Virus record (IMG/VR): IMGVR_UViG_3300023257_000007 | Coordinates: 186,001 to 250,000 of that record | Direction: 5' to 3' (one strand) | DNA: 64,000 bases | Part shown: piece by piece, positions 1 to 64,000 of the stretch | Numbering within the stretch: position 1 is the first letter of the stretch | Layout of the letters: each line of letters starts with the position of its first letter | The notes under the pieces: model-generated | The model's input: the letters and a program-made list of their open reading frames with translations, nothing else | Told to the model about the DNA's origin: nothing | Databases searched by the model: none | Program-made: the position numbers and the translations under genes

Positions 1-2
1 AA

Positions 3-386
3 GAAAAATATCTAGAAGATTGGGGAATGACAGTTGGTAGGATGTTTCAATTAATAGGAACAGAATCAATTAGAAATAATTTACACCCTGATGCCTGGAT
101 TTTAACACTAGTTGCCAACAGCAAAGGACAAAATGTTATTATATCAGATGTAAGATTTAAAAATGAAGCAAATTACATAAAAAATAATGGTGGTATTCTA
201 ATAAGATTGGAAGGCGATCCAAAAGAAATAAGAGGAAAAGATGGTAGAGATTTAAATCATATATCAGAAACAGATTTAGACGATTATGAAGATTTTGACA
301 TAATATGGAACAACAAACCACCCATCGAAAATCTCAAAAACTTAATGAAAATAATAAAAGATAAGATAAATGAAAAATATAACTAA
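3..386 (+). CDS. Deoxynucleoside monophosphate kinase (T4 gp1-like), 5' end outside window
   Basis: Frame open back to the window edge; R-x-x-Q-x-x-GTE-x-x-R, W and VIISDVRFxNE motifs typical of phage dNMP kinases. Confidence 0.8.
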   Translation, partial: EKYLEDWGMTVGRMFQLIGTESIRNNLHPDAWILTLVANSKGQNVIISDVRFKNEANYIKNNGGILIRLEGDPKEIRGKDGRDLNHISETDLDDYEDFDIIWNNKPPIENLKNLMKIIKDKINEKYN

Positions 387-687
387 AGTTTATGAAATAA
401 AAGACTCTAAAATTGATATAACAATCAATTATGGTTTAGATAAAGAACAAATATTAAATCACCCAATATCTTTTGATGAAAAAAATCCACATATATTATA
501 TGTATTTCTTTCAAGTAAAGAAATGGAAAAACATACAGATTGGTTATGGGAAAATAAAGAAAATAATCCTTTCGTAGTTGTTATGTTAACACAATACGAA
601 GAAAAAGATTTCGATGAAATAGAATCAAGCATAGATTTATTATATACTTCTGTAAAAGAAAAATTTGAAAATAAGAATGACAATTAG
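370..687 (+). CDS. Hypothetical protein
   Basis: 105-aa ORF overlapping neighbours in an operon. Confidence 0.7.
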   Translation: MKNITKVYEIKDSKIDITINYGLDKEQILNHPISFDEKNPHILYVFLSSKEMEKHTDWLWENKENNPFVVVMLTQYEEKDFDEIESSIDLLYTSVKEKFENKNDN

Positions 688-931
688 TGAACTATTTGAA
701 AAAGAAAGACCAATGTATGTTATTTGTGTAAAATCAGATTCAGCTTATAATGTATCTGAAGGTACAAAATATAAAATTGAATCTTATACTACTAGAAGTC
801 TTAAATTATTCATGTTATTTAAAAATGATAATAATGATGAATTAGAATTACAAGTAGGTGAATCTTCAAAACATTTTATACCAATTATTTCTGATAGAAA
901 AAGAAAATTAGATAGAGTGAGAGGATTATAA
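665..931 (+). CDS. Hypothetical protein with RKRKLDRV C-terminus
   Basis: 88-aa ORF coupled to upstream gene. Confidence 0.7.
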   Translation: MKIRMTISELFEKERPMYVICVKSDSAYNVSEGTKYKIESYTTRSLKLFMLFKNDNNDELELQVGESSKHFIPIISDRKRKLDRVRGL

Positions 932-1216
932 TTATCTTTTAACATCTCTAATAACTTTATCCATTCCTTTTTTCATATCTTCTATTAAAGATAATATAGT
1001 TTTATATTGTGGATCTTTTTTATGATATTTATCTAATTCTTGATATAATCTTTGTAATTCTTCTTCAAAATCTGGTCGTTTATTTTGTTTGCCAGTTTTT
1101 ATTCCTTTAGTATAAACAGTTCCTTCCTCATCTACAAACCTATTTCTCCAATTCCAACCTATAGGCCCAATTTTATTTTCATTAACATAATCATCAAAAT
1201 TACAAATATGTTTCAT
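932..1216 (-). CDS. Hypothetical protein with MKHICNFDDYVNE N-terminus (candidate internal head protein)
   Basis: N-terminus resembles the MK[HY]L..[YF]..E family in this window. Confidence 0.7.
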   Translation of the reverse strand: MKHICNFDDYVNENKIGPIGWNWRNRFVDEEGTVYTKGIKTGKQNKRPDFEEELQRLYQELDKYHKKDPQYKTILSLIEDMKKGMDKVIRDVKR

Positions 1217-1298
1217 AATATTTAGATATTTTTATCTAAATATTAAAAAACTTAAATTATTTTTTATACTAAGTAAGTAAATCTAAAATTTTAACTTC

Positions 1299-1730
1299 AT
1301 GAAAAAAACTATGACGATTGATTATAACGAATATATGTCTTTAATCAATAGTAAAGATGAACTTCGAAAACAAATGGAAATACTTAAAAAAGAAGTCTTT
1401 AAGAAAAACGAAGAATTATCTTTTATTAAAGATAATGCGGAAGAAATATTAGTAATTGAAAAAACAGAAGATGGTTCAAAAATAGAAAGCAGAAGAAAAG
1501 AAAAAGATGTTATATCAAGTATTGTTAATGAAAATATGAAATTAATGGAAAAATTAGAAAAGACAAAAGAAAAATTATCAGAACTTAAAGATGAGTTTGA
1601 TTTAATAAAATATGAATATGAAGATTATTTAAAACTAAACCATGAATTAAAAATAAATAATTTTGAAAATAAAATTCAAAAATTAGAAAAAAGAAATATT
1701 CTACAAAGAATAATAAATAAAAAACAATGA
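1299..1730 (+). CDS. Coiled-coil hypothetical protein
   Basis: K/E/L heptad-rich 143-aa ORF. Confidence 0.75.
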   Translation: MKKTMTIDYNEYMSLINSKDELRKQMEILKKEVFKKNEELSFIKDNAEEILVIEKTEDGSKIESRRKEKDVISSIVNENMKLMEKLEKTKEKLSELKDEFDLIKYEYEDYLKLNHELKINNFENKIQKLEKRNILQRIINKKQ

Positions 1731-2050
1731 AAATGGCTTTTATCTATTTAATTGAAAGTGACAACGAACATGAAAAATTATATAAGATAGGTTTTACAAG
1801 AAATAACGATGTCAAAAAAAGATTAAAACAACTTAAAATTGGTAATACATCTAAATTAACAATAATAGAAAAATTTGAAACAAACCACAATAGAAAAGTA
1901 GAAATTACACTACACAATATTTATTCAGTAAAAAATATTGATGGAGAATGGTTTAAACTTGAAAATTATGATGTTGATAATTTTTTAGAAAATTGTTCTA
2001 AAATTGAAAAAAATTTTGACCTACTTGAAAATGAAAACCCATATTATTAA
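1727..2050 (+). CDS. GIY-YIG superfamily protein (T5orf172/Mug113-like)
   Basis: FIYLI...YKIGFT...RLKQL..GN...E..LH......GEWF pattern. Confidence 0.8.
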   Translation: MKMAFIYLIESDNEHEKLYKIGFTRNNDVKKRLKQLKIGNTSKLTIIEKFETNHNRKVEITLHNIYSVKNIDGEWFKLENYDVDNFLENCSKIEKNFDLLENENPYY

Positions 2051-2068
2051 AAAATAAATATATTATAT

Positions 2069-2566
2069 ATGCAAATTACAATAACACCAAATGATATTAT
2101 AGAAAGATGTCTATGGTATGAATATAAAAAGTTTTGTCTTAAAGACAAATCAGAACAAGAAATAGAAGAATTAATAATTGAAAACAAACCTTTTGTTATT
2201 ACAGAAAATAACGCATATGTAACTGGATTATTGAAAATAATATCAACTAATAACTTAACACATAGATTTAAACAATATATAAATGAATTACTAGATATAA
2301 GATCAATTATTTATGAAAATAACGTTTATATAAATAAAATAATTCTAATGAAAGAATCTATTTCATTTAAAAATAGATTTCCTATATCATATAATCCAGA
2401 CTTATCATTTAAATTAGCTCTAGAAGAAATGAACAATTTTATCAATACTGTAGTAAAAGAATTTGATAAACTTGAAGTAATTGAAGTTAGTAGAAAAATT
2501 AAAGGACAAATTAAAAAATATAATTGTGTTAAATCTACACAAATAGCAAAATTAGTTAAACTTTAA
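2069..2566 (+). CDS. Hypothetical protein
   Basis: 165-aa ORF. Confidence 0.75.
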   Translation: MQITITPNDIIERCLWYEYKKFCLKDKSEQEIEELIIENKPFVITENNAYVTGLLKIISTNNLTHRFKQYINELLDIRSIIYENNVYINKIILMKESISFKNRFPISYNPDLSFKLALEEMNNFINTVVKEFDKLEVIEVSRKIKGQIKKYNCVKSTQIAKLVKL

Positions 2567-3024
2567 ATTGTTTTAGGGTAACCATTAATAACAAGATCAT
2601 TTGATATTTTATCTGTTTGTCTAGTTCCTAAATCGGTTTGTAAAGCAGGAGAATTATTTGATCTGTACATAGCAACAATATCAGTGCTCTTGATAGTGGC
2701 TTCAGGAGCATTTCTAAATAAACTACCTTCAATATTAAAATCAACAGTATAACTATTCTTTGAATTTACTTTAATAATTTTAACAGGAGTCATATCACCA
2801 GTTTGCCAATATCTTATCATTACAACATCCCCAGTCGTGTAAACATTACCAACTTCATGATTATGTGAAATATCATCTTCTAATTTCTTAATCTTATTCT
2901 TAGTTTTAAGATAATCATCATCATTAAAATTCAACTTCTTTAAATACTTATTTAATTTTGCAATATCTTTTTGTTTACCTTTAAAAGATTCATTTAATTC
3001 GTTATACGTTAGAAGATGTTTCAT
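2563..3024 (-). CDS. Hypothetical protein with [13 protein letters not shown]-terminus (candidate internal head protein)
   Basis: N-terminal motif; possible SH3/Tudor-like beta segment (GDVVMIRYW...VKIIKV). Confidence 0.75.
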   Translation of the reverse strand: MKHLLTYNELNESFKGKQKDIAKLNKYLKKLNFNDDDYLKTKNKIKKLEDDISHNHEVGNVYTTGDVVMIRYWQTGDMTPVKIIKVNSKNSYTVDFNIEGSLFRNAPEATIKSTDIVAMYRSNNSPALQTDLGTRQTDKISNDLVINGYPKTI

Positions 3025-3359
3025 GTTTTTAATAATATTAAGTTCTTATCACAAATATCATATATTTTATTATATATAGAATTTGAATTTTGTAAATCAG
3101 TTTGCAATATATTTAATTCTTTTACTAAATCATCCCAACATTGACACTTTTCCAATATTTCTAATTTTTTAGTTTTAAATAAATTGATCAATTCTTTAAC
3201 AAAATTAGGTTCATCAATTGTAGAATTAGTAAAATTATTCCAAGTTTGAGATATATCTACAACGATATTCCAATCTATATCAGATTCAAATTGAACATCA
3301 CCATCAAATATTAATTTTCCGGTTTGTTGTTCTTTAATATATTGATTATATTTTTTCAT
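3021..3359 (-). CDS. Hypothetical protein with [11 protein letters not shown]-terminus
   Basis: 112-aa ORF coupled to 2563..3024. Confidence 0.7.
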
Positions 3360-3483
3360 ATTTTATTCATAAATGCTTTTTTCATAATAATTTTATTTTC
3401 TTTTCTGATCCAATAAGGTCATTTCAATTATTAGGACCAACATTAAATACAAGAAATGAATTTTTTAGGGCTAATTATCTTCA

Positions 3484-5322
3484 TCATTTTGAGGGAAGTA
3501 TATGAGATAAAATTCCGGTATTAAGCGTAGTTAGGTATAAATTTCCATCAACAGTAATAAGTTGTTTACTTTGACTTGCAGATATATTCATAGTTGCACT
3601 ACCATCTATCAATTCTCCACCTTCTGTTTGAATAAGTATCTCTTTTCCAACAGCCGCTGAAAAAGGTATAATTGTTAGTTTTCTACCCTCAATCGCAATT
3701 TGTGCGGATAAAATAGTCATTGTAACTGCTGTCGTTGAATTAATAAAAATGACATTATCTGTTGATAATACAGTATAACCACTTGTTGAACCAGATATTT
3801 TAGTCACATTAATATAATTGGCTTGTTTTGAATATAAATCACCATTTATATCTAATGTTCTACTTGAAAAATCACCATCTAATAAAGGTGAATTTGTTGT
3901 TGTATTATCAATCATTAATCTATTTGAAAAAGACACTAAACTATCTTTACCAACATCATAACCAATTATAATATTATCTTCAAATGTTAAACCAGTTGTC
4001 TCAGTTGAGAATGCACCGGAGCCAATACTAACATTTCTGTTATATGTAGCGGCTTTTTGAGCATTATTGTTTCCAATAAAAACATTTCTTTGCCCACCTA
4101 TAACATATCTACAACAATTATTACCAATAGCAACATTTTGTTTATCATCAGTTGTATCACCTATTACACCACCTGCTTCATGTCCTATAAAAGTATTTGA
4201 TGAGCCTTCTTTTATTCCCATGCCAGACTTATAACCAAGTGTTGTGTTTTTTGTACCAGTGGTTAAACCAGAACTTGAATATTGTCCTATATGAAGCGAC
4301 TCAGTTCCAAATAGTATATAATCTTTATTATATATTTTCGTACCATCAAATGTTAAATTACTTGAAGAACCTAAAACATCACCATCATTAAATTGTATTT
4401 CTGTATCAGAACCTGCCACTAAACTTGTATTAGCACTTAAAAAATTATTATTTGCTTGTGTTTCTGTATAAACATCAGCAATACTATATCCTGAAATTGT
4501 AGTCGGTGTTGATGTTATATCACTCCAACCAAGATTTCCATAAAATGTTGTAGCTGTTATTATTGTTGAATTTATTGTTGATGAACTTAAACTAATAAAA
4601 AATGCTTCACCATTACCTTTAACATATCCATTTATTGTTGTAGCACTAGATTGAAATGTTACAACATTATCAAAATCTGAACCACTACCAACTCTAAAGT
4701 CAACTGACCCTCTAGTCGAATCCGTTAATATTTCAGGTGTAGGTGTTGAATTATTATAAGCATTTTGTAGGTTTGTTATAGAACTGAGACTAACATATGT
4801 TTCTACCCAATCTTGGCTCGCTAAAGTTTCTCCACTAAATAAAAAATTAGAACCACTAATACTTAATGGTATTTGATCTAAATAAATTGTGCCACCAGAT
4901 ACCCATATATCTTTCCATTGTCTACCAGTAGAACCTAATGAATATATACCATCAACGATAGGAACCAAATCACCAGTAATACCAGTAGAACCAGATAATG
5001 TTATATATCGATCATCAAGAACACCATCTTCAAGTTGTACTTTTGTATAATATTCAACATAAATATTTTGTATTAATTCTTTTTTGATAGTATTTAATTT
5101 CTGTAATGCCTGTATTGCGATATCAGATGTTTCAAAATCTAAATTTAAATCAACATCATCTTCTTGTTTTATAATAACATAATTGTTTTTATAATAAAAA
5201 TATGATAAATTTGGCGTGACATTATACTGAAAATTATCATATTTGTCGTATAATCTTATTCTATTGTCACTAGTATCTGGGATTTGTATGAAATTATCTA
5301 ATTTATAATTAAAAGTAGCCAT
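3484..5322 (-). CDS. Tail fibre / receptor-binding-like virion protein
   Basis: G/S/T-rich; tandem N-[TV]-x-[IL]-G repeats as in trimeric beta-roll heads; N-terminal ~140 aa paralogous to 5737..6939; AATATATA upstream. Confidence 0.7.
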
Positions 5323-5449
5323 GAAAAAGAATAATATTTTTAACTATATATTAATTAAAAATACCAAAAAACCTTGTTTTACATCAATTCTACATTAATC
5401 CTACATAATTTTTACATTTTTTCATGAAAATCTATTTATATATAAGATT

Positions 5450-5755
5450 ATGAAAAAAATGAAAACAATCGTAATTCAAGAAGATTTACACACAAAACTC
5501 AAAAAATATTGTAAAGATAACAATATTAAAATAAATGAATATGTAGAAAAAATAATTTTAGATCATTTACAATTCACATTAGAAAGTGAATCACAACTTC
5601 CATTAGTTTTAAAAAATTCTAAAAATGAAATAGTAGAAACAATTATATGTTCTTCAATTTCTAGAGAATATCAAAAAAATATGCCAATAGAAATAACTTT
5701 AATTAGAAATGTTGGTGATGAGGGTCATATAGGAAATTATTCTATTAATCTATAA
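5450..5755 (+). CDS. Small DNA-binding protein, ribbon-helix-helix-like N-terminus
   Basis: KTIVIQEDLHTKLKKYC..NNIKINEYVEKII matches the CopG/RHH pattern. Confidence 0.55.
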   Translation: MKKMKTIVIQEDLHTKLKKYCKDNNIKINEYVEKIILDHLQFTLESESQLPLVLKNSKNEIVETIICSSISREYQKNMPIEITLIRNVGDEGHIGNYSINL

Positions 5756-6939
5756 ATATATCTAAATGTTCCATCACCAGTATAATATGGTGTAATTATA
5801 CAACCTGTAGAAGTATCTATTGATATAACATCCCATTCATCCATTGTAGCATCATTAATTTGATAATTATGTGTCCATATAGCTGCATCAACGCCGTCAC
5901 CTTTTAGAATTCTTAATTCACCTTCTTGTCTATTAGTACCATTAAGAATAATATAATCTACAATAATAGCATTCCAATTTGTATTTGTTGTTACTGTTGT
6001 GTTACCACTAGCATCTGAAATATTTGTAGTTGCATCATCACTATTAATTATAACTGCATTATCAGTAACATCAACATTTAAACCAGTACCACCAACAAAT
6101 GTTAGAGTGTCACCTAAATCTACGAAATCAGTTCCAGTATCACCTGAAATAGTGAAACCACTGTTTACAAGAGAAGCATTTTCAATACTATTAGCATCTA
6201 TACCAATTGTTAATGATTGAGTTGCCCAATTAATAACTGATTCAGTGATATTTAAACCATCACTAGCACTTATGGTAATACCTGAAAGATATCTACCTTC
6301 TAAACTAATATTAGGAACTGCAGTATCATTTCTATATAATATTAAATTACCATCAACTATACTAAATGTACCACCTGTGACAAATATATCTTCAGTTGAT
6401 GCACTTAAAAAATTTTCATTAACTTGTGTTTTAGTATAATAATTTGTTAATCCACTAATACTACCAGTAATTATTTCACTACCATTAAAATATAAATCAT
6501 CACCAGAAACATATAGAGATAAACCACTAATTGTTACTAAAGTTGAACATATATTAAACCATTGTTTAGTATATGATCCAAGTGAGTGTGTTGCATCTGT
6601 TAATGGAACTAAATCACCGTATATATTACTAGAACCAGAAAGTGGTATATACTCATAAATACCAGGTTCTGATGTTCTATTTAAAAAGTATTTTTTAATA
6701 GTATTTAATTTTACCAAAGCACATTCAGATTCATTGTTATCAGCAAAATCTAATACATTATTATAATTTTTCTTATTTTCAACCAACATATATACAAATC
6801 TACTCTTTGCATAAAAAGATGTAACGTAAGGATCTAGAGAAAATCTATGGACTCCCCTAATATCATATATTTGTATAGCAGTATCATTTATACTTGGTGT
6901 CTGTACAAAAGAATCACAAGAATAATTATATGTTGACAT
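5737..6939 (-). CDS. Tail fibre-like virion protein, paralog of 3484..5322
   Basis: Shared N-domain and LSGS..I.GDLVP..D...SLGS...QW motif; shared YT.TQ.N.NFLSA.T motif. Confidence 0.65.
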   Translation of the reverse strand: MSTYNYSCDSFVQTPSINDTAIQIYDIRGVHRFSLDPYVTSFYAKSRFVYMLVENKKNYNNVLDFADNNESECALVKLNTIKKYFLNRTSEPGIYEYIPLSGSSNIYGDLVPLTDATHSLGSYTKQWFNICSTLVTISGLSLYVSGDDLYFNGSEIITGSISGLTNYYTKTQVNENFLSASTEDIFVTGGTFSIVDGNLILYRNDTAVPNISLEGRYLSGITISASDGLNITESVINWATQSLTIGIDANSIENASLVNSGFTISGDTGTDFVDLGDTLTFVGGTGLNVDVTDNAVIINSDDATTNISDASGNTTVTTNTNWNAIIVDYIILNGTNRQEGELRILKGDGVDAAIWTHNYQINDATMDEWDVISIDTSTGCIITPYYTGDGTFRYIYRLIE

Positions 6940-6943
6940 AATA

Positions 6944-8647
6944 TTATGTTATAATAGTTTTAGTAGTTGTACCTGTTAATTGTGAAAAGTTAACCACATT
7001 AAAATCAGCGACATAAGTTTGACCACTCGATAATGGGAACACAACACCAGAAACATATACACTACTCACACCTAAACTAGGTTCGAATGTATCAGTAATA
7101 CCAGAAACCATTTCAGTTATTAATTCAGATTCAGTATAACCAGATAATGTTGCACCAGTTGAACCTGATATAATAGGCACATCATATGAATCATAGAAAT
7201 TAATAGTAGCCGCAGATAATTCATAAACCACTAATGATATTTCAGATGAATAACCTCTATTACCTACTGTATCATCAGCATAAAATTTAAATGGATATTC
7301 TCCAACATATTCTATCATTCCAGTGTCACCTGAAAATGTCACAGCTGATGTTGAACCAGAAATATATGAATTACTCTTACTAATAACACCATCAACGGCA
7401 TCATAAATACCTTCTATATAATAATCTTTTAATTCAGCACCAGTAATAAACGGATCACTTGGATAATATAAATACAATGTATTAGATACATCATATAAAG
7501 TAAATTCAGGAGCCGTAGAATCAACTATTAAATCTTTAACATCTGTAACTCTATTATTTGCTATATCAGCGACAGAGAAAACTAGTTCATAATTACCATC
7601 CTGACTTATATAATCTATTTCCTCTAAAGAACCAACTCTTGTAATAGTAACACCTACATTATCAACAGATATCACACCATCTCTAGGAATAGTATTACCA
7701 CTATCAGCATAATCATAAACAGATGAGATAAAGTAACTTCTAATATCGCCCTTACTTATAGTAGGATTTAATGGTAATGTATTAACACTATGTGAAATAT
7801 AAGTTATTAATGGAACTTGTGAATCTATAATTGGATATGTTCCACCACTAGCAGGATTTGCTAAATATCTAGTACTTTGACTCTCCATAACCCAATTAAT
7901 TCTACTATTAGCTTGGTAAGCATTAAACTCACTTAAAAAACTTAATTTAGCTTTATCATCATGTGTTGTTGTAACAATCAAATCACTACCATCTTGTTCT
8001 ATTATATCAATTTCAGCATAAGTTAAAACTAATTGTGGTATATAATTTAAATCCAATATTTCTAATTGTGTAGATCCAGTATTACCAAACATATCATATA
8101 TTTGATCTGATGATATAGAATTAAAGAATAAACCACTAAATGTTTGTGCTGCTGATAATACAGCAGAAATAGTGCAATCACCAACATTTGCAACCATAAC
8201 TTCAACTTCAACAGCGTTATCATTTGGATTATATAAATAAACTTGTGGTATTCTGTGTTGTTCAGTACCAGTTAAAATCATAAAATTAGACATATATCTC
8301 TTAGTCAAAGCATCATCTTCAAAATAATACTCCAAATAAGATTGTGTATCACAACATATAGATGTAACATTATTACAACAACTAGCCTGACTAACTGTAG
8401 AATCATAATTAACCTTAATCATAAGATATGTAATATCTGTACCCAAAAATCCATACATTATTGGTTTATCAGCTTCACCAGATTCCAATTTCATTTTTGA
8501 TACGAAAAATGTTTCATATGGTATATTTAAATCACTTAAACTTAATTTACCCACAATATTAGGGCCTTCTGCAACTATCATACTACAGTCGTAATTAGTG
8601 ATATATTTATTTGTTGATTGTAATAATTGACTTGGCTTTATTTTCAT
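6944..8647 (-). CDS. Large virion structural protein with Ig-like repeats
   Basis: Likely start MKIKP at 8647; D-x-T-A-P / D-x-x-GN motifs; S/T/G-rich C-terminus. Confidence 0.6.
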   Translation of the reverse strand: MKIKPSQLLQSTNKYITNYDCSMIVAEGPNIVGKLSLSDLNIPYETFFVSKMKLESGEADKPIMYGFLGTDITYLMIKVNYDSTVSQASCCNNVTSICCDTQSYLEYYFEDDALTKRYMSNFMILTGTEQHRIPQVYLYNPNDNAVEVEVMVANVGDCTISAVLSAAQTFSGLFFNSISSDQIYDMFGNTGSTQLEILDLNYIPQLVLTYAEIDIIEQDGSDLIVTTTHDDKAKLSFLSEFNAYQANSRINWVMESQSTRYLANPASGGTYPIIDSQVPLITYISHSVNTLPLNPTISKGDIRSYFISSVYDYADSGNTIPRDGVISVDNVGVTITRVGSLEEIDYISQDGNYELVFSVADIANNRVTDVKDLIVDSTAPEFTLYDVSNTLYLYYPSDPFITGAELKDYYIEGIYDAVDGVISKSNSYISGSTSAVTFSGDTGMIEYVGEYPFKFYADDTVGNRGYSSEISLVVYELSAATINFYDSYDVPIISGSTGATLSGYTESELITEMVSGITDTFEPSLGVSSVYVSGVVFPLSSGQTYVADFNVVNFSQLTGTTTKTIIT

Positions 8648-8697
8648 TTTCTGATATACTTTTTTTAATATATATAAAAAAATCATACTGATTTTAA

Positions 8698-11079
8698 ATG
8701 CAAAACAATTTAACATATTTACTTAGTAAGAAGTATGATATGACTTTCTCAATGAATTGGGTTGGCACTCAACCAAACCTTTTTAATGTTGGTGATTCTC
8801 AAAAATTATCAACAAATGATACAACGACGGGAATCAAAAATTTTACATCTTATGACATTTCTACAGAAGAAGAAACTACAAATAGTTATCTAAAAATATT
8901 ATTTAAATATAAAAATAGTCCTGAAAATTGTGAAAATTGGAGCGATTTAATACCAATTGAAAATATCACAGGTTTAACATTAAATTCTTCATATACATTT
9001 GATATAGAATTACAAGTTTTTAGAGTTGATGATAGTATAACAGGAAATATACCATCTGATATTTATCTTAACTATGTTAAATTATATGGTGATTATGAAT
9101 ATACAGTTACAGATAGTTTAGCTCTACTTTTACCAGGTGAAGAAACAATATTAGAACCTATAGAAACTTATAAAGTATTTGATTTAGAAGATTATCAAAT
9201 AAACGCAAGAAACCTTAAACTAGGTGGGTATGAAATAAAATATAGATTTACACAAAATAATGGAAGATCATATACAGAATGGGAAAATTTAACAACAGAA
9301 AATTTAAAAACATTAAGATTAGATGAATTAAGATTTGCTAATGTACAATATTTAATTAAAAATATTGGTACAGACACATTTATAATCAATGATATTACGT
9401 TAATAGGAGATTTTCAAAATGTGTCTGCTGATTATATAAAAGTAAACAGATATGGATTAAGAGAAGATTGTATAACATTTTTTCAAAATACAACCGTAGG
9501 TATTAATGCATTTAATAAAAATGCATTAACAAACGGATTAAGTTGTTATCAAAATCCATTAACCGATCTAGAAAATAAAGATAAATCTGGGTTTTGGAAT
9601 CCTTATGACTTTGATAAAATAGTAGGATTAGCTAATCTATTTGGGGGACATGTTTCAGATATTGCTGGATGGACTTCAACTTATTGTTTAGCTGATCCAG
9701 ACGGAAACGGTATAGATAAATATTTACATGAACATCAACTTAAAAATATAATTGATATGCAAGATGTAAAAATAATAATTCCAGAAAATAAATTTCCAAA
9801 CGAAACTATCAAAATAAATATATTTAACTTAGATCTTTTTGATACATTTGAAGTTCATATTATGAAAGACCCATTCAAAGAAGCTTTTGGAATAACAAAA
9901 AGACCAGGTGAAGATGATATAGTGTACATATGCGAATCAAATCGATTATTTAGAGTTAAACATGCTCAAGCATTTAGAGAAGTTATGAATGCATCAACTT
10001 ATTATAAAGTTATTCTAGAAAAATATGAAGATAGAAAAAATATTCAATTTATTGATGAAGATGCAAAAGATTTAATCGATGAATTAACTAAAAATACTTC
10101 TATAGATGAAATACTTGGTATTGAAAATGAACAAGATGAAGATAAAATCTCAAATAAAGAACAAACATATACATTATCATTTGATAAAATAAGAGCAGAA
10201 ATACACAAAGACGTACTATTTGAAAATTATAATATAAATCAAGATAATACAACAATTTCAAAATCTCAATATGATTTCAAAGATGTAATTGGTAATACTG
10301 CTGTAGATTATTTAAAAACAGACCCTACATTAGGAAAAGGTAATAATAGGTCTTTTATTACTTGGTTTAATTTTAATTATAAATATACATCAGAAAATTA
10401 TTTATCTAATGAAGTATTTGATGCATATACACCAACTAAAAATGCAGTATTTCCTCTATTATATAATTATGATACTACTGAAAAATTAGGTTATAGATAC
10501 TGGTTAGAATATGATAAATTAATATTTCAAATAAATGAAAAATATTTCAGTTTAGAATATAATTTTATGACTGGTATATGGTACGGTATAATAATAAACC
10601 TAAACCAAAAACAAGGATCAATATCACTGGATATTTATAAAAGAAGTTATGATATTGAAATTACAATGTTTAATAAAGACTACGAAAAAATCACAATGAC
10701 AACAGAAGATACAATAGAAAACAGTCACGAACAATATAATACAGGTTATACATATACTGATGCAATTGCTGATGGTTATGAACCTGTTAAAAATATCCAG
10801 AATATATATTCTGTTACAGATGATAACTTGACAAATGTTAGTAGTATAACATATGAAAATATTGAACCTTCAGAATTCTCACATGATCAATCTATTAAAA
10901 TTATAGGTTCAGATATACAATATACAAACTTAAGGTTATTCAATGACGTTATTAAAGAAGAAAGCCAAGAAAATTTATTAAAACAATTTATTATCAAAGA
11001 TGCACAATATTTAATTTTATCAGACAACTCATCAAAACAAGTCATAACAACAAATTATTGGAACAAAAATTTTAAATAA
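8698..11079 (+). CDS. Virion protein containing a T4 gp14 neck-like domain
   Basis: Central FDTFEVHI...F...FG...RPGEDDIVYI...NRLFRV resembles the gp14 P.EGDLIYFP...LFEI segment; AATATATA at 8667. Confidence 0.5.
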   Translation: MQNNLTYLLSKKYDMTFSMNWVGTQPNLFNVGDSQKLSTNDTTTGIKNFTSYDISTEEETTNSYLKILFKYKNSPENCENWSDLIPIENITGLTLNSSYTFDIELQVFRVDDSITGNIPSDIYLNYVKLYGDYEYTVTDSLALLLPGEETILEPIETYKVFDLEDYQINARNLKLGGYEIKYRFTQNNGRSYTEWENLTTENLKTLRLDELRFANVQYLIKNIGTDTFIINDITLIGDFQNVSADYIKVNRYGLREDCITFFQNTTVGINAFNKNALTNGLSCYQNPLTDLENKDKSGFWNPYDFDKIVGLANLFGGHVSDIAGWTSTYCLADPDGNGIDKYLHEHQLKNIIDMQDVKIIIPENKFPNETIKINIFNLDLFDTFEVHIMKDPFKEAFGITKRPGEDDIVYICESNRLFRVKHAQAFREVMNASTYYKVILEKYEDRKNIQFIDEDAKDLIDELTKNTSIDEILGIENEQDEDKISNKEQTYTLSFDKIRAEIHKDVLFENYNINQDNTTISKSQYDFKDVIGNTAVDYLKTDPTLGKGNNRSFITWFNFNYKYTSENYLSNEVFDAYTPTKNAVFPLLYNYDTTEKLGYRYWLEYDKLIFQINEKYFSLEYNFMTGIWYGIIINLNQKQGSISLDIYKRSYDIEITMFNKDYEKITMTTEDTIENSHEQYNTGYTYTDAIADGYEPVKNIQNIYSVTDDNLTNVSSITYENIEPSEFSHDQSIKIIGSDIQYTNLRLFNDVIKEESQENLLKQFIIKDAQYLILSDNSSKQVITTNYWNKNFK

Positions 11080-11105
11080 TGAAATTCCTCAAATAGAAAT
11101 AACCC

Positions 11106-11136
11106 AAAAAAAAGAGCGCCGAAGCACTCTTTTTTT
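11106..11136. terminator. Bidirectional intrinsic terminator
   Basis: AAAGAG-GC/GC-CTCTTT stem flanked by A and T tracts between convergent genes. Confidence 0.75.
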
Positions 11137-11971
11137 ATTTTAATGTTATCAAATTTAAAGGATCCAGTGTCTTATCATTATAATATATTTCATAATGTAA
11201 ATGAGATCCAGTTGATAAACCAGTACTACCAACATAAGCTATAACATCATCAACATCTACTGTATCACCTAATTCAACGTTAAAATTAGATAAATGAGCG
11301 TATAATGTTTTATAACCATTTTGATGATTAATAACTAATCTGTTGCCATATCCGATTCTAGAATATATTTTCATAGTCACAATACCTTTACCAGGTGAAT
11401 ATATATCTGCACCATATTCTGTGTCTAAATCTATACCATCATGGAAATCTATTTTTTTAGTTATAGGATGTTTCCTATAACCATATCCTGATGTTATCCG
11501 ATTAAGATCAATTGTTGATATTGGAGAACGATATGGTATATATTCCAATTCATTAACATAATCTGAAAGTTCGTTATATGACTCTTTTTGAATTTTGAGT
11601 CTAGTTTCAAATTTATCAACATTCAAATATGAATCTTTTATAAAAGATTCTAAATCTTCGTCAAATAAAAAGATATTTTTATATCTTTCAACACCACCAA
11701 ATCCACCATTTCTATCATATGGTATTTCATTAACTCCAAGTACATTTCTAAACATTGAATCGTTTTTTTCAAAATCCATTAATGCTGTTTTTAAAAGTGT
11801 AACTTTGTTGTTAATTTTTTGGTAGGTGTTTGTTAGGGCTTTTTTATCATTTTTTAGTTCAATATTTTCTCTACTTTTATCAATAGAAATAATATTAACT
11901 GTTAAAAACAATAATAATAAAAGTAAAACCCAATTTTTTTTGAAAAAGATTTTTTTCTTTTCATTTTTCAT
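11135..11971 (-). CDS. M23 family (LytM/MepM-like) peptidoglycan endopeptidase with N-terminal TM and coiled coil
   Basis: HDGID (HxxxD) and HLH (HxH) zinc motifs, YGN.(L/V).I.H, TG.S.G.HLHYE; likely start MKNEKK at 11971. Confidence 0.9.
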   Translation of the reverse strand: MKNEKKKIFFKKNWVLLLLLLFLTVNIISIDKSRENIELKNDKKALTNTYQKINNKVTLLKTALMDFEKNDSMFRNVLGVNEIPYDRNGGFGGVERYKNIFLFDEDLESFIKDSYLNVDKFETRLKIQKESYNELSDYVNELEYIPYRSPISTIDLNRITSGYGYRKHPITKKIDFHDGIDLDTEYGADIYSPGKGIVTMKIYSRIGYGNRLVINHQNGYKTLYAHLSNFNVELGDTVDVDDVIAYVGSTGLSTGSHLHYEIYYNDKTLDPLNLITLK

Positions 11972-12241
11972 CTTTAATTTTTGTTTTTTAAGACTTGTAA
12001 CCCCAACCATTTTAGTGTAATATTACTAAAGTAGTATCAATATTCAATTTTAATTTAAAATCTTCCAAAGTCATATAAAATGAAAGATTACAGTCTAGTA
12101 ACGATTTATATATAAAAATAAATTACTCAAAAAATTCTAAAAACACGAATTAATTATAATTAGATTTATTTATTTAGTTTGAAAAAATTTTTTGGCATGA
12201 AAATTGTATTATATTAAATATAAAAACTTAAAAAATATATT

Positions 12242-13306
12242 ATGAAAACACTACTTTTAACAATTTTACTCGCAATTACAACATTATTCTCATATTCACA
12301 AATAGATGAATATGATGATGTTTATTATTCTCCTCTAAAAGAGAAAGATACTATATATATAGTGGATACTATATACACAGACACAACAGTTGAAAAAAAC
12401 ACACACGTAACGAATAACTATTATGATGATAATGATTATGAAGATTATTATTACACAAAAAGAATCCAAAGATTTCATAGATATTATAATTATGATTACT
12501 ATTCAACGTATTATTCAGATTACTATTTTTTATTTGATATAGGTGGTGTTGATTTTTACTTTACAAATTATTATTATCCATATTATTACGGACATTATTA
12601 TAGACCATATCATTATCATTATTATAGACCATATTATTATTCATACTACAATAATTATCACTACTGGGGATATAATCATTATTATTATAATTATAATGGA
12701 TGGAATAATGGACATAACTATGGATATCATAATAATGAACAATATACCAACAACAATAATATTTATTATGGACACAGAAATAATTCAATTACAAATGGAT
12801 CTAGAGGAAATAACAATAGAACAGATAATGTTGCAGTTTCAACTAATACAAAAAACCCAACTAGTAACCCTACATCTTATAGTCACAAACAAGACCAGTC
12901 ACACACACCTGTTGCAACTAATACTTTAGAAAATAAAAAACCTTATACAAGACCTTCAAATTATAGTAAAGATAAAAGTCCATATACAGAATTATTAAAT
13001 GGTTCAGAAAATAAAAAACCATATAATAAACCTAATTTTAGACCTAACAATACAAAGAAACCTACTAACACATACACTAAACCTAACAATAAACCAACTT
13101 ATAAACCAACTTATAAACCATCTAGTTCAAGATCAAGTTATTCTAAACCTAGTAGAAGTTCATCAAATTATTCTAGACCAAGTTCAAAATCAAGTTACTC
13201 TAGACCTAGTTCTAGTAGAAGTTCATCAAGTTACTCTAGACCTAGTTCTAGTAGAAGTTCATCAAGTTCATCAAGACCATCTAGTAGAAGTGGTGGGCGA
13301 AGATAA
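12242..13306 (+). CDS. Secreted Tyr-rich / Ser-Arg-rich low-complexity protein
   Basis: Sec signal (MKTLLLTILLAITTLFSYSQ), Y/H/N-rich core, tandem YSRPSSSRSSSS tail ending GGRR. Confidence 0.8.
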   Translation: MKTLLLTILLAITTLFSYSQIDEYDDVYYSPLKEKDTIYIVDTIYTDTTVEKNTHVTNNYYDDNDYEDYYYTKRIQRFHRYYNYDYYSTYYSDYYFLFDIGGVDFYFTNYYYPYYYGHYYRPYHYHYYRPYYYSYYNNYHYWGYNHYYYNYNGWNNGHNYGYHNNEQYTNNNNIYYGHRNNSITNGSRGNNNRTDNVAVSTNTKNPTSNPTSYSHKQDQSHTPVATNTLENKKPYTRPSNYSKDKSPYTELLNGSENKKPYNKPNFRPNNTKKPTNTYTKPNNKPTYKPTYKPSSSRSSYSKPSRSSSNYSRPSSKSSYSRPSSSRSSSSYSRPSSSRSSSSSSRPSSRSGGRR

Positions 13307-13314
13307 TCGTTCAT

Positions 13315-13344
13315 AAAAAAACCTCTCGATTGAGAGGTTTTTTT
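13315..13344. terminator. Bidirectional intrinsic terminator
   Basis: AAACCTCTC-GATT-GAGAGGTTT with A/T tracts on both sides. Confidence 0.85.
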
Positions 13345-13350
13345 ATGCGA

Positions 13351-13743
13351 CTATTTATATAATAACCGTATTAAATCTTGTGTAATTATTTTAATCAATT
13401 TTTGATCACCAACTTGAACATCTGGTATATTCTTAAGAATAGAAAAATTGTCATTTCCCTCAATAACTAAATTTTCAATGTGTTGGTACATTTCTAAATC
13501 TTTTTTATAATATTCTTTAAGAGATTCTACAAATTTCTGACAATTAAATCCAACTCTATTATTATATTTTATCATTTGTAAATCTTCACCTTCATTACTA
13601 TCTTTTTCAATAATAAAATACCATAATTTTTTCTTAGAAACTTTTATATTTTCTAATACATTATAAGCTTTACTAGCTTGAACATTTTTTGGAAATGTAG
13701 CTACTTTACCATAAAAATTTACATCACTTGTATTACCTGTCAT
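13351..13743 (-). CDS. Hypothetical protein
   Basis: 130-aa ORF. Confidence 0.75.
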   Translation of the reverse strand: MTGNTSDVNFYGKVATFPKNVQASKAYNVLENIKVSKKKLWYFIIEKDSNEGEDLQMIKYNNRVGFNCQKFVESLKEYYKKDLEMYQHIENLVIEGNDNFSILKNIPDVQVGDQKLIKIITQDLIRLLYK

Positions 13744-13814
13744 ATTTTATATTAAGATTTTAAGATTTTAATTATATATCTTCTTATAGAAGTCTAAAAA
13801 AGTCAAAAATTTTA

Positions 13815-14069
13815 TTAATTATTATGTTTATCATAATACTTATCAACATTATAATTCCAAAAATTTCTTAATACTAAATTTGAATTAATTACATCAATAG
13901 CAAGTTTTTGAAGCCATCCTAAAAATTCATATGTAGTATCATTATGTAAAAGATAACCAGAAGTCATTTTCTCAACCAATTTATTCTCATAATCAACCCC
14001 AGTATTTTTTAAATTATCATTTCTGTGTTTTAATTCATACAATTCTCTTATATGTCTATCTTTTTCCAT
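13815..14069 (-). CDS. Hypothetical protein (baseplate operon)
   Basis: Coupled to the baseplate wedge gene. Confidence 0.7.
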   Translation of the reverse strand: MEKDRHIRELYELKHRNDNLKNTGVDYENKLVEKMTSGYLLHNDTTYEFLGWLQKLAIDVINSNLVLRNFWNYNVDKYYDKHNN

Positions 14070-16021
14070 TATACAGTTTTATTCTCTTTCTTAGTAACAC
14101 CATCAAATATTATATTAATACTTGTTAAACCATCAGAATCTGGATTCTCATTGTAATATAAATTGTCTCTATCTTTCCAACCACCTCTTATAATAGCATA
14201 TTCATCTTTACTAATAATAATATCACCATGCACTGGGTCTAAACCTATTATAGCATTATTATCATAAGAATTTACTTTATCTTTATCATTAATAACCAAT
14301 TCACTTATAGGTGTTATACTTTTTGTATTTATACTAACAATAGATTTTTTTGATAATTTAGAAAATTTTAAATTTTTTTGTTTCAAACCTTTTTGAATTA
14401 AATTAGAATTTCTTGCATGATAATCTTCATTATTTTGACTTACAAAATGAATATCAATAGAATCAACACCATCAACTCCTTTTAAAATTTTGATTAAATC
14501 TGATTTTACTATTCTATCAAATCTTTCGTTATTTAATAAATAATCAGACATTTTAGATATAATATCTTGTTTAATATTAGTTTCAATAACATCATCATAT
14601 CTTCTAACATAAACATAAGAAACATATTTAGTTATCTTAGGTTGAATTATAACCAATTCAGAAGTCATACTCAATATACCCATTTTTTTAATATAATTAA
14701 CAATTTTTTGCTGTTCTACATCATCTAAATAAAATACATCAACAGGAACATTAAAATAATTAACACTATCAGTAAAATAATTAGATATTTTAGGTATCAA
14801 GTATAAATAAATTTGATTGTCATTTGTATTACTAAAATACTCATAATAAGCATTCTCAAAATTTATCATTTTGTTTTGAATATATGCACTACTCTTGCCA
14901 TTTGAAATAGATTTTTTTAATTCTTGCATCTTTGTATTGATAACAGTAGATGTAATATTAGAACCAAAGTTATTATCATCAGACTTATTAAAAGCATTTA
15001 TTTTACTAAACATATTTAATCTCTTTAAATGAAATATAAATTGTGGAGGAGTAGATAAAATAAAATTCCTAGAAACATAAGGAATTAAAGATTTTGTAAA
15101 TTTAGGTGATTCGCCATTACTAGACAATCCAATATTAACATCAACTTCAATATTAAATAAATCTTCCATTTCTAAAGAATTACCATCACTATCATTAATC
15201 ATATCAATAAACGTCCAATCATTATTAATTGGATTTAAAATATCACCCCTTTGACCTTCTGTTAATAAATATTTAACTTCTATAATTGAACCTAATGCAG
15301 GTATAAAACCAAAATCATCAGTACCAAATTCAACATCTACACCACCATTAAAACCTGTTTTAACAACACATGATAATTCACCAGATGTCATACTATATTT
15401 ATGTTCTTTAATAGTTAATGGATAACCATTAACATAAACTAAAACATTAAAATTTTCAATTAAAGATTCACTAGAAATATTAACACTTATAGATTGATCA
15501 GGCTCTGCAGCACCAGTAAAAGTTTGAGTTTCAAATTGACCTTGAATAATATTTGCAAAAAATTGTGTACTTGTGTTCATATTATAAATATTAGAATCAG
15601 TACCAAGTACGATAGAATATTTTAAATTATTCGTTTTATTTTTAACAACAGTATAATTATTAATAGTAAATGTGCCAGAAGATATTTCCTCATTAATATT
15701 AATACCTGGTTTTAATTTAAACATTAATGTACCTGTAGCACTAATCGGTCTAGTAGGGCTATGTCCTGCAATTCTAGATATATTCCAAATAACTTTAGGA
15801 TCAATTGTTTGTTCAATATTTATTTGTTCAACCGATCTTTTTTGATAAATCATAGTATGTCTAAAAACCTCTTCAATGAAAATTAACATTTGACCATAAG
15901 GGGAACTAGAATTAAAAAGAAGATCAGATTTCTGATACTGGTTTCGTAACCAAGTATTAGTTTGATTTACAAGACTATCAAATTTTAATTCTATAAAATT
16001 AAATATATTCTTTGCAGGCAT
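14069..16021 (-). CDS. Baseplate wedge protein (T4 gp6-like)
   Basis: N-terminal F-x-F...L.N, GHSP.R..SA.G.L, GQF.T.TF, V.FG....G..P..GS.I.V.Y..T.G..G and G.S..GES motifs of gp6/baseplate-J-like proteins. Confidence 0.8.
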   Translation of the reverse strand: MPAKNIFNFIELKFDSLVNQTNTWLRNQYQKSDLLFNSSSPYGQMLIFIEEVFRHTMIYQKRSVEQINIEQTIDPKVIWNISRIAGHSPTRPISATGTLMFKLKPGININEEISSGTFTINNYTVVKNKTNNLKYSIVLGTDSNIYNMNTSTQFFANIIQGQFETQTFTGAAEPDQSISVNISSESLIENFNVLVYVNGYPLTIKEHKYSMTSGELSCVVKTGFNGGVDVEFGTDDFGFIPALGSIIEVKYLLTEGQRGDILNPINNDWTFIDMINDSDGNSLEMEDLFNIEVDVNIGLSSNGESPKFTKSLIPYVSRNFILSTPPQFIFHLKRLNMFSKINAFNKSDDNNFGSNITSTVINTKMQELKKSISNGKSSAYIQNKMINFENAYYEYFSNTNDNQIYLYLIPKISNYFTDSVNYFNVPVDVFYLDDVEQQKIVNYIKKMGILSMTSELVIIQPKITKYVSYVYVRRYDDVIETNIKQDIISKMSDYLLNNERFDRIVKSDLIKILKGVDGVDSIDIHFVSQNNEDYHARNSNLIQKGLKQKNLKFSKLSKKSIVSINTKSITPISELVINDKDKVNSYDNNAIIGLDPVHGDIIISKDEYAIIRGGWKDRDNLYYNENPDSDGLTSINIIFDGVTKKENKTV

Positions 16022-16677
16022 TATTGTCTAATATTATTTTTTAAAACATCTCCAACTGTCTCCACAATTGTTGTTAAATTATTTTTTTCAACATGTATAA
16101 ATTTATCATATATTTGAAAATCAAATTTAAATAAACCATCTCTTTCTTTTGTAATATTTAATTTAACATCATGTTTATTACTAACATTAATATCAAAATT
16201 AAACGCTAAATATTTACACGGAACCATAGTAACTTGTGGATCATATTTAAAACCATAAATAGATATTTCATTAACATCATTTTTAGAAAACCATTCATTA
16301 ATCATAACAGCAGGCGAATTAATAAATTCCGATAAAATTTTTATATTTTTTCCAAATTTATTTTTCTTAAAAACATTAGAAAGATTTTTTTTAAACTCAT
16401 CTATATCTTCAAAATAAATAGCCTTATATAAACAATTAATATCATATAAATATAAGCATTCATTTTTAGTTAAATATTGTTTATCTGAATCAACAACAAA
16501 TATCAACTTTGTATGTAACACTTGTGTTTTCTTATAATATAATTTATTAAAAGCAACAACCAATTTCAAATCATCAGAACCTTCTATTTTCTCATAAACA
16601 TGATCGACAGTTAAAACTTGACTATCATCAAATTTTTCTTTCGTAGCTTTATATATTTCGTCAATACTTATATTCAT
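16021..16677 (-). CDS. Hypothetical protein (structural operon)
   Basis: 218-aa ORF coupled on both sides. Confidence 0.75.
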   Translation of the reverse strand: MNISIDEIYKATKEKFDDSQVLTVDHVYEKIEGSDDLKLVVAFNKLYYKKTQVLHTKLIFVVDSDKQYLTKNECLYLYDINCLYKAIYFEDIDEFKKNLSNVFKKNKFGKNIKILSEFINSPAVMINEWFSKNDVNEISIYGFKYDPQVTMVPCKYLAFNFDINVSNKHDVKLNITKERDGLFKFDFQIYDKFIHVEKNNLTTIVETVGDVLKNNIRQ

Positions 16678-19286
16678 TATAATAATTTTCTTGTTATTTC
16701 ATATCTTTCTGAAACTGTAGACGTATTAGATTCATCAACTCTTAATATTCTAATATTCATTCCTTTATAATAATTCATATCAGAATAATTTTTCATAGTT
16801 AAACCACTACTAGTACTATCCAAATTAATATTATAGTAATATGTTGTTCCAGTCATACCAGTTGATTGTATCGTATAAACGCCTGTTAAATCTACAACAG
16901 TATCTCCACTATTAAAATAAAAATTGTCTACATAAACTGTATCACCAGATTGAAATATAGGATATTTATAAGGTTCTAAATAAAGTGAACTAGTTGAACC
17001 ACTAACAAATGTTATTAACCTTTCATTAACATTAGTATGATTATAATAAGAATTTGCATATGTAGAACCAGTTGGATTCGAAGAATTATATTCATATAAA
17101 TCCACTGGTAAATTAACACTAAACAATCTAATCTCTGAATTTGAATCACCGTCATAAAAATTCATATTCACATTTAACTTATTTAACACCGATGTCATAT
17201 TTGCATCAATAGTTATATCCATAACTTGCGCATATTCTAAATCTTTTGTTAACATAATATATAATTCACCACCAAAATCAACAATATCATCATTATCAAC
17301 TGTCAATTTAACTTGATTAGTTGTCGGTATAATTATTGGATAACTTGTACCACTAGCAGTTTGGTTATAATTATATATTTCAGTTGAAGTTATATCATAT
17401 ATTTCTGAATATTCAGAATTCAAAGCTCTCATTCTCAATGTAGGATAATTACCTGTATAATCAGTTTCTATTTTAATTGAAGGTGAATCCACAAATTGAT
17501 AAGTAGAATATAAAGTTAACAATTCTTCTAAATTAATAATTTGTGATTTAATTAAATCTAAATCTGTTTGAGAATAAATCAAACTTTTTATGTTCCATAA
17601 CTCTTCATGAAAATAAGTATATCCACTTAAAACTTTCATATAATTATCACTCATTTGAGCATTTGTCTGCAATATTCTCTTATATAAATCTAGACTAAAT
17701 GAATTATAGATACTAGTTGGATCATAACTCATAGGCAAAACATCATTATCAATATCATAATTTATATTTAATATAAAATCATAACTAACACCATCTTGTA
17801 CCCCGTTACTCACATATTTTGGATATGGTCTTATTAATGTGCCATCTGGATCAACTGCACCATCCAAATCGTTATTTGGATTATTAAGAAATTCTACACC
17901 ATATAAATTAGTTGTAATATTTCCTGATCCATCATCAATTTCATAATACCATAAAATAGCATTAAAATAAAAATCAGAAGGAGCCTCGTTATTATAACTA
18001 TAACTATTAAATTCATTAAATGTTTCTAAATTAGCAATAGTCATTTTATAATAATGTTCTGTTTCAAAGTCAATTGTTAAACCATCAATATCATCTGAAT
18101 TAAAACTAACAAGACTCTCGACATAATCAGATTGATCTAAATCAACATTATTAGTTAATTCTATACCATAATAATTTCCTTTTTTCCTCAATTTATCACC
18201 ACTTGAACAAATATATGTTTTATCGTCTGTATCAAAATAACCAAAATAAGAGCCTGGATAATCAGACGGATTTAATCTTATAGGAGAATTCAATGATTCT
18301 GCGCCCATAATTTCATCTTGTATTTCTTCTGGAATAATAGGTAATTCTAAATTTGGATAATAATTATTATTATCTTCTATTTTAAATAAGATATTTGGAG
18401 TTTGACCCTCGTGATGAGGAATCTTAGCTATTATCTCATTGTAATTTCTTCTACTTGTCTGTACTTGGCTATCTACTTGTGTATCACCAGCATATTGTAT
18501 AAATCTAGTATAATCTAAATAAATTGTAGCCGATTCGCTGATTATACTATGTACAGTAGAACCTAAATCAAGATATGTTATACTGCCAACAACAGTCACA
18601 TTTTCAATTGTGTATGTTGTGTCTACTAAATATATGTTTGTTGTACCTGAAAAATTAACTTCATCACCAATTTTGAATTTAGCAACACTTGATATTTCCA
18701 CACTTATTGTACCACCACTGTAGTAACCAGTTGAACTATCTACAACACAACTATAATAATTAATTTCTCTTTCTTTCCATAAATACTCTCTAAAATAATC
18801 TGTATTAGTTACAGTAGATGCATTCGGATTTTGAAAATCAGGAAGATTTTTATCCCAGTCTACCAAATGTACACCTGGTTCAAAATCCATCAAATTTAAT
18901 TTTCTACACCATTTCCAAAAAATCATTTCGGTAGGTGTTTGTAACTCTGATATATTGTAGAAATCCGTGTTCGAGTTTATTCTACTTTCTCGTTCAACAT
19001 CATCATAATTAGCAACATAATTTCTTAATGATTCAATTAAATTATCACCAAATGATAAAGCAGGTGGACTTGGTTCATAACAGAAAAAGTCTCCTTTTTT
19101 ATTGGTTGTAATATCAAAATTTAATGTATCTCCAGATTGATTTGGAAAATTAAGACATACAAATTTTGTAAAATTTACTTTGAAATTCTGATTATTATGC
19201 GCTTGATTAATATCTTCTGCTGCACTTGGAAAAGCATAAAAACTTGTTCCACGTTCTTTCATTGCTTTGTAAAGTGGTGTAGCCAT
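16677..19286 (-). CDS. Large virion structural protein (tail/baseplate region)
   Basis: 869 aa, heads the baseplate operon; AATATATA upstream at 19310-19317. Confidence 0.6.
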   Translation of the reverse strand: MATPLYKAMKERGTSFYAFPSAAEDINQAHNNQNFKVNFTKFVCLNFPNQSGDTLNFDITTNKKGDFFCYEPSPPALSFGDNLIESLRNYVANYDDVERESRINSNTDFYNISELQTPTEMIFWKWCRKLNLMDFEPGVHLVDWDKNLPDFQNPNASTVTNTDYFREYLWKEREINYYSCVVDSSTGYYSGGTISVEISSVAKFKIGDEVNFSGTTNIYLVDTTYTIENVTVVGSITYLDLGSTVHSIISESATIYLDYTRFIQYAGDTQVDSQVQTSRRNYNEIIAKIPHHEGQTPNILFKIEDNNNYYPNLELPIIPEEIQDEIMGAESLNSPIRLNPSDYPGSYFGYFDTDDKTYICSSGDKLRKKGNYYGIELTNNVDLDQSDYVESLVSFNSDDIDGLTIDFETEHYYKMTIANLETFNEFNSYSYNNEAPSDFYFNAILWYYEIDDGSGNITTNLYGVEFLNNPNNDLDGAVDPDGTLIRPYPKYVSNGVQDGVSYDFILNINYDIDNDVLPMSYDPTSIYNSFSLDLYKRILQTNAQMSDNYMKVLSGYTYFHEELWNIKSLIYSQTDLDLIKSQIINLEELLTLYSTYQFVDSPSIKIETDYTGNYPTLRMRALNSEYSEIYDITSTEIYNYNQTASGTSYPIIIPTTNQVKLTVDNDDIVDFGGELYIMLTKDLEYAQVMDITIDANMTSVLNKLNVNMNFYDGDSNSEIRLFSVNLPVDLYEYNSSNPTGSTYANSYYNHTNVNERLITFVSGSTSSLYLEPYKYPIFQSGDTVYVDNFYFNSGDTVVDLTGVYTIQSTGMTGTTYYYNINLDSTSSGLTMKNYSDMNYYKGMNIRILRVDESNTSTVSERYEITRKLL

Positions 19287-19385
19287 TTAAATATACTATA
19301 TTTTTTTATTATATATTAAATAAACTCATTCATAATTCAAAAATTTATTTTTAAAACTTTTAAAAATAAGAACACTAAAATATAA

Positions 19386-19763
19386 ATGAGATGGAAACCC
19401 GGTACAATATTTCAGGCAGATGAAAGATTTATTTTTGCAAGAAAAATGATAGATAAAAATACACTAATAATTTGTACCAGAGATGATGAATATAAAATGT
19501 ACAAAAAAATTATCACAGAAAAAATATATTCTAAAGGCAAAGTATTTATAAATAAAAGAATAGTAGAAATAAATCTAATGGCTGATGATATTACAAGAAA
19601 TGGTTCATATTATAAAATAATAAAACCAATGTTTACTCCGTTTAAAAGTGAACACTTAGCAATAAGACTAGATAAGAATTTTAATAAACTAGAAGAAATA
19701 ATAGATTTCCAATTAGACAAAATGATAAATCTAAAACTTAGTATTTTTGCCCCTGTCGTCTAA
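19386..19763 (+). CDS. Hypothetical protein
   Basis: 125-aa ORF. Confidence 0.7.
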   Translation: MRWKPGTIFQADERFIFARKMIDKNTLIICTRDDEYKMYKKIITEKIYSKGKVFINKRIVEINLMADDITRNGSYYKIIKPMFTPFKSEHLAIRLDKNFNKLEEIIDFQLDKMINLKLSIFAPVV

Positions 19764-20135
19764 ATAAACATTTAACATATCATACATACTAATAGCCAGT
19801 TTTATCTGAAACTCAACTTCCTTAAACTTACCAGAATTTAACATATTCATCAATTGAAATAAAGAATGATCTTTAAAAAGATAAAGAGTTAAACCATCCA
19901 TTTCTTCTTCATCAACTAACTCTTCAACTTCAATTTTTTGATCCTCAATCTTTTTCTCAATTTTTTTCAATTCTTTAGCATCTTTTTTATTTTTAACATC
20001 GATATATTGTGTATTTCCAAGAGAATCATGCATATAATATCCAAGTACTTTACCACCATGTCCATATACAATTTGAGGCGGTTTATTTATAGGGTATCTG
20101 TCCATTTCACTACCAAATAATTTATGAATATCCAT
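19731..20135 (-). CDS. Hypothetical protein
   Basis: 134-aa ORF coupled to the HAD gene. Confidence 0.7.
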   Translation of the reverse strand: MDIHKLFGSEMDRYPINKPPQIVYGHGGKVLGYYMHDSLGNTQYIDVKNKKDAKELKKIEKKIEDQKIEVEELVDEEEMDGLTLYLFKDHSLFQLMNMLNSGKFKEVEFQIKLAISMYDMLNVYLDDRGKNTKF

Positions 20136-20559
20136 TTAATATTTTTATTGCTTTTTTAGACGAAATTAAACCAAATTCAGCATCTACTTTAATTAAATTA
20201 TCATATAATCCATCTATATCCATATCATCAATTATAATAAATGATTCTACATCATTTAAATATATCCAATGATTAATTTCTTCACTTCTATTTTTATATT
20301 CAAAACCAATAGGAGTAACATCTATTATGTTCTTTATACCTCTCTTTTTAAATATTTCTTGTATTTTTTCTAAACCTGCCGTTCTCCATGTACTAGTCAC
20401 TACAATTTTCGCATCGGTTTTATTTTGAATTTCGTTGATAAATTTGACTACTTCTGGATTAAATTTTGATAATTTATCCTTAGCCTCTTTATAATCAATT
20501 GAAATTTGATGTTTTCTAGTTACTAAAACACCATCTATATCCAAAAATATTATTTTCAT
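20122..20559 (-). CDS. HAD-superfamily phosphatase (Swiss-army-knife RNA-repair-like HAD)
   Basis: IIFLDIDGVL motif I, IVVTSTWR motif II, FIIIDD motif IV. Confidence 0.85.
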   Translation of the reverse strand: MKIIFLDIDGVLVTRKHQISIDYKEAKDKLSKFNPEVVKFINEIQNKTDAKIVVTSTWRTAGLEKIQEIFKKRGIKNIIDVTPIGFEYKNRSEEINHWIYLNDVESFIIIDDMDIDGLYDNLIKVDAEFGLISSKKAIKILNGYS

Positions 20560-20683
20560 ATTTAATATATATTAAAGAATATAAATCCATTATGAAAAAT
20601 TTAATGACATGAAAATTGGTTTAAAAAGAAAGCACATCATCGAAGCACTTAAAATGAATTTATTATAATAATATATAAAATAT

Positions 20684-21289
20684 ATGAGAAACCTTAAAAC
20701 ATATGAAGATTATTTATATGAATATTCTGAAATTAAAAAAGAAGAAACACTACACATATACACAGATGGTAGTTATTCTGACCAAGTTTCAAATTATAAA
20801 ATAAGTTATAGTGCAGTTTTAATAACAGAAAACGAAAACGAATATTATCTTTCAGGACATATGGTTAGAAAATATGTTGATCAATTATTTGGTTCTCAAA
20901 CACCATTAAATAGTTTAACTGCTGAATTAGTGGCTTTAAATCAACTACTTTATATTATGAATAGCTATAAAATATCTAATAAAAATCTTCTAATTTATAC
21001 AGATTGTGAATCTGTTTACGAACACTTCAATGAATCTTTGCCTGTAATAAAGAAAAAAAATATGTCTAAATTAGTCAATAATATAAAACATAATATTAAC
21101 AATTTAAAAAATAAAAAAAATATCGTTGATATTAGATGGATTCCAGGACATAAACAAATATACGGTAATATGATAGCAAACTATCTAGCCAAAAAAGGTG
21201 AAGATATCAACACTTTTAAAATATATTTTAATATGGCAGATAGACATTTTAAAAATATGAAAGACTACGATTGGTTCAAAAAACTTTAA
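20684..21289 (+). CDS. rnhA: Ribonuclease HI
   Basis: IYTDGS, AEL.AL, IYTDCE, WIPGH, GN..AN.LAK motifs; extra MRNLKTYEDYLYE N-terminus. Confidence 0.85.
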   Translation: MRNLKTYEDYLYEYSEIKKEETLHIYTDGSYSDQVSNYKISYSAVLITENENEYYLSGHMVRKYVDQLFGSQTPLNSLTAELVALNQLLYIMNSYKISNKNLLIYTDCESVYEHFNESLPVIKKKNMSKLVNNIKHNINNLKNKKNIVDIRWIPGHKQIYGNMIANYLAKKGEDINTFKIYFNMADRHFKNMKDYDWFKKL

Positions 21290-21924
21290 AAATCACCACC
21301 TTTTATTGGAGGAGCACCCCAGTGACAAACTAAATATTGTGGCATATTTTCAAGTTTCTTAAATTTCAAACCTTTACTAGCTAAAGTTAAAACAAATAAC
21401 CAATCATGACCATAACCAGTTTTCCATTCTATACCAGAAATATTCTTATGACAAATAGAACTTGTTCCGATCTGACCAAATCTCGGTTCAACCAACCTTT
21501 TATGTAATATTTTAAAATCTTTACTACCAACTAAATAATCATCATAATATACCCAGTCATATTTATTAATATCAAATTGAGACATTATAGTTTCTAAATG
21601 TGTTTTACCCCAAGCATCATCACTATCAAGATAAGCGATAACTTCACCTTTAGCATGGTTTAATCCTTCTGTTCTAACATTTCCACTATAAGTTGGCTGT
21701 TTTGGTATTATTATACATTCAATATTTGGAATATCATCCCAATTTTCTTTATATATCTCATAAGTTTTTGTACAACCATCTGAAACAATAATTAATTCAG
21801 TATTTTTATATGATTGTTTTATAAAAGTTTTAACAGCTCTTATAAATTTTTTATCTCTATTTTTAGCAGCATTTGGATAATCACCCAAATAACTTGCCAT
21901 TATAACTGAAACTAATTTATTCAT
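21286..21924 (-). CDS. Glycosyltransferase family 2
   Basis: VSVIM, ELIIVSDG, R..GL..AKGE.IAYLDSDD motifs. Confidence 0.9.
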   Translation of the reverse strand: MNKLVSVIMASYLGDYPNAAKNRDKKFIRAVKTFIKQSYKNTELIIVSDGCTKTYEIYKENWDDIPNIECIIIPKQPTYSGNVRTEGLNHAKGEVIAYLDSDDAWGKTHLETIMSQFDINKYDWVYYDDYLVGSKDFKILHKRLVEPRFGQIGTSSICHKNISGIEWKTGYGHDWLFVLTLASKGLKFKKLENMPQYLVCHWGAPPIKGGDF

Positions 21925-21939
21925 ATTATTTATTTTATT

Positions 21940-23112
21940 TTAAACTGCAACCTCCATTTTTATATTAGGATGATATTCATAATTAACAAATTCAAAATCT
22001 TCATATCTATAATCATAAATAGAAACTTTTTTTTCTATTTTTAATTTACAGGGTTTAAAACTATCCCTTGTTAACAATTCTGTTAATTGTTCCTCATGAT
22101 TCTTATAAATATGAACATCTCCCCCCTGCCAAATAAATTCATCAGGTTTCATATTAACAACAGATGCAATCATATTTAATAAAATAGAATAAGATGCAAT
22201 GTTAAATGGTAAACCTAAACCAACATCCACAGATCTTTGATATAATTGCAAAGATAAAGATTTAGTAGATACATTTAAATCATTTAATTTATGTATTTGT
22301 TCAACTCTATCATATTTATCCATAAAAGTAACAATTTGATATTTATCATTATCAAAATAGTATTCTAATCTTTCTTTATGTGACAATGTTTTAACATAAC
22401 ATTGAAATAATATATGACATGGTGGTAACATCATATCATCAACATCATTAACATTCCATGCATTAACAATATGCCTTCTTGAATCTGGATTTGACATTAA
22501 ACCATCAATTAAATTATCAATTTGATTTATACCTGGAAAATATACATCTTTCCAACCAAGATGATCTACTATCTTAGTTTCTGATTTAGTATAATTATAT
22601 TCTTTCTTTACTTCAACTTTTTCATAATGTCCATTCCAATCAACCCATTGTTTACCATAAACTGGTCCAAGATCTCCCCATTTAAGAGCAAAATTATCAT
22701 CTTTTTCAATTTTAGTTTCAAATTCTTTCTGATTCAACATTTTAAATTTCTTTACAGTCTTTTCATCTATTAAATCATTTTGCATATATTTTTCTAATTT
22801 CTTACTTCTGTAATCTTTATACGGCCAATCACTCCAAAAAGTGACACCATTATCAATTAAATATTTGATATTAGTATTACCAAATTTATCATATTTCTCG
22901 TCATAAGATTTTAAAAACCATAATAATTCATGAATTAATGATTTATTGTGTATTTTTCTTAATGTTAATAATGGAAATCCATCATCCATTTTAAATCTTA
23001 TATTATAACCAAAAACACTTTTAGTACCAATATTAGTTCTGTCTGCTTTATCAGAACCATTTTCAAATATATGTTTGATAAGTTCTTTATATTTCTTATC
23101 ATGTATATTCAT
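21940..23112 (-). CDS. thyA: Thymidylate synthase (ThyA) with insertions
   Basis: DRT..GT, FPLLT.RK, ELLWFL, LGPVYGKQW, P.SRRHIV.AWN, LPPCH, YQRSVD..LGLPFNIASY, GD.HIYKNH. Confidence 0.97.
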   Translation of the reverse strand: MNIHDKKYKELIKHIFENGSDKADRTNIGTKSVFGYNIRFKMDDGFPLLTLRKIHNKSLIHELLWFLKSYDEKYDKFGNTNIKYLIDNGVTFWSDWPYKDYRSKKLEKYMQNDLIDEKTVKKFKMLNQKEFETKIEKDDNFALKWGDLGPVYGKQWVDWNGHYEKVEVKKEYNYTKSETKIVDHLGWKDVYFPGINQIDNLIDGLMSNPDSRRHIVNAWNVNDVDDMMLPPCHILFQCYVKTLSHKERLEYYFDNDKYQIVTFMDKYDRVEQIHKLNDLNVSTKSLSLQLYQRSVDVGLGLPFNIASYSILLNMIASVVNMKPDEFIWQGGDVHIYKNHEEQLTELLTRDSFKPCKLKIEKKVSIYDYRYEDFEFVNYEYHPNIKMEVAV

Positions 23113-23135
23113 ATTATTCTTTATTTTTGGAAAGA

Positions 23136-23666
23136 TTAACGTTTCATTAATTCTCTATATTGTTCTTCTAATTGAGATATTTTATCTTTCATATATTCAT
23201 TCTCACTAGTTAATTTTTCAACCTCACATTTATATTCATTTAATTCAATTTGCAAATTCCCAGTCGTTGTACCTTCACAACACTTATCAAATATATCACC
23301 ATCTTCTTCCATTAAAATAGTTGAAATATATTTTCCAGATATTTCATTTTTTATATCATTTAATTTCGCATGTAATGCATTTTGATAATTAATATCAGAA
23401 TCTAATTCTAATTCATCTTTAATCCATCCAGATGATACTTCTAAACAATGATTTTCATGTTCTGTTATTAATTGTCGAACTTGTGGTTTAATTGCATTTG
23501 ATATCAATAAAGTAAAATTACTTTTATCTGCATATGATTTACATAATATCTCACTTATAGTGTCAGCAATAATATTTGATATTATTTCGTAAGCTTCTGT
23601 TGATACAACCATTTCGGTGTATGTTTGTTCTCTATTTTCATTAAATATGAAACCTTTTTTAATCAT
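23136..23666 (-). CDS. Hypothetical protein with C-terminal coiled coil
   Basis: 176-aa ORF in operon. Confidence 0.75.
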   Translation of the reverse strand: MIKKGFIFNENREQTYTEMVVSTEAYEIISNIIADTISEILCKSYADKSNFTLLISNAIKPQVRQLITEHENHCLEVSSGWIKDELELDSDINYQNALHAKLNDIKNEISGKYISTILMEEDGDIFDKCCEGTTTGNLQIELNEYKCEVEKLTSENEYMKDKISQLEEQYRELMKR

Positions 23667-23677
23667 TTTTTAAATTA

Positions 23678-24895
23678 TTATTTTTTAGATACTATCTCTT
23701 TATAAAGATCAGTTCTTTTTTTATTTACTACACTCATTTCAAACGTTTTCATAAAATATTCATGATTTGCTTCACCATGATCAATAATAGCATTTGGGTT
23801 ATCAACATACCATTTCATTTTATTATACCAATCACTATTTTTTTCACTAACATAAAAACCTTTTTGTTTACCGTCATTTTTGCCTTCTATATCATCTATA
23901 AGATAAGGACCATAATCACTTAATATTATTGGCATTTTGTGAGCACCAGATTCAATTACTTTTAATTGAGATTTACAATAATTAAACATATGATTATTTT
24001 TTAAAGGTGCTAAAGAAATATCAGCCTCTCTATACATTGTACCATATTCTAAAATGGCTTTTGTCCATCTTCTTTGATAAAATTCATCTTTGTATTTTTC
24101 AACATATCCAAAAGTAACATTATCATTTTTTTCATTATTATCTAAATGAGATCTATAATTATGATCTTTTATATATTTATTACCACTTGTAAATATACTC
24201 TCAAAATGACCCCATTGACTTCTTCTAGAATCATCAATTGCAGTTTGGCCACCAGCCATTCTGATTCTTAAATCAAACCCACACAAATAAATTTGTGCCT
24301 TTGTCAAAAATTCTTTATCAAATAATTTAAAATCATCCTTTAATAATCTTAAATCTGGCATATGAGAAATACCACCACCCCATATAAATCTAGTTTTTTC
24401 AGATTCAACTTTAACAGAGTTCCATTGTTGCTCTTTAATATTTAAAGCATTTTCAATAACAGTAATATTTGGATTATGTTCTCTAATTATATCTGCAAAC
24501 AAAGGAGAAGTAGTTGTTATATGATCTGAATTTTTAAGAATTTTTTCAATAACTGATTGTGAATTATTCTTTTTCCATGATCTATAATTTAAATGAGTAC
24601 TATTCAATATCCAATAATCATCAATATCATAAACTAATTTAATATTATATTTTTTAATAATTGAATAAAAAACAGATTCAATTTCAGGTTTTAAAGGTAA
24701 CATTTTATTATAAAATAAAATATCATATTTACTCATAAATTCCTCGCTTAATAACGGTAATGTACCATCAGAAAGAAGTCTAATGTCTACATTAATATCT
24801 GGGTCATTCATACATAAATGTGGATTTAATATCCGATAATATCCAACACCATCGTTATCACCTGAAACTACAAGTATATTAATTTTTTTGCTCAT
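23678..24895 (-). CDS. Glycosyltransferase, GT-B fold (GT4-like)
   Basis: G.GYYRI..P, VYDIDDY, D.ITTTS..(F)A, N.LN, W.GG.SH..DL, ADI.LAPL....FN.CKS.LK.IE.G. Confidence 0.85.
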   Translation of the reverse strand: MSKKINILVVSGDNDGVGYYRILNPHLCMNDPDINVDIRLLSDGTLPLLSEEFMSKYDILFYNKMLPLKPEIESVFYSIIKKYNIKLVYDIDDYWILNSTHLNYRSWKKNNSQSVIEKILKNSDHITTTSPLFADIIREHNPNITVIENALNIKEQQWNSVKVESEKTRFIWGGGISHMPDLRLLKDDFKLFDKEFLTKAQIYLCGFDLRIRMAGGQTAIDDSRRSQWGHFESIFTSGNKYIKDHNYRSHLDNNEKNDNVTFGYVEKYKDEFYQRRWTKAILEYGTMYREADISLAPLKNNHMFNYCKSQLKVIESGAHKMPIILSDYGPYLIDDIEGKNDGKQKGFYVSEKNSDWYNKMKWYVDNPNAIIDHGEANHEYFMKTFEMSVVNKKRTDLYKEIVSKK

Positions 24896-24964
24896 AAATA
24901 GTAATATTTTTAATTTTATATATCCTTAGAGATTAAGTTTAATAAAAATTATTTTTTAAAATTC

Positions 24965-24996
24965 AAAAAACCTATTCGACGAATCGAACAGGTTTT
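24965..24996 (-). terminator. Intrinsic terminator on the minus strand
   Basis: AAAACCT-TTCGA/TCGAA-AGGTTTT hairpin followed by U tract on the minus strand. Confidence 0.6.
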
Positions 24997-25028
24997 CTAT
25001 ATTTGAAGTATAATTTTATTTATTTTTT

Positions 25029-25203
25029 AAAATCATGTACATTACAATAATTATTTTTTGAAACTATTTCTATTAACTCATCAAGAGTAACTTTTATGAG
25101 AAATTCACCTCTCTTTACATTCTTTGCAAATTTGCATGTCTTTTATTCCTGTACCAATACAATCTTCACAAAGTTTGTGAACATAATATAATCCTTTCAG
25201 GAT
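25029..25203 (-). pseudogene. DnaJ-type zinc-finger microprotein, apparently broken
   Basis: Reads LCEDCIGTG...ICKECK then continues GEFLIKV in another frame; expected ATG appears as ATC. Confidence 0.45.
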
Positions 25204-25437
25204 TTAATTTAATTTTTCTAATTCTTCATAAAATTTTTCCATTAACTTCTCTTTATACATTATCCAATCTTTATTTGTCTTATCAAAATAACTAAAAACA
25301 AGCAAAGGTGATATTAAATAAATTATAGGTACTCTTAATAACCAAAAAGGGTATATACATATTTTACCAATTTTATTATAATTAGACCAATCCTCTTTTA
25401 TATATTGATTATACACAAACTTATAGAATTTTCTCAT
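25204..25437 (-). CDS. Small membrane protein
   Basis: Hydrophobic central segment. Confidence 0.7.
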   Translation of the reverse strand: MRKFYKFVYNQYIKEDWSNYNKIGKICIYPFWLLRVPIIYLISPLLVFSYFDKTNKDWIMYKEKLMEKFYEELEKLN

Positions 25438-25454
25438 TTAAATTTTTTCTTTTG

Positions 25455-25658
25455 TTAATAAATAAGTACATATTCTACATTAATATAACATTTCTTTTTT
25501 AACTCCACTAAATCAACTTTTAATTCCTGTGGAATTCCATACAATCTACCATGATATTTAGATTTCATTTTAATTTCTAATTGATCTGAAACAAATCTAA
25601 TATAATCACCTTTTGTTTCAAAAATTTCCATATCATGACCACTAACATTTAATTTCAT
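25455..25658 (-). CDS. Hypothetical protein
   Basis: 67-aa ORF in operon. Confidence 0.65.
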   Translation of the reverse strand: MKLNVSGHDMEIFETKGDYIRFVSDQLEIKMKSKYHGRLYGIPQELKVDLVELKKKCYINVEYVLIY

Positions 25659-25673
25659 ATAATTTTATTTATT

Positions 25674-26048
25674 TTATTTTCCTAAGCCAAATAAACGTTG
25701 AAAAAAATTTCTTGAAGGTTTAACCATAATAATCTCTTTCAATTCTCGAACAACTTCTTGTTCATTTTTTTCTTCAACTTTAGGTTCAACTTTAGGTTCA
25801 ACTTTAGGTTCAACTTTAGGTTCAACTTTAGGTTCAACTTTAGGTTCAACTTTAAGTTTTTTAGCAGAATCAACTGATCTAATTAAATCTTTATAATTTG
25901 CTTCAAATCTGTGTCTTTCATTAGAATCTAACATTTCTTTTAAAATACTATCAATTTTAATTTTATACTCTTCATAATTTAAATCAACTTTTAATAAAGG
26001 TTTAACTTTATGCCAAAAGTAATAAGCAACTGTTGTTTTTGGTACCAT
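25674..26048 (-). CDS. Hypothetical protein with (VEPK)6 repeat
   Basis: 124-aa ORF with in-frame minisatellite. Confidence 0.75.
   Translation of the reverse strand: MVPKTTVAYYFWHKVKPLLKVDLNYEEYKIKIDSILKEMLDSNERHRFEANYKDLIRSVDSAKKLKVEPKVEPKVEPKVEPKVEPKVEPKVEEKNEQEVVRELKEIIMVKPSRNFFQRLFGLGK
25773..25854. repeat. 12-bp tandem repeat TTCAACTTTAGG x6.8
   Basis: Six perfect copies plus a partial copy, read directly. Confidence 0.95.
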
Positions 26049-26066
26049 AATTTTATGTTTTTAAGT

Positions 26067-26522
26067 TTATACTAATTTTATTTCTATATTTTCATTCTTG
26101 TAAAAATGTTCCTTCATTAAAAATATAACAGAAGTTTTTCTTAAAAAATAAGTCTTTGAAGTAAAACATTCTTTATCATCCATAATCTTAATAACCAAGC
26201 CATCTTTCATTTTAAATTCACCATCTCTCAATAAATCTATAACTTGTTCATATGTTAAATCAACTTCTTTAAATTTAAGAGATTCGCCATTTTTAATTAC
26301 ATATCTTGTTTCATTATATTTCTTACTAATTGTATCTGTAGTTTCATCTACAAAATCTTTAACCTCTGAATTTTTATAATTTTCCATTAATCCATCAACC
26401 CTTTTTTTGAAATTAGATTTTTTATATTTTTCTTGCGCTTTCTTAGCACTAACTTTAACATTTCTCTTTACAGAATATTTGAGTGTTTCAAATAATAACT
26501 GTTGTTTTAAAAAATTCCACAT
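26067..26522 (-). CDS. Hypothetical protein
   Basis: 151-aa ORF in operon. Confidence 0.75.
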   Translation of the reverse strand: MWNFLKQQLLFETLKYSVKRNVKVSAKKAQEKYKKSNFKKRVDGLMENYKNSEVKDFVDETTDTISKKYNETRYVIKNGESLKFKEVDLTYEQVIDLLRDGEFKMKDGLVIKIMDDKECFTSKTYFLRKTSVIFLMKEHFYKNENIEIKLV

Positions 26523-26536
26523 TTTTTTTATATTTT

Positions 26537-26989
26537 TTAGTTAATAAATTCTTTATGTACTATTACATTTTCTCTGAATTCTTCAGAGAAAGTTTTCTTC
26601 AAATCTTCATTCTCTTTTTTCAATACCTTATTCTCTTTTTTCAATTCTTCTATCTTCTTATATTCAGGTGTTAAATTACCATCCCAATTTAACCATTCTT
26701 CAGTTTCACCAATAATATTCAAATAATTCTCAATCAATCTTGTAACACCAACTTGATAATCTTCCAATTTATCATATAAATCACGAGTCCAATCATTATA
26801 AAATATAAATTTACTCTTAGAATGATACCTTTCTGAATGTAATTCAACTTTTCTAATTTTTTTATAACCAAAAAAATTTTTTTTTATAACATCCTTATAT
26901 AAAGTAGTTTTTATTTCCCAAGAAAAACTACTATCATGAAAAGTCGTATAATACTTTTTACCCTTATAATGAATTTCTCTATATGTCAT
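26537..26989 (-). CDS. Hypothetical protein
   Basis: 150-aa ORF directly downstream of bS21. Confidence 0.75.
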   Translation of the reverse strand: MTYREIHYKGKKYYTTFHDSSFSWEIKTTLYKDVIKKNFFGYKKIRKVELHSERYHSKSKFIFYNDWTRDLYDKLEDYQVGVTRLIENYLNIIGETEEWLNWDGNLTPEYKKIEELKKENKVLKKENEDLKKTFSEEFRENVIVHKEFIN

Positions 26990-26991
26990 TT

Positions 26992-27186
26992 TTAGTTGTC
27001 TTCTGACTCCTTTAATTTCTGAACATAAATCGCTTTCAATTTTTGTTCTCTTTTCTTAACTGATTTCTTTTTATAATCTTTCTTGTCCCTGATTGCTTTT
27101 AAAACACCAGTCTTAATATATTTTTGCTTATATTTTTTTAAAGCTCTATCAATTTTATCTTTACTATCTACTTTAATTATTAACAT
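26992..27186 (-). CDS. rpsU: Ribosomal protein bS21, Flavobacteriia type
   Basis: MLII.V......IDRALKKYK.K...TGV...IR....Y.K.SV.KR.Q..KA.Y; Tyr at position 54. Confidence 0.92.
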   Translation of the reverse strand: MLIIKVDSKDKIDRALKKYKQKYIKTGVLKAIRDKKDYKKKSVKKREQKLKAIYVQKLKESEDN

Positions 27187-27246
27187 TTTTTATATTTATT
27201 ATTTTTATTCTGTTTTGTTTAATTATTTGTTAAAATTTCACTAACA

Positions 27247-27254
27247 CAAATATA
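27247..27254 (-). promoter_or_regulatory. Bacteroidota sigma-A -7 element TATATTTG upstream of rpsU
   Basis: CAAATATA on + strand; TTTG-containing tract further upstream on the minus strand. Confidence 0.7.
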
Positions 27255-27293
27255 GTAAAAATTTAACAAATAAAAAATTTAAAAAGAAAAATA

Positions 27294-28367
27294 CTAAGAA
27301 ACTACATACTTATATAACTTCTTGTGATAGTCAAGATCCTTATAATCACTAACCATCAAATAAACTATATAACAAAAATAAAATATTTTATCAATCATCA
27401 AACTTCTATCAACATCACCACCAACAAACCTAAATTCAACATAATCATCATCAATAATTCTTCTTAAATTCATACCGAAAGTTTTAGAACCTAGATTATT
27501 AGATAATTCCTTTAATTCGATTTCCAAAAACTTCTCAACATCATCTACAAAATTATCACTACTAAACTCAGGAAACTCACCCTTCTTTATCTTATCTAAA
27601 AATGTCTGACAATATGCAGTAAATTGTCTATATTCAATATCTTTATAAATATAGGGTTTTTCACTAGTCTCAACCATCATAATTAAACCCTTTACAAAAT
27701 TCCATCTATCTACATCTTTATTTAAACCAATATTAATATGAATAGAAGTGTGATTATTCATATACCAATAATCCTGTTTATTAAAATCATCATAAAAATC
27801 ATTAATCATTTCTAAACCTTTATCCAAACCAGTCACATATTTCTTAGGTGAAAATTCAACCCCCCTAGATAAAGTTTGATCAAACTCAAATTTTAAATCA
27901 TCATAATATTTAGTATAAAAATTAGGCAAATATTCACCAATTTTATTTATAACATATCCAAGATTTTCAAATTCATCTTCTTCCTCTTCCTCATATTCAA
28001 TTTCTAAATTATCAATAATATTAATCATATTAGAAACTATATATTCCTCTGTCTTATTCTTACAACTATTCATAATATTATCCAAAGAATCAGATATATT
28101 TCCAAAATCAAACTGATTATAAACTATCTGTTTTAAAAAATCTAAATCATAATCAATTTTATCAATGTCTAATCCAACACGTAATTTTTTAAATATTTCT
28201 AATAAATACTTATCCTCTACTTTAGAAACTTTAACATTCTCATCATCTGTTTCTAATTCAAATTCAAAAGCTAATGTAAAATGTTCTACCATACCAGAAT
28301 CAAATAATAATTTCTTATCTTTTCTATTAAATTCTAGTAATTGTTTATATGTTATAAGATATTTCAT
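27294..28367 (-). CDS. Putative amidoligase enzyme (COOH-NH2 ligase family)
   Basis: FTLAFEFELE, D.TL.RGVEFSP, TSIHINIG, KTFGMN, VEFRFVGG motifs; MKYLITYKQLLE N-terminus. Confidence 0.75.
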   Translation of the reverse strand: MKYLITYKQLLEFNRKDKKLLFDSGMVEHFTLAFEFELETDDENVKVSKVEDKYLLEIFKKLRVGLDIDKIDYDLDFLKQIVYNQFDFGNISDSLDNIMNSCKNKTEEYIVSNMINIIDNLEIEYEEEEEDEFENLGYVINKIGEYLPNFYTKYYDDLKFEFDQTLSRGVEFSPKKYVTGLDKGLEMINDFYDDFNKQDYWYMNNHTSIHINIGLNKDVDRWNFVKGLIMMVETSEKPYIYKDIEYRQFTAYCQTFLDKIKKGEFPEFSSDNFVDDVEKFLEIELKELSNNLGSKTFGMNLRRIIDDDYVEFRFVGGDVDRSLMIDKIFYFCYIVYLMVSDYKDLDYHKKLYKYVVS

Positions 28368-28375
28368 TTCAACTT

Positions 28376-28398
28376 TATATATTAAAAATTAATATATA
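28376..28398. promoter_or_regulatory. Back-to-back AATATATA late-promoter-like motifs
   Basis: TATATATT at 28376-83 (minus) and AATATATA at 28391-98 (plus); same octamer upstream of genes at 5345, 8667, 19310, 20566, 20670, 30582, 30603, 62313. Confidence 0.65.
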
Positions 28399-28403
28399 CT
28401 AGT

Positions 28404-28796
28404 ATGAAAAATTTTTTAAATTTTATAAATAATAATCACGAATATTCAAATAATGAAATGAATAAAATTATTAAATTCATTGGCAAATTATGTAAATATG
28501 AAAACAAAAAAGCAAACGCAATATTCAATTTTAACATATCAAAAAATATACTTAATGATACAGATTTTAATGCATCAGTAAGATCAAATAACATATATTC
28601 AAACGATATAAAACAAGTTACAAAAATACTTGATAAAGTATGCGAAAAATTAAATATGTATCCAACAATAAATATTATGATTAATACATTTGGTAGATCA
28701 ACAAATTATAATATTAACTGTACATTTGAATTTACAGAAAAAAATAAATTAGACATTCTTGCAACTATAGAAGGAAATAAATTAGGACTATTATAA
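28404..28796 (+). CDS. KMGLL-tag family protein
   Basis: Ends IEGNKLGLL. Confidence 0.8.
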   Translation: MKNFLNFINNNHEYSNNEMNKIIKFIGKLCKYENKKANAIFNFNISKNILNDTDFNASVRSNNIYSNDIKQVTKILDKVCEKLNMYPTINIMINTFGRSTNYNINCTFEFTEKNKLDILATIEGNKLGLL

Positions 28797-29141
28797 ATGA
28801 AACATCTTAAAAAATATAACGAAGAGAAAATAGAAAATAAATGGAAAAATACAATAGTAATTTATGAATCTTACTCGGATTCATGGGTATATGTAGATGG
28901 TTCATTGATATCAGAATGGTCTGTTACCATATTTGATATATTATTAATATTATCAGAGGATAATGTTAATATATTGAAATATAAAATATCAATGTTAACA
29001 GATCATTTTCCTCAAAATATAATTGATCATTTAAACGATCACCCAGAACAAGAATTTCCAATGTATGATTTAGATATATATGAACAAGAAATAATAAAAA
29101 GAAAAGCAGAAAAAGAAGGACAAAAAATGGGTCTGTTTTAA
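28797..29141 (+). CDS. Dual-motif protein (MKHLKKYNE ... EGQKMGLF)
   Basis: Both terminal motifs present. Confidence 0.8.
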   Translation: MKHLKKYNEEKIENKWKNTIVIYESYSDSWVYVDGSLISEWSVTIFDILLILSEDNVNILKYKISMLTDHFPQNIIDHLNDHPEQEFPMYDLDIYEQEIIKRKAEKEGQKMGLF

Positions 29142-29142
29142 A

Positions 29143-29466
29143 ATGAAACATATTTCAACATATAACGAATACTTACAAACACCCTTAAATTTATCAATAC
29201 CAATATAGAAGATAATGATAAATTTACAAATTACCTAGAACAATCAAACCTAATATCAAAAAATTCTTTATTTAGAACATATCATAAAGGATGTATATAT
29301 CATACATTTTTAATATCAATTATAGATAATCATTCTTAAAAATTAGTTGTTCAAACCCAGATAATGTATCTGGGTTTGAACAAAAAGGAGTAAATGAAAT
29401 ATTATTTGATCCAGATATAATTATATAATTATAAGATTAGAAGCAAATAAAATGGGATTATTATGA
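29143..29466 (+). pseudogene. Broken dual-motif gene (MKHISTYNE ... LEANKMGLL)
   Basis: N- and C-motifs in different frames with stops between; contains a perfect 17-bp inverted repeat. Confidence 0.7.
29347..29383. repeat. Perfect 17-bp inverted repeat with 3-nt loop
   Basis: TTGTTCAAACCCAGATA-ATG-TATCTGGGTTTGAACAA. Confidence 0.95.
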
Positions 29467-29744
29467 AATATTTAAAGACATACAACGAATCAAAATATAA
29501 ACCATCATATACTGCACGCCCAATGCCAGATAAATATCGGCTTAGATGTGAATATTTAATAGATAAATACGGTAAACTAAATACAAATAATAAAATTACA
29601 CATTTATCAGAAGAATCAGAAATTTTACAAATAGATATAAATGATGATTATAGATTAGATATTTTTAAAACTACTGATAAATCGTTACTTAATATGAGAG
29701 AATTAGAAATGAAATTACAAGCAAAAGAATTAGGATTGTTATAG
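29463..29744 (+). CDS. Dual-motif protein (MKYLKTYNE ... QAKELGLL)
   Basis: Both terminal motifs present. Confidence 0.8.
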   Translation: MKYLKTYNESKYKPSYTARPMPDKYRLRCEYLIDKYGKLNTNNKITHLSEESEILQIDINDDYRLDIFKTTDKSLLNMRELEMKLQAKELGLL

Positions 29745-29806
29745 ATTTAATGAAAAGGGGAATTTATATTATAATATATTTAATGTATCATAATTTAGCA
29801 CCTTTT

Positions 29807-30192
29807 TTATAATAATCCCATTTGATTTGCCTGTTTAACATTATCGAGTGATATACCAACATTTTTTTCTAACCAATTTTCAATTGTAATATAATTGTAT
29901 TTTTTATAATCAGGATCTTGTAAATTATTTTGTAAATATACCATACTACCCCCAATTAAAATCATAATCTTTAACATTAAATATTTCATAATTTTCTTGA
30001 GAAATAGATATCAGAAAATAACTAGGTCTACCACCAGAATAACGAAAAATATAATCATAATCTATATCAATATTATAAAAATCATCATATAATGAAAATA
30101 ATACAAAATTAATACATAATATATGTATACATAATATTAAAACAGATGATATAAAATTATTAGAAAAAATATGTTGTTTTAAGGTATTTTAT
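29807..30192 (-). pseudogene. Broken dual-motif gene ((M>I)KYLKT ... ANQMGLL)
   Basis: ATA AAA TAC CTT AAA ACA overlaps upstream stop; frameshifts near the start and at a G5 run (~29950); the track ORF 29807..29989 is only the 3' frame. Confidence 0.6.
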
Positions 30193-30575
30193 AACAATCC
30201 CATTTTTTTCGCAGTTAATATTTTTTCTATTTCAGAACCTAATAAAAATGCATTTAATTTTATGAGTATAGAATTATCTAAATCATCATATTGTACATTT
30301 CTTTCATATTCACTATCTGATAAATTATAATAATAAATAATACCGGTTGTATTAATATTACTTTGATAAATGTCAAATTTTAAATCATCTAATTTTATTT
30401 TTATTAAATTAGTAGATGTAGATCTACCATAAAGATCAGATATTCTATTATTACCATCATTATTTTTTTCACCGTATTTATCTAGTAAATATAAACACCT
30501 ATTAAATACTTTATCAGGCATTAAATAACAATGATTTCTATTAATTTTTTCTAAATATGATTTCAAATATCTCAT
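30189..30575 (-). CDS. Dual-motif protein (MRYLKSYLE ... TAKKMGLL)
   Basis: Both motifs; YLLDKYG..N shared with 29463..29744. Confidence 0.8.
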   Translation of the reverse strand: MRYLKSYLEKINRNHCYLMPDKVFNRCLYLLDKYGEKNNDGNNRISDLYGRSTSTNLIKIKLDDLKFDIYQSNINTTGIIYYYNLSDSEYERNVQYDDLDNSILIKLNAFLLGSEIEKILTAKKMGLL

Positions 30576-30616
30576 TAATCTTATATATTAAATTTAAATA
30601 AGAATATATAAATAAT

Positions 30617-30919
30617 ATGAAATACCTTAAAACATATAATGAAAATAAATCATTTAATGATAAAGTTAATATGATTAAAAAAATAGTAGACACCGTTGGT
30701 AAAACTGATGATAGAGGTAAAATTTTAAATTTAAACTATAAATCAAAAGGTTCTAAAACCTATCTTTTAAAAATTCAAGATACATGCTGGATAAGTATTG
30801 AGATGATAGGTACAAGATTTTTAAGAAATTTAGATTCTAGAGTAATTGAATCTATATATAAAGAATTAAAAGAAAAATACCCAGAGTTTTTTATGGGAGA
30901 TAAATTAGGTATTTTATAA
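30617..30919 (+). CDS. Dual-motif protein (MKYLKTYNE ... MGDKLGIL)
   Basis: Both motifs; AATATATA at 30603. Confidence 0.8.
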   Translation: MKYLKTYNENKSFNDKVNMIKKIVDTVGKTDDRGKILNLNYKSKGSKTYLLKIQDTCWISIEMIGTRFLRNLDSRVIESIYKELKEKYPEFFMGDKLGIL

Positions 30920-31420
30920 AATAAAAGTCTTAAAAAATTTTCCAAAAAAATTTTCCAAAAAAATTTTAGAAACAAAATCCCAGTTTCTAAGTTATACTTT
31001 GTAACGGATACCCAAACGTAATTATATTATATATTATATTATATACACTTTTTAAATTTACACTTTCTGACAAATACTTAATATCTACTACAAAACAGTT
31101 ACTAATTTAAATGAACACTACTTACTCTATAAAAACAAACTTACTATTCTGTGATATAAAAAGTACTCTATTTACTATAAAATAGTTAATACCTTATATA
31201 GATAATACTTTATTTTAAAATAAACTTCTTTATATTATTTAAAATAAACTTCTTCATGACCTCATATATTCACTATATCTATATATGTAGATAGGTGGCC
31301 CGTGAGCTATTTTTACTTATTATTATTAATCTTAAATTAGGAGGATTTTTATAATCCTTATCTATTATTATTTTTTTGTCATGGATCATTGTGACATCTT
31401 TTTTTATTTTTATATTAAGG
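30920..31420. other. AT-rich intergenic region at GC-skew switch (candidate replication origin)
   Basis: No credible ORF; AAAAAATTTTCC x2-3 and TTAAAATAAACTTCTT x2 repeats; + strand C-rich before and G/T-rich after. Confidence 0.45.
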
Positions 31421-31440
31421 TTGCTTTCCTTATCTTTGTA

Positions 31441-32013
31441 ATGAATAAAAATTATAATGAGATGGAAAATTATTTTAAAATTGAACATGGAAGAAAGGTT
31501 GAGACATACACACCTAAAGATACATATGTATTAACATGGAATGAAAGACATGGTGATGCTGATCAAAGTATGCCTACATCTATGACTATACACAGTATGG
31601 ATGAGTTATGGTTCATGTTATGGTTTAGTAAGTGGTTAGATAGATACAGACAGTATAGTGACTTAGATGAGTATAGTAAGGTACTTAATAAGTATAGTAA
31701 GGAGTTATTGGGTAGTAGTTGGTATATAACTGATTGGTGTAGTGATGTGTATGATCATGATTGTATATATTCTAGTTGTTATTGTGGTGTGGATGCCATG
31801 AAGTTATATTATTATGATGAGCATGGTGTTAAGTATGAAGAGGAGATTGATGGTAGTACATATATATCTTTAGTGAAGATGGGATATAAGTTAGATTGTT
31901 GGTTCATTGATAAGTATCCACATATAGCTAATGAGTTACAGGGTATGATATGTGATGCTGCATTGGAAGATAAGAAGGATGTTATTGAGGCTAATAAAAT
32001 GGGGTTGATATGA
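31441..32013 (+). CDS. KMGLL-tag protein, GDAD/YYYD family
   Basis: Likely start 31441 after TATCTTTG promoter; ends IEANKMGLI. Confidence 0.8.
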   Translation: MNKNYNEMENYFKIEHGRKVETYTPKDTYVLTWNERHGDADQSMPTSMTIHSMDELWFMLWFSKWLDRYRQYSDLDEYSKVLNKYSKELLGSSWYITDWCSDVYDHDCIYSSCYCGVDAMKLYYYDEHGVKYEEEIDGSTYISLVKMGYKLDCWFIDKYPHIANELQGMICDAALEDKKDVIEANKMGLI

Positions 32014-32342
32014 TAGATAAGAATATAGTTATAGTATCGTATAGTAAAGAGGAGTTTAATTATGTATTGAATCTATTTAAATCTAGGGAGTTCAGTAGGT
32101 CTACGATTGATTCGTATCTACGTTACGTTAATGATGATGGTCATTATAATGATTATGTATATCCTATTGCATTAATTGTGAGGTTTAAATTAATGTCAGC
32201 AACGTGGCAGTATAAAGATATGTGGGATCATATTAATGATTTATTAGATAGGGGTGAGGTTGATAGTGTTATTGATTGTAAAGATTTCAAAGAGATGGGT
32301 GGTGATAATTATATTGAAGGTATTAAATTAGGTTTACTTTAA
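32010..32342 (+). CDS. KMGLL-tag family protein
   Basis: Ends IEGIKLGLL. Confidence 0.8.
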   Translation: MIDKNIVIVSYSKEEFNYVLNLFKSREFSRSTIDSYLRYVNDDGHYNDYVYPIALIVRFKLMSATWQYKDMWDHINDLLDRGEVDSVIDCKDFKEMGGDNYIEGIKLGLL

Positions 32343-32371
32343 AGTTTAGAAGGTATTCCTTATCTTTGTAT
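32341..32371 (+). promoter_or_regulatory. 31-bp repeated sigma-A promoter unit AAAGTTTAGAAGGTATTCC[GT]T[AG]TCTTTGTAT, copy 1
   Basis: Near-identical copies at 34574, 35324, 39812; contains the TAnnTTTG -7 element. Confidence 0.85.
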
Positions 32372-32414
32372 TGAATATAATTTAAAGAATAGAAAATGAT
32401 AAAAGGAATAAGTA

Positions 32415-32732
32415 ATGACATATAAGGTATTGATTAAGGTTCGTAATGAATCTGAATGGATATCATGTTGTGATATGTTGTATAGTCATGGTTATCGATG
32501 GCAAGACAATTGTATGGACTCAAAGAAGATACATGGATATAAGTTGATAAGTGAAGGTGATATATATTTAGTTATATATAATCATACTGACCCTCATCAT
32601 CATGATGATCGTTTATTTTATAATACTAATGTTAATGTTGATATTTATGGGCCGGATGTTATTATAATTAATTATGTTGAAGGTATGGATTTACATGAGA
32701 TAATAGAAGTTAATAAATTGGGATTAATATGA
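32415..32732 (+). CDS. KMGLL-tag protein, subfamily A
   Basis: IKVRNESEWISCC.MLYSHGY.W; ends IEVNKLGLI. Confidence 0.8.
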   Translation: MTYKVLIKVRNESEWISCCDMLYSHGYRWQDNCMDSKKIHGYKLISEGDIYLVIYNHTDPHHHDDRLFYNTNVNVDIYGPDVIIINYVEGMDLHEIIEVNKLGLI

Positions 32733-33064
32733 TAGTATTTAGTAAAGATATAAAGAAAATAAATATTAAGGTTCGTAATGAATCTGAATGGGTATCATGT
32801 TGCAATATGTTGTATAGTCATGGTTATCATTGGAATGTTGAGTCTGATTTTATGGAGATATATTCTGAATGTTTAGAAACTGCTAAGGAATATATTAAGA
32901 CTTATGCAATAAATGATGGTATATATTTAGTTGTTTATAATGATAATAGTGGACGGTTATATTATAATTATAAATATAAGACTGATGGTATAATAAATCT
33001 TGATTGGTATGATGGTATGGATTTACATGAGATAAATGAAGCTAATAAATTGGGGTTAATATGA
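32729..33064 (+). CDS. KMGLL-tag protein, subfamily A
   Basis: Close tandem paralog of 32415; ends NEANKLGLI. Confidence 0.8.
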   Translation: MIVFSKDIKKINIKVRNESEWVSCCNMLYSHGYHWNVESDFMEIYSECLETAKEYIKTYAINDGIYLVVYNDNSGRLYYNYKYKTDGIINLDWYDGMDLHEINEANKLGLI

Positions 33065-33366
33065 AAGAGAAGATATACATAATATTAAATAATATAGATG
33101 ATTGGATTAATTGTTGTAATCAATTAGACAATGAGGGATATTTTTGGGCAAGAAGTAGTGACTCATATAAAGATAAATATCATAAATGTAAAACTTTCGG
33201 TAATCCTGAAAATTATATAGTAATAGGTCATAATGAGTATGATGATAATCGTTTATATTATGGTAATATATATAATGATAAGAAGTTTGATGGTATTATT
33301 TTATATTGGGATGCTGATGTAGATTTAGAAAGTTATTTTGCAGGTTTAAAAATGGGATTATTATAA
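33061..33366 (+). CDS. KMGLL-tag protein, subfamily A (distant)
   Basis: W..CC..L...GYFW; ends FAGLKMGLL. Confidence 0.8.
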   Translation: MKEKIYIILNNIDDWINCCNQLDNEGYFWARSSDSYKDKYHKCKTFGNPENYIVIGHNEYDDNRLYYGNIYNDKKFDGIILYWDADVDLESYFAGLKMGLL

Positions 33367-33476
33367 TAATATTTTCATGTTTGACCAGGGAGAATTTAGG
33401 TTGGAGGAAAGGGGATATTTTTATTTGGTGAAGGTTTGTTGTGTATTTGTGTATAAATTAAAATGTAAAAAAGATT

Positions 33477-33857
33477 ATGATAAAATGGATTAATATAAGG
33501 CTGGAAGGTTATGGTAAAGGTAAAGGTAAAGGTAAAGGTAAGAAGAAACTGAATAAGATGGTTATGCGTAAATTGTTACATCAAATTGATTGTAAGGTTG
33601 GTTTTCGTATTAAGGATGGTGGATGGAAACCAGTTTTAAATAGTTTAAAAGAATATAAGCATTATAAATATATATGGATTGCTATATGTCCTTTTGGTAA
33701 AGATATGGCTGCGGATTATCATGAAAATAAAGAAGAATGGGAGAGTTATAAAGACGGTATTGAGGCGGATGAAGCTGAGGTATGGTTGAGTTGGGAAGAG
33801 TTTATGGATTTAGATATTCAGATGATTGTTAATGGTTCTAAAATGAATTTATTATGA
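33477..33857 (+). CDS. KMGLL-tag protein with (GK)5 microsatellite
   Basis: (GGTAAA)4 at 33513-33536; ends VNGSKMNLL. Confidence 0.75.
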   Translation: MIKWINIRLEGYGKGKGKGKGKKKLNKMVMRKLLHQIDCKVGFRIKDGGWKPVLNSLKEYKHYKYIWIAICPFGKDMAADYHENKEEWESYKDGIEADEAEVWLSWEEFMDLDIQMIVNGSKMNLL

Positions 33858-34246
33858 AAGATATAAAGTGGATAAATATAATGTTAGACTGGGATAAGTT
33901 TAAGTGGGAACAATTCCATGATGTTGTTGATTATTATAAAGAGTTATTTCCTAAATTAGATTGGACAACTGTTCAAACTGAGATACAGATACATGATAAA
34001 ATTCGAAATGAATCTGTTTTTGATATTTTAGGTTTATCTATATGTTTGGAACATGATAGTAATGATTTTAATATTAATAATTGTGAAAATACTATAAATA
34101 ATTGGCATCCTGTTATATTTAAGTATGGTATTGGTGATGATTTATATGACAAGCAAACTGGTATTGAAATAATTGTTAAATATAGTAAAGATTTCCGTGA
34201 AGAGATTGAGTTTTATTTAGAGGGTTCTAAAATGGGTTTATTATGA
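33854..34246 (+). CDS. KMGLL-tag protein, subfamily E
   Basis: WINI..DWD.F.W similar to 60161; ends LEGSKMGLL. Confidence 0.8.
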   Translation: MKDIKWINIMLDWDKFKWEQFHDVVDYYKELFPKLDWTTVQTEIQIHDKIRNESVFDILGLSICLEHDSNDFNINNCENTINNWHPVIFKYGIGDDLYDKQTGIEIIVKYSKDFREEIEFYLEGSKMGLL

Positions 34247-34575
34247 AAAAAACAATAATATTTTTACATAACAATAAGGATTTGGGCAACTTGTTCATGT
34301 ATTTACATGTTATTGGATGCAAATGGTCTAGTGGTAGACCTATTATAATAGATAGTGAAATACAAAGATTTAATTTATCTTGTTCTAGATCTAAATCTGT
34401 TGCAATTATCGTTGATGATGGTAGTCTTACTTATGTATCAAATAAGAAAGATATTGTTTATAGTTATATATCTGGTGATAAATTTAAATATTATGATCAT
34501 TATGAGTATGTAGATTTTGATAAGGAGTTTGATATTGATGTAACTATTAATGGTAATAAGATGGGATTACTTTAA
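34243..34575 (+). CDS. KMGLL-tag protein, subfamily B
   Basis: YLH.IG.KW, YDHYEY; ends INGNKMGLL. Confidence 0.8.
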   Translation: MKKTIIFLHNNKDLGNLFMYLHVIGCKWSSGRPIIIDSEIQRFNLSCSRSKSVAIIVDDGSLTYVSNKKDIVYSYISGDKFKYYDHYEYVDFDKEFDIDVTINGNKMGLL

Positions 34576-34604
34576 AGTTTAGAAGGTATTCCGTGTCTTT
34601 GTAT
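34574..34604 (+). promoter_or_regulatory. 31-bp repeated promoter unit, copy 2
   Basis: Overlaps the stop of the tagged gene; SD AGGAGG downstream. Confidence 0.8.
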
Positions 34605-34627
34605 TATAATTAAAGGAGGAAACAAAA

Positions 34628-34963
34628 ATGAAAATGATAATATATGCACATAATGACGAAGATATTTATAAGTTATCAACTTATTTACATTATATTGGAA
34701 TTAAATGGCAAACTGAAATTTTTATTATGAATGATGGTGAAATGACAATAGATTGTAATAGAGCTGAATCTAAATCTATTGCATTTTGTGTTAAAAATAA
34801 TCGTGTGTCATATATGAATGATGGTGGTTCTTTTGGTGGTGATGTTTATAATTTTTTCAAAAGGCAACCATATGAATGTTATGACCATTATGAGTATATT
34901 GAATTTGATAAGGAGTTTGGTGTTGATATGGTTTTAGAATCAATAAAGATGGGTTTATTATGA
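34628..34963 (+). CDS. KMGLL-tag protein, subfamily B
   Basis: Ends LESIKMGLL. Confidence 0.8.
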   Translation: MKMIIYAHNDEDIYKLSTYLHYIGIKWQTEIFIMNDGEMTIDCNRAESKSIAFCVKNNRVSYMNDGGSFGGDVYNFFKRQPYECYDHYEYIEFDKEFGVDMVLESIKMGLL

Positions 34964-35325
34964 AAAAAACAATAATATATGTACATAGTGATGAGGATAT
35001 GATTAATTTATTAAGTTATTTACATTTTGTTGGAGTTACATGGCATGGCTCTGCTATTATAAAAGATGATGATAGTTCCGATAATTTTTTTAATGCCGAT
35101 GCCAGATATATAGATATTAGTTGTAAAAAAACGGGAACTGTTGGATTTTGTATTGATCAAGATGATTATATTACATATATGGATGATGGTACTTTTAAAG
35201 GCGAGAATGTTTATGAATATTTCGGTAGAGATTTTATGGAGTATGATCATTATGAGTATGATGAATATGTTGAAAAGTTTGATATTGAACCACTCATAAA
35301 TGGAATAAAGATGGGTTTACTTTAA
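34960..35325 (+). CDS. KMGLL-tag protein, subfamily B
   Basis: Ends INGIKMGLL. Confidence 0.8.
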   Translation: MKKTIIYVHSDEDMINLLSYLHFVGVTWHGSAIIKDDDSSDNFFNADARYIDISCKKTGTVGFCIDQDDYITYMDDGTFKGENVYEYFGRDFMEYDHYEYDEYVEKFDIEPLINGIKMGLL

Positions 35326-35354
35326 AGTTTAGAAGGTATTCCGTATCTTTGTAT
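35324..35354 (+). promoter_or_regulatory. 31-bp repeated promoter unit, copy 3
   Basis: Overlaps the stop of the tagged gene. Confidence 0.85.
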
Positions 35355-35377
35355 TATAATTAAAAAGGAGAAGAAAA

Positions 35378-35632
35378 ATGAAAAAGAAACAAAATAAAAA
35401 AGAAGAGAGTAAATATCAATACAGAAGTGATACTGCTGTTAGGGTTGAAGAAACTGAATATAGTGTAAATGAGTATGACGAATGGGATCGCATAGTATTT
35501 TATTTATGGAAGAAGAGTGGTTATTGGTCTGTGAATGTTTTTGCTCCTGTAACTGATGGTAAAAGGGTTTCATTAGAACCTTTACAAGTAATTCATAAGT
35601 ATTGGACATCTTATAATAAATTATCAATATGA
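35378..35632 (+). CDS. Hypothetical protein
   Basis: 84 aa with promoter and AAGGAG upstream. Confidence 0.75.
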   Translation: MKKKQNKKEESKYQYRSDTAVRVEETEYSVNEYDEWDRIVFYLWKKSGYWSVNVFAPVTDGKRVSLEPLQVIHKYWTSYNKLSI

Positions 35633-35895
35633 AAAGATTAAATATATTTGTAAGAAGTGGATTACAGCAAACGTTGTTTCTACATTATTTATATACTAAT
35701 GGTTATAGTTATAAAGATAGAAAGGATCTTTATTGGAAATTTACTAATGGTTCAGGTGCTATTGTGGTTAATGTAATTGATAAAATAATATTAGGTGGTA
35801 ACACAGGTTGGTTTGCAACACAATCACATATGAATGTAAAAGAATTTGTTGATAAGGCGTGGGAATTTGAAAGTATGAGGATTGGTGTATTATGA
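35629..35895 (+). CDS. KMGLL-tag variant protein
   Basis: YLYTNGYSY; ends FESMRIGVL. Confidence 0.75.
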   Translation: MKRLNIFVRSGLQQTLFLHYLYTNGYSYKDRKDLYWKFTNGSGAIVVNVIDKIILGGNTGWFATQSHMNVKEFVDKAWEFESMRIGVL

Positions 35896-36131
35896 TTAAG
35901 GAATATCATATATGTATTATAAATAAAAAGGAGAAAAAAATGCTAACAATATTAACAATATTATTAATATGGAATCAATTTAGTGGTTGGTTTAGAAAGA
36001 TGTTTTGTAAAATTGGTTTACACACATGGATTAAAGTCTATTCACATAATGAAAAAGGTTGGCATATAAAGGAAAAGAAATGTAGAATATGTAATAAGGA
36101 GGTAAAAAATGATAAAAATAATAGAAAATAA
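35892..36131 (+). CDS. Small membrane / Cys-His protein
   Basis: FCKIGLHTW...KCRICNK pattern. Confidence 0.65.
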   Translation: MIKEYHICIINKKEKKMLTILTILLIWNQFSGWFRKMFCKIGLHTWIKVYSHNEKGWHIKEKKCRICNKEVKNDKNNRK

Positions 36132-36618
36132 AACACAAACTAAAAGAATTGAACCTTATTATAGGTTAAAATTTAGTTACATGATTGGTGATGCTGATGG
36201 TGACACTACAGAGAAGATTGATATTCCTCTTAACAATCCATATGTCGAAAGAGTTGTTGATGTTTTAAATAATTGTGATACACCTAAAGGTCATTGGGGT
36301 ATGATATTAGACTCTGAACATTTCACTAAGTTATTGAATCAGGGTAAAATGACACAGAGTGATTATAATTTTTGTAAAGTGGTTGTATTTGGTGATGACA
36401 TTGATGAACACATGGAAGAGTTTTTCAGCAAGGAAAGAATTGAGGCTGACAAATTAAAATTATTGGAGATAACTGGCGATGAAAAATCATACGCTTATGA
36501 ATTTGAAGAGGCTTGTATTACTTCGATTGGACATAGTTTCGCAGTTTTTGAAGGTATTGATTTATATTATATTGATGAATATGGAGTAAAACATGAGACC
36601 AAAATAGTTGATGATTAA
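36109..36618 (+). CDS. GDAD/YYYD family protein without tag
   Basis: IGDADGD and LYYIDEYGVKHE shared with 31441 and 52330; TAAGGAGGT SD upstream. Confidence 0.8.
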   Translation: MIKIIENKTQTKRIEPYYRLKFSYMIGDADGDTTEKIDIPLNNPYVERVVDVLNNCDTPKGHWGMILDSEHFTKLLNQGKMTQSDYNFCKVVVFGDDIDEHMEEFFSKERIEADKLKLLEITGDEKSYAYEFEEACITSIGHSFAVFEGIDLYYIDEYGVKHETKIVDD

Positions 36619-36692
36619 AACATTAAAATGGTAAGGAATTTCAGAAGGAGTTCCTTATCTTTGTATTAATATTAATTTAAAGAAGAAATAAA

Positions 36693-36920
36693 ATGATAAA
36701 ATATAAAATAACAGATGAAAAAATTGAAGTAGGCGACATTGTTGCTTATGGAATAACATGGAGAGAGAAACGTGTAAGAAAGCACGGTTATGTACTTGGT
36801 GTTTGGGAAGAATATTGGGATGAGGATTCACAGAAGTTTAGAAATAAGGTTGAATGTGTTGATAAAGATAATCATATAATTCGTAGTGAAGAATGGTTAA
36901 AAAAGGTGGTATTGATATGA
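36693..36920 (+). CDS. Small SH3/KOW-like hypothetical protein
   Basis: EVGDIV...HGYVLGV pattern; own promoter. Confidence 0.65.
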   Translation: MIKYKITDEKIEVGDIVAYGITWREKRVRKHGYVLGVWEEYWDEDSQKFRNKVECVDKDNHIIRSEEWLKKVVLI

Positions 36921-37222
36921 TAAAACGATATTATAAAATAGGAATAGATATTCCTGATAATAAATTTGTTAAGTTGATATCAGATCATTTATATTCTTTG
37001 GGTTATAAATGGTGTAGTGATTTTAGAGACGAATCTTTTTATGATAAAGTAACGAATGAATGTATAAGAAGTAATGTGCGTGGTATTGGTGTTGAATGTA
37101 ATGGTCGCATGAGTTACAATGTTGTTAAAAATCAAACTGAAAAGTGGTATTCTCTTGAAGAATATGTAATAAAATATGATTTAGTGATTGAATATGAAGG
37201 ATTAAAAATGGGTTTATTATGA
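36917..37222 (+). CDS. KMGLL-tag protein, subfamily C
   Basis: HLYSLGYKW, GIGVE..GR.SYNV; ends YEGLKMGLL. Confidence 0.8.
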   Translation: MIKRYYKIGIDIPDNKFVKLISDHLYSLGYKWCSDFRDESFYDKVTNECIRSNVRGIGVECNGRMSYNVVKNQTEKWYSLEEYVIKYDLVIEYEGLKMGLL

Positions 37223-37335
37223 GAAAGAGAAAACGAATCAAGGAAAATATTGACTATTTGTTATTTGGAATGGATTGTGCATTGATAGTATTATTTGTAT
37301 TATTCATAGTATTAATTATAATTTAGGAGGAAAAA

Positions 37336-37686
37336 ATGAGAAAAATATATTTAGCAACAAATTATTTCACAGCGTTAACCCCGCTTGATGATGATAACAA
37401 TTTATTAAAATTAGAAAGAGGTAAAGATCCTGTTATTATTTGTACCCTTGAGAAATATCTGGAAGATGTTGATAACACAATAATCACAGGTAACATATTA
37501 AGATTAGAAATAATTGCAAAAACAGATGATGGTTGGATAATTGAACAAGAATTTATAACACCGGGAATGTTAGAGAGTTTGAATTGTAGAAAGATAAGTC
37601 TTGACTCACAATTTATTGAAACTTTAAATCGAAGCCAGAAAGTGGCTTTAGAGTTAAAGAATATAAATGAAAAATTGTCAAGGTAA
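37336..37686 (+). CDS. Hypothetical protein
   Basis: 116 aa, AGGAGG SD. Confidence 0.75.
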   Translation: MRKIYLATNYFTALTPLDDDNNLLKLERGKDPVIICTLEKYLEDVDNTIITGNILRLEIIAKTDDGWIIEQEFITPGMLESLNCRKISLDSQFIETLNRSQKVALELKNINEKLSR

Positions 37687-37854
37687 ATTTTTTTATTAAG
37701 TAGAATCACCGTATATTTGTATTATACAATTGAGAAGATAGAAAAAGAAGAGAAATAAACAGAATGATTTTTTAATTCAGAATAAAGTTCTTATCTTTGT
37801 ATAGACAAAAACAAGTAAACATAATATTAATTAATTTAAAAAACGAAAAACAAA

Positions 37855-38169
37855 ATGGCAAACAAAAAAGATTTAACAAACGCAATTGCAATAGCTACAG
37901 GCAAAACAAAAAAAGATAGCAAAGAATTAGTAAACGTCATAATGGCATCTATTAAATCTGAATTAAGTAACGGTGAAGGTTCTATCGTAAAATTAGTAAA
38001 CTTTGGAACATTTAAAGTAGTTAATCGAAAAGCAAGAAAAGGAAGAAATCCAAGGACTGGTGAATCAATTGATATCCCTGCAAAGAATGTAGTTAGATTC
38101 AAAGCTGGTAAAGGTCTTAAAGAAGCGGTTGATTATACTGCTGAAGAAAGAGAAGAATTAGGAATATAA
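37855..38169 (+). CDS. hup: HU family DNA-binding protein, copy 1
   Basis: NKKDL..AIA, L.NFGTF.V..RKARKGRNPRTGE.I.IPAK.VV.FK.GK.LKEAV; tail DYTAEEREELGI. Confidence 0.95.
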   Translation: MANKKDLTNAIAIATGKTKKDSKELVNVIMASIKSELSNGEGSIVKLVNFGTFKVVNRKARKGRNPRTGESIDIPAKNVVRFKAGKGLKEAVDYTAEEREELGI

Positions 38170-38192
38170 GAAATAAAACTCCTGAAATATCG

Positions 38193-38219
38193 AAGCCACC
38201 TGGAGAGGTGGCTTTTTTT
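38193..38219 (+). terminator. Intrinsic terminator
   Basis: AAGCCACCT-GGAG-AGGTGGCTT plus T tract. Confidence 0.9.
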
Positions 38220-38246
38220 ATTTGAAAAAATTCCTTATATTTGTAT

Positions 38247-38567
38247 ATGAATAACGAAAAATATATAAGGTTTAAGGTAAAAACTCTATCAGATAGTAAG
38301 AGTATTCAAGAATTTTTATTTTCTTTAGGATATATGTGGTGTTCAGAAAATAGGAAAGAATATTATTATATGAATTTTGAAACGTCTGATATTTTATTAT
38401 GTCTTGAGAGTGACTTTAATCCTAATATAGATCATATTTTTCATGGTGATGTAGAGATATTAAATTATGATAAAAGATGGATGGATAAGATAATAAAATC
38501 TTATGATATGAGTAATTATAAAGATTTTATTCAATATAAAAATGCAAAACAACTGGGATTAATTTAA
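38247..38567 (+). CDS. KMGLL-tag protein, subfamily D
   Basis: IQEFLFSLGY.W; ends KNAKQLGLI. Confidence 0.8.
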   Translation: MNNEKYIRFKVKTLSDSKSIQEFLFSLGYMWCSENRKEYYYMNFETSDILLCLESDFNPNIDHIFHGDVEILNYDKRWMDKIIKSYDMSNYKDFIQYKNAKQLGLI

Positions 38568-38597
38568 TATTAAGAACAAACTCCGTATCTTTACACT

Positions 38598-38903
38598 ATG
38601 AAAAAACATGAAAAATTTATATTATTTAAGGTTGATACTTCAAGGGAAAGTAAGGAAATTCAAGAATTTTTGTTTTCTTTAGGTTATTCTTGGCGTGGAG
38701 ATAATAATATGGAATATTTCTCTGTTGAAATTGGGGCTTATATTTTATTATGTGTTGATAGTAATAATATTAAGAGCAAAAATTGTATTTTTTATGGAAA
38801 TGATAAAATGCAATATGATCAAGAACTTATAAAATCTTATAACATGAATAATTATAAAGATTCTTTATGTTTTATAGAATCATTTAAATTGGGATTATTT
38901 TAA
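38598..38903 (+). CDS. KMGLL-tag protein, subfamily D
   Basis: Paralog of 38247; ends IESFKLGLF. Confidence 0.8.
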   Translation: MKKHEKFILFKVDTSRESKEIQEFLFSLGYSWRGDNNMEYFSVEIGAYILLCVDSNNIKSKNCIFYGNDKMQYDQELIKSYNMNNYKDSLCFIESFKLGLF

Positions 38904-38936
38904 AATTGAGAACAAACTCCGTATCTTTACATAGTT

Positions 38937-38991
38937 AAAGGGCGGAGAATTTTTATAGGTTCTGGGAGAGTAGACTCCAACTTGCGATATA
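38937..38991 (+). ncRNA. Five-copy small RNA candidate, copy A
   Basis: AAGGGCGGAG...GAGAGTAGACTCCAACTTGCGATATA directly after a TATCTTTA promoter; no ORF follows. Confidence 0.6.
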
Positions 38992-39042
38992 TTTTTTTTA
39001 ACACAATTTTTATTTCTTAGAAGTAATCCGTATCTTTGTTAT

Positions 39043-39474
39043 ATGAAAATGAAAGTATTATATATTAAAGCTGAAAACATGAAAGATGGTGATTTTGACA
39101 TTATGTTAAAATTTGTTAATAATAATAAAAATTTAGATTATTATTTAACAGGTATAAATATGGGGGGTATTATGAGAACATTTATATGTATAGCCGTAAA
39201 TGATGATAATTATAATGAGGTTAAAGAAAAATTATTCTCTAAATATAATACACCATCACATATTACTGATTTTCAAAATTATGAAGATTATAAATATCCC
39301 TATTTATCAATTGAAATATCAATGGAAAATGAACATGCAGATCATTTAACTATTCATCCTTTGAATGATGATGATGTAGATGTTAAAAATTTTGAAATAA
39401 TTTATAGTAATATTGATGACATATTTGATGATATTGATATGCATATAACTACAAAAAAACTTGGTTTATCTTAA
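39043..39474 (+). CDS. KMGLL-tag variant protein
   Basis: Ends ITTKKLGLS. Confidence 0.75.
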   Translation: MKMKVLYIKAENMKDGDFDIMLKFVNNNKNLDYYLTGINMGGIMRTFICIAVNDDNYNEVKEKLFSKYNTPSHITDFQNYEDYKYPYLSIEISMENEHADHLTIHPLNDDDVDVKNFEIIYSNIDDIFDDIDMHITTKKLGLS

Positions 39475-39489
39475 CTAAAAAAAATAATT

Positions 39490-39810
39490 ATGAGAAAATT
39501 TAATTGTATTAAAATAGAAAATGAAGAACATTTAAATGAATGTTATAAAAAGATAATTGATCTTAAAACACATTATCCATATAACACTTTTGTTGATAGA
39601 TTTATTATGATAAAGGGTTATTGTATTGGTTTTGAAATAGAAGAAATAGAAGAAGGAAGATTAATTTTAACATTTTTAACTGATAATGATCTTCAACGAT
39701 TTGATGAATCAAATGAATTAGCTTTTAATTGTAATTATTTTAATGATATTGATTCTTTTGTTGAATATCATAAGATTTATTTTGATTGTAGATCATTAGG
39801 GGTTTTATAA
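39490..39810 (+). CDS. KMGLL-tag variant protein
   Basis: Ends FDCRSLGVL. Confidence 0.75.
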   Translation: MRKFNCIKIENEEHLNECYKKIIDLKTHYPYNTFVDRFIMIKGYCIGFEIEEIEEGRLILTFLTDNDLQRFDESNELAFNCNYFNDIDSFVEYHKIYFDCRSLGVL

Positions 39811-39811
39811 G

Positions 39812-39842
39812 AAAGTTTAGAAGGTATTCCGTATCTTTGTAT
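39812..39842 (+). promoter_or_regulatory. 31-bp repeated promoter unit, copy 4
   Basis: Identical core to copy 3; drives the SprT-like gene. Confidence 0.85.
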
Positions 39843-39863
39843 AAATATTAAAATAATATAATT

Positions 39864-40325
39864 ATGGAATTAGATAAAGCAAGAATAAAAATGAGAGAAT
39901 TGTTATCAAAACATGGTCTTGATAATTGGAGTTTTGATTTTGATAGAGCAGTTAGACGTTTAGGTCAATGTGTTTGGAAAAAGAATAGTATCATGACTCG
40001 AAAAATTACTATGTCTAGAATTATGACTGAAAGTAGAACTGATAAAGAAGTTATTAATACAATGTTACATGAAATAGCACACGCAATAGATTTTGAAACA
40101 AGGGGTAGAAGTGCTCATGATGATGTTTGGAGATCAATTGCATTGAGTATTGGTTGTGATGGTAATAGATCTAGTAATGTTGATGTTGAGGTTTCAGAAA
40201 AGAATTATAAGTGGTTGGCTATATGTCCAGAGCATGGTGTTTTGGGTGGATGGCAAAGAAAACCAAAAGATAATAAAATGTGTAAAAAATGTAAAAGTAA
40301 AATCATAATAAAGGAAAATAAATAA
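39864..40325 (+). CDS. SprT-like zinc metallopeptidase
   Basis: RRLGQC, TMLHEIAHA (HExxH), H...W...A..IGC, C-terminal Cys cluster. Confidence 0.88.
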   Translation: MELDKARIKMRELLSKHGLDNWSFDFDRAVRRLGQCVWKKNSIMTRKITMSRIMTESRTDKEVINTMLHEIAHAIDFETRGRSAHDDVWRSIALSIGCDGNRSSNVDVEVSEKNYKWLAICPEHGVLGGWQRKPKDNKMCKKCKSKIIIKENK

Positions 40326-40326
40326 C

Positions 40327-41154
40327 ATGAAAATAAAAGAAATAATAAGAAAAATATATGATAAAACCGGACATGGATATACTGCTACGGCTATTAGTGT
40401 TTTAAAAAAATCTGGTTTGATGGGTGATAAAACACATCAAAAGATTAAGAACATTGTTGAGAATGAAATTCAAAGATATGAAAAAGAATATTTTGAAAAA
40501 TATAAGTCTTATATTAGTGAGTATAGATATGAATCACCAACTATGATTTTATCAATAATGTATATTGATGGTTTTAAAGGAAAATATACTGATTCTTATA
40601 AGAAGATTCAGAAAGAGATTCAAAGAATTGACACATCAGAATTAAAGTCATATAAATCTTTAATAAAGAAAGCTAAATCTACTGATCATTTGCTAAGTAA
40701 GATATCCCATTATAAAAGAGCATTATCATTTCGAGGGGATAAAAAAATTGAAGAGAAATTGAAAGATTTAGAGGAGGATTTTCACTCAGATCAGATTATA
40801 GAGGATGAGAAGCAATTTTCAGAGAATACTATTCAATTAAAAGATTCCTCTATAATCAAAATTTATCTTGATCCGAATAACAGAAATACTTTGATGATGG
40901 AACAAGAACAAGAAGGTAAAAAAGGTTTTAGGTTAGTTAATCATTTTGCAGCTATACCACCATTGAAAGAAACTACTGACATATTTTGGATTGGTGAAAG
41001 AACTTCAAAAGCAACTGGTTATAAACATAATTCAGAGGCTTTAATAATAATGAGAGATGAAAATGATACAATAAGAATATATTATAAAGGAAGTTTATTA
41101 ATAGAAAATTATTGTGAAGAAGAATTAAAAAAAATTATAAATAAAATTAAATAA
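40327..41154 (+). CDS. Hypothetical protein
   Basis: 275-aa ORF. Confidence 0.8.
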   Translation: MKIKEIIRKIYDKTGHGYTATAISVLKKSGLMGDKTHQKIKNIVENEIQRYEKEYFEKYKSYISEYRYESPTMILSIMYIDGFKGKYTDSYKKIQKEIQRIDTSELKSYKSLIKKAKSTDHLLSKISHYKRALSFRGDKKIEEKLKDLEEDFHSDQIIEDEKQFSENTIQLKDSSIIKIYLDPNNRNTLMMEQEQEGKKGFRLVNHFAAIPPLKETTDIFWIGERTSKATGYKHNSEALIIMRDENDTIRIYYKGSLLIENYCEEELKKIINKIK

Positions 41155-41162
41155 AACAAATT

Positions 41163-41369
41163 ATGTGGATAACAATTGGAATAATAATAGGATTAGTAAT
41201 AGGTGGTTGGTTAGGATATCAGGCTTGTATGGCAAAATATAGACCTACAGAATTACTTAAATTAGCAAAAATACAAACTGAAATGATTTCAGGTGAAATA
41301 ACACCGGAAAAGGCTTTAAAAGAGATACATCAAATTGAAATTGAACACCCTGAATTGAAAAAGAAATGA
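41163..41369 (+). CDS. Small membrane protein
   Basis: N-terminal TM helix with GxxxG. Confidence 0.7.
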   Translation: MWITIGIIIGLVIGGWLGYQACMAKYRPTELLKLAKIQTEMISGEITPEKALKEIHQIEIEHPELKKK

Positions 41370-41689
41370 AAAAGTATAAATTTATAACAGAAAGTGATTA
41401 TGGTGATTTGCAACTCATCATTTATTTTGAAGATAGAGATGAATCTATTAAAGTTCAAAATGAAATGATAGAACGTGGTTATTTAAAAATCACAGAGACA
41501 AATACACAAGATAAAGATTTATATCCATTTTCTGTTTGGTTTGAACCTAAAAATAAAATAATGAATGGTGGTCAAAAGAATTCTGAATATATGTTAAGGT
41601 ATGGTAGATCATTACATTCTGATATATTTATGGAGTATATAGATAATCTGGAAGCATTATTTGAGTCTTTAAAAATGGGTTTGTTATAA
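41366..41689 (+). CDS. KMGLL-tag family protein
   Basis: Ends FESLKMGLL. Confidence 0.8.
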   Translation: MKKYKFITESDYGDLQLIIYFEDRDESIKVQNEMIERGYLKITETNTQDKDLYPFSVWFEPKNKIMNGGQKNSEYMLRYGRSLHSDIFMEYIDNLEALFESLKMGLL

Positions 41690-41725
41690 TTTTTAACTTT
41701 TGAACAAAGTCCGTATATTTGTATT

Positions 41726-41809
41726 ATCATTAACGGTTACATGTGTCCAACGACACCTTGCAAGAGCGTAATAAGCGATGTCCAGTGTTCGATTCCCTGG
41801 TAGTGGTAC
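41726..41809 (+). tRNA. Degenerate tRNA-like element (pseudo-tRNA, possibly GCA anticodon)
   Basis: Own promoter; ATCATTA/TAGTGGT acceptor-like pairing; GTTCGATTC T-loop; poor D and anticodon stems. Confidence 0.35.
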
Positions 41810-41929
41810 AAAAATCACAAAGAAAACAAAACACAAGTATATTTTTTATTTAGGAAGGAAGTCCGTATATTTGTATAACAATAAAGAAAAATAATAATAT
41901 TAATTTAAAATCTATAGGAGGATATAAAA

Positions 41930-42166
41930 ATGGCAAGAGAAAAATTAGGTAAAGTAGTAGGACAAGTTGGTGGATTCAGAATCAGAATGGAAATGAAAAA
42001 TATCCAAAAAATTGAAACAGACAGATTTGGTAGAAGAAAAGTAACTGAATCTAAAAGATGTTTCACCGGAAAATACGGAGTTTACGCAGGTAGAAACCTT
42101 TGTAAAAATGGTCTAACCAAAGAAAAAGCAATTCAATACGCAAAATCGTATAACAAAGAAAATTAG
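41930..42166 (+). CDS. Small basic hypothetical protein
   Basis: Own promoter and AGGAGG SD. Confidence 0.8.
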   Translation: MAREKLGKVVGQVGGFRIRMEMKNIQKIETDRFGRRKVTESKRCFTGKYGVYAGRNLCKNGLTKEKAIQYAKSYNKEN

Positions 42167-42249
42167 AGCTCCCAGTTGGAGATTCGTTCCTCAAGGTTGA
42201 AAGGTCTTGAGGGACGTCTTAATTATAATAATAATTATTAAAAATATAT

Positions 42250-42322
42250 GTATCATTAGCTCAGTTGGTAGAGCTTCTGCCTTTTAAGCAGAAAGTCCAG
42301 GGTTCGAGTCCCCGATGGTATA
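42250..42322 (+). tRNA. tRNA-Lys(UUU)
   Basis: TAGCTCAGTTGGTAGAGC D arm; TCTGC-CTTTTAA-GCAGA; GGTTCGAGTCC. Confidence 0.9.
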
Positions 42323-42357
42323 CACAATGTAACCTCCTTTCACATTGAATTAGTACT

Positions 42358-42387
42358 TCCCCACCCGAACAGGTGGGGATTTTTTTT
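42358..42387 (+). terminator. Intrinsic terminator
   Basis: TCCCCACC/GGTGGGGA stem plus T tract. Confidence 0.85.
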
Positions 42388-42443
42388 ATTAGAAGGATTG
42401 TTGTATCTTTGTATTAGTATAAATTTTAAAAAAGGAGAAAAAA

Positions 42444-42599
42444 ATGAATGAATTAACAAAATTTATTGAATATTTAGAAAAAACTGATATTGAGGATTTT
42501 AAACATCCTGAACAGATTAAAGAATATATTATTGGTATATGTAAATCAATTAAAAAAGATATTATTGATTTTCATCCAATGATGGAGGATACGGAATAG
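42444..42599 (+). CDS. 51-aa microprotein (below the track cutoff)
   Basis: Promoter, AAGGAG, MNELTK...; leader duplicated at 42624-42678. Confidence 0.6.
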   Translation: MNELTKFIEYLEKTDIEDFKHPEQIKEYIIGICKSIKKDIIDFHPMMEDTE

Positions 42600-42665
42600 G
42601 GTTTTTTAAATCAGAACAAATTCCGTATCTTTGTATTAATATAAATTTTAAAAAAGGAGAAAAAA

Positions 42666-42767
42666 ATGAATGAATTAAACAAAATAGCAATAAATTTTAT
42701 AAATATTATAAACACAATTAGTATAGACGCATTTACATTATATATGTATATTGGGTTTTTCATATAG
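42666..42767 (+). CDS. 33-aa hydrophobic microprotein
   Basis: Same promoter/RBS/MNEL leader as 42444. Confidence 0.45.
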   Translation: MNELNKIAINFINIINTISIDAFTLYMYIGFFI

Positions 42768-42778
42768 GAGAAATTAAA

Positions 42779-43012
42779 ATGATAGTAAGTATAAGAATAA
42801 ATAACTGGGAAGATTATTTCAAAATTAAGAAATATCTAATATCACTCAATTTTAAGTGGTTTAGGACAACCTATAGCCCAAAATTTGATTTAATTATACA
42901 CTTATCAAGTGGTAAATTATCATATGATCCAAGAATGAATAAAAATGATAATTATGAATATGCTACTGTAAAAGAAATTATAAGTAAAGGATTCGGATCT
43001 TTTATTTTTTAG
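42779..43012 (+). CDS. Small protein with the family N-terminal fold but no tag
   Basis: IRINNWEDY..I..YLISLNFKW; ends GFGSFIF. Confidence 0.7.
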   Translation: MIVSIRINNWEDYFKIKKYLISLNFKWFRTTYSPKFDLIIHLSSGKLSYDPRMNKNDNYEYATVKEIISKGFGSFIF

Positions 43013-43035
43013 AAGATAATCCGTATATTTGTATT

Positions 43036-43611
43036 GACACAAGCAGAAACAGGATTGGTCGAATTGCCTGTGTTCTTCGGAACAAACTCGTTACCTATGC
43101 TTTTTTCCTAGAGGTTGGGCGAATTAATAACAATAAACTAGGCGCCGGACAATGCGATATTGTATGATTTTTAAGTAGTGAAATAAGAACTAACTTGGCT
43201 CTCTAACCAGATAGAGTGACTTTCGTAAGATGTTTGAAAGAAAACTATCTAGACTTTTATGTTTCAAGATAACCGGTAATGGAATTAAAAAGTTGCTAAC
43301 ACACAACGCGACAAGGCTTTGTCGCGTGAGATAGATATTCAAGGTAGGAGGTATTAGATACACCGTCTGGACTACAAGTTTGGAAATCAACAAAGTGGTG
43401 GGATGCGAGTGGTTGACCAGTGTTAGAATTAAAGAAGCAGGTTCGAATCCTGTGAATATGGATATAGAAAACAAAGGAGGGTTAATATTCGAGATAGAAT
43501 GGCTCTAGCTTCGGCAGAGTATCGCCTCAGAAATTAAATGAACGGCTATGCTAAATAGCTTCAGTACTTTAATCGAGAAGCCCAATAGGAAATTACTATT
43601 GGGCTTTTTTT
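43036..43611 (+). ncRNA. Large (~575 nt) structured non-coding RNA candidate
   Basis: Starts just after a TATATTTG promoter, ends at a strong terminator; GC-richer than flanks; C(UUCG)G hairpins, 9-bp ACGCGACAA/TTGTCGCGT stem, tRNA-like GCAGGTTCGAATCCTGT arm; no long plus-strand ORF. Confidence 0.7.
43578..43611 (+). terminator. Intrinsic terminator
   Basis: AAGCCCAATAG/CTATTGGGCTT 11-bp stem plus T tract. Confidence 0.9.
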
Positions 43612-43642
43612 ATTTGAATAATCTCCGTATATTTGTACTATC

Positions 43643-43696
43643 AAAAGGCGGAGTTTTAAAAGAACCCCGAAGAGTAGACTCCAATTTGCGTTATAT
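43643..43696 (+). ncRNA. Five-copy small RNA candidate, copy B
   Basis: AAAAGGCGGAG...GAAGAGTAGACTCCAATTTGCGTTATAT after a TATATTTG promoter. Confidence 0.6.
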
Positions 43697-43882
43697 ATTA
43701 TATAACATTTTTTAATTCAGAATATTATTAGTATCTTTGTATTATAAATATAAAATTAGAAATTATAATTACATATTTTTTCTCTTTGAAAAAATTGGGA
43801 GGAATTTTTAATTTAAGAAAAATTTCCGTATATTTGTAGTATTAAAATGTTTAGTATAAATTAAATAAAAAACTGAAAAAAT

Positions 43883-44527
43883 ATGGCAAAAGAAAAAAAG
43901 ATTGAAGAAAAAATAGTGGAAAAATTATTAACATCTAAGAAGAAATTAGAAACAGGCAAATGGCTTTATAGAGGATTTGTAGTTGAAAAAAATGGATCAA
44001 AATGGGTGGCTAAAGTTCACGAAGGTTCTAATATTGTTGAAGAAAAATCTGATTCTGTTGTTGATGAATTGATGACATCAGCTAAAAATATTTGTATTAG
44101 TATTGATAAGGTTTTAGGTGATTTAACAGATTCAGAAAAAACTAAACCGAAAAGAGCAATAAAATCAAAAGCATCAAGACTTAAAGATAAAGATGAAAAA
44201 GCTAAATATATTGAAAGAGCGCAAAGAGTAGCTTATGACATTAGAAATGGTTTACAAGTATTATCATTTCTTAATAAGAAAAAATTAAAAGATAATCTTT
44301 TAAGTGATGCTCCGAATATGAGAAAAACATTATCTAATGGTTATAGATTAGGATGGGAAAATGGTTGTTTATATAATGTACCAGAAATAACTGATGAAAT
44401 TAAAGCAATCATAGAAAAGGACAAAGAGTTTATTGAAGAATTAAAAGTGAAACATGAAGATTTAAACATATCATTTGGTATGGAAGATAATAAAATTGAT
44501 ATAGAAGTAACTTATAAAGAAAAATAA
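43883..44527 (+). CDS. Hypothetical protein
   Basis: 214 aa, own promoter and terminator. Confidence 0.8.
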   Translation: MAKEKKIEEKIVEKLLTSKKKLETGKWLYRGFVVEKNGSKWVAKVHEGSNIVEEKSDSVVDELMTSAKNICISIDKVLGDLTDSEKTKPKRAIKSKASRLKDKDEKAKYIERAQRVAYDIRNGLQVLSFLNKKKLKDNLLSDAPNMRKTLSNGYRLGWENGCLYNVPEITDEIKAIIEKDKEFIEELKVKHEDLNISFGMEDNKIDIEVTYKEK

Positions 44528-44545
44528 TCTCAATCTTTTTAATAT

Positions 44546-44575
44546 AAACCCCAGTTAATCGACTGGGGTTTTTTT
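44546..44575 (+). terminator. Intrinsic terminator
   Basis: AAACCCCAGT/ACTGGGGTTT plus T tract. Confidence 0.9.
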
Positions 44576-44634
44576 ATTTTAAATACTTTCCGTATATTTG
44601 TATAACGAAATTAATAATTAAAAAGGAGGAAAAA

Positions 44635-44997
44635 ATGACAACATTATTATTTATAAAAATATTAATAATTATAATGATTTTAGTAATGGGATTTATATCA
44701 GTTAGAATATGGGTTAAGCAAGTTAAATTGTTTAATAAGAGAAATAAAATGATTGCTGATAAAAAATTAAAAACTGAAAACTATATCAAAGAAAGAACTG
44801 AATTCTTTAAGAAAAATATTGATGAGTTTGAAATAGATGAAGTCGTTAAAGAAAAAGCATTTAACTTTGAAGCAATTATATTAGATAAAACAGCAAACAG
44901 TCTTTTTGTTCACACAAAGAAAAGAAAACCAGAAGGAACTGATTGTACAGGATGGTTTTCTATTGATGATTTCAACAGAAGATTTAAAAAACAATAA
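44635..44997 (+). CDS. Membrane-anchored hypothetical protein
   Basis: N-terminal TM; AGGAGG SD. Confidence 0.8.
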   Translation: MTTLLFIKILIIIMILVMGFISVRIWVKQVKLFNKRNKMIADKKLKTENYIKERTEFFKKNIDEFEIDEVVKEKAFNFEAIILDKTANSLFVHTKKRKPEGTDCTGWFSIDDFNRRFKKQ

Positions 44998-45080
44998 TAA
45001 TAATTAAAATTAAAACTAGAAACTATGAAAAATTATGAAATTGAAGATGATAGAGTAATGTTCTAAAAACATTGAAACAT

Positions 45081-45152
45081 GGTCCGTTCGTCTATTGCGA
45101 AGGACGTTGGGTTTTCAGCCCAGAAAGAGGGGTTCGATTCCCCTACGGACTA
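45081..45152 (+). tRNA. tRNA-Glu(UUC)
   Basis: GGTCCGT/ACGGACT acceptor; TTGGG-TTTTCAG-CCCAG; GGTTCGATTCC. Confidence 0.9.
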
Positions 45153-45159
45153 CTAAATT

Positions 45160-45243
45160 GGGTAGGTATGCAAGAGGCTAAAGCAGGCGGTCTGTAAAAC
45201 CGTTACGTAAGATCTACCGGTGGTTCAAATCCATCTCTACCCA
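45160..45243 (+). tRNA. tRNA-Tyr(GUA)
   Basis: GGGTAGG/TCTACCC; GCGGT-CTGTAAA-ACCGT; long variable arm. Confidence 0.9.
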
Positions 45244-45250
45244 CACATAT

Positions 45251-45326
45251 CTAGATGTTCCTCCAGCCAGGCATAGGGGCGTGACTTGGACTCACGTGTT
45301 CACAGGTTCGAATCCTGTCATTTAGA
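45251..45326 (+). tRNA. tRNA-Pro(UGG)
   Basis: C1-G72 and A73; CGTGA-CTTGGAC-TCACG; ACAGG-TTCGAAT-CCTGT; atypical D arm and A37. Confidence 0.8.
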
Positions 45327-45335
45327 CTAAAATAT

Positions 45336-45409
45336 TGTGATGTAGCTCAGCTAGGTAGAGCACCAGATTGAAGATCTGGGTGTCGGTGGTTCAAATCCAT
45401 CTATCACAA
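45336..45409 (+). tRNA. tRNA-Phe(GAA)
   Basis: CCAGA-TTGAAGA-TCTGG; standard D and T arms. Confidence 0.9.
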
Positions 45410-45415
45410 CAAAAT

Positions 45416-45490
45416 GCCTTTATGATGTAAAGGATAGCATAAAAGTTTTCTAAACTTTTCGTCTAGGTTCGAATCCTAGTAAGGGTACCA
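45416..45490 (+). tRNA. tRNA-Arg(UCU), CCA encoded
   Basis: AAAGT-TTTCTAA-ACTTT; CTAGG-TTCGAAT-CCTAG; ends ACCA. Confidence 0.9.
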
Positions 45491-45599
45491 ATATCAAAAT
45501 AAATTACAAATTATTGAATACTATTTTTAGTTTAAGAAAAATATTCGTATATTTGTATTATAATTAAATTAAAAATTAAACTAATAGGAGGAAAATAAA

Positions 45600-45752
45600 A
45601 TGGCAATTAAAAGATGTACTTGTAAAAATGAATTTCAAGATGAGAAATATGGTAAAGGAAAAAGAGTATTTACTCAATCTAGCGTACCTAAAGAAGGTGG
45701 AACCGCAAAAGAAGGTAAATCAAGATGTACTGTATGTGGATCAACAAAATAA
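45600..45752 (+). CDS. 50-aa zinc-ribbon microprotein (below the track cutoff)
   Basis: MAIKRCTCKNEFQD..YGKGKRV...RCTVCGSTK; own promoter and AGGAGG SD. Confidence 0.75.
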   Translation: MAIKRCTCKNEFQDEKYGKGKRVFTQSSVPKEGGTAKEGKSRCTVCGSTK

Positions 45753-45844
45753 TACGAATTATTTTTTATTTAAGTATAAAGTTCGTATGTATAACAATTA
45801 AACAATTAAATTATTTATTAATAACACTAAAACAAAAAATTAAA

Positions 45845-46159
45845 ATGGCAAACAAAAAAGACTTAACAAACGCAATCGCTTTAGCAACAGGTAAAACTAA
45901 AAAATCAAGTAAAGACCTAGTTGATGTTATCATGGCATCTATTAAAGCTGAATTATCAAATGGTGAAGGTTCAATCGTGAAATTAGTTAATTTCGGAACA
46001 TTCAAAGTAGTAAACAGAAAAGCAAGAAAAGGTAGAAACCCTAGAACTGGTGAATCAATCAACATACCTTCAAAAAATGTTGTTAGATTTAAAGCTGGTA
46101 AAGCATTGAAAGAAGCAGTTGATTATACTGCCGAAGAAAGAGAAGAATTAGGACTATAA
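45845..46159 (+). CDS. hup: HU family DNA-binding protein, copy 2
   Basis: Near-identical to 37855; true start MANKK at 45845; tail EEREELGL. Confidence 0.95.
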   Translation: MANKKDLTNAIALATGKTKKSSKDLVDVIMASIKAELSNGEGSIVKLVNFGTFKVVNRKARKGRNPRTGESINIPSKNVVRFKAGKALKEAVDYTAEEREELGL

Positions 46160-46176
46160 TCTACTCAAACATAAAG

Positions 46177-46208
46177 AAAACCCTGACTTTGACGGTCAGG
46201 GTTTTTTT
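46177..46208 (+). terminator. Intrinsic terminator
   Basis: AAAACCCTGAC/GTCAGGGTTTT. Confidence 0.9.
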
Positions 46209-46251
46209 ATGTAGAATAATTTTCGTATCTTTGTATTAAGTAAAATTAATT

Positions 46252-46626
46252 ATGAACCTATTTAAAATAAAAATTATGGGAAAAAAAGAAAAAAAACAAA
46301 TAGGCTTTAAACAAAATTATCAAATTGAAGCTGACAAATTAAAAGAAGAACCAAAAGAAGAAGAAAATATAAATAAAGAAGAAGAAAAAGGTCAAGCTGC
46401 ACTTGAAGCAATGGCTAAACTTACCGGACAATTTCAAATGTCTACAAATGAAATATTAATATCAACAAAATTAAAAATGTATGTAGATTTAATTAAATCA
46501 GAAGAATTCATAATAAAAACATTAGAAGAAAAAGAAGCATTTATAGGTGAATTGTTATTTTTACAATCATTAAGCACAGAAATGACCACATTAAAATCAC
46601 AAATGCAATCAGTTATAAACAAATAA
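46252..46626 (+). CDS. Hypothetical protein
   Basis: 124 aa (start may be 46276), own promoter. Confidence 0.75.
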   Translation: MNLFKIKIMGKKEKKQIGFKQNYQIEADKLKEEPKEEENINKEEEKGQAALEAMAKLTGQFQMSTNEILISTKLKMYVDLIKSEEFIIKTLEEKEAFIGELLFLQSLSTEMTTLKSQMQSVINK

Positions 46627-46639
46627 AAAAGGGAAAATT

Positions 46640-46849
46640 ATGTTATCAAAAGAAGAATTTAAATCGCTAGAAGAAACAAAATTACTTGCGTCTAATGTTA
46701 AAAAAATGTTAAATGATGATTGCGAATTATTTATCAAATACACAAACGAACCAACAGGTAAAATTAAACAATTATTGAAAAGAACTAAAGATCCTTATTT
46801 AGAGTTTATTTTAAATAATGTTTTACAAACAAGATATGGAAAGAAGTAA
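46640..46849 (+). CDS. Hypothetical protein
   Basis: 69-aa ORF. Confidence 0.7.
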   Translation: MLSKEEFKSLEETKLLASNVKKMLNDDCELFIKYTNEPTGKIKQLLKRTKDPYLEFILNNVLQTRYGKK

Positions 46850-46917
46850 TTTTTTTTATCTTTTGAAGAATATCCGTATATTTGTATATTGTTAAACTAA
46901 AAAAGGAGGAAATTAAT

Positions 46918-47184
46918 ATGGCACGTAAAATAAATTGGAATAAAAATAAAGCTAAATCAGAAATTAAAAAAAATGTAGAAATTGTATCTGAAAAGAAAAC
47001 TATTAAATTTGCTTATAAAATTGGATTAATCAAACGAAAAGGTGGTATAACATCTTATAACGCAATTGATAAAGACGCAATGGAAACCAAAGTATTGGAA
47101 ATAATGGAAAAAGATAATTATAAGAAAATCCTAGTTTTAAACAATAAAACCAGAGAACGTAAAGTATATTTATCAGAATTATAA
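46918..47184 (+). CDS. Basic hypothetical protein
   Basis: Start MARKINW at 46918 after AGGAGG. Confidence 0.75.
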   Translation: MARKINWNKNKAKSEIKKNVEIVSEKKTIKFAYKIGLIKRKGGITSYNAIDKDAMETKVLEIMEKDNYKKILVLNNKTRERKVYLSEL

Positions 47185-47282
47185 TTATAATATAATTTTT
47201 TACCTGGAATATTATCCGTATATTTATATCAACAAACAACAATTAAATTATTTATTAACTAACATTAAAACAAAAAATTAAA

Positions 47283-47495
47283 ATGCCAAACATCAAAAAA
47301 TGTAAAATAGGAGAATTTGTACAAATCATCACTAATGGACAAGCGAACCGTAGAGGTCGTATAGTATCTAAAACAGAGAAACGAGTTTATTGTTTCATCA
47401 TGGAAGGTGGAAAATATTTACGTGACGAGAATGGTCGTGAAAAACGTTTTTTAGTTAACCCTACAAACATTAAGTTTTACAACTCAGCAGAGTAA
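47283..47495 (+). CDS. Small KOW/SH3-like basic protein
   Basis: KIGEFVQII..G....RGRIV; followed by terminator. Confidence 0.7.
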   Translation: MPNIKKCKIGEFVQIITNGQANRRGRIVSKTEKRVYCFIMEGGKYLRDENGREKRFLVNPTNIKFYNSAE

Positions 47496-47505
47496 AAGAA
47501 AAAAG

Positions 47506-47533
47506 AGAACCTCCATTTAATTGGAGGTTCTTT
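47506..47533 (+). terminator. Intrinsic terminator / hairpin
   Basis: GAACCTCCA/TGGAGGTTC stem. Confidence 0.7.
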
Positions 47534-47537
47534 ACAT

Positions 47538-47608
47538 TGACCCATGGTATAATGGTAGTATACCTGCCTTTGAAGTAGGTGGTTTTGGTTCGAATCCTGA
47601 TAGGTCAA
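47538..47608 (+). tRNA. tRNA-Gln(UUG)
   Basis: CCTGC-CTTTGAA-GTAGG; U1-A72; weak T stem. Confidence 0.8.
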
Positions 47609-47997
47609 CAATTATTAACTTTAAAAAATTTAAAATATGGATATTTGTATAATAATAATATCACTTTTATTTATATTATGTAACGTTTTTGTTTTAGGAT
47701 ATTATTTTGAAAGAAATAAATCTAAAAAGGTGTCTTATTACAAATGTTTTATTGAGTGTTTAGAATTGTTTAAATATTTTTAACCCGAAAAACCATAGTT
47801 CGTTTTTTATACACCTAATTAATAACATGAAACAAAATGTGGGTACAAACCTTATATAATAAAAGATATGGGTGGTTATGATAAAGACTTTGTTGAAAAA
47901 GAATTTGAAAACTTTAAAAATATTTTTTAATTAAGAAACAAAATCGTATATTTGTTCTATAATAGAAAATGAAAGATATAAGAATCCAAAAATATAT

Positions 47998-48069
47998 TGC
48001 GAGGTGGAGCAGGGGTAGCTCGCTAGGCTCATAACCTAGAGGCCGTCGGTTCAAATCCGACTCTCGCTA
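47998..48069 (+). tRNA. tRNA-Met(CAU), initiator-like
   Basis: GTGGAGCAG..GGTAGCTCG..GGCTCATAACC; 1-72 mismatch; only two consecutive G-C pairs at the bottom of the anticodon stem. Confidence 0.85.
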
Positions 48070-48128
48070 CTAAGTAGGTCTATATGGCTTACCGAATATG
48101 TCTCTTAACACTACGGTGTTCAAAAGGA

Positions 48129-48151
48129 AAAGCCCGATAAGGGCTTTTTTT
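48129..48151 (+). terminator. Intrinsic terminator
   Basis: AAAGCCC-GATAA-GGGCTTT plus T tract. Confidence 0.85.
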
Positions 48152-48204
48152 ATTGGAATATATTCCGTATATTTGTATAGTTAAAATAAAAAGTAAAAAG
48201 TATT

Positions 48205-49188
48205 ATGGAAAGAAAATTAGCAACAATAGCAAAAATTAATGACATCAACCCTATTAAAGGAGCTGATGTAATTGAAGTAGCTACTATTCGAGGATGGAAA
48301 GTTGTAGTTAAAAAAGATGAATTCAAAATTGGAGATCTTTGTGTGTATTGTGAAATAGACTCAGTTATGCCTCCAAAAGAAGAATTTAAATTCCTAGAAA
48401 ATAAAAAATATAGGATTAAAACTATTAAACTCAGAGGACAAGTATCTCAAGGTATAGCATTTCCATTGTCTATTTTACCATTAGGTTGGCACTCAATTAT
48501 AGATCAAGATGTAACAGAACTTCTTGAAGTAATTAAATGGGAACCAGTAATACCAGCTTGTTTAGCAGGTAAAATAAAAGGTCTTTTTCCTTCTCATTCT
48601 CTAAAAACAGATGAAGAAAGAATACAAAATCTTATTGAAGAATTTCCTAATTTAAAAACTAAAACATATATAGCAACAGAAAAACTTGATGGTTCTTCTG
48701 CAACATTTTATCTTAAAGATAATATATTTGGTGTATGTTCTAGAAACTTAGATATATTAGAAGATGATACTAATTCATTTTGGAAAGTAGCAAGAGAATT
48801 GAAAATCGAAGAATTAATGAGAGAAAATGGTCTTGATAATTATAACCTCCAAGGAGAACTTATTGGAGAAGGTATACAAAAAAACAAATATAAAATCAAA
48901 GGACAAACAGTAAGATTCTTTAGAATGTTTAATATTAAAACACATTCATTTATAAATTATAGTGACTTTATTTTATTAATTAAAGCAATGGAATTACAAA
49001 CTGTTCCTATTGTAGAAGTTAATTTAGAACTACCTGAAACAATAGATGAACTTCTTAAATATGCTGAAGGATTATCAAAACTTAATAAAAATATACAAAG
49101 AGAAGGTATTGTCTTTGTAGCTGAAGAAACAGAAGATAGAGAATCATTTAAAGTAATATCAAATAAATTTTTATTGAAAAATGAATAA
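48205..49188 (+). CDS. RNA ligase, Rnl2/DRB0094 family with N-terminal OB domain
   Basis: ERKLATI..I..I.PI.GAD.IE, EKLDGSS motif I, QGELIG.GIQ.N.Y, REGIVF, SFKVISN.FLLK. Confidence 0.93.
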   Translation: MERKLATIAKINDINPIKGADVIEVATIRGWKVVVKKDEFKIGDLCVYCEIDSVMPPKEEFKFLENKKYRIKTIKLRGQVSQGIAFPLSILPLGWHSIIDQDVTELLEVIKWEPVIPACLAGKIKGLFPSHSLKTDEERIQNLIEEFPNLKTKTYIATEKLDGSSATFYLKDNIFGVCSRNLDILEDDTNSFWKVARELKIEELMRENGLDNYNLQGELIGEGIQKNKYKIKGQTVRFFRMFNIKTHSFINYSDFILLIKAMELQTVPIVEVNLELPETIDELLKYAEGLSKLNKNIQREGIVFVAEETEDRESFKVISNKFLLKNE

Positions 49189-49375
49189 AGAACTAGAATT
49201 AACAGGAAAACAAGTAAAACTCATATCAATGGATGACCCTTATACTAAATTGAAAAATGGAGATAAAGGTATAATAATCTTTGTCGATGATATAGGTCAA
49301 ATACATGTACAATGGGACAATGGATCATCACTTGCATTAATACCAGGTGAAGATAAGTATGAAATATTAGATTGA
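49181..49375 (+). CDS. DUF4314-like protein
   Basis: V.L..MDDPY..L..GDKG....VDDIGQIHV.WDNGSSLALIPGED. Confidence 0.85.
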   Translation: MNKELELTGKQVKLISMDDPYTKLKNGDKGIIIFVDDIGQIHVQWDNGSSLALIPGEDKYEILD

Positions 49376-49521
49376 TGGAACTTCCAGAAATGGGCGCTAT
49401 TTCGAGCATAAGATGTGAATTGCCCTGATATCTCTGCAGACAAACCCCTATAAGGGGAGAGAAAATTAGCATTCTTCCATCATTTTTAATCTTTGAATAA
49501 TTTCCATATCTTTACATAAGT

Positions 49522-49574
49522 AAAGGGCGGGAATTTTTTAGGTTCTGGAAGAGTAGACTCTAATTTATGATATA
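49522..49574 (+). ncRNA. Five-copy small RNA candidate, copy C
   Basis: AAAGGGCGGGAA...GGAAGAGTAGACTCTAATTTATGATATA after a TATCTTTA promoter. Confidence 0.55.
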
Positions 49575-49640
49575 TTCACCCCAATTTTTTATATTCAATA
49601 ATTATCCGTATATTTATACAAAATTAAAAAACCTAAAGAA

Positions 49641-49827
49641 ATGAAAAAAAAAATATTTAACACAAAAATTAGAAGAATTAACAACTCGGACTTATAAATA
49701 TAAAAGGACTAAACTTGATGTAATTATGTTTAAACTTAAAGAAGCATTAAGTAATGATGAATTGGCAGATCTATTAGAAATCAGATTAGTAGATATTTTA
49801 GAAGGACAGAAATTGGGTCTATTGTAA
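49641..49827 (+). pseudogene. KMGLL-tag gene frameshifted in an A10 run
   Basis: Removing one A gives MKKKYLTQKL...ILEGQKLGLL; may be a sequencing error. Confidence 0.65.
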
Positions 49828-49884
49828 TTTTTAATTCTTGAAAGATATCCTTATCTTTGTATAAACAATTAAAGATAAAATATC

Positions 49885-50076
49885 ATGGCAAAAAGAAAAA
49901 GAAAAAGAACAAAAAAAATCAAAGAATTTAAAATAACTTTAGATGACTTTCTAAAAGCTAATCGTATAGGATCTAGAGAGGCAGAATTAGAACAAAATGG
50001 AACTGGTTGGAAATCTAATCGAAAAGCATATAAAAATAAAAAATCATATTCACGCAAAGATAAACACAGAAATTAA
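49885..50076 (+). CDS. Small basic protein, ArfA-like ribosome rescue factor candidate
   Basis: ITLDDFLKANR..SRE.E; C-terminal KNKKSYSRKDKH resembles ArfA KNKKGKGSY.RKGKH. Confidence 0.5.
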   Translation: MAKRKRKRTKKIKEFKITLDDFLKANRIGSREAELEQNGTGWKSNRKAYKNKKSYSRKDKHRN

Positions 50077-50278
50077 TGGAATTCAATCAATTATCATATC
50101 AAATAATAGTTACGATGAATTAATGGAAGAACTTAAAGGTTTTATTGATTTTAAAGAAAATGATAGTTTACGACCGAATATCGTGACTATAAACAAGATT
50201 TTAAAGCAACATGGGATCATTATGAAGTTTATAAACGTAAAGTTATATGGGATAGTAATGATTATATATTTAATATGA
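50076..50278 (+). other. Short hypothetical ORF region, start uncertain
   Basis: 3' part of track ORF 49997..50278; its 5' part overlaps 49885..50076. Confidence 0.3.
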
Positions 50279-50345
50279 ATGAACAGTCTATTAAAGAAAT
50301 AATTAATAAAATTAAAGAAATAATACCATATAAATTAAAACTATT

Positions 50346-50672
50346 ATGATTAAACTATTAGCAATAAAAATATATTCTAAAACAAGATTATTACAAATAT
50401 TAGATGATCTTAAAAAGAACTATAATATACATAAAACATACAATAATGATTGGGTAGGTTTTAAAGGTATAAGAGAAGGTGGTATATTTGTATATATCAA
50501 TATTGAATCAAATATAAAGTTATATGGTTGGGATTATATTTACAAAGATTATGATAAGGAATATGTACCAAGTACTATCAGCAATGGTTTAAAACACAAA
50601 ACATTAATAATAATAGATAACGATTTACCAATATCAGCAATAATAGAATCAAATAAATTTAACTTAATATAA
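50346..50672 (+). CDS. KMGLL-tag variant, subfamily F
   Basis: WVGF..I..GG.FVY like 62663; ends IESNKFNLI. Confidence 0.8.
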   Translation: MIKLLAIKIYSKTRLLQILDDLKKNYNIHKTYNNDWVGFKGIREGGIFVYINIESNIKLYGWDYIYKDYDKEYVPSTISNGLKHKTLIIIDNDLPISAIIESNKFNLI

Positions 50673-50685
50673 AAAAGGAGACAAA

Positions 50686-50964
50686 ATGATTGAAACTAAA
50701 ACAAAAGAATTAGTAATAAATAAAACAACTATTAAGAAATCATTAATAATTCATGAATGTAAAAGATGTGGAAATACACACCTAATACATATTGAATATG
50801 AGATTGAAAACATAGATACATCTTGGGAAGAAGAAATGATTGCATTCTCTGATGGTTATTGGTGTGAAAAATGTAATCATGTTATAAGTGAAGATGAAAA
50901 TCATACTTCCACTTATGTTATTACTTCATCTACAAATGATGATTTTGATATAAGAAAAATATAA
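50686..50964 (+). CDS. Zinc-finger hypothetical protein
   Basis: CKRCG ... CEKCN. Confidence 0.75.
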   Translation: MIETKTKELVINKTTIKKSLIIHECKRCGNTHLIHIEYEIENIDTSWEEEMIAFSDGYWCEKCNHVISEDENHTSTYVITSSTNDDFDIRKI

Positions 50965-50965
50965 T

Positions 50966-51049
50966 GCCAAAATGGCGAAATAGGTAGACGCGCCAGGTTT
51001 AGAACCTGGTGTCCATTAGGACGTGTGGGTTCGAGTCCCACCTTTGGTA
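50966..51049 (+). tRNA. tRNA-Leu(UAG)
   Basis: TGGCGAAATAGGTAGACGC; CCAGG-TTTAGAA-CCTGG; long variable arm; GGTTCGAGTCC. Confidence 0.92.
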
Positions 51050-51065
51050 CAAAATAATTAAAAAT

Positions 51066-51380
51066 ATGAAAAATATAGAAGAATATTATTTTATAACAAT
51101 TGAAACTAAAAAATGTAACAATGGAAATATTAATGAAATATTAGACTATTGTATAAAAATAGGACTTCAACTTCAGTATCCACGGCAAAGCTACGAAACT
51201 GATGAATATTTAGTAATGTGTTTCAAAAGTTATCATAAAGCAATTGCTAATTGTGATGCTGGTATAGTTTACGGAACTAATGATTTATTAGAAGAACTAG
51301 ATTATATGTTATCACCAGAAGAATTTTTATCTGGTGAATATGACTACTTATTCGATGCAGGAAAATTAAACTTAATTTAA
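51066..51380 (+). CDS. KMGLL-tag variant protein
   Basis: True start after tRNA-Leu; ends FDAGKLNLI. Confidence 0.75.
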   Translation: MKNIEEYYFITIETKKCNNGNINEILDYCIKIGLQLQYPRQSYETDEYLVMCFKSYHKAIANCDAGIVYGTNDLLEELDYMLSPEEFLSGEYDYLFDAGKLNLI

Positions 51381-51437
51381 AAATATAACATTTAAACTTT
51401 TTATTCCAGAATAATCTCCGTATATTTGTACTATAAT

Positions 51438-51490
51438 AAAGGCTGAGAGATTAAACTCCCCCAGAAGAGTAGACTCCAACTTGCGTTATA
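51438..51490 (+). ncRNA. Five-copy small RNA candidate, copy D
   Basis: AAAGGCTGAGAG...GAAGAGTAGACTCCAACTTGCGTTATA after a TATATTTG promoter. Confidence 0.6.
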
Positions 51491-51528
51491 TCCCCGCACA
51501 CAAGAATAATATATACCAATAAACAGAT

Positions 51529-51567
51529 TCGTGATTCGACTGCTTGCGTCAAAGCCTCGAATCACGA
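51529..51567. repeat. GC-rich hairpin
   Basis: TCGTGATTCGA/TCGAATCACGA 11-bp stem with inner GCTT/AAGC stem. Confidence 0.85.
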
Positions 51568-51801
51568 TCATGTTGATATATCTAAGTTACATGTTTAAAT
51601 TCAATTTTATTACATTTAAGTTTTTTTACCTGAAAAAAATCCGTATATTTGTATAACAAGATTGGAAATAATCTTACACTTTTCTTGAAAATTTCAAGAA
51701 ATAAAACTTTAAAAATATTTTTAATGTAAGAAAAATTTCACTATATTTGTATATAACAATTAAGAAAAATTATTTATTAACCTTTTAAAACCTTAAAGAC
51801 T

Positions 51802-52110
51802 ATGGCAAACAGAAAAGACCTTATCAATGGTATCGCATCAGCGACCGGTAAAACAAAAAAAGATTCTAAAATCGCTTTAGAAGCAATGCTTTCAATTATG
51901 AAAAAAGAATTAGGCGATGGCGGAGAAATTAAACTTGTAAATTTTGGTACCTTTAAAATCGTAGCAAGAAAAGCTCGAAAAGGAAGAAATCCTAGAACAG
52001 GTGAATCAATCAACATTCCTGCAAAGAATGTAGTTAAATTTAAAGCTGGTAAAGGCCTTAAAGAAGCGGCTGATTACACAGCAGAAGAAAGAGCTGAATT
52101 AGGACTATAA
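51802..52110 (+). CDS. hup: HU family DNA-binding protein, copy 3 (diverged)
   Basis: HU motifs; tail DYTAEERAELGL. Confidence 0.95.
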   Translation: MANRKDLINGIASATGKTKKDSKIALEAMLSIMKKELGDGGEIKLVNFGTFKIVARKARKGRNPRTGESINIPAKNVVKFKAGKGLKEAADYTAEERAELGL

Positions 52111-52129
52111 ACCTAATAATTCTATAATA

Positions 52130-52157
52130 AAAAGAGGATTTATTAATCCTCTTTTTT
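52130..52157 (+). terminator. Intrinsic terminator
   Basis: AAAAGAGGATT/AATCCTCTTTT. Confidence 0.85.
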
Positions 52158-52172
52158 ATTGCGATAAACACT

Positions 52173-52191
52173 ATTTAGATTTAGTCTAAAT
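52173..52191. promoter_or_regulatory. ATTTAGA-N5-TCTAAAT operator-like palindrome (Fur-box-like)
   Basis: Perfect 7-5-7 inverted repeat; related sites at 53953 and 54293. Confidence 0.45.
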
Positions 52192-52329
52192 AAAAATAAT
52201 AATTCAAATTATTATATTAAGAAGATTATCCCTATATTTAATAAATAAATTAAAAAATTATGCAAAAAGTAGAAATAATATTAAGTGTGGTGGATATGGA
52301 TTGTTTCATTAAAAATAATAATAACAATT

Positions 52330-52962
52330 ATGATTAAAATAGGAGAAAAGAAAATAATACATAAAGATTGTATATACTTTGAAAATAGTATATGTTTTGG
52401 AGATGGCGATACATATAGTACCGTTAAATATGAAATACCTAACAATGAAGTAGGACACAATACAATTTTACTTGCATTATTCTTAGGATATTATGATGAA
52501 TATTCAGATGGAGGTATAAAAAATCTACCAAATTGGATTCAAGATGAATTAAAAACATTAGACCTTCTAATTCTAAATAGATGGAATATAAATAAAAAAA
52601 CAAATGTTAAAGATACAGATGAAAGAGAACTTATGTATATCTTTAATGATTCTGAAGAACATTCAGGATATTTTGGTTGGGTTGATGGTACAGATATATA
52701 TTATTATGATAAAGATGGTGTATCACATGATATTGAAATATTTGGTATATCATTCGATAAACAAACTAATCATACAGCAATAGATATAATGCTTAATATA
52801 TATGCATGGTTTCTAAGTAAGTGCAAAGAAATAACAATGGAAAAATTTAAAGACTTAGTAAGATTTGAATATAGAGTAAAATTCAAGGAAATAATAGAGG
52901 ACAAACCCGAACTAAAAGACCTTAAAATTAAAATAGAAGCCGCTAACCTTGGCTTATTATAA
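52330..52962 (+). CDS. KMGLL-tag protein, GDAD/YYYD family
   Basis: FGDGD, YYYDKDGVSHDIEI; ends IEAANLGLL. Confidence 0.8.
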   Translation: MIKIGEKKIIHKDCIYFENSICFGDGDTYSTVKYEIPNNEVGHNTILLALFLGYYDEYSDGGIKNLPNWIQDELKTLDLLILNRWNINKKTNVKDTDERELMYIFNDSEEHSGYFGWVDGTDIYYYDKDGVSHDIEIFGISFDKQTNHTAIDIMLNIYAWFLSKCKEITMEKFKDLVRFEYRVKFKEIIEDKPELKDLKIKIEAANLGLL

Positions 52963-53014
52963 TATTGGTTTGCCATAACTCCAAGTTATCTGAAAATGTA
53001 CAATGAGTAGGCAC

Positions 53015-53043
53015 AACCCCACCTTTAAAGGTGGGGTTTTTTT
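53015..53043 (+). terminator. Intrinsic terminator
   Basis: AACCCCACCTT/AAGGTGGGGTT plus T tract. Confidence 0.85.
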
Positions 53044-53363
53044 ATTTAGAAGAATTTCCTTACCTTTATTTAAATTAAAAAGAAAAAATTATGTTAGAAT
53101 ATACAAAAAATGGAGTAATTATAAGTGGTCAATTTCATTCACTTGAGAGCATCATCAGAAAAGTAAACCAAATGAAGAAATTGATGAACTAACAAAGAAA
53201 TGGAAAGTATGAAAAAAGAATATGAACATACGAGAAATTAACAAATTTGGACCAACACTAATTAAATAAAGAAATGTAATTTTTTAATTAAACAAATTTA
53301 CTATTGTAAAATATAAATCATAATATTTGATATGTTAATCGGTTAAAAAACAAATTAAAAATT

Positions 53364-53825
53364 ATGATTTTAACAATAATTATTACAACCTTAGCAAGCG
53401 TATTATCAACTTTGGTGGTTGGCTATTTTATATGGTCAGGTATTAGGGCACGTAAGTTAAATCAAAAGGTCAAGGATAATACATTAAGTATTACACAAAA
53501 TGAAAGATATTGTCAAGATGCAGATGATTCACTTAGTGAATCTATAGATGAAGTGAATATTCGTGTTGATAATAATGTAAATGAATTAAGTGAAAGAATT
53601 CATTCTATGTATGGTCAGAATTCAGATAATAGAGATGAATTAGATAGAAAAATTCATAAAGAATTAGATAAAAGATTTGATAAAGTTTGGCAAACAATTC
53701 AAAATAATTCTTTATTCCAAAAGTATAATATTATAACTGCGTCGGGAAATATTGATTCAGATAAAGTTACAAAACTTGCTATTGAGAATGATGGTGAAGC
53801 CGTGAAAGATGAAGAAATAAAATAA
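53364..53825 (+). CDS. Membrane-anchored coiled-coil protein
   Basis: N-terminal TM helix. Confidence 0.8.
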   Translation: MILTIIITTLASVLSTLVVGYFIWSGIRARKLNQKVKDNTLSITQNERYCQDADDSLSESIDEVNIRVDNNVNELSERIHSMYGQNSDNRDELDRKIHKELDKRFDKVWQTIQNNSLFQKYNIITASGNIDSDKVTKLAIENDGEAVKDEEIK

Positions 53826-53894
53826 GAAATATAACTGATTAACAATCAAATATTTTTTATATTAGAAGAAAATCCGTATCTTTATACTATTAAA

Positions 53895-53941
53895 AAAGGC
53901 TGAGGATTTAAACTTCCCTAGAAGAGTAGACTTCAACATGC
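53895..53941 (+). ncRNA. Five-copy small RNA candidate, copy E
   Basis: AAAGGCTGAGGA...GAAGAGTAGACTTCAACATGC after a TATCTTTA promoter. Confidence 0.55.
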
Positions 53942-54292
53942 AAAAAATTCTTATTTAGAACCATTTTAAATAAGATCAGAATATTAAGAATTTTATTCTT
54001 ATTTACACACCCCTTCTTCGATAAACACTAACCAAAATAATTGCTATACAATTTTTATTTCTTGAAAATTTTCCGTATCCTATTACTATATCAGAATAAA
54101 AAATTCTAAGATTGAAATATATCAGAAATTTTCCTATAAGTGAATAACATAAACAGACAATTTCAGAATTACAAAAAACCTAGATATAAGACCAAAATTT
54201 TCGAATGAGAATTTAATTGAATAATTTTAAAGCCTTGAACGTGAATAACACATATTCATTATATGTAAATACGTAAAGATATAAATGCGCTT

Positions 54293-54317
54293 ATTCTTAT
54301 TTAGACTAAATAAGAAT
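54293..54317. repeat. Perfect 25-bp palindrome
   Basis: ATTCTTATTTAG-A-CTAAATAAGAAT. Confidence 0.9.
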
Positions 54318-54365
54318 TATAATAATAATTTTTATTATTAATAATAATTACTATTATAATGATAT

Positions 54366-54554
54366 ATGAGTCTTAATAGTAAATATCCTGAACAATTTCA
54401 AGTGCAAATATTTGAATCAAGAGAAGGAGATATAATAACCAACAAAATTAATAATTGGTTAGATGATAATAAAAGTAAACAAATACACGATATTAAGTAC
54501 ATTGTCGATGGTAATGGTTATATATGGTGCGTAATTGAATTTTATAATGAATAA
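54366..54554 (+). CDS. Small protein (sporulation Cse60-like pattern)
   Basis: QVQIF.......I..KIN.WL.......I.DIKY. Confidence 0.6.
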   Translation: MSLNSKYPEQFQVQIFESREGDIITNKINNWLDDNKSKQIHDIKYIVDGNGYIWCVIEFYNE

Positions 54555-54798
54555 TATAAATAAAAATACAACATTTATTAGAAAATCAGGGCTTAGTATC
54601 AAGGTTGATGAAGTAGAAGGTGTTAAATGTGTGAAAGATAATCTTGATAAAGGTAATGTAATATGGTTTCATATGAAAAGTGGAAAAACTTTATGTATTC
54701 CACAATTAGAACTAGATATTTTTAAGAAATTAGAAGAATATTTATTAAAATATTTTAATGTAACACAAATAAATGATCTATTAGATGAATCTGAATAA
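54535..54798 (+). CDS. Small PH-like hypothetical protein
   Basis: FI....L.I.VDEV.GV pattern; start may be 54547. Confidence 0.65.
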   Translation: MNFIMNNINKNTTFIRKSGLSIKVDEVEGVKCVKDNLDKGNVIWFHMKSGKTLCIPQLELDIFKKLEEYLLKYFNVTQINDLLDESE

Positions 54799-54822
54799 TA
54801 ACATACCGAATATTTCGGAATT

Positions 54823-54870
54823 ATGAAAATGTATCAATTAAAACAAGTAAAAGAAAAATTAAAATTATGA
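54823..54870 (+). pseudogene. 3' remnant of hicA toxin
   Basis: MKMYQLKQVKEKLKL* resembles the HicA C-terminal helix; TGA overlaps the hicB ATG. Confidence 0.5.
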
Positions 54871-55088
54871 AATATCTTGATTACAAAGGTTACACAGGTA
54901 GTATAGAGTATAGTGAAGAAGATAACTTGCTTTATGGAAAAGTATTAGGAATACAAGGACTTATCTCTTATGAAGGACTTACGGGAAAGGATTTAGAAGC
55001 AGATTTTAAAGAATCTATTAATGTTTATTTCGCTGATTGTAAAGCAAACAATACAAGCCCTGAAAAACCATTTAAAGGACGAATATAA
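54867..55088 (+). CDS. hicB: HicB family antitoxin, C-terminally truncated
   Basis: YKGY.GSIEYS.ED.LLYGKVLGI..LISYEG....L...FKES...Y...C......PEKPFKG; the usual RHH domain is missing. Confidence 0.85.
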   Translation: MKYLDYKGYTGSIEYSEEDNLLYGKVLGIQGLISYEGLTGKDLEADFKESINVYFADCKANNTSPEKPFKGRI

Positions 55089-55257
55089 AGGACATTTATT
55101 TAAAATTTCTGATATTGTATTGATAAAATATACTAATCAGTATGGAACAGTAATCGTATTTAAAAATAAATCAACAATAAATACATCTGATGAACGATTA
55201 TATCAGTATTTTAAAAAAATGTTAAACCCAACAAATATAGAAAATGAACTTAAATAA
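55021..55257 (+). CDS. Small PH-like hypothetical protein, 5' end overlapped by hicB
   Basis: YKGHLFKISDIVLI pattern; true start uncertain. Confidence 0.5.
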   Translation: MFISLIVKQTIQALKNHLKDEYKGHLFKISDIVLIKYTNQYGTVIVFKNKSTINTSDERLYQYFKKMLNPTNIENELK

Positions 55258-55495
55258 CAATGAAGATTTTATCTTATTATGGCATGATAATGGATATACA
55301 ACAGTTAAAATTGATCAAATATCTTATATGGTTTGGTATTATTATACTACAAGTACAAGTTATTTAAAGCTTTTTATATATTATATAAATGGAAAATATT
55401 CTGAGGTTATAATTTTTAAAAGACATTATGATGTAAATAAACCAAAATTCGAATTAGCTGGATTAGAAATACCAAGTTATGAAAAAACATCTTAA
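55244..55495 (+). CDS. Small PH-like hypothetical protein
   Basis: VKIDQISYM pattern. Confidence 0.65.
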   Translation: MNLNNNEDFILLWHDNGYTTVKIDQISYMVWYYYTTSTSYLKLFIYYINGKYSEVIIFKRHYDVNKPKFELAGLEIPSYEKTS

Positions 55496-55617
55496 ATATA
55501 AGAATAATGTCAATGTAGATGAATTTCAAATTTACCTCCGACCAGGGAGAAAACAAGTTATCAGGAAACGGAAACCTTAGATGAATATAGATTAGATAGT
55601 AATTTAAAAATTTAAAG

Positions 55618-55806
55618 ATGCAAGAAAAAATTGAAAATAAGACAACTCATAAAGCCATTGATCTTATTGAACAAGGACATTTACCTATTGATGTTGTTGA
55701 TACTCTAAAGTTAAAGAAATTATTAGTTATATCTATTGAACTTGAAAGATATAAATGTTGTCAAATGATAAAAGAAGAACTATTAAATAGAAAAGAATGG
55801 GATTAA
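55618..55806 (+). CDS. Hypothetical protein
   Basis: IELERYKCCQ.IK (UVR-like) pattern. Confidence 0.6.
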   Translation: MQEKIENKTTHKAIDLIEQGHLPIDVVDTLKLKKLLVISIELERYKCCQMIKEELLNRKEWD

Positions 55807-56126
55807 ATTATAAATACCTTAAAGTAAAAGGACAATTAATAATATTAGAAGATATTGTAAGTGTTACTAAATATATTTGTAATCCTACACTGAAAGCAGC
55901 ATGGAGTGGATATGTGATGAGAAGATTTAATACTATGGAGGAATTTAAAGAAAGTGATTATGCGGATTGTGAAGAAACTGTAATAGGTGTAAAGTATGTT
56001 TTATCTGATATTAAGTTAGTTTTTACACTAGAAGAAAAAGAAGATGCAGAGAAATGTTTTAATTTCTTAAAACAATTAGAAATTACAGATTATATTGAAT
56101 TAAAAGATATTAAAAATGAGTCTTAA
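55797..56126 (+). CDS. Small PH-like hypothetical protein
   Basis: YLKVKGQLIILEDIVSV. Confidence 0.7.
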   Translation: MGLNYKYLKVKGQLIILEDIVSVTKYICNPTLKAAWSGYVMRRFNTMEEFKESDYADCEETVIGVKYVLSDIKLVFTLEEKEDAEKCFNFLKQLEITDYIELKDIKNES

Positions 56127-56397
56127 CAACAATATTAAATACATAGAAGTTATAACTGGAACAGAATCTATTTGGATTTGTACTGAAAATATATTACAAG
56201 TTAAAAAAGAAACAAAGAACCATTATAATGGACACAATTATGTGAAGTATGCAATATTAAGAATTGTATATAAAACTAAGAATGTTAAAGTTAAAATCAG
56301 AGATATTAATATTTCTAATGAATTAAGAGATAAGTTGTGTATTGTTTTAGAAGAATATGTACTAAAGAGTGAGTACAAACAAGTAAAATTAAATTAA
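56116..56397 (+). CDS. Small PH-like hypothetical protein
   Basis: IWICTENILQV. Confidence 0.7.
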   Translation: MSLNNNIKYIEVITGTESIWICTENILQVKKETKNHYNGHNYVKYAILRIVYKTKNVKVKIRDINISNELRDKLCIVLEEYVLKSEYKQVKLN

Positions 56398-56610
56398 ATG
56401 AGCCTGAACAATAATACTAAATGGATATATGCTGATATTTCTGATTATGAAGAGAGAAATATATTGAAAATCAACAAAGAAGCGTCTTGTGCTAATAATG
56501 GATATAATATATTTTTCAAAATAATATATGTTAAGTAAATACATAACAATTGAGAAAGGAACAATTAATGAGAGAGAAAAAACGAGAGAAAAATCAACAA
56601 AGTCTATCAT
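56389..56610 (-). CDS. Possible small membrane protein in a compositionally distinct insert
   Basis: Hydrophobic 73-aa ORF against the local gene direction. Confidence 0.35.
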   Translation of the reverse strand: MIDFVDFSLVFSLSLIVPFSIVMYLLNIYYFEKYIISIISTRRFFVDFQYISLFIIRNISIYPFSIIVQAHLI

Positions 56611-56905
56611 TTATTGAAAGAATTCGTGATAGAATCCACGGAAATTGACCTCGCAGAATGACGCATATCAACGCACATATGTGACAAAAAAGTATTGATT
56701 GGGAACCCCTATACACATTTATTCGGATTTTGAACTTTATATGGTTGTTATATTTAGGTCTTTTGTTTTCTAATTTTACTTACTGTTGATGTGTGATAAA
56801 ACACATTAAAAGATTAAGAACATTGAATTTTAGATTTGACAATCAAAATTATTATTAAATCTCCGAACAACAGAATATGGTAGAGAAAAAATTAAAGGAT
56901 TTAAA

Positions 56906-57121
56906 ATGAAAAATAATTATATGATTATAGAAACAATATTTGGTGAAATGAAAATTGAAGAATATAAATATTCTGATTTTGATAAAGAAACTCAGAATTA
57001 TATTGATAGATTATGGGAAGTTGATATAGATAATTATGATGGTGATGTACTAAAAATTATGTCTGATATTGTAATTGTTGCTAAAGATAAATCTGATTAT
57101 GATCATTATATATTAAATTAA
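56906..57121 (+). CDS. Hypothetical acidic protein
   Basis: 71-aa ORF. Confidence 0.65.
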   Translation: MKNNYMIIETIFGEMKIEEYKYSDFDKETQNYIDRLWEVDIDNYDGDVLKIMSDIVIVAKDKSDYDHYILN

Positions 57122-57345
57122 AAATTACCTACAGATGATGAAGAGATTGAATTTTTGAAAAAATATATTGAAAAAATATATTAATATGAACGAAATAATT
57201 GTATTTTTTATCAAACCCATGGTCTTTAACATCGATTGTTTGTATAATCTTGATTGCCAAATCTAAGATTTAACAATATATTGTTTTCAGTATGTTTAGG
57301 AGTACATATTATTAACTGTAAGTATTAATTATAAAGGATTTGAGT

Positions 57346-57511
57346 ATGAAAAAAACAAGTAAAATGAGGATTGCAATAAAAATAAAATCACCTAAAAAGT
57401 TACATGAAGTATGGTCAGAAATGGATGGTAAGATATCCTAATGATAGAGAAACCATTATTGTAGATTTGGATAACAATGATTTAGATTCTAATAAATTAG
57501 GATTATTATAA
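57346..57511 (+). pseudogene. Internally deleted subfamily F tag gene
   Basis: MRIAIKIKS..KL..VW in one frame, LDSNKLGLL in another. Confidence 0.6.
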
Positions 57512-57792
57512 TGTTGTATTATATAAAAGTAAAGGAAGATATGGATATCAGTCGAATAACCGATGTTGTTCCATGGTATAATAATGAGGGTTTAACTTTT
57601 GTAAAATTTGTTAATTGTTATTGTATTGGTTTTTATGATTATTATAATTATTTTGATAATAATGTATCTAGAAAATTATTTTGGTATTCGTATTTTCATA
57701 TGAAAAATGTAATAATTGAGAGAAAGAAAAAGTGTAAAGACATTGATGAATTTTTAAGTTATTACGAAGGATGTAAAATGGGATTGCTGTAA
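57511..57792 (+). CDS. KMGLL-tag protein, subfamily G
   Basis: YYIKVKE, CKDIDEF; ends YEGCKMGLL. Confidence 0.8.
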   Translation: MLYYIKVKEDMDISRITDVVPWYNNEGLTFVKFVNCYCIGFYDYYNYFDNNVSRKLFWYSYFHMKNVIIERKKKCKDIDEFLSYYEGCKMGLL

Positions 57793-57793
57793 A

Positions 57794-57849
57794 TGGAGGA
57801 ATTAATTCCACGAACCTATCCAGGAATTAGTTACGTTAGAATTATTGAA
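57794..57849 (+). repeat. ~55-bp direct repeat, copy 1 (copy 2 at 59402..59453)
   Basis: TGGAGGAATT[AATT]CCACGAACCTATCCAGGAATTA[GA]TTACGTTAGAATTATTGAA. Confidence 0.9.
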
Positions 57850-57850
57850 T

Positions 57851-58183
57851 ATGAAATATGCGATAGAAATAAATAATATATCAGAGGGTGCGAAATTATT
57901 TGATATTATAGATATAGATTTGGGAAGAATAAAAGGTTTTATAGGTGATAGATATTCTTCAGATAAGGAGATATGGATAGATTTTTTAAAGTTAAGGATT
58001 AATCATTATAATCATTTTAATTCTGTAATAGTTTGTTTTTATGAAGGATTAATTTTTGAAAAGTATATTTATGGTGGTCATATATTTCACAATGTATTGG
58101 GTGATAATTATATAGAATTAAATTGTAATGATATGGATTATATTAAATTATTTTTTGAAGCTAATAAAATGGGATTGTTATGA
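57851..58183 (+). CDS. KMGLL-tag family protein
   Basis: Ends FEANKMGLL. Confidence 0.8.
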   Translation: MKYAIEINNISEGAKLFDIIDIDLGRIKGFIGDRYSSDKEIWIDFLKLRINHYNHFNSVIVCFYEGLIFEKYIYGGHIFHNVLGDNYIELNCNDMDYIKLFFEANKMGLL

Positions 58184-58399
58184 TTATGAAAGAAAGTATT
58201 GAGTATGATTTTAAATTTGCTATAAAGGTGGATGATAAGTTATTAATTAAATTAGTGGTAAATCATTTATATATTTTGGGTTATAAGTGGTATGGGGGTG
58301 GTGATAGGGATGATATATTAGAGGTATGTATTAAATCTAATTATGATGTCATCCTGAATTAATGGAGGATTATGTTAGTATTAAAATGGGATTATTATG
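58180..58399 (+). pseudogene. Internally deleted subfamily C tag gene
   Basis: 5' half paralogous to 58397; jumps out of frame into ~50 nt matching the 3' end of 58693..58992. Confidence 0.75.
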
Positions 58400-58696
58400 A
58401 AAAAGTTTGAAAACACACAATTTAAATTTGCTATAAAGGTGAGTGGTATAGGATTAACTGAGTTAGTGGTAAATCATTTATATTCTTTGGGTTATGAGTG
58501 GTGTGGTGGTGATAAGTGTGAGGTAATAAATGAATGTGCAAAAAATAATGAACATGGAATTGGTGTTGAACATGGTAGGATAAGTTATAATGTTTATGAA
58601 TGGGATTGTGATAAGTGGTATGATATTGATGAATATGTTGAAAAATATGATGAATTAATGGAAGAATATATTAGTATTAAAATGGGATTATTATGA
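58397..58696 (+). CDS. KMGLL-tag protein, subfamily C
   Basis: Ends YISIKMGLL. Confidence 0.85.
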   Translation: MKKFENTQFKFAIKVSGIGLTELVVNHLYSLGYEWCGGDKCEVINECAKNNEHGIGVEHGRISYNVYEWDCDKWYDIDEYVEKYDELMEEYISIKMGLL

Positions 58697-58992
58697 AAGT
58701 TAAAAAGTGTGATTATAAATTTGCTGTAGAGGTAAGTGGTGTATTATTAACTGAGTTATTAGTAGAACATTTATATTCTTTGGGTTATGAATGGTTTAGT
58801 GGTAAGAAAATGAATATAAATGCTCTATGTGAAAGAACAGAATCAAATAAAATTGGTATTGATTATAATGGTAAGATAAGTTATAATGTTCACGAAGAGA
58901 TATGTGATGAGTGGTATGATATTGATGAATATATTGAATGTCATCCTGAATTAATGGAGGATTATGTTAGTATTAAAATGGGATTATTATAA
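58693..58992 (+). CDS. KMGLL-tag protein, subfamily C
   Basis: Ends YVSIKMGLL. Confidence 0.85.
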   Translation: MKVKKCDYKFAVEVSGVLLTELLVEHLYSLGYEWFSGKKMNINALCERTESNKIGIDYNGKISYNVHEEICDEWYDIDEYIECHPELMEDYVSIKMGLL

Positions 58993-59109
58993 TGATTATA
59001 GATAGTCAGGAAGTATTAAACAGATTTATAAAGTTTTTAGAAGAAGATCATCTTGAAGGTTATATAAAAATTGTAGAAAAATTGAGAGATAAGTTAATTA
59101 GATATTGAT

Positions 59110-59400
59110 TTGTTGATGAAATATTGTAGTGATTCTTATGGTAATAATTTTTCTTATGGTGATGATTATTTTTTAGGTATAACTGAGGAAGGTGAAGCCT
59201 TATTAAAAAAAGATAGTAGAATTCATGATGAGATTTTAGGAATTGTGGAAGAAGATGAAATTAAATTGATTTTTGTATATTTTAATAAGGGTTCAATTAT
59301 AAAATATAGTTATCTTGAAGTTTTTAATTATGGGGAGTATAAGAAGCATTTTTTAAGGAATCAGAGAAAGTTAAAGTTAGAGAGGGTTAATGGAAAATAA
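59110..59400 (+). CDS. Hypothetical protein with RKLKLERV C-terminus
   Basis: 96-aa ORF; start uncertain. Confidence 0.65.
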   Translation: MLMKYCSDSYGNNFSYGDDYFLGITEEGEALLKKDSRIHDEILGIVEEDEIKLIFVYFNKGSIIKYSYLEVFNYGEYKKHFLRNQRKLKLERVNGK

Positions 59401-59717
59401 GTGGAGGAATTCCACGAACCTATCCAGGAATTAATTACGTTAGAATTATTGAAAATTTATATAAATGTGATTTAAGTAATATAAAGAAGATATGCATTAA
59501 ATTAAATGATAGTAATATGCATGAAGTTATGAATTATTTAGGTTATTCAGCTAACATGTGTTATTATAATTATGGTTATGTGATATATTATATTGGTTTT
59601 GGTGTGTATAGATTTTGTGAAAATAATAGGTTTACTGAATTAATAAATGATTGTGAAGAATGTAATTTTGAAGAGTTTAAATTTAGTATAGAGTCAAATA
59701 AGATGGGATTGTTATAA
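59401..59717 (+). pseudogene. Subfamily G tag gene with a frameshifted 5' end
   Basis: Restoring 4 nt (AATT, as in the 57794 copy) joins GTG GAG GAA to the 59517..59717 frame ending IESNKMGLL. Confidence 0.55.
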
Positions 59718-59838
59718 AAAATAAATAATGTTAATAGTAATTTTACATAAAAACGAAGAGGAAAAGAAATTATAGATTTTTGGAAAGAAAATTTTTATTT
59801 TGAAAGTTAATGTAGTGATTATATAAAATAGAGATATT

Positions 59839-60102
59839 ATGAAAAAATATTATATAAAATTAGACTATAATAGAGATGAAATTTTTGATTATTGTATGCC
59901 TTATTTCAAGGAGGATATTATTAGTGATATTAAGATTAAAAATGATTTATTTGTATATTTAATATATTATACTCATACTGCGAATTACAATTTTTATACA
60001 AGTTTTTCTAATAAATTATTATTAGGAAGGGATTATATAATGTGTGATAATCTTGAAGAGTTTAAATTTAGTATAGAATCTAGTAGAATGGGATTGATAT
60101 AG
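59839..60102 (+). CDS. KMGLL-tag protein, subfamily G
   Basis: CDNLEEFKFSIESSRMGLI, near-identical end to 59717. Confidence 0.8.
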   Translation: MKKYYIKLDYNRDEIFDYCMPYFKEDIISDIKIKNDLFVYLIYYTHTANYNFYTSFSNKLLLGRDYIMCDNLEEFKFSIESSRMGLI

Positions 60103-60160
60103 ACATATTTTTTAAATTAAAAGAAGTTTCGTATATTATGTTAAATTAAAAAAGGAAAAA

Positions 60161-60541
60161 ATGAAATTACAATGGATAAATATATTTATAAAGTATGATG
60201 ATTTTACTTGGAAGATTTATGATGAAGTTGAGTTTTATTTTAAATCTAAATATCCTGGTATTAAATGTGTAGGTAAAAAAGAATTAAAATATGCATTAAA
60301 AGATAGATTAGAAGAAAATCATTATTTTCTAGATATTTTTGCTTTTTGTGTAGAATTTTATCCTAAAAGAGATAGATTTACAGTATATACACCAATTGGA
60401 AAAAATTTTGCTGATTATGGTTTATGTTATAATAAATATACTGAAAGTGTTACTTATTATGAATTAACTGTTGATTATGGTGAAAATTTTAAAGAAGAAA
60501 TTGAAATGTTATTAACATCAATGAATATGGGGGTTCTTTAA
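60161..60541 (+). CDS. KMGLL-tag protein, subfamily E
   Basis: Ends LTSMNMGVL. Confidence 0.8.
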   Translation: MKLQWINIFIKYDDFTWKIYDEVEFYFKSKYPGIKCVGKKELKYALKDRLEENHYFLDIFAFCVEFYPKRDRFTVYTPIGKNFADYGLCYNKYTESVTYYELTVDYGENFKEEIEMLLTSMNMGVL

Positions 60542-60912
60542 TGAAAAAATGGTTAAACATAAAAATTGACATAAATGGTGATATCATGGGCCAAATGGTT
60601 AAGATGATAAATAAAATGAAAAATTTTTATAGTCCAACTTTATCATTTGATAAACATTTAGAAGAATTGTCAGAATCTATAAAAACTATAAAAGAAAACA
60701 GAAGTTTAAAAGATGATAATTTATTTATAAGTTTCTTTTTAGAAAATAATAAGGACTTGAATTTACATGAATCAAGTTTAATGGTTGTAGATTTATGGAG
60801 TGATGATAGATGGAGGGATATCACAAATGAGATATGGATTGAGGATACTAATGTTTTTTTGGAATATGGTTTAGATGCATTATTAGATAGTATAAATATG
60901 GGGTTACTTTAG
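60541..60912 (+). CDS. KMGLL-tag family protein
   Basis: Ends LDSINMGLL. Confidence 0.8.
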   Translation: MKKWLNIKIDINGDIMGQMVKMINKMKNFYSPTLSFDKHLEELSESIKTIKENRSLKDDNLFISFFLENNKDLNLHESSLMVVDLWSDDRWRDITNEIWIEDTNVFLEYGLDALLDSINMGLL

Positions 60913-60914
60913 AT

Positions 60915-61240
60915 ATGGAATTAGATTATATAAATATACTTATAAAGTATGATGATTTTACTTGGGAGATTTATGATGAAGTGGAGTCTTATTTTTTATC
61001 GAAATACCCTGATTTAAAATTAGAAGTATTTTTGCTTTTTGTTTAGAAATTCGCCCTGATAATATTAGGAATGTATTTAGAATATACACACCACAAACAA
61101 TAAATTATGCTAAACATGGTTTAAGTTGCAATTCTTATAATGAAGATATTACTTATTATGAATTAACTGTTGATTATGGTGAAAATTTTAAAGAAGAAAT
61201 TGAAATGTTATTAATATCAATGAAATTAGGTTTATTATAA
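60915..61240 (+). pseudogene. Deleted and frameshifted duplicate of 60161..60541
   Basis: KYDDFTW.IYDEVE start and YYELTVDYGENFKEEIEMLL.SM.LGLL end match; middle segment missing. Confidence 0.8.
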
Positions 61241-61351
61241 ATTAAAAATTAGGTTGGAGGAGGCATTTAGAAGGTTCAGAGAAGCTGTTAGACTAAATTT
61301 AAAAAAAAGATAATAAAATTAATCGTCTAAAAAATTTAAAGTTATAAAATC

Positions 61352-61534
61352 ATGAATAAGTATTGTTACATAGAAAGAAATAACATTGGAGTAATTCAGA
61401 AATATACTAAACCAAGTTGGTTTAGAAAGACTTTCTTTAATGACGGATATGAATGGAGAGACTTTTGTTTATGTACCGATAAAGAATGGACGAAAGACTT
61501 TTACGAAAGATCATATAAAGATATTAAAATTTAA
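61352..61534 (+). CDS. Hypothetical protein
   Basis: 60-aa ORF. Confidence 0.6.
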   Translation: MNKYCYIERNNIGVIQKYTKPSWFRKTFFNDGYEWRDFCLCTDKEWTKDFYERSYKDIKI

Positions 61535-61642
61535 AAATCATCGAATCTATTATTGAGCCTGAAAAAATGAATCTTTTATAATAGATTGTCTAAGAATTTG
61601 TTGTAACAAATAATTAAAAAAAATGAAAATAATAAAAAAAAT

Positions 61643-61966
61643 ATGAATTATAGAAAATTTGTGCAAGAACGAATTGGTATTTTTATAGTCTTTACACAAG
61701 AAGATTATAATGAAGTTGTTAAAATCTTTGAATCTATTGGATTAACATTTAATCCATTTTCTAACTTATCATTTAATAGAGTATTTTGTATTACTTTACA
61801 AATAAATCCATGGGGTGGTAACAGAGTTTTCAGGGATTCTTATTCATATAGATCATATTATGAAAGAGAAAAAGAATATTCCAAATTTTGGGATGTAGAT
61901 AAATTAAGAGAAGAGAGTAAAGATTTACCAATAAAATATGAAGCAAGAAAGATGGGTTTATTATAA
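61643..61966 (+). CDS. KMGLL-tag family protein
   Basis: Ends YEARKMGLL. Confidence 0.8.
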   Translation: MNYRKFVQERIGIFIVFTQEDYNEVVKIFESIGLTFNPFSNLSFNRVFCITLQINPWGGNRVFRDSYSYRSYYEREKEYSKFWDVDKLREESKDLPIKYEARKMGLL

Positions 61967-62305
61967 TAGACCCATTTTGTTTCCTGTGTGATATATTTTG
62001 AATTCTTTATTATAATCAGCATATTCTTCTAGGCTTTCAAATACTGTAAAAAATGTATTAGAAGAATAATTAAATGCGATGAGGGTTTTATTATAACCAA
62101 TATAATATTCATTGTAACTATAATTGTTAATGCAATGTTCTAATATTTCTTTGTGATGGGCTTCATCTTCATTGGGTTCATCCCAGTATTTATTCAATTG
62201 ACTTCTCCAATAATTAATAAGGCTTGTTACTTCTTCCGGAGTTTTGCAGTTAACTAGGACTTTATCTGATTGTATATTTTCTAAATATGTACTAAGGTAT
62301 TTCAT
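61961..62305 (-). CDS. Dual-motif protein (MKYLSTYLE ... HTGNKMGLL)
   Basis: AATATATA upstream at 62313-20; lone reversed gene in the early region. Confidence 0.8.
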   Translation of the reverse strand: MKYLSTYLENIQSDKVLVNCKTPEEVTSLINYWRSQLNKYWDEPNEDEAHHKEILEHCINNYSYNEYYIGYNKTLIAFNYSSNTFFTVFESLEEYADYNKEFKIYHTGNKMGLL

Positions 62306-62356
62306 ATGAAGATATATATTGAATTTGTTTTTTCAAAATAAATTTTGTATTTTATA

Positions 62357-62641
62357 TTTATGAAATTTTATTATTTAGAAGTAAAAGAAAAGGATTGGAA
62401 TGAAGTTATAAACTATATAACTAAAGTTATTCCTATTTGGAATGAAAAGTTTGATATAAGTCTTCCTATTAAACATATTGGATTTTATATAGATCTAAAG
62501 AATGAATTTGGTTTAAATAATGATAATTTATTATTGTTTCGTTATCATAAATTAAATTTTAAAACTTGTGATTATATAAAGTGTAAGGATATAGAAGAAT
62601 TCTTATTTTCTTATGAATCAAGTAAGATGGGATTATTGTAA
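62357..62641 (+). CDS. KMGLL-tag protein, subfamily G
   Basis: YYLEVKE, CKDIEEF; ends YESSKMGLL. Confidence 0.8.
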   Translation, partial: FMKFYYLEVKEKDWNEVINYITKVIPIWNEKFDISLPIKHIGFYIDLKNEFGLNNDNLLLFRYHKLNFKTCDYIKCKDIEEFLFSYESSKMGLL

Positions 62642-62662
62642 CATTATTAAATAAAACAAAGA

Positions 62663-62986
62663 ATGAACATAGCTATCGAGTTATATACTAAGAAAGAGTT
62701 ATTTAAGGCATGGAAAAAGATGTTAGATTTAGGATATAATTTAGATGTTTGGCATAGAATTTACATGGAGAAGGATTATAATTGGATTGGATTTGATTAT
62801 ATAAAAAAAAGGGGTGGTCTTTATATTTATTTTGATTTAGATGAATATATAATGACTGGTTGGGATGGTTTATATAATATACACATGATTAAATATATTC
62901 CTGATGATATGGATTTTATTATCAATCATATTGATATTGATTCGATTGATTCGTGTATAGAGGGTATTAAATTAGGTTTATTATAG
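62663..62986 (+). CDS. KMGLL-tag protein, subfamily F
   Basis: Ends IEGIKLGLL. Confidence 0.8.
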   Translation: MNIAIELYTKKELFKAWKKMLDLGYNLDVWHRIYMEKDYNWIGFDYIKKRGGLYIYFDLDEYIMTGWDGLYNIHMIKYIPDDMDFIINHIDIDSIDSCIEGIKLGLL

Positions 62987-62999
62987 ATTTGAAATTATG

Positions 63000-63036
63000 A
63001 GATTTTATAGGATCTACTAAAATGGGATTAATGTAA
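63000..63036 (+). pseudogene. Orphan tag stub (DFIGSTKMGLM*)
   Basis: Only the 3' tag-coding end remains between two tagged genes. Confidence 0.5.
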
Positions 63037-63335
63037 TGAATGAACTTGTATATATTAGTGTAAATAATAAGGAACAATATGATAGAGTTATACGTATTGC
63101 TGAAAATAATGGTTTTAAAACAAGAGGTAATTCCTCTTCTTTACCTGTTAATATTTATCTTTGTATTAAGGATGCTGTTGAAGGATCTTGGTTAAAGGAT
63201 GTTATTTATTTTAGTAGTAATGATTATGATCTATATAAAACTGTATTACCAGTTAGGATAAAATGTGATTATGAGGATTTTTCAGAAGAATATTTAAAGT
63301 TTATAACAGAATCAGATAAGATGGGATTATTATAA
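63036..63335 (+). CDS. KMGLL-tag family protein
   Basis: Ends TESDKMGLL. Confidence 0.8.
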   Translation: MNELVYISVNNKEQYDRVIRIAENNGFKTRGNSSSLPVNIYLCIKDAVEGSWLKDVIYFSSNDYDLYKTVLPVRIKCDYEDFSEEYLKFITESDKMGLL

Positions 63336-63337
63336 TT

Positions 63338-63749
63338 ATGAATGAATCGAATACAATATTGTGTGCTGCTTTTTGTGGTACTGGAAAAACTTATATTTGC
63401 AATCAGAATAAGAAGGCTATTAAAATTGAATATTGGAAGTATGAAAGAAGGACTAGAAAAAGAATATGTTAGTGATATAAAAAAGCAAATTGGAAAAGTA
63501 GATTATATTTTTTTAAGTACTGACATAGAAGGTTTGAAACTATTAAAAGGTTTTAATATTGTACTTGATTACCCTGAAAATAATTTGAGAAATGAATACC
63601 TTGATAGGTTTATTGATAGAGATAGTCCTTACGATTTTATAGGGACGTTTATGAAACATTGGAATATATGGATAGATGAACTTAAAGATCAAAATTATTG
63701 TAAACATATTATATTGAAAAATGGTGAGTACTTGCAAAATATTCTCTAA
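63338..63749 (+). CDS. P-loop kinase-like NTPase with one frameshift near 63450
   Basis: MNESNTILCAAFCGTGKT (Walker A) in one frame; Y..DIKKQIGKVDYIFLS, YP....R.EY..RF..R in the track ORF frame. Confidence 0.7.
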
Positions 63750-63779
63750 ATTAAAGACTATGTTTTAAATTAAATAACA

Positions 63780-64000
63780 ATGAATGATATAGATATAAAT
63801 GTAAATGAAGATAATTATATAGAATTTGTCAATTATTTATATAGTATTAATTATATAACTAAGAATGATAATGAAAGGTTAGTTAATTGGTATACTGATG
63901 TGAATGATTATTTTCAAAAAGAATATAACTCATATGAATATAGATTATTTTTTGATCGTAAAGAATGGGATATAATAGCTTGTTGTTGTGGCGGTTCTGA
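63780..64000 (+). CDS. Hypothetical protein, 3' truncated by window edge
   Basis: Open frame from ATG 63780; family-like INV.E.NY..FV.YLYSINY start. Confidence 0.55.
   Translation, partial: MNDIDINVNEDNYIEFVNYLYSINYITKNDNERLVNWYTDVNDYFQKEYNSYEYRLFFDRKEWDIIACCCGGS

Follow-up and report, generated by a model that had tools for sequence, protein, structure and literature searches.

A shared nine-residue C-terminal tail on at least 84 small proteins of a huge bacteriophage of Bacteroidota

The closest described system is that of the internal proteins of T-even phages, a diverse, arms-race set of proteins sharing only a short terminal capsid-targeting peptide (CTS), which is N-terminal in T4 (PMC3012670, PMC9026906). 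In that phage, the protease gp21 cuts after Glu, as first seen at a Glu-Ala bond, while Alt and gp21 are also processed at the C-terminus (PMC3012670, PMC9026906). Other short terminal peptides serve for docking or for turnover, such as the clamp-binding C-termini of T4 gp43, gp33 and gp55 or of E. coli Pol II and Pol IV, and the ssrA tag. Here, a window of 64,000 nucleotides (positions 186,001 to 250,000 of the IMG/VR record IMGVR_UViG_3300023257_000007) was analysed, in which many small ORFs end, directly before the stop, in the pattern hydrophobic-E-[ASG]-x-K-[ML]-G-L-[LI]. The window is part of a 348-kb T4-like huge phage of Bacteroidota related to Mahaphages. About half of that genome was sampled, and at least 84 tagged genes were found in it. 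Moreover, a second, very different phage has the same tag, and the 462-kb phage LR756500 has a charge-swapped version of it (NADDFG[FL][FLI]).

To begin with, a strict pattern ([KR][ML][GN][LI][LIF] directly before a stop) matched 36 stop-to-stop segments, 35 of which were located beyond position 28,000, while only 17 internal matches were found in all six frames, just one of them in a long real ORF. A 10-residue position matrix then gave 44 terminal matches at 6 bits or more, against 4 among 58,647 internal positions, where 0.25 terminal matches are expected at the internal rate. Of those 44, 36 were intact ORFs of 60-210 aa and 8 were short relics (20585-20668, 29410-29466, 49645-49827, 57386-57511, 58347-58400, 61013-61240, 61528-61581 and 63001-63036), whereas 37 and 8 had been counted in the preliminary description. 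The existence of the tagged set, as first described from the sequence alone, was therefore confirmed, with two corrections: one relic (20585-20668) lies outside the range of 28404-63335 originally given, and the array continues past the end of the window. The tagged ORFs made up 36 of the 77 ORFs of 60 aa or more called between 28.4 and 63.7 kb, and they appeared on both strands. The features are given below with their matrix scores, where family A denotes the bodies of the phrog_17589 type, most of them assigned with a body-only HMM (marked HMM).

28404..63335 (no strand): region of tandem arrays of tagged small genes, with 36 intact tagged ORFs and 7 relics, continuing beyond the window end
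28404..28796 (+): tagged ORF, 130 aa, ending IEGNKLGLL, orphan body (singleton), 26.0
28797..29141 (+): tagged ORF, 114 aa, EGQKMGLF, N-terminal motif MKHLKKYNE, 23.5
29807..29989 (-): tagged ORF, 60 aa, QANQMGLL, 11.0
30189..30575 (-): tagged ORF, 128 aa, TAKKMGLL, N-terminal motif MRYLKSY, 22.3
30617..30919 (+): tagged ORF, 100 aa, MGDKLGIL, N-terminal motif MKYLKTYNEN, 16.8
31381..32013 (+): tagged ORF, 210 aa, IEANKMGLI, body related to the untagged 36109-36618 (BLASTP 3e-4), 26.2
32010..32342 (+): tagged ORF, 110 aa, IEGIKLGLL, 26.0
32415..32732 (+): tagged ORF, 105 aa, family A (HMM), 19.9
32729..33064 (+): tagged ORF, 111 aa, family A (HMM), 20.9
33061..33366 (+): tagged ORF, 101 aa, family A (HMM), 25.2
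33477..33857 (+): tagged ORF, 126 aa, NGSKMNLL, 18.4
33854..34246 (+): tagged ORF, 130 aa, LEGSKMGLL, paralogue of 60161-60541, 28.5
34243..34575 (+): tagged ORF, 110 aa, family A (HMM), 26.0
34628..34963 (+): tagged ORF, 111 aa, family A (HMM), 26.2
34960..35325 (+): tagged ORF, 121 aa, family A (HMM), 25.0
35629..35895 (+): tagged ORF, 88 aa, family A (HMM), degenerate tail ESMRIGVL, 7.3
36893..37222 (+): tagged ORF, 109 aa, family A (HMM), 27.8
38247..38567 (+): tagged ORF, 106 aa, family A (HMM), NAKQLGLI, 7.6
38598..38903 (+): tagged ORF, 101 aa, family A (HMM), ESFKLGLF, 19.4
41366..41689 (+): tagged ORF, 107 aa, family A (distant; HMM), 25.9
50346..50672 (+): tagged ORF, 108 aa, ESNKFNLI, paralogue of 62663-62986, 12.0
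51066..51380 (+): tagged ORF, 104 aa, DAGKLNLI, 12.9
52330..52962 (+): tagged ORF, 210 aa, IEAANLGLL, body related to the untagged 36109-36618 (BLASTP 5e-4), 10.6
57511..57792 (+): tagged ORF, 93 aa, paralogue of 62360-62641, 29.5
57851..58183 (+): tagged ORF, 110 aa, 28.8
58397..58696 (+): tagged ORF, 99 aa, family A, the protein modelled (AF2 pLDDT 87.9, predicted helix 85-95 followed by a 4-residue coil), 23.1
58693..58992 (+): tagged ORF, 99 aa, family A, 22.7
59517..59717 (+): tagged ORF, 66 aa from the first ATG (108 codons stop to stop), 27.8
59839..60102 (+): tagged ORF, 87 aa, ESSRMGLI, 20.9
60161..60541 (+): tagged ORF, 126 aa, degenerate TSMNMGVL, 8.2
60541..60912 (+): tagged ORF, 123 aa, DSINMGLL, 15.5
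61643..61966 (+): tagged ORF, 107 aa, EARKMGLL, 25.5
61961..62305 (-): tagged ORF, 114 aa, TGNKMGLL, N-terminal motif MKYLSTY, 26.2
62360..62641 (+): tagged ORF, 93 aa, 26.8
62663..62986 (+): tagged ORF, 107 aa, 25.7
63036..63335 (+): tagged ORF, 99 aa, 24.5
29463..29744 (+): ORF, 93 aa, with the N-terminal motif and a decayed tail QAKELGLL, body paralogue of 30189-30575
36109..36618 (+): untagged relative (169 aa) of the bodies of 31381 and 52330
20585..20668 (+): relic or mini-ORF, 27 codons, ending EALKMNLL, upstream of the RNase H gene, 22.5
29410..29466 (+): relic, 18 codons, EANKMGLL, 23.8
49645..49827 (+): relic or short ORF, 60 codons, EGQKLGLL, 25.6
57386..57511 (+): relic, 41 codons, DSNKLGLL, 20.8
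58180..58400 (+): frameshifted family A pseudogene, with a 60-aa N-terminal piece plus a 17-codon tag piece identical to the end of 58693-58992
61013..61240 (+): relic, 75 codons, truncated copy of the 60161 type, 18.8
61528..61581 (+): relic, 17 codons, EPEKMNLL, 11.4
63001..63036 (+): relic, 11 codons, STKMGLM, 7.7
31427..53883 (+): 26 copies of one promoter-like motif (..GAAnnnnnTCCGTAT[AC]TTTGTAT) in front of tagged genes, tRNA genes, RNA ligase and HU-like genes (28 matches against 1.6 expected)

Conservation of the 3' ends at the nucleotide rather than the amino-acid level had been named beforehand as an outcome that would count against the tag, and the codons were compared accordingly. 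Synonymous variation was observed throughout (Ser by both TCN and AGY at -7, GGA/GGT/GGG, TTA/TTG/CTA/CTT, and M or L at -4), and pairs sharing an amino acid shared the codon no more often than codon usage predicts at every tag position, so selection acts on the protein. As a control, 120 chance matches of the same DNA pattern in cellular genomes were all single; only 8 of the 79 that were scored lay in ORFs of 60 codons or more, and none of the 40 best-scoring carried E-[AGS] at -8/-7. Among 78 tags, the information was concentrated at positions -9 to -1, with E at -8 in 44 and A/S/G at -7 in 73 of them, and conservation far exceeded that of any body residue.

Full-length homology of all members, which would have reduced the set to simple paralogy, had likewise been proposed as a refuting condition, and it was not found. 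In particular, the tag was carried by a phrog_17589-type alpha/beta domain (family A), by LPxx-type leucine-rich repeats recognised by Pfam (LRR_4, 2e-21 to 3.5e-36), by a phrog_8562-like body and by about 30 orphans, with one of the tagged bodies also existing untagged. The pair with and without the tag given in the preliminary description (31381 and 52330 against 36109) held only weakly (BLASTP 3e-4 to 5e-4), as the untagged copy lacks a 55-70-residue C-terminal extension and not just the tag. On the other hand, relatives of the generic phrog_17589 domain lacked the tail, and the family A body domain recurred as repeats in giant proteins, one of which has an ART-PolyVal domain. The tagged proteins were small (median 113 aa), soluble and mostly acidic (median pI 5.25), with 1 of 110 having a membrane-like segment. 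Moreover, many members shared an N-terminal MKYLKTYNE motif, which co-occurred with the tag (odds ratio 7). Two AF2 models showed a short helix followed by a four-residue coil, where confidence fell to 75 at the LRR tail (91-98 for the body), while the last block of the family A model had a pLDDT of 91. Furthermore, turnover was fast, as relics were common and one strain carried an extra gene cassette.

The T4-like nature of the phage was supported by a baseplate wedge, gp32, UvsX, UvsW and a DnaB-type helicase, together with a T4-type large terminase in the relative. In the relative LR756500, the otherwise invariant Lys at -5 is Asp in the homologous tag, which often carries two extra residues (..FGFFDN). 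Two of its LRR carriers lie beside the large terminase and tail sheath genes, although the gene block also holds topoisomerase II genes, so its context is mixed.

The initial interpretation was supported only in part: selection at the protein level, the strictly terminal position and the modularity held, and LRR bodies fit the idea of variable binders, while no partner was identified, no effector activity is shown and the idea of a clamp motif is weakened. What the analysis shows is a self-contained C-terminal module, with an acidic N-cap, a short helix of about 9 residues and a four-residue hydrophobic tail, kept by protein-level selection on unrelated bodies whose genes sit in fast-turning-over tandem arrays. 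That it is an address label read by one shared receptor is inferred, as is the probable phage origin of this receptor, because of the Lys-to-Asp change in LR756500. The mechanism favoured here, itself an inference and held tentatively, is that of a capsid (prohead-core) targeting signal and propeptide. In this view, tagged proteins would dock on the scaffolding core during head assembly, many would then be trimmed by the prohead protease at the conserved Glu / small-residue bond at -8/-7, and they would stay in the head to be injected with the DNA, after which the variable bodies (LRR and other binders) would neutralise host defence or take-over targets; the N-terminal motif on a subset may be a second such signal. 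The strict terminal position, the information concentrated at -9 to -1, the free synonymous sites, the unrelated bodies, the predicted helix and coil, the small and soluble proteins, the fast turnover, the T4-like phage with its T4 precedent, and the charge swap and gene context in LR756500 are in favour of this reading, as is the ART-PolyVal link, since such polyvalent proteins are proposed to be injected (Iyer et al. 2017). However, no virion proteomics exists, so packaging is not shown. Moreover, many tagged genes follow the 26 promoter copies, whose core matches the Bacteroidota primary-sigma -7 box and which also precede tRNA, RNA ligase and HU-like genes, which looks early or middle rather than late. 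The site is not a clean L/I-X-E site either, as Glu at -8 is present in only 56% of tags and the residue three before the cut is Leu or Ile in only about 30%.

Among the alternatives, the nearest, although doubtful, is a cytoplasmic docking motif plugging many binder domains (LRR and others) into one host or phage hub, such as an AAA+ protease or its ClpP pockets, RNA polymerase or the ribosome, so that the tagged proteins would act as adaptors bringing host targets, including defence proteins, to it, as a phage analogue of the F-box or poxvirus ankyrin/PRANC families. The modular tag on recognised protein-binding scaffolds, the very large family evolving by gene birth and death as adaptor families in arms races do, the early-looking, host-sigma-like promoter context and the small acidic proteins, typical of early take-over proteins, agree with it. 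In addition, the [ML]-G-L core resembles the [ILV]-G-[FL] loops by which AAA+ unfoldases dock on ClpP, which is a lead and not a test, and by helical geometry the conserved E, small residue and M are inferred to fall on the face opposite the loosely conserved hydrophobic stripe. In contrast, no hub was identified, the swap at -5 is unexpected for a pocket on a highly conserved host machine, the limited scan of cellular genomes gave no sign that cellular proteins use the same extended motif, and about 100 proteins would compete for one site. A purely structural element, that is, a C-terminal capping helix stabilising each small domain or letting the proteins oligomerise, for example by pairing with the N-terminal motif, without any external receptor, is unlikely. 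The pLDDT of 91 in the family A model means that the tail may pack on its own domain, a small residue at -7, G at -3 and L at -2 fit a Schellman-type helix C-cap (an inference), and the N-terminal motif co-occurs with the tag; yet the same nine residues are kept on an LRR solenoid, an alpha/beta domain and other bodies without a common packing surface, relatives of the generic phrog_17589 domain lack the tail, and the tag is far better conserved than any body residue.

A built-in degron, in which a hydrophobic C-terminus with a free carboxylate is read by a host protease such as ClpXP so as to limit protein lifetime or to saturate the protease, is similarly unlikely. The strictly terminal, non-polar tail and its independence of the body fit this option, and ssrA is a two-part precedent of similar length, but there is no similarity to its ..ALAA end, the free end is not fixed in LR756500, and loss of a degron should be only mildly harmful, yet the tag is the best-conserved part of more than 100 proteins and of two to three divergent phages. 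Even less likely is a tail binding the host beta clamp or the phage gp45-type clamp, despite being terminal, hydrophobic and loosely like Q-L-x-L-F, with Q in place of K in some members (QMGLL, QLGLI), in a T4-like phage (T4 gp33 is a small acidic protein with such a tail). The C-terminal piece of the RB69-type polymerase of LR756500 (PDB match 1e-8) ends in ..NLIYSSSLF, unlike the local tag, none of the replication proteins found on the window's own genome (gp32, UvsX, UvsW, the DnaB-type helicase, topoisomerase II and RNR) carries the tag, and about 100 clients for one clamp pocket is implausible. Finally, nucleotide-level conservation (a recombination site, a ribosome-binding site for the next gene, or gene conversion) is effectively refuted by the codon comparisons and by the tag occurring at operon ends and on both strands, even though many stops overlap the next ATG (ATGA) and Gly at -3 prefers GGA (17 of 31, against about 20% elsewhere).

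The claim of the preliminary description that nothing similar had been described needs qualifying in view of the T-even internal proteins, although peptide tagging on this scale is not described for phages. With respect to these proteins, and against the favoured reading, at least 84 tagged genes is far more than any known set of packaged proteins, and the tagged proteins are acidic, whereas the T4 internal proteins are basic. Overall, if the favoured reading is right, the tag would be the C-terminal counterpart of the T4 internal-protein CTS, which is the closest known system, although its peptide is N-terminal and its gene number is far smaller.

To begin with, the window was found to have a G+C content of 25%, and the strict pattern [KR][ML][GN][LI][LIF] immediately before a stop matched 36 stop-to-stop segments, 35 of them beyond position 28,000. 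In contrast, the same pattern occurred internally only 17 times in all six frames, almost all of these in AT-rich noise frames and one in a long real ORF. A 10-residue position matrix built from the strict set gave 44 terminal matches at 6 bits or more, against 4 among 58,647 internal positions, while 0.25 terminal matches would be expected at the internal rate. Of those 44, 36 were intact ORFs (60-210 aa) and eight were short relics, which is close to the 37 and eight of the preliminary description, although one relic (20585-20668) lay outside the range given there and the array ran on past the end of the window. Moreover, tagged ORFs accounted for 36 of the 77 ORFs of 60 aa or more between 28.4 and 63.7 kb, three of them on the minus strand. 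The observation first made from the sequence alone is therefore real, and it is larger than initially described.

Whether the 3′ ends are conserved as nucleotides rather than as amino acids had been named beforehand as a point that would count against the tag, and the codons were examined for this purpose. The small residue at -7 was encoded by GGA, GGT, GCA, GCT, GCG, TCA, TCT and AGT, position -4 alternated between ATG and four Leu codons, and the Gly and Leu codons varied. For every tag position, pairs of genes with the same amino acid used the same codon about as often as predicted by the codon usage of their own bodies (for example, 0.51 observed vs. 0.51 expected at -2, and 0.44 vs. 0.63 at -3). 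The only oddity was a preference for GGA at -3, where Gly used this codon in 17 of 31 cases, although GGT makes up 66-77% of the Gly codons elsewhere in the same genes and genome; this preference is unexplained. Thus, selection acts on the protein and not on the DNA, which rules out a recombination site, a ribosome-binding site or recent gene conversion as the cause.

In a set of 78 non-redundant tags, the information was concentrated in the last nine residues, which comprised a hydrophobic residue (-9), E (-8; 44 of 78), A/S/G (-7; 73 of 78), any residue, K (-5; 60 of 78), M/L, G (66 of 78), L (73 of 78) and L/I, while a weaker acidic-then-hydrophobic pair appeared at -14/-13. Two AlphaFold2 models with different bodies were both predicted to end in a short helix stopping at the Lys and followed by a four-residue coil. 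In particular, the model of a protein of family A, the largest group of related bodies, had a mean pLDDT of 87.9, with the helix at 85-95 and a pLDDT of 91 in the last block, while that of a leucine-rich repeat (LRR) protein had a mean pLDDT of 91.1, with the helix at 128-135 and a pLDDT of 75 in the last block compared to 91-98 for the solenoid. By helical geometry, it is inferred, without the use of model coordinates, that the conserved E, the small residue and M lie on the face opposite the loosely conserved hydrophobic stripe (-13, -10 and -9).

Full-length homology of all members, that is, simple paralogy, had likewise been set out in advance as a finding that would refute the proposal, and it was not observed. 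With the last 12 residues removed, a phmmer comparison grouped the tagged proteins of the window into one cluster of eight, one of three, a few pairs and about 15 singletons, while iterative body-only profiles over 65 tagged proteins gathered at most 29 into one superfamily and left about 30 families or singletons. Family A has a strand-helix start with an L..LGY.W signature and is a phrog_17589-type domain of unknown function: two window members matched this profile directly (best 8e-5), and proteins found with the family A profile matched it at 1e-10 to 1e-28. That profile recovered 92 proteins among 1.84 billion representatives, including single-domain tagged proteins from other metagenomic phages as well as long proteins with 3-8 tandem copies of the domain and no tag, one of them with an ART-PolyVal domain; the generic domain therefore exists without the tail. 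On the other hand, searches of Pfam, PHROGs and PDB sequences, and of PDB structures with Foldseek, gave nothing informative for family A, BFVD gave only weak matches to uncharacterised phage proteins, a word-index protein search returned only the query's own cluster, and a metagenome scan with a family A alignment found only the same genome and one strain variant.

At least nine tagged proteins of the two phages bearing the KMGLL-type tag (the window genome and IMGVR_UViG_3300022890_000011) were LRR proteins above the Pfam thresholds, with repeats of the LTELPELPEGL type and the tail variant ..NPDLYNANKMGLY. Two proteins shown in full scored 67.8 and 76 bits against a cut-off of 27 bits, and five more matched LRR_4 in a scan of 61 proteins (best E-value 3.5e-36). 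Furthermore, one tagged protein gave a weak ankyrin hit. A third body was shared, with weak similarity, by 31381-32013 and 52330-52962 and by the untagged 36109-36618, which ends where the C-terminal extension of the other two begins. The LRR_4 solenoids and the phrog_17589 alpha/beta domain are different predicted folds, and the tag is thus modular, as the preliminary description had proposed.

A second shared motif was found at the N-terminus, where 40 ORFs with different bodies began with MK[YH][LI]K[TK]Y[NE]E (window positions 28797, 29463, 30575(-), 30617 and 62305(-), and the further genome loci L001, L108, L237, L308, L038, L093 and others). Of those, 28 also carried the C-terminal tag (odds ratio 7, p = 3e-8) and several more carried a decayed tag, although it should be noted that the background set includes spurious ORFs, so that the odds ratio may be inflated. 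The motif showed synonymous variation, occurred also on RNase H (20684-21289) and a few larger untagged proteins, and was the majority N-terminus of the tagged proteins outside the window. In the LRR model, it formed a low-confidence N-terminal helix.

The window lies at about 186-250 kb of the 348,222-bp contig IMGVR_UViG_3300023257_000007, of which a near-identical 344-kb contig also exists; no link could be made with a huge phage described from Ace Lake (PMC7416419). Further chunks of this genome carried more tagged genes at 250-255, 255-270, 273-278, 281-292, 311-312 and 333-348 kb, with isolated ones in the replication region. A total of 84 non-redundant tagged genes were found in roughly half of the genome, and 110 over all loci, with a median length of 113 aa and a median pI of 5.25. 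Only 1 of the 110 proteins had a membrane-like segment, so that a membrane anchor or secretion signal was rejected. Moreover, a strain variant (Ga0307992_1011008, locus L110) carried an 845-bp insertion (679-1523 of that locus, against window ~35913-35916) holding one extra tagged family A gene with its promoter, the flanks being otherwise 99.4-99.9% identical, which together with the relics shows fast gene turnover. The phage is T4-like, with a baseplate wedge, RNA ligase, RNase H, gp32, UvsX, UvsW, a DnaB-type helicase and topoisomerase II. Its baseplate protein was 45% identical to that of the 735-kb Mahaphage LR756501, while more distant matches were Lak (Prevotella) phages at about 25% and, further down the list, Tenacibaculum, Chryseobacterium and Flavobacterium phages, which points to a Bacteroidota host.

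Other features were detected within and around the arrays of the window, as follows.

31427-53883, + strand: 26 copies of a promoter-like motif of roughly 35 nt, TTTTTAnnTnaGAAnnnnnTCCGTAT[AC]TTTGTAT, preceding tagged genes, tRNA genes, RNA ligase and HU-like genes.
38929-38990, 43635-43695, 49514-49570, 51428-51490 and 53884-53945: five copies of a conserved element of roughly 60 nt directly downstream of that promoter, with the core GAAGAGTAGACTCCAAyTTGCG.
Upstream of 5322(-), 8698, 19286(-), 20559(-), 20684, 28367(-), 28404, 30575(-), 30617 and 62305(-): the motif A[AT]TATATA at a fixed distance (13-16 or about 30 nt) before the ATG of operon-first genes.
37855-38169, 45725-46159 and 51802-52110: three paralogous genes of HU-family DNA-binding proteins, interspersed with the arrays.
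42250-51050: nine tRNA genes (Lys, Glu, Tyr, Pro, Phe, Arg, Gln, Met and Leu) among the tagged arrays, next to a T4-type RNA ligase gene (48205-49188).

For the promoter-like motif, the 11-nt core with one mismatch gave 28 matches against 1.6 expected, and the core TAT[AC]TTTG matches the Bacteroidota -7 box TAnnTTTG. The 60-nt element showed a weak hairpin with apparent covariation and no Rfam match, and it may be a small RNA family. The operon-first genes preceded by A[AT]TATATA were structural and some tagged genes in the window, plus RNase H, and also replication genes at the loci read in the walk along the genome; its use as a marker of late genes was thus dropped, and it may be a second promoter class or a leader element.

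The tag was subsequently sought in other phages. A 166-kb contig (IMGVR_UViG_3300022890_000011) shared almost no protein similarity with the window phage apart from an LRR-tag protein (68% identity), and it nevertheless carried the same tag on at least 14 proteins. In the complete 462-kb huge phage LR756500, 15 proteins ended in ..[LI]-x-N-A-D-D-F-G-[FL]-[FLI], often followed by DN. The 14-residue architecture was the same (D/E at -14, I/L at -13, a small residue at -7 and Gly at -3), while Lys -5 was replaced by Asp and M/L by Phe. Three of the four carriers tested were LRR proteins, two of them scoring 90-110 bits on LRR_4/LRR_8 and a third (216 aa) matching solved LRR proteins at 7e-79. In contrast, a 42-kb region of LR756501 (LR756501.1 555379-597220) had no such tags and held instead 12 copies of DPYGEE.W, seven of them 4-6 residues before a stop, on proteins of 92-477 aa, which may be another shared terminal tag. 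Mimicry of a host protein tail was also considered, but the matches of the DNA pattern listed in cellular genomes (at least 120, from a scan limited in extent) were all single chance matches. Finally, the literature search found no paper holding KMGLL or DPYGEE in a phage context and none on a conserved C-terminal motif of small proteins in jumbo phages, and nothing in Pfam, PHROGs or PDB describes this tag.

Regarding the partner of the tag, about 50 kb to the left of the window was read in search of the polymerase, clamp, prohead protease and capsid genes of the window's genome. Topoisomerase II, UvsW, gp32, UvsX, a DnaB-type helicase, RNR and a baseplate hub were found in this walk along the genome, but not the genes sought. 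Two very large ORFs with no Pfam hit (1825 and 1116 aa; 13366-18843 and 10001-13351 of locus L235) lay between helicase genes and could be divergent RNA polymerase-like subunits, although they were not examined. The clamp idea, already put forward in the preliminary description, was tested in LR756500, whose RB69-type DNA polymerase is split into at least three ORFs (LR756500.1 248786-263915), with an intein remnant and interposed ORFs between them; these ORFs end in GTGN[YL]KFEW, recur elsewhere in that genome and are probably homing-endonuclease-like elements. The C-terminal piece of this polymerase matched PDB polymerases at 1e-8, followed the intein remnant and ended in ..NLIYSSSLF, not in the local tag NADDFG[FL][FLI]. 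Moreover, no replication protein reached on the window's genome was tagged, and clamp binding is therefore disfavoured. The consensus core K-[ML]-G-L-[LI] had Q at its first position in only 3 of 78 tags, a comparison with Q-L-[SD]-L-F that speaks clearly neither for nor against a clamp motif, and binding to the clamp pocket was not modelled.

Taken together, the analysis itself demonstrates a tag that is modular at the protein level and conserved, with informative variation, in at least three huge-phage lineages, whereas its receptor and function are matters of inference. The interpretation first offered, of variable binding domains joined to one shared partner, is supported only in part. A terminal address tag read by one shared receptor is considered likely, and the Lys/Asp swap between lineages argues for a co-evolving, hence probably phage-encoded, receptor, which is again an inference. 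Within this general reading, capsid targeting is tentatively preferred. The conserved Glu/small-residue pair just upstream of the most conserved block fits the analogy with the T4 internal proteins, and so do the strict terminal position, the small soluble bodies, the T4-like phage and the link of the family A domain to polyvalent (presumably injected) proteins. However, the promoter class looks early or middle, the proteins are acidic, the number of genes is very high, Glu is present at -8 in only 56% of the tags, and the gene context in LR756500 is mixed, as terminase and sheath genes appear there together with topoisomerase II subunits, so that a placement of its tagged LRR genes in a morphogenesis cluster had to be softened. 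The main alternative, held to be somewhat less probable and itself doubtful, is a cytoplasmic docking motif coupling binder domains to a hub such as a protease. In its most novel form, which is unlikely but not excluded, about 100 phage-encoded binder proteins (LRR, phrog_17589 domains and orphans) would each capture a different host protein and hand it to one common machine, for example an AAA+ protease or ClpP, as a categorically new adaptor system equivalent to the F-box/PRANC substrate-adaptor principle, which has no described counterpart in bacterial viruses. A degron, a purely structural cap or an oligomerisation element remain possible.

If the tag is an address label, one peptide of 9-15 residues would define a whole functional class making up roughly a fifth of the genes of a huge phage, which are otherwise 'hypothetical proteins'. 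It would give a simple sequence rule for finding the deliverable or hub-directed proteins of the phage, a handle for pulling out the receptor, and a possible tool for loading foreign proteins into capsids or onto a host hub in Bacteroidota. Terminal targeting peptides on diverse phage proteins are already known, and the present case would extend the T4 capsid-targeting principle to a C-terminal signal and to a much larger, LRR-containing repertoire or, if the receptor is a host machine, would instead reveal a new adaptor logic in phage take-over. Furthermore, the charge-swapped version in LR756500 and the different recurrent motif in LR756501 suggest that terminal peptide tagging may be a general, overlooked feature of huge phages.

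Among the systems described to date, the closest is the capsid-targeting sequence (CTS) of the T-even phage internal proteins (IPI, IPII, IPIII and the polymorphic ip loci). Both are sets of small, highly diverse, fast-evolving proteins of a T4-like phage sharing only a short terminal peptide, and in T4 these proteins serve the arms race with host defence (PMC3012670, PMC9026906). The T4 propeptides target the proteins to the prohead core and are removed by the gp21 protease, which cuts after Glu at a Glu/small-residue bond next to the peptide, first seen at a Glu-Ala bond, while Alt and gp21 are also processed at the C-terminus (PMC9026906). However, the T4 peptide is N-terminal, 10-19 residues long and unrelated in sequence, whereas the tag is C-terminal and the role of the N-terminal MKYLKTYNE motif on a subset was not established; T4 has a handful of such genes per genome and not 84 or more, and its proteins are basic. 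With respect to an L/I-X-E cleavage site, L or I was found three residues before the would-be cut in only 23 of 78 tags, despite the frequent E at -8 and the small residue at -7, which leaves the matter undecided; packaging, cleavage and injection were not assayed, the phage being uncultured and without a proteome. Pfam and PHROG scans of 33, 10 and 61 tagged proteins gave no internal-protein family, the only structural label being one weak hit (E = 0.0013) to phrog_5782, 'virion structural protein'.

The C-terminal clamp-binding tails of T4 gp43, gp33 and gp55 and of E. coli Pol II and Pol IV are also short hydrophobic peptides at the extreme C-terminus that dock different proteins on one hub, but the tag is absent from the LR756500 polymerase and from any replication protein found here, and the numbers are far larger. 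The ssrA tag and the SspB XB tail, ClpXP degron and adaptor-docking peptides, are likewise terminal peptides of about 5-11 residues read by one machine whatever the body is. There is no sequence similarity to them, and the tag is genome-encoded on each gene; its last residues are non-polar but unlike LAA, which alone does not decide for or against a degron, as proteolysis was not measured. The poxvirus ankyrin/PRANC and cellular F-box families are likewise large paralogue families of repeat-protein binders with a short C-terminal docking element, the pattern expected if the LRR members are adaptors, although those are eukaryotic ubiquitin-ligase systems and no F-box or PRANC domain was detected by Pfam in 94 scanned tagged proteins. 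The encapsulin cargo-loading peptides are also C-terminal peptides of about 10 residues containing Gly and Leu, and they dock cargo on the inside of an HK97-fold shell, but their consensus differs, the system is cellular and there are few cargoes per shell. Finally, the family A body domain (phrog_17589) occurs as repeats in the giant multi-domain polyvalent proteins of phages and conjugative elements, where the modules are fused into one chain, while here each module is a separate gene with a tag.

What the first reader, a model, noticed from the sequence alone, without database searches (positions are those of the whole stretch)
28404..30919. Cluster of proteins carrying both a T4 capsid-targeting-like N-terminus and the C-terminal tag
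Seen: 28797, 29143 (relic), 29463, 29807 (relic), 30189, 30617 and distant 61961 start MK[HY]L[KS][TKS]Y[NL]E and end in the KMGLL tag; 28404 has the tag and a looser start. These genes sit behind AATATATA motifs, not TAnnTTTG promoters. Established: T4 internal proteins IPII/IPIII begin MKTYQEFIAE, a capsid-targeting sequence cleaved by gp21 after Glu; they are injected with the DNA, and IPI* inhibits GmrSD. Inference: a subset of tagged proteins is made late, packaged and injected, while the rest is expressed early, so one tag is delivered by two routes.
Basis: partly seen in the sequence, partly recalled or inferred. Interest (0 to 1): 0.8.

Follow-up and report, generated by a model that had tools for sequence, protein, structure and literature searches.

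The report
Portable end motifs on huge-phage proteins
A small late-gene island in an uncultured salt-lake huge phage encodes fast-evolving little proteins with a conserved 10-residue start and a conserved tail; these two portable "end labels" recur on many unrelated proteins in AT-rich huge phages, may be loading or docking signals like the T4 capsid-targeting sequence, and have not been tested experimentally.

Summary
Six ORF starts match the core motif [KR][HY][LI][KS][TKS]Y[NL]E. All six follow an initiating Met, and shuffled sequence gives none. Three of these ORFs lie on the minus strand. 29143-29466 is a true pseudogene. 29807-29989 is not a convincing relic.

The N-motif is not tied to the tag. 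In the window it also heads an RNase H, a GS-like enzyme and a 153-aa protein. In IMG/VR it starts hundreds of unrelated ORFs in AT-rich, often 100-640 kb, phage contigs. About 44% of those carriers also end in K[FY]N[ILMV] (odds ratio 18, p 2e-45). That ending is the wider relative of this phage's KMGLL tail.

Codon usage points to selection on the peptide. AlphaFold leaves residues 1-10 unpacked in two different folds. N-motif genes sit directly behind a TTTAATATATA box that structural genes share, or in operons behind one. None follows a Bacteroidetes-type TAnnTTTG promoter.

The lineage is T4-derived, so a CTS-like loading signal is the best reading (about 0.4). It fails strict T4 CTS criteria, and nothing shows packaging or cleavage. 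The "two delivery routes" idea is untested.

The parts
28376..28398 (.). Divergent pair of late-type boxes: AATATATA at 28391-28398 (+), 13 nt before the ATG at 28404, and at 28376-28383 (-), 16 nt before the ATG of 27294-28367(-)
28404..28796 (+). 130-aa ORF with a loose N-terminus (MKNFLNFINN) and the full extended tag (...DILATIEGNKLGLL). First gene of the plus-strand late unit
   Evidence: No homolog outside its own population
28797..29141 (+). 114-aa ORF starting MKHLKKYNEE and ending ...EGQKMGLF. Operon-internal (TAAATG junction)
29143..29466 (+). Pseudogene. The N-motif MKHISTYNEY and the tag EANKMGLL share a frame but are separated by several stops and frameshifts. Its stop overlaps the next ATG
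29347..29383 (-). 17-bp-stem hairpin inside the relic, followed by a T-run on the minus strand. Terminator-like
29463..29744 (+). 93-aa ORF starting MKYLKTYNES and ending ...AKELGLL. Paralog of 30189-30575 and 30617-30919
29807..29989 (-). 60-aa ORF starting MKYLMLKIMILIGG (hydrophobic) and ending ...ANQMGLL. Tagged, without a full N-motif; its status as a relic is unproven
30189..30575 (-). 128-aa ORF starting MRYLKSYLEK and ending ...AKKMGLL
   Evidence: Atlas model pTM 0.61 with no informative neighbour
30582..30610 (.). Second divergent box pair: AATATATA at 30582-30589 (-) and 30603-30610 (+), each 14 nt before its ATG
30617..30919 (+). 100-aa ORF starting MKYLKTYNEN and ending ...GDKLGIL
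61961..62320 (-). 114-aa ORF (61961-62305) starting MKYLSTYLEN and ending ...GNKMGLL. Its C-terminal half is homologous to early tagged families. It has its own AATATATA box at 62313-62320 and is embedded antisense in the early region
27294..28367 (-). Untagged N-motif carrier (MKYLITYKQLLEF). Conserved 357-aa enzyme, tentatively a glutamine-synthetase-like amidoligase. Orthologs exist with and without the prefix
20670..21289 (+). Untagged N-motif carrier (MRNLKTYEDY). RNase H, with residues 1-21 lying N-terminal to the RNase HI fold. Box at 20670-20677
2563..3024 (-). Untagged N-motif carrier ([12 protein letters not shown]), 153 aa, just downstream of a tail-fibre-like gene
31381..63335 (+). 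About 32 further tagged ORFs without the N-motif. Most belong to one diversified domain superfamily with a ...LxSLGYxW helix. They lie behind TAnnTTTG-type promoters or in operons

Best explanation
What is shown. 28.4-30.9 kb is a small island of lineage-specific, rapidly turning-over accessory genes, driven by two divergent late-type promoter boxes. Their products carry two separable, portable terminal peptides.
(1) An N-terminal decapeptide, MK[YH][LI]Kx[YF](N)E. It has Glu at position 8 or 9 in 93% of carriers. It is a flexible extension outside the folded domain and is selected as a peptide. It is found on many unrelated proteins of AT-rich, T4-derived huge phages.
(2) A C-terminal amphipathic helix ending [DE]hxxxhE[GSA]xK[ML]GL[LI]. 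This is the local form of a more widespread ...ExxhxAxKFN[IL] ending.
In other lineages the two ends are strongly coupled on the same proteins.

What is inferred. The N-peptide is most likely a docking signal that loads late accessory proteins into the assembling prohead, as the T4 capsid-targeting sequence does. It may be removed after the conserved Glu by the lineage's S77-type prohead protease. The C-terminal helix would be a second docking element for a shared but unknown partner. The AATATATA box 5-8 nt before the ATG would make these genes leaderless or nearly leaderless late mRNAs.
For: - Non-random and strictly N-terminal.
- Portable across folds: RNase H, GS-like enzyme, HNH, P-loop kinase, C39+GNAT, LRR and ankyrin proteins, and an SH3-like family.
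- Widespread. The pattern ATATATA-N5-8-ATGAAAYAYHTNAAR hit more than 118 IMG/VR stretches. Among 106 resulting ORFs, the residues the pattern did not specify were F/Y at position 7 in 93 and E/N at position 8 in 85. A further 150 non-seed carriers lay in the same loci.
- Peptide-level selection: synonymous codon use at motif positions equals background.
- Unpacked: pLDDT below 50 for residues 1-10 in two confident models of different folds.
- Dispensable add-on: orthologs of the 357-aa enzyme occur with and without it.
- Coupled to the C-terminal motif: 83/105/48/1106, odds ratio 18, p 2e-45. More double-motif proteins occur elsewhere in this phage and its relatives.
- Late context: near-ATG box enrichment, p 4e-5. 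The same box sits about 30 nt before three large genes in the tail/baseplate module. No N-motif gene has a TAnnTTTG box.
- T4-type background: baseplate wedge related to Lak, PTm1 and the 735-kb phage; T4-type TerL in a relative; group 2.2 phages are T4-derived with an S77 prohead peptidase, sigma factors and gp33 (PMC7824862).
- The T4 CTS is MKTYQEFIAE, cleaved once, and portable (PMC8442874).
Against: - There are no proteomic, cleavage or expression data. No RNA run was listed.
- The sequence is not the T4 CTS. The residue three before the Glu is Y or K, not L/I, and not the S/A/G of phiKZ-type sites.
- Carriers are mostly acidic (median pI 5.1 against 6.0), unlike basic IPII/IPIII.
- About one ORF in ten in the sampled loci carries the motif. 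That is many proteins for one capsid to load.
- Enzymes such as RNase H are not obvious virion cargo.
- I did not find the prohead protease or capsid genes of this phage. They are not in the window or 10 kb to its left, and Pfam found none in the candidate PTm1 ORFs.
Confidence: 0.4

Rival explanations
1. The two ends are short docking motifs for a partner outside the virion. Candidates are a phage or host hub (for example the T4-type sliding clamp, a chaperone or an assembly factor), or each other (head-to-tail self-association). No packaging or injection is involved.
For: - Both ends are portable and tightly coupled, which suits a common binding partner.
- K[ML]GL[LIF], including the QLGLI and KLGLF forms, resembles C-terminal clamp-binding peptides. 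This comparison rests on my own knowledge: bacterial QLxLF, Pol II QLGLF.
- Relatives of this group encode a clamp loader (PTm1).
- Most tagged proteins in this phage look early.
- Carriers include ordinary enzymes.
Against: - No partner has been identified.
- The KFN[IL] form does not fit the clamp consensus.
- The one-residue length difference between KFNI and KMGLL argues against a strict C-terminal carboxylate-anchored pocket.
- This reading does not explain why the N-motif is restricted to late-type promoters.
Confidence: 0.28
2. The N-motif is a by-product of, or a requirement for, translating leaderless late mRNAs. It would act as an mRNA or nascent-chain feature next to the promoter box, perhaps linked to the phage-encoded ribosomal protein bS21, and not as a protein signal.
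For: - The box lies 5-8 nt from the ATG in first genes, so the transcript would start at or next to the ATG.
- The motif consists of AT-rich codons.
- A phage bS21 gene lies 100 nt from the 357-aa carrier.
Against: - Synonymous codons vary as in the background. TAC is even enriched, and Leu/Ile use many codons.
- Substitutions are chemically conservative: Y/H, L/I, F/Y.
- Genes inside operons and arrays, whose starts overlap the upstream stop and which have no box, keep the motif.
- Other near-box genes lack it (5450, 20122).
Confidence: 0.1
3. The conserved ends reflect how the genes arise, not what the proteins do. Arrays grow by duplication, and cassettes are exchanged by recombination between conserved gene ends, so the ends are homogenised while the middles diverge.
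For: - Tandem arrays with overlapping stop and start (ATATGA/TTATGA), with nearly identical junctions within an array.
- A pseudogene in the cluster.
- Gly codons in the tag depart from background: 61% GGR against 24%.
Against: - The same peptide motifs persist across very divergent genomes with different codons.
- They occur on unrelated folds.
- The tag is present on terminal genes with no downstream neighbour (22 of 39).
- Homologs of the GYxW domain elsewhere lack the tag, so the tag was added and then kept.
Confidence: 0.1
4. The ends are degrons or anti-degrons that time the stability of accessory proteins through host or phage Clp/Lon-type proteases.
For: - Hydrophobic C-terminal ends (GLL, FNI).
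- Unstructured N-terminus.
- Some group 2.2 jumbo phages encode ClpP or ClpS (PMC7824862).
Against: - No similarity to known ssrA-type or N-end-rule signals. Met-Lys is not an N-degron start.
- The C-terminal motif is the end of a predicted helix, not a free tail.
Confidence: 0.07

Closest known systems
T4 capsid-targeting sequence of internal proteins IPI/IPII/IPIII (MKTYQEFIAE)
   Same: About 10 N-terminal residues. The core is Lys-Thr-aromatic-x-Glu with a nearby Phe/Tyr. It is carried by otherwise unrelated small proteins in a hyperplastic locus and is transferable between proteins. The lineage is T4-derived.
   Different: The sequence differs: MK-YL-KTYNE here, MKYIKKFE elsewhere. There is no L/I-x-E site. 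Carriers number in the dozens, are mostly acidic and include enzymes. Many also carry a conserved C-terminal motif, which T4 IPs lack. Packaging and cleavage have not been shown.
N-terminal propeptides of phiKZ/SPN3US-type head and ejection proteins (cleaved at S/A/G-x-Glu by a gp21-like protease)
   Same: Many head-internal proteins in giant phages are processed after Glu by an S77-family protease. Paralogous families are involved.
   Different: Those propeptides are long and not conserved as a decapeptide. The site rule is not met here.
Encapsulation peptides of bacterial microcompartments and cargo-loading peptides of encapsulins
   Same: Short terminal amphipathic peptides, joined by a flexible linker to unrelated cargo, that dock on the inside of a protein shell. 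Encapsulin peptides are C-terminal with G/L-rich cores. This comparison rests on my own knowledge.
   Different: No sequence relation was shown, and the shells and organisms differ. This is only an analogy for how such ends can work.
C-terminal sliding-clamp-binding peptides (bacterial QL[SD]LF; T4 gp45-binding tails of gp43, gp33, gp55)
   Same: A very short hydrophobic peptide at the extreme C-terminus shared by functionally different proteins. The QLGLI and KLGLF variants occur in the window.
   Different: Position 1 is usually Lys, not Gln. The KFN[IL] relatives do not fit. No clamp interaction was tested.
Modular shuffling of small accessory genes in T4-type hyperplastic regions
   Same: Tandem small ORFs, rapid gain, loss and pseudogenisation, and conserved boundaries.
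   Different: Here the conserved boundaries are coding and are selected as peptides.

Membership tests
T4-type capsid-targeting sequence (CTS) | Conserved peptide of about 10 residues at the extreme N-terminus of otherwise unrelated proteins | tested here: met
T4-type capsid-targeting sequence (CTS) | Sequence matches MKTYQEFIAE | tested here: not met
   Only the K-T-Y/F-x-E core is shared. The consensus here is MK[YH][LI]Kx[YF](N)E (T4 sequence from PMC8442874).
T4-type capsid-targeting sequence (CTS) | Ends in a gp21 cleavage site (L/I-x-Glu) | tested here: not met
   Glu is present at position 8 or 9 in 93%. The residue three before it is Tyr (this phage) or Lys (the MKYIKKFE type). The gp21 site rule is from my own knowledge.
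T4-type capsid-targeting sequence (CTS) | The peptide is outside the folded domain, as a cleavable extension would be | tested here: met
   pLDDT below 50 for residues 1-10 in two models. RNase H fold starts at residue 22. Orthologs occur without the prefix.
T4-type capsid-targeting sequence (CTS) | The genome encodes a gp21/S77 prohead protease and a scaffolding core | tested here: inconclusive
   Not found in the window or 10 kb to its left. Pfam found none among the PTm1 candidate ORFs. The literature assigns S77 to group 2 jumbo phages, including Lak-B8 and PTm1 (PMC7824862). A relative has a T4-type TerL.
T4-type capsid-targeting sequence (CTS) | Proteins are present in virions with the N-terminus removed, and are injected | not testable with these tools
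   The phage is uncultured. No RNA run was listed, and there are no proteomic data.
T4-like late promoter (TATAAATA, gp55/gp33-dependent) | AT-only octamer upstream of structural and late genes and absent from early units | tested here: met
   TTTAATATATA lies before three large genes in the tail/baseplate module (about 30 nt) and before 8 small genes (13-16 nt). Early units carry [CT][CG]GTATnTTTGT instead. The same box occurs in LR756502, LR745206 and IMG/VR contigs.
T4-like late promoter (TATAAATA, gp55/gp33-dependent) | Transcripts start a few nt downstream, late in infection | not testable with these tools
   No RNA data.
Sliding-clamp-binding C-terminal peptide | Pentapeptide Q-L-x-L-F/L at or near the C-terminus | tested here: inconclusive
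   x[ML]GL[LIF] fits positions 2-5. Position 1 is Lys in 30 of 39 and Gln in 2. The KFN[IL] relatives do not fit.
Sliding-clamp-binding C-terminal peptide | Binds the clamp's hydrophobic cleft | not tested
   No complex prediction or assay was available.

The most novel reading that the evidence does not exclude
AT-rich T4-derived huge phages use a two-ended address code on dozens of fast-evolving accessory proteins. The N-terminal decapeptide loads them into the prohead and is clipped after its Glu. The C-terminal helix (KFN[IL] or KMGLL) docks the delivered protein onto a shared hub in the infected cell. In this phage the C-terminal address was also copied onto an expanded early-expressed domain family. 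If so, the arrays are a large injected-effector repertoire comparable to secretion-system effectors.
Probability: 0.15. Interest if true: 0.9.

Novelty: new variant of a known kind. Interest (0 to 1): 0.68.

Why it matters
Huge phages are mostly ORFans with no handle on function. A pair of short, recognisable end motifs that marks roughly a tenth of the ORFs in the sampled loci would give a simple sequence rule for picking out one functional class. These motifs appear on ankyrin, LRR, SH3-like, nuclease and kinase modules.

If the class is virion cargo, the repertoire of proteins injected with the DNA, which likely includes counter-defence factors, could be predicted directly from metagenomes. 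It would also provide a natural loading peptide for Bacteroidota-type phages. If it is not cargo, the motifs still point to an unknown hub used by many phage proteins.

I found no Pfam or PHROG family for the window's tagged proteins and the carriers I tested. No paper in the searched library contains any of the six N-motif strings I searched; KMGLL occurs only in four unrelated papers.

Tried and rejected
- Pfam and PHROGs on ten tagged proteins: nothing.
- Homolog search with 30617-30919: only itself. phmmer of all cluster proteins against every fetched locus: only identical copies.
- ESM Atlas for 61961 and 30189: unnamed viral clusters with low scores.
- Alternative genetic code as an explanation for the relic: rejected, because the breaks include frameshifts.
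- N-motif as part of a longer conserved N-terminal domain: rejected, because residues 11-30 are unrelated among carriers.
- N-motif as a general bacterial feature: rejected. The genome scan gave scattered single hits in unrelated families.
- Tag as an intrinsic end of the early GYxW domain: rejected, because homologs elsewhere lack it.
- GGR codons in the tag acting as a Shine-Dalgarno for a coupled downstream gene: no association (p 0.32).
- Cultured relatives as test beds: PTm1 and Flavobacterium phage MaF61 do not show the motif in the regions read. No GenBank phage matches the SH3-like double-motif protein.
I redid it with database homologs.
- RNA runs: none listed.
- Search for the prohead protease via PTm1 annotation and Pfam: not found.
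Full report
**Source and setting.** The window has 23% GC and comes from an uncultured phage of a salt-lake metagenome. It corresponds to about 186-250 kb of the 348,222-bp contig IMGVR_UViG_3300023257_000007. The window holds a gp6-like baseplate wedge, tail-fibre-like genes, thymidylate synthase, RNA ligase, a ribosomal bS21 gene and nine tRNAs. The baseplate wedge is 45% identical to that of the 735-kb phage LR756501. It is more distantly related to Lak megaphages and Tenacibaculum phage PTm1. A relative (LR756502) has a T4-type large terminase. Iyer et al. (PMC7824862) place Lak-B8 and PTm1 in jumbo-phage group 2.2. That group is derived from T4-like ancestors and has a gp23-type capsid, an S77 prohead peptidase, phage sigma factors and a gp33 ortholog. 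The left arm of the window (to 28,367) is mostly minus-strand and includes the tail/baseplate module. From about 31 kb the genes are plus-strand, behind Bacteroidetes-type promoters. The extended box [CT][CG]GTATnTTTGT occurs 19 times on plus and once on minus.

**The observation.** The core [KR][HY][LI][KS][TKS]Y[NL]E occurs six times in the six-frame translation. Each time it follows an ORF-initial Met. Shuffles gave none. The carriers are 28797+, the pseudogene 29143-29466+, 29463+, 30189-30575(-), 30617+ and 61961-62305(-). All end in a variant of K[ML]GL[LF]. The pseudogene is genuine and contains a 17-bp-stem hairpin. 29807-29989(-) is an intact tagged 60-aa ORF that shares only MKYL. 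29463, 30189 and 30617 are paralogs, and the rest are singletons. None has a homolog outside its own population.

**Promoter context.** A TTTAATATATA box lies 13-16 nt before the ATG of eight genes. Five of these carry the N-motif, and a sixth is 28404. The same box lies about 30 nt before three large genes in the tail/baseplate module. N-motif genes that lack their own box sit in operons behind one. No N-motif gene has a TAnnTTTG box. With a T4-like geometry, the near-ATG class would be leaderless or nearly so. This is an inference.

**The N-motif is neither local nor tied to the tag.**
- In the window it also heads an RNase H (fold begins at residue 22), a conserved 357-aa enzyme (27294-28367) and a 153-aa protein next to a tail-fibre-like gene.
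- In 40-kb pieces of LR756502 and LR745206, many unrelated proteins of 67-797 aa start MK[HY][LI][KR]x[FY][EN]. None there ends in the tag.
They came from many contigs of 20-35% GC, often 100-640 kb. In 106 ORFs the residues the pattern did not specify were F/Y at position 7 (93) and E/N at position 8 (85).
- The same loci held 150 further carriers not selected by the pattern.
- Carriers include HNH, P-loop kinase, C39+GNAT, LRR, ankyrin and SH3-like proteins.

**Peptide or nucleotide signal?** Synonymous codon use at motif positions equals background. Substitutions are conservative. Array-internal genes without a box keep the motif. The selection therefore acts on the peptide. AlphaFold models of two different folds were confident overall. 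These were the SH3-like family (pLDDT 85) and the 357-aa enzyme (pLDDT 88.8, weakly glutamine-synthetase-like by Foldseek). Both left residues 1-10 below pLDDT 50. Orthologs of the enzyme occur with and without the prefix. The motif is a flexible, dispensable, portable extension.

**The tag.** In the window, 39 of 118 ORFs end in an extended motif [DE]hxxxhE[GSA]xK[ML]GL[LI]. Shuffles give about 1 tag-plus-stop against 38 observed. An exact-pattern scan found multiple copies only in this phage and three sister contigs. In other IMG/VR lineages, about 44% of N-motif proteins end in K[FY]N[ILMV], preceded by a similar helix (...ELExKIxANKFNI). These often form tandem arrays with overlapping stop and start (odds ratio 18, p 2e-45). 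The window holds bridging forms: ESNKFNLI, AGKLNLI and GSKMNLL. More double-motif proteins (MKYLKTYEN...KMGLL or KMGLY) lie elsewhere in this phage and its sisters. The tag-only early proteins are mostly one diversified domain family. Its homologs elsewhere, single or repeated up to eight times, lack the tag. The tag is therefore an added module. The tag-only early set is a local expansion.

**Interpretation.**
- Shown: two portable terminal peptides, their coupling, their distribution, and the promoter association.
- Inferred: function. The closest precedent is the T4 CTS (MKTYQEFIAE, cleaved once, transferable; PMC8442874). The T4-derived background makes a homologous or analogous prohead-loading signal the most likely single reading (about 0.4).
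- Against strict membership: the sequence differs and there is no L/I-x-E site. Carriers are acidic and numerous. There are no virion or expression data.
- Rivals: a hub-docking role outside the virion, a translation-linked role, and pure cassette dynamics all remain open.

Noticed in passing
window 26992-27186 (-): Phage-encoded ribosomal protein bS21 (Pfam Ribosomal_S21 in the gene table), at the end of the late minus-strand arm, about 100 nt from the 357-aa N-motif carrier.
   Followed up: partly
window 34600-47000 (+), e.g. upstream of 34628, 35378, 37336, 41930, 44635, 45600, 46918: Early-type units combine a Bacteroidetes -7 box (GTATCTTTGTAT) with strong AGGAGG Shine-Dalgarno sequences. 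Late-box genes have no Shine-Dalgarno and almost no leader. This is notable because Bacteroidia ribosomes normally ignore Shine-Dalgarno sequences and the phage carries its own bS21.
   Followed up: no
window 28376-28398, 30582-30610, 20564-20677, 62313-62320; also L006, L007, L012, L036, L120, L155: The TTTAATATATA box sits only 5-8 nt before the ATG in several distinct huge-phage lineages. This implies leaderless late mRNAs if it is a -10-type element.
   Followed up: partly
window 29347-29383: Perfect 17-bp-stem hairpin inside the pseudogene, followed by a T-run on the minus strand. It could be a terminator for the convergent minus-strand unit, or an inserted element that helped kill the gene.
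   Followed up: no
window 42250-51050: Nine tRNA genes (Lys, Glu, Tyr, Pro, Phe, Arg, Gln, Met, Leu) interspersed with early-type promoters.
   Followed up: no
window 37855-38169, 45725-46159, 51802-52110: Three ORFs ending TAEER(E/A)ELG(I/L). 37855-38169 carries a Pfam Bac_DNA_binding (HU-like) hit, and 51802-52110 shares its MAN(K/R)KDL start. They look like paralogous copies of a histone-like DNA-binding protein.
   Followed up: no
window, Gly codon of the 36 tags that have Gly at that position: The tag's Gly uses GGA/GGG in 61% of cases against 24% elsewhere in the same genes. This is not explained by an adjacent downstream start (p 0.32).
   Followed up: partly
window 32010-63335 and proteins P0076-P0135: The early tagged proteins share a domain (strand, then a helix ending LxSLGYxW). 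The ten family members I scanned, including multi-repeat proteins up to 1647 aa, match no Pfam family above its threshold.
   Followed up: partly
L079, L110, L137, L053 (IMG/VR): A shorter N-terminal variant, MKI(x)(R/K)FNES, replaces MKYIKKFE on KFN[IL]-tagged proteins in some arrays. In several 'tag-only' ORFs the true start appears to be an internal MKY(L/I)K.
   Followed up: no
L109 (IMGVR_UViG_3300028299_000014): An array of nine paralogs with MKYIKLFEEIDFD(E/D)NDFDWEEE starts and no C-terminal tag. The N-motif is followed by an acidic-aromatic stretch.
   Followed up: no
L114 (IMGVR_UViG_3300028864_000541): LRR-type double-motif proteins flank three tail-fibre-like genes on the same strand. 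This places such arrays inside a late structural operon.
   Followed up: no
window 39864-40325 and 11135-12010: An SprT-like metallopeptidase in the early region, a trait noted for group 2.2 jumbo phages. The left (mostly minus-strand) arm holds a protein with a C-terminal metallo-endopeptidase/endolysin-type domain (PHROGs).
   Followed up: no

What the first reader, a model, noticed from the sequence alone, without database searches (positions are those of the whole stretch)
32328..39842. Conserved tag-stop-promoter junction suggests cassette-like gene units
Seen: the 31-mer AAAGTTTAGAAGGTATTCCGTATCTTTGTAT recurs at 32341, 34574, 35324 and 39812. In three cases it starts inside the TAA of a tagged gene, giving a ~44-bp shared block (tag codons + CTTTAA + promoter), yet the downstream genes are unrelated (subfamily A, subfamily B, a hypothetical, SprT). 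Inference: the tag DNA plus next promoter acts as a homology joint that lets new ORFs be swapped in, which resembles an integron but has no integrase or attC.
Basis: partly seen in the sequence, partly recalled or inferred. Interest (0 to 1): 0.6.

Follow-up and report, generated by a model that had tools for sequence, protein, structure and literature searches.

The report
Repeated phage promoter abutting gene ends
The repeated 31-base block is one young sub-family of about forty Bacteroidota-type promoters in the small-gene region of a very large Antarctic lake phage. Its copies do recombine with each other in wild populations, but nothing shows it working as an integron-like device for swapping in new genes.

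Summary
The 31-mer occurs four times (0-1 mismatch; none expected by chance), and three copies share a 42-base block that starts in the last codons of a gene ending in the K-M/L-G-L-L motif.

The 31-mer is a promoter. It carries the Bacteroidota sigma-A -7 box TAnnTTTG and belongs to a class of about 40 sites. Nearly all lie on the + strand, between window positions 31,400 and 54,100, in a phage of at least 434 kb. Where a gene abuts the promoter, its last codon plus stop (CTT TAA) supplies the promoter's upstream T-run. This explains the odd CTT codon (4 of 4 block genes against 1 of 99 other tagged genes).

Promoters follow tagged genes no more often than the base rate. The tag is a peptide motif written in many synonymous forms, so it is a poor DNA "joint".

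The four copies are far more alike (92%) than other promoters of the class (59%). Population variants show gene conversion between copies and one unequal crossover between paralogs B1 and B3. Four other indels are microhomology events, and no ORF replacement between blocks was seen. No integrase was found; a RecA-like gene is present.

The closest known parallel is the PeSL promoter cassettes of T4-type phages.

The parts
32331..32372 (+). Block copy 1. Last three codons (GGT TTA CTT) and TAA of ORF 32010-32342, then the promoter. The -7 box TATCTTTG is at 32361-32368. The 31-mer runs 32341-32371 with 1 mismatch (CCT for CCG).
34564..34605 (+). Block copy 2, between paralogs B1 (34243-34575) and B2 (34628-34963). 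The -7 box reads TGTCTTTG at 34594-34601: G replaces the nearly invariant A at -11, so this copy may be a weakened promoter. The 5%-diverged strain L076 has A here.
   Evidence: -7 box consensus from PMC6847099
35314..35355 (+). Block copy 3, after B3 (34960-35325) and before the 84-aa ORF 35378-35632. It matches the 31-mer exactly. The tag codons AAGATGGG can pair with CCGTATCTT of the -7 box (hairpin z = -3.4).
39812..39842 (+). Block copy 4. It starts 2 bases after the TAA of ORF 39490-39810 (ending RSLGVL) and lies before the SprT-like gene 39864-40325. It matches the 31-mer exactly and shares nothing beyond the 31 bases.
34243..35325 (+). Tandem paralogs B1, B2 and B3 (110, 111 and 121 aa). 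Gene bodies are 55-76% identical at DNA level. The B1 and B3 tails plus block are 85% identical over 149 bases, and the block itself is 95-100% identical.
35892..36131 (+). Chimeric 79-aa ORF left by an 845-base deletion in the window's lineage. It joins 8 codons of gene C2, the remnant of a block (TGTATTATAAATAAAAAGGAG at 35913-35933) read as codons, and the 63-aa gene. Variants L016 and L042-L047 keep C2, a promoter, a 36-aa ORF, a 121-aa tagged ORF and the fifth block.
38556..38597 (+). Second kind of tag-stop-promoter junction (GGA TTA ATT TAA ... CTCCGTATCTTTACAC) after ORF 38247-38567. The stop-to-core spacing is the same 16 bases as in the blocks. The ATG of the next gene (38598) sits at the predicted +1, so the mRNA would be leaderless.
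38892..38933 (+). Paralogous junction after ORF 38598-38903 (GGA TTA TTT TAA ... CTCCGTATCTTTACAT). This pair arose by tandem duplication of a gene-plus-promoter unit.
31428..54087 (+). Span that holds most of the roughly 40 promoters of the class. The consensus is ttTTTTaatTTtaGAAnaaatTCCGTATaTTTGTAT. Examples have their core at 36653, 37709, 38233, 41711, 42623, 43021, 44590, 48165 and 49849. Several directly follow an intrinsic terminator whose T-tail doubles as the upstream T-run.

Best explanation
The 31-mer is the -33 to -7 part of a promoter read by the sigma-A RNA polymerase of a Bacteroidota host. It belongs to a class of about 40 promoters that drive the small ORFs, tRNAs and short non-coding elements of one + strand region of a phage of at least 434 kb, found in Antarctic saline-lake and marine metagenomes.

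Genes here are packed tightly. In several places the promoter begins inside the end of the preceding gene, and the last codon (xTT) plus TAA supplies the TTTAA of the promoter's upstream T-run. Since about two thirds of genes in this region end in the K-M/L-G-L-L motif, the preceding gene is usually a tagged one.

The four window copies, plus a fifth in variants, are a young sub-family. The unit (tag end, stop, promoter and, in three copies, the 5'UTR) was copied by local duplication of gene-plus-promoter units. It is kept alike by gene conversion between copies, probably through the phage's RecA-like recombinase or the host's.

As repeats of 31 to about 150 bases, the copies are real substrates for homologous exchange and unequal crossover among neighbouring paralogs. 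In that they resemble PeSL cassettes of T4-type phages. They are not a dedicated gene-capture system.

Shown here: the repeat, the promoter class consensus, the codon link, the haplotypes and the indels. Inferred: promoter activity, the role of the T-run, the direction and agent of conversion.
For: Promoter:
- The TAnnTTTG box is in all copies. The class has about 40 sites scoring above 12 bits against 0 in a shuffled genome.
- Of the 21 strict-core sites, 20 are on the + strand and intergenic.
- The sigma-70 pattern is not enriched: 163 found against 151 expected.
- The literature consensus is -33/-7 TTTG/TANNTTTG with G at -5 (PMC6847099; PMC9723704).
- The ATG sits exactly at the predicted +1 at 38598 and 39043.

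Overlap with gene ends:
- The stop lies 16 bases before the core in five junctions.
- CTT TAA ends 3 of 3 block genes, 4 of 4 with L016, against 1 of 99 other tagged genes (p = 2e-5 and 1e-6).

No special tag-promoter link: 9 of 14 against 17 of 26. After 52 of 102 tags the next start codon overlaps or abuts the stop.

Young sub-family:
- Pairwise identity in -24..-1 is 0.92 among the four copies and 0.59 among 23 other promoters.
- Flanking genes are unrelated.
- Blocks differ between 5%-diverged strains about as much as between copies within one genome. The same G/T site varies in copy 1 and copy 4.

Exchange between copies:
- Haplotypes H2 (L043, L045, L046) and H3 (L042) carry B1/B2-type sequence at the B3 junction.
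- L076 carries a UTR like the window's B3-junction UTR at the B1 junction.
- L070 is a B1/B3 hybrid lacking 750 bases.

Recombinases: a RecA-like gene is present. No tyrosine or serine recombinase was found in 434 kb.
Against: - No RNA data exist for this phage (one search found no RNA runs), so promoter activity and start sites are inferred from sequence alone.
- The full identity of the spacer could instead reflect selection, for example an operator for a phage regulator, rather than recent copying.
- The strain comparison rests on few sites (3 changes in 62 block positions).
- Metagenome contigs could be chimeric at repeats. However, the L070 crossover lies in a 19-base identity, shorter than assembler k-mers.
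- The hairpin between tag codons and the -7 box, seen in three of five copies, hints at a function this explanation does not use.
Confidence: 0.6

Rival explanations
1. The conserved unit of tag end, stop and promoter is a preferred site of homologous recombination. Whole ORFs are excised, inserted or replaced between blocks, each arriving with its own promoter. This builds the variable small-gene region.
For: - The copies are more alike than the promoter class needs, and they sit between unrelated genes.
- Conversion tracts end inside the block or UTR.
- About 4 of 14 event end-points fall in junction units that cover about 3.5% of the region (binomial p about 1e-3, though the end-points are not independent).
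- The 845-base indel carries three ORFs and its right end is in the -7 box of a block.
- The region consists of ORFs without relatives.
- A RecA-like gene is present.
- There is a precedent in T4-type phages (PMC2839356, PMC4122927).
Against: - No block-to-block excision, insertion or replacement was seen among five structural variants in about 20 contigs and 4 runs.
- The 845-base event is a microhomology (TGTA) deletion that destroyed the block.
- The only homologous deletion crossed over inside paralogous coding sequence, not in the block.
- Only 4-5 copies exist, within 7.5 kb.
- No related genome carrying the block was found for comparison.
Confidence: 0.2
2. The four copies are kept identical by selection because the whole 31-mer, not just the -7 box, is a binding site. 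It could be an operator or activator site for a phage protein that sets apart one timing class of promoters. Copying and conversion would then play no role in their likeness.
For: - The spacer and the region around -33 (AGTTTAGAAGGTATT) are invariant in the four copies but variable in the class.
- Several class promoters carry inverted repeats over the TTCCGTATC part (42623 z = -5.2; 36653 z = -3.9). Such repeats are typical of sites for dimeric binding proteins.
Against: - Between strains the blocks change about as fast as their surroundings: 3 of 62 positions against about 5% overall.
- Copy 2 carries a change at a nearly invariant promoter position.
- Conversion haplotypes are seen directly.
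- No candidate regulator was identified.
Confidence: 0.12
3. The block acts on RNA. On read-through transcripts, the tag codons and the -7 box region fold into a hairpin that attenuates or processes the upstream message, like the stem-loop half of a PeSL. This pairing would be what ties the tag to the promoter.
For: - Hairpins fold better than shuffles in copy 3 (z = -3.4 and -3.8), copy 2 (-1.9 and -2.2) and the fifth copy (-2.05).
- Strong stems over the -7 box occur at 42623 and 36653.
Against: - Copies 1 and 4 form no hairpin (z = -0.15 and +0.57).
- The stems are AT-rich and weak (-11 to -14 kcal/mol) and lack a terminator-like T-tail.
- True terminators in the region look quite different.
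Confidence: 0.08

Closest known systems
PeSL (promoter-early stem-loop) cassettes of T4-type phages (Arbiol et al. 2010, PMC2839356; Comeau et al. 2014, PMC4122927)
   Same: - It is a repeated intergenic unit: the stop codon of the upstream gene in an AT-rich stretch, a host-type promoter, a Shine-Dalgarno sequence and the start of the next gene.
- It is concentrated in a region of small genes without relatives.
- Conservation extends over roughly 40-100 bases, enough for homologous exchange.
- Some copies have a stem-loop over the promoter box.
   Different: - The promoter is of the Bacteroidota sigma-A type (TAnnTTTG), not sigma-70.
- The near-identical sub-family has only 4-5 copies, against about 50 PeSLs per genome.
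- The stem-loop is weak or absent in the block copies, and no terminator function is evident.
- The unit overlaps the coding end of the upstream gene.
- Indels bounded by two units, replacement of ORFs and mini-circles, which define PeSL-mediated shuffling, were not seen here.
Bacteroidota sigma-A promoters (-33 TTTG / -7 TAnnTTTG)
   Same: - The -7 box matches in all copies.
- H-H at positions -10 and -9 fits the revised TAHHTTTG consensus.
- The upstream region is AT/T-rich.
- Several start codons sit at the spacing expected for a start site 5 bases after the G.
   Different: - The phage class has extra conserved bases (TTCCG before the box, GAA five bases further up, a T-run near -33) that host promoters are not reported to share.
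- Activity was not measured.
Integrons (IntI integrase, attI/attC, promoterless cassettes)
   Same: Only the general picture matches: a row of small, unrelated ORFs separated by a recurring sequence.
   Different: - There is no tyrosine recombinase.
- The repeat is a promoter, not an attC-type folded recombination site.
- Each unit has its own promoter, whereas integron cassettes share one.
- The observed exchanges are homologous or microhomology events.
Unequal crossover and gene conversion in tandem multigene families
   Same: - The B1/B3 hybrid with loss of the DNA between them is a classic unequal crossover product.
- Patchwise transfer of B1-type sequence into the B3 junction is classic gene conversion.
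- Junction repeats are kept more alike than the gene bodies.
   Different: Copies 1 and 4 sit next to genes that are not detectable paralogs of the B family. Paralogy alone therefore does not explain why they carry the same block.

Membership tests
Bacteroidota sigma-A promoter | A -7 box TAnnTTTG (TAHHTTTG), with T-12, A-11, T-8, T-7, T-6 and G-5 nearly invariant | tested here: met
   TATCTTTG is present in copies 1, 3, 4 and the fifth copy. Copy 2 has TGTCTTTG, with A-11 changed. The consensus comes from PMC6847099 and PMC9723704.
Bacteroidota sigma-A promoter | Upstream (-33) TTTG or AT-rich element about 19 bases before the -7 box | tested here: inconclusive
   TTTA of CTT TAA lies exactly 19 bases upstream of the box. 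The class consensus has a T-run there and a GAA 8 bases before the box. The literature says the -33 element is weak in flavobacteria.
Bacteroidota sigma-A promoter | Transcription starts about 5 bases after the G of the box | not testable with these tools
   No RNA runs hold this phage. Indirect support: the ATG sits at the predicted +1 at 38598 and 39043.
PeSL cassette | Strong host-type early promoter repeated in many intergenic sites of a hyperplastic region, upstream of ORFans | tested here: met
   About 40 class promoters lie in window 31.4-54.1 kb. The ORFs there have no Pfam or PHROG family and no relatives. The timing ('early') is inferred, not shown.
PeSL cassette | A stable stem-loop within or beside the promoter that terminates or attenuates upstream transcription | tested here: inconclusive
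   Three of five block copies fold better than shuffles (z = -1.9 to -3.8) and two do not. Other class promoters have a true terminator just upstream (38233, 42401, 43625, 44590) or a stem over the box (36653, 42623).
PeSL cassette | Insertions, deletions and replacements between close relatives are bounded by the cassettes | tested here: not met
   Of five structural variants, one end lies inside a block (SV1), one just 3' of a class promoter (SV3), and one crossover lies 85 bases upstream of the blocks (L070). None is bounded by two blocks and none is a replacement. The sample is small.
PeSL cassette | Mini-circles formed by exchange between neighbouring cassettes | not testable with these tools
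   Only contigs were available. The one 'goes back' joint (39851 to 35311, with 32 letters on the shorter side) is explained by the fifth block copy in the SV1 form.
Integron | IntI-type tyrosine recombinase next to the array | tested here: not met
   PF00589 gave no match in G000 or G001, 434 kb in all; the controls were positive. No serine recombinase was found either. The genome may be incomplete.
Integron | attC recombination sites at cassette ends, with promoterless cassettes read from one common promoter | tested here: not met
   The recurring sequence is a promoter with the -7 box, each unit has its own, and the folds are weak. No dedicated attC model was run.

The most novel reading that the evidence does not exclude
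A giant phage of Bacteroidota has evolved its own counterpart of T4-type PeSLs. The promoter units overlap the conserved ends of a family of more than 100 small genes (C-terminal K-M/L-G-L-L, often N-terminal MKYLKTY). Together with the equally conserved tag-stop-start junctions, they would serve as recombination handles that let the phage shuffle and turn over its small-gene repertoire in the wild.
Probability: 0.2. Interest if true: 0.55.

Novelty: new member of a known kind. Interest (0 to 1): 0.33.

Why it matters
If the blocks are promoters, they provide the first sequence-level promoter map for the small-gene region of an uncultured phage of at least 434 kb. They also indicate a Bacteroidota host.

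The population data show how such a region changes in nature. The changes seen are conversion between repeated regulatory units, unequal crossover between tandem paralogs, and microhomology deletions that fuse or remove small genes.

This is ordinary phage genome dynamics, and a parallel to the PeSL model outside the T4 group. It is not a new recombination system. The more unusual feature nearby is the large gene family with conserved termini.

Tried and rejected
- **Search for relatives with the block.** Megablast against phage records found nothing. Pattern scans of IMG/VR found only the same phage under another record, 100% identical. A looser promoter pattern gave single hits in unrelated contigs with no tagged genes. 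The 275-aa neighbour protein found only itself. The metagenome scan gave only strains of this phage plus L077, a chance match inside a coding region of a GC-rich phage.
- **Protein word searches.** B3 and a 9-member family alignment found only this phage's own proteins. Atlas look-alikes gave nothing usable.
- **One superfamily for all tagged proteins.** This was not supported. With the tag removed, BLAST gives 43 clusters from 59 proteins, and profile iteration does not join families A and B.
- **Apparent two alleles of B2 (109 and 111 aa).** These were only gene-calling differences.
- **Short-sided joints in read laying.** Joints such as 35349 to 35913 and 35913/35916 to 39820 are mapping effects of the fifth block copy, not new rearrangements.
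- **Depth dip over B2-B3 in runs X8 and X10.** It fits the L070 deletion, but contig depth is not evidence.
- **Literature search for the tag peptide.** It found nothing relevant.
- **Four-copy element after some promoters.** It has no Rfam match and no conserved fold.
- **Not used.** The large representative protein search, structure prediction and complex prediction were not run, because no claim here rests on them.

Full report
**1. The observation**

The 31-mer occurs at 32341, 34574, 35324 and 39812 on the + strand, with 1, 1, 0 and 0 mismatches. Shuffles of the window give none.

The first three copies start at the second base of the TAA of ORFs 32010-32342, 34243-34575 and 34960-35325, which end IKLGLL, NKMGLL and IKMGLL. 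These three share a 42-base block, GGT/GGA TTA CTT TAA followed by the 31-mer.

The fourth copy begins two bases after the stop of ORF 39490-39810 (RSLGVL) and shares only the 31 bases.

The genes downstream are unrelated to one another: family A, family B, an 84-aa ORF without a family, and a SprT-like protein.

**2. Where it lies**

The window is part of a 344.6-kb IMG/VR virus record with 25% G+C. A second record is 100% identical over 259 kb and extends it. The joined sequence is 433,697 bases, so the phage genome is at least that long.

The DNA occurs in salt-lake and marine metagenomes.

Window positions 28,000-54,000 hold many small + strand ORFs, nine tRNA genes, an HU-like gene and a SprT-like gene.

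**3. What the 31-mer is**

Its 3' part, TATCTTTG, is the -7 box TAnnTTTG of Bacteroidota sigma-A promoters (PMC6847099; PMC9723704).

The core CCKTRTMTTTGTA occurs 20 times on the + strand between window 31428 and 51641, and once on the - strand elsewhere. A weight matrix built from these sites finds about 40 sites in the genome and none in a shuffled genome. The consensus is ttTTTTaatTTtaGAAnaaatTCCGTATaTTTGTAT.

The sites are intergenic and co-oriented with the genes. They lie 29-67 bases before start codons, or before tRNAs and short non-coding elements.

At 38598 and 39043 the ATG sits exactly where a start site 5 bases after the G would fall, which would give leaderless messages.

Sigma-70-type patterns are not enriched (163 found against 151 expected). 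Intrinsic terminators are enriched (18 against 2.9), and several directly precede a promoter, so that their T-tail is also the promoter's upstream T-run.

I conclude that the 31-mer is a promoter of this class and that the host is a member of the Bacteroidota. A phage bS21 gene nearby fits phages of that phylum (PMC9723584). No RNA data exist to confirm activity.

**4. Why the block reaches into the gene**

In five junctions the stop codon ends exactly 16 bases before the core. These are the three blocks and a second pair at 38567 and 38903. In all five the last codon is xTT (CTT, ATT or TTT) followed by TAA. This puts TTTAA where the class consensus has its T-run, 19 bases before the -7 box.

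Among 102 tagged ORFs in the 434-kb sequence, the last Leu is TTA in most. CTT TAA occurs four times, and three of those are the block genes. The fifth block, in variants, also has it. Fisher tests give p = 2e-5 and 1e-6.

So part of the shared "tag DNA" is promoter sequence written in the coding frame.

**5. Is the tag tied to the promoter?**

It is not. In window 31-42 kb, promoters follow a tagged gene in 9 of 14 cases, and 17 of 26 genes there are tagged (p = 1).

After 52 of 102 tags the next start codon overlaps or abuts the stop. Often this forms a junction reading ...KMGL[LIY] stop ATG AAA TAT TTA AAG ACA TAT.

The tag is a peptide motif: 23 KMGLL ends are written in 16 different 15-mers. 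Tag DNA is therefore not a good general homology arm.

**6. The four copies are a young sub-family**

In the 24 bases before the core they are 92% alike. Twenty-three other promoters of the class are 59% alike, and the four against the others are 53% alike.

Their flanks are unrelated, except that B1 and B3 are paralogs: gene bodies 55-76% identical, 149 bases around the block 85%, the block 95-100%.

In a strain about 5% diverged (L076), copies 1 and 2 differ from the window at 1 and 2 of 31 positions. Blocks therefore change between strains about as fast as their surroundings, yet copies within a genome stay nearly identical.

The same G/T position varies in copy 1 (L076) and in copy 4 (run X10).

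This pattern fits recent copying or continuing conversion better than position-by-position selection, but the numbers are small.

**7. Population variants**

Contigs carrying B3 or its neighbours come from about 20 assemblies.

- **(a) Haplotypes at the B3-block-84aa junction.**
  - The window type has its own 5'UTR.
  - L043, L045, L046 and L070 have the 5'UTR of the B1-block-B2 junction after an unchanged block.
  - L042 has, in addition, the B1-type gene tail.
  - L076 has, at the B1 junction, a 5'UTR like the window's B3 junction.
  - These are conversion tracts whose ends lie in the block or UTR, or in a 19-base identity in the gene tails.
- **(b) L070.** It has a B1/B3 hybrid gene and lacks 750 bases (B1 tail, block 2, B2 and the B3 body). 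The crossover is in that 19-base identity, 85 bases before the blocks. Because the hybrid is 94% B1-like and then about 100% B3-like, it is a recent recombinant, not an ancestor.
- **(c) SV1.** Window 35913/35916 lacks 845 bases that L016 and L042-L047 keep. These hold gene C2 (a paralog of 35629-35895), a promoter, a 36-aa ORF, a 121-aa tagged ORF and the fifth block.
  - The window keeps 8 codons of C2 and the 3' end of the block, so the window form is a deletion.
  - Its ends share only TGTA, and its right end is inside the -7 box.
- **(d) SV2, SV3 and SV4.**
  - SV2: 36975-37284 is absent, with microhomology TGATA.
  - SV3: about 39053-39672 is absent, with the left end just after the promoter at 39028.
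  - SV4: a 133-base insertion lies before tRNA-Lys.
  - All three are microhomology events. SV2 and SV3 recur in other runs.

No variant has a different ORF between two intact blocks.

**8. Recombination machinery**

No tyrosine or serine recombinase is found in the 434 kb. A RecA-like gene is present.

**9. Stem-loops**

In copies 2, 3 and 5 the tag codons AAGATGGG can pair with CCGTATCTT of the -7 box (z = -1.9 to -3.8). Copies 1 and 4 form no such hairpin. Stronger inverted repeats cover the box at 36653 and 42623. Their meaning is open.

**10. Comparison with known systems**

There, repeated units of stop codon, AT-rich stretch, host-type promoter, stem-loop, Shine-Dalgarno sequence and start codon lie in regions of ORFans. 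They mediate insertions, deletions and replacements, and they form mini-circles (PMC2839356; PMC4122927).

The present unit shares the architecture and the setting. It does not, in the data available, show the defining recombination outcomes. Integron features are absent.

**11. Verdict**

The block is a promoter sub-family that overlaps gene ends in a tightly packed region. The copies recombine with one another, so the "homology joint" reading is partly right in mechanism. There is no evidence that the blocks bring in new ORFs, the link to the tag is incidental, and the concept is already known from T4-type phages. Interest is modest.

The large gene family with conserved termini around the blocks is the more unusual feature and deserves its own study.

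Noticed in passing
window 28404-64000 and beyond (G000:299879-344634; G001 extension): In the joined 434-kb sequence, 102 of 928 ORFs of at least 45 aa end in [EQ][GAS]x[KQN][ML]G[LIV][LIFM]. The motif is written in many synonymous forms, and the protein bodies fall into 43 BLAST clusters. From memory only, the peptide resembles C-terminal sliding-clamp-binding motifs (QLxLF); this was not tested.
   Followed up: partly
for example window 28797, 29463 and 30617; G000:1477, 21254 and 338126; joined sequence 349259-425459: About 47 ORFs start MK[YH]LKTY. At more than 25 gene boundaries the C-terminal tag, the stop and this N-terminal motif form one conserved junction (...AAAATGGGATTATATTAAATGAAATATTTAAAGACATAT). 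This junction is far commoner than tag-stop-promoter.
   Followed up: partly
window 38930-38996, 43636-43700, 51429-51495, 53885-53952: A four-copy element of about 60 bases (AAAGGCGGAG...GAAGAGTAGACTCCAACTTGCG) begins at the predicted start site of four class promoters. It has no Rfam match and no conserved fold.
   Followed up: partly
G000 and G001 (IMGVR_UViG_3300023257_000007): The two virus records overlap by 259,159 bases at 100% identity. Together they give 433,697 bases, so the phage is much larger than either record.
   Followed up: yes
window 33513-33537 (ORF 33477-33857) and 25773-25820: Repeat-number variation between strains. GGTAAA units encoding a GKGKGK run vary by 6-12 bases, and a 12-base unit (TTCAACTTTAGG) varies by four copies (48 bases).
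   Followed up: no
window 34628, 35378, 36109, 37336, 41930 (upstream regions): Strong Shine-Dalgarno-like AAGGAGG sequences precede 7 of 25 starts. The phage's presumed hosts largely lack such sequences, and the phage encodes its own ribosomal protein bS21 (about window 26990-27190, - strand).
   Followed up: no
window 42237-42248 (L042:7021-7153, L075): Some strains carry a 133-base insertion with a 46-aa ORF directly before tRNA-Lys.
   Followed up: partly
window 31214-34694 against L076: In a strain about 5% diverged, the differences come in patches of 6-11 per 100 bases separated by identical stretches. Two patches lie just 3' of blocks 1 and 2. This suggests mosaic recombination between strains.
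   Followed up: partly
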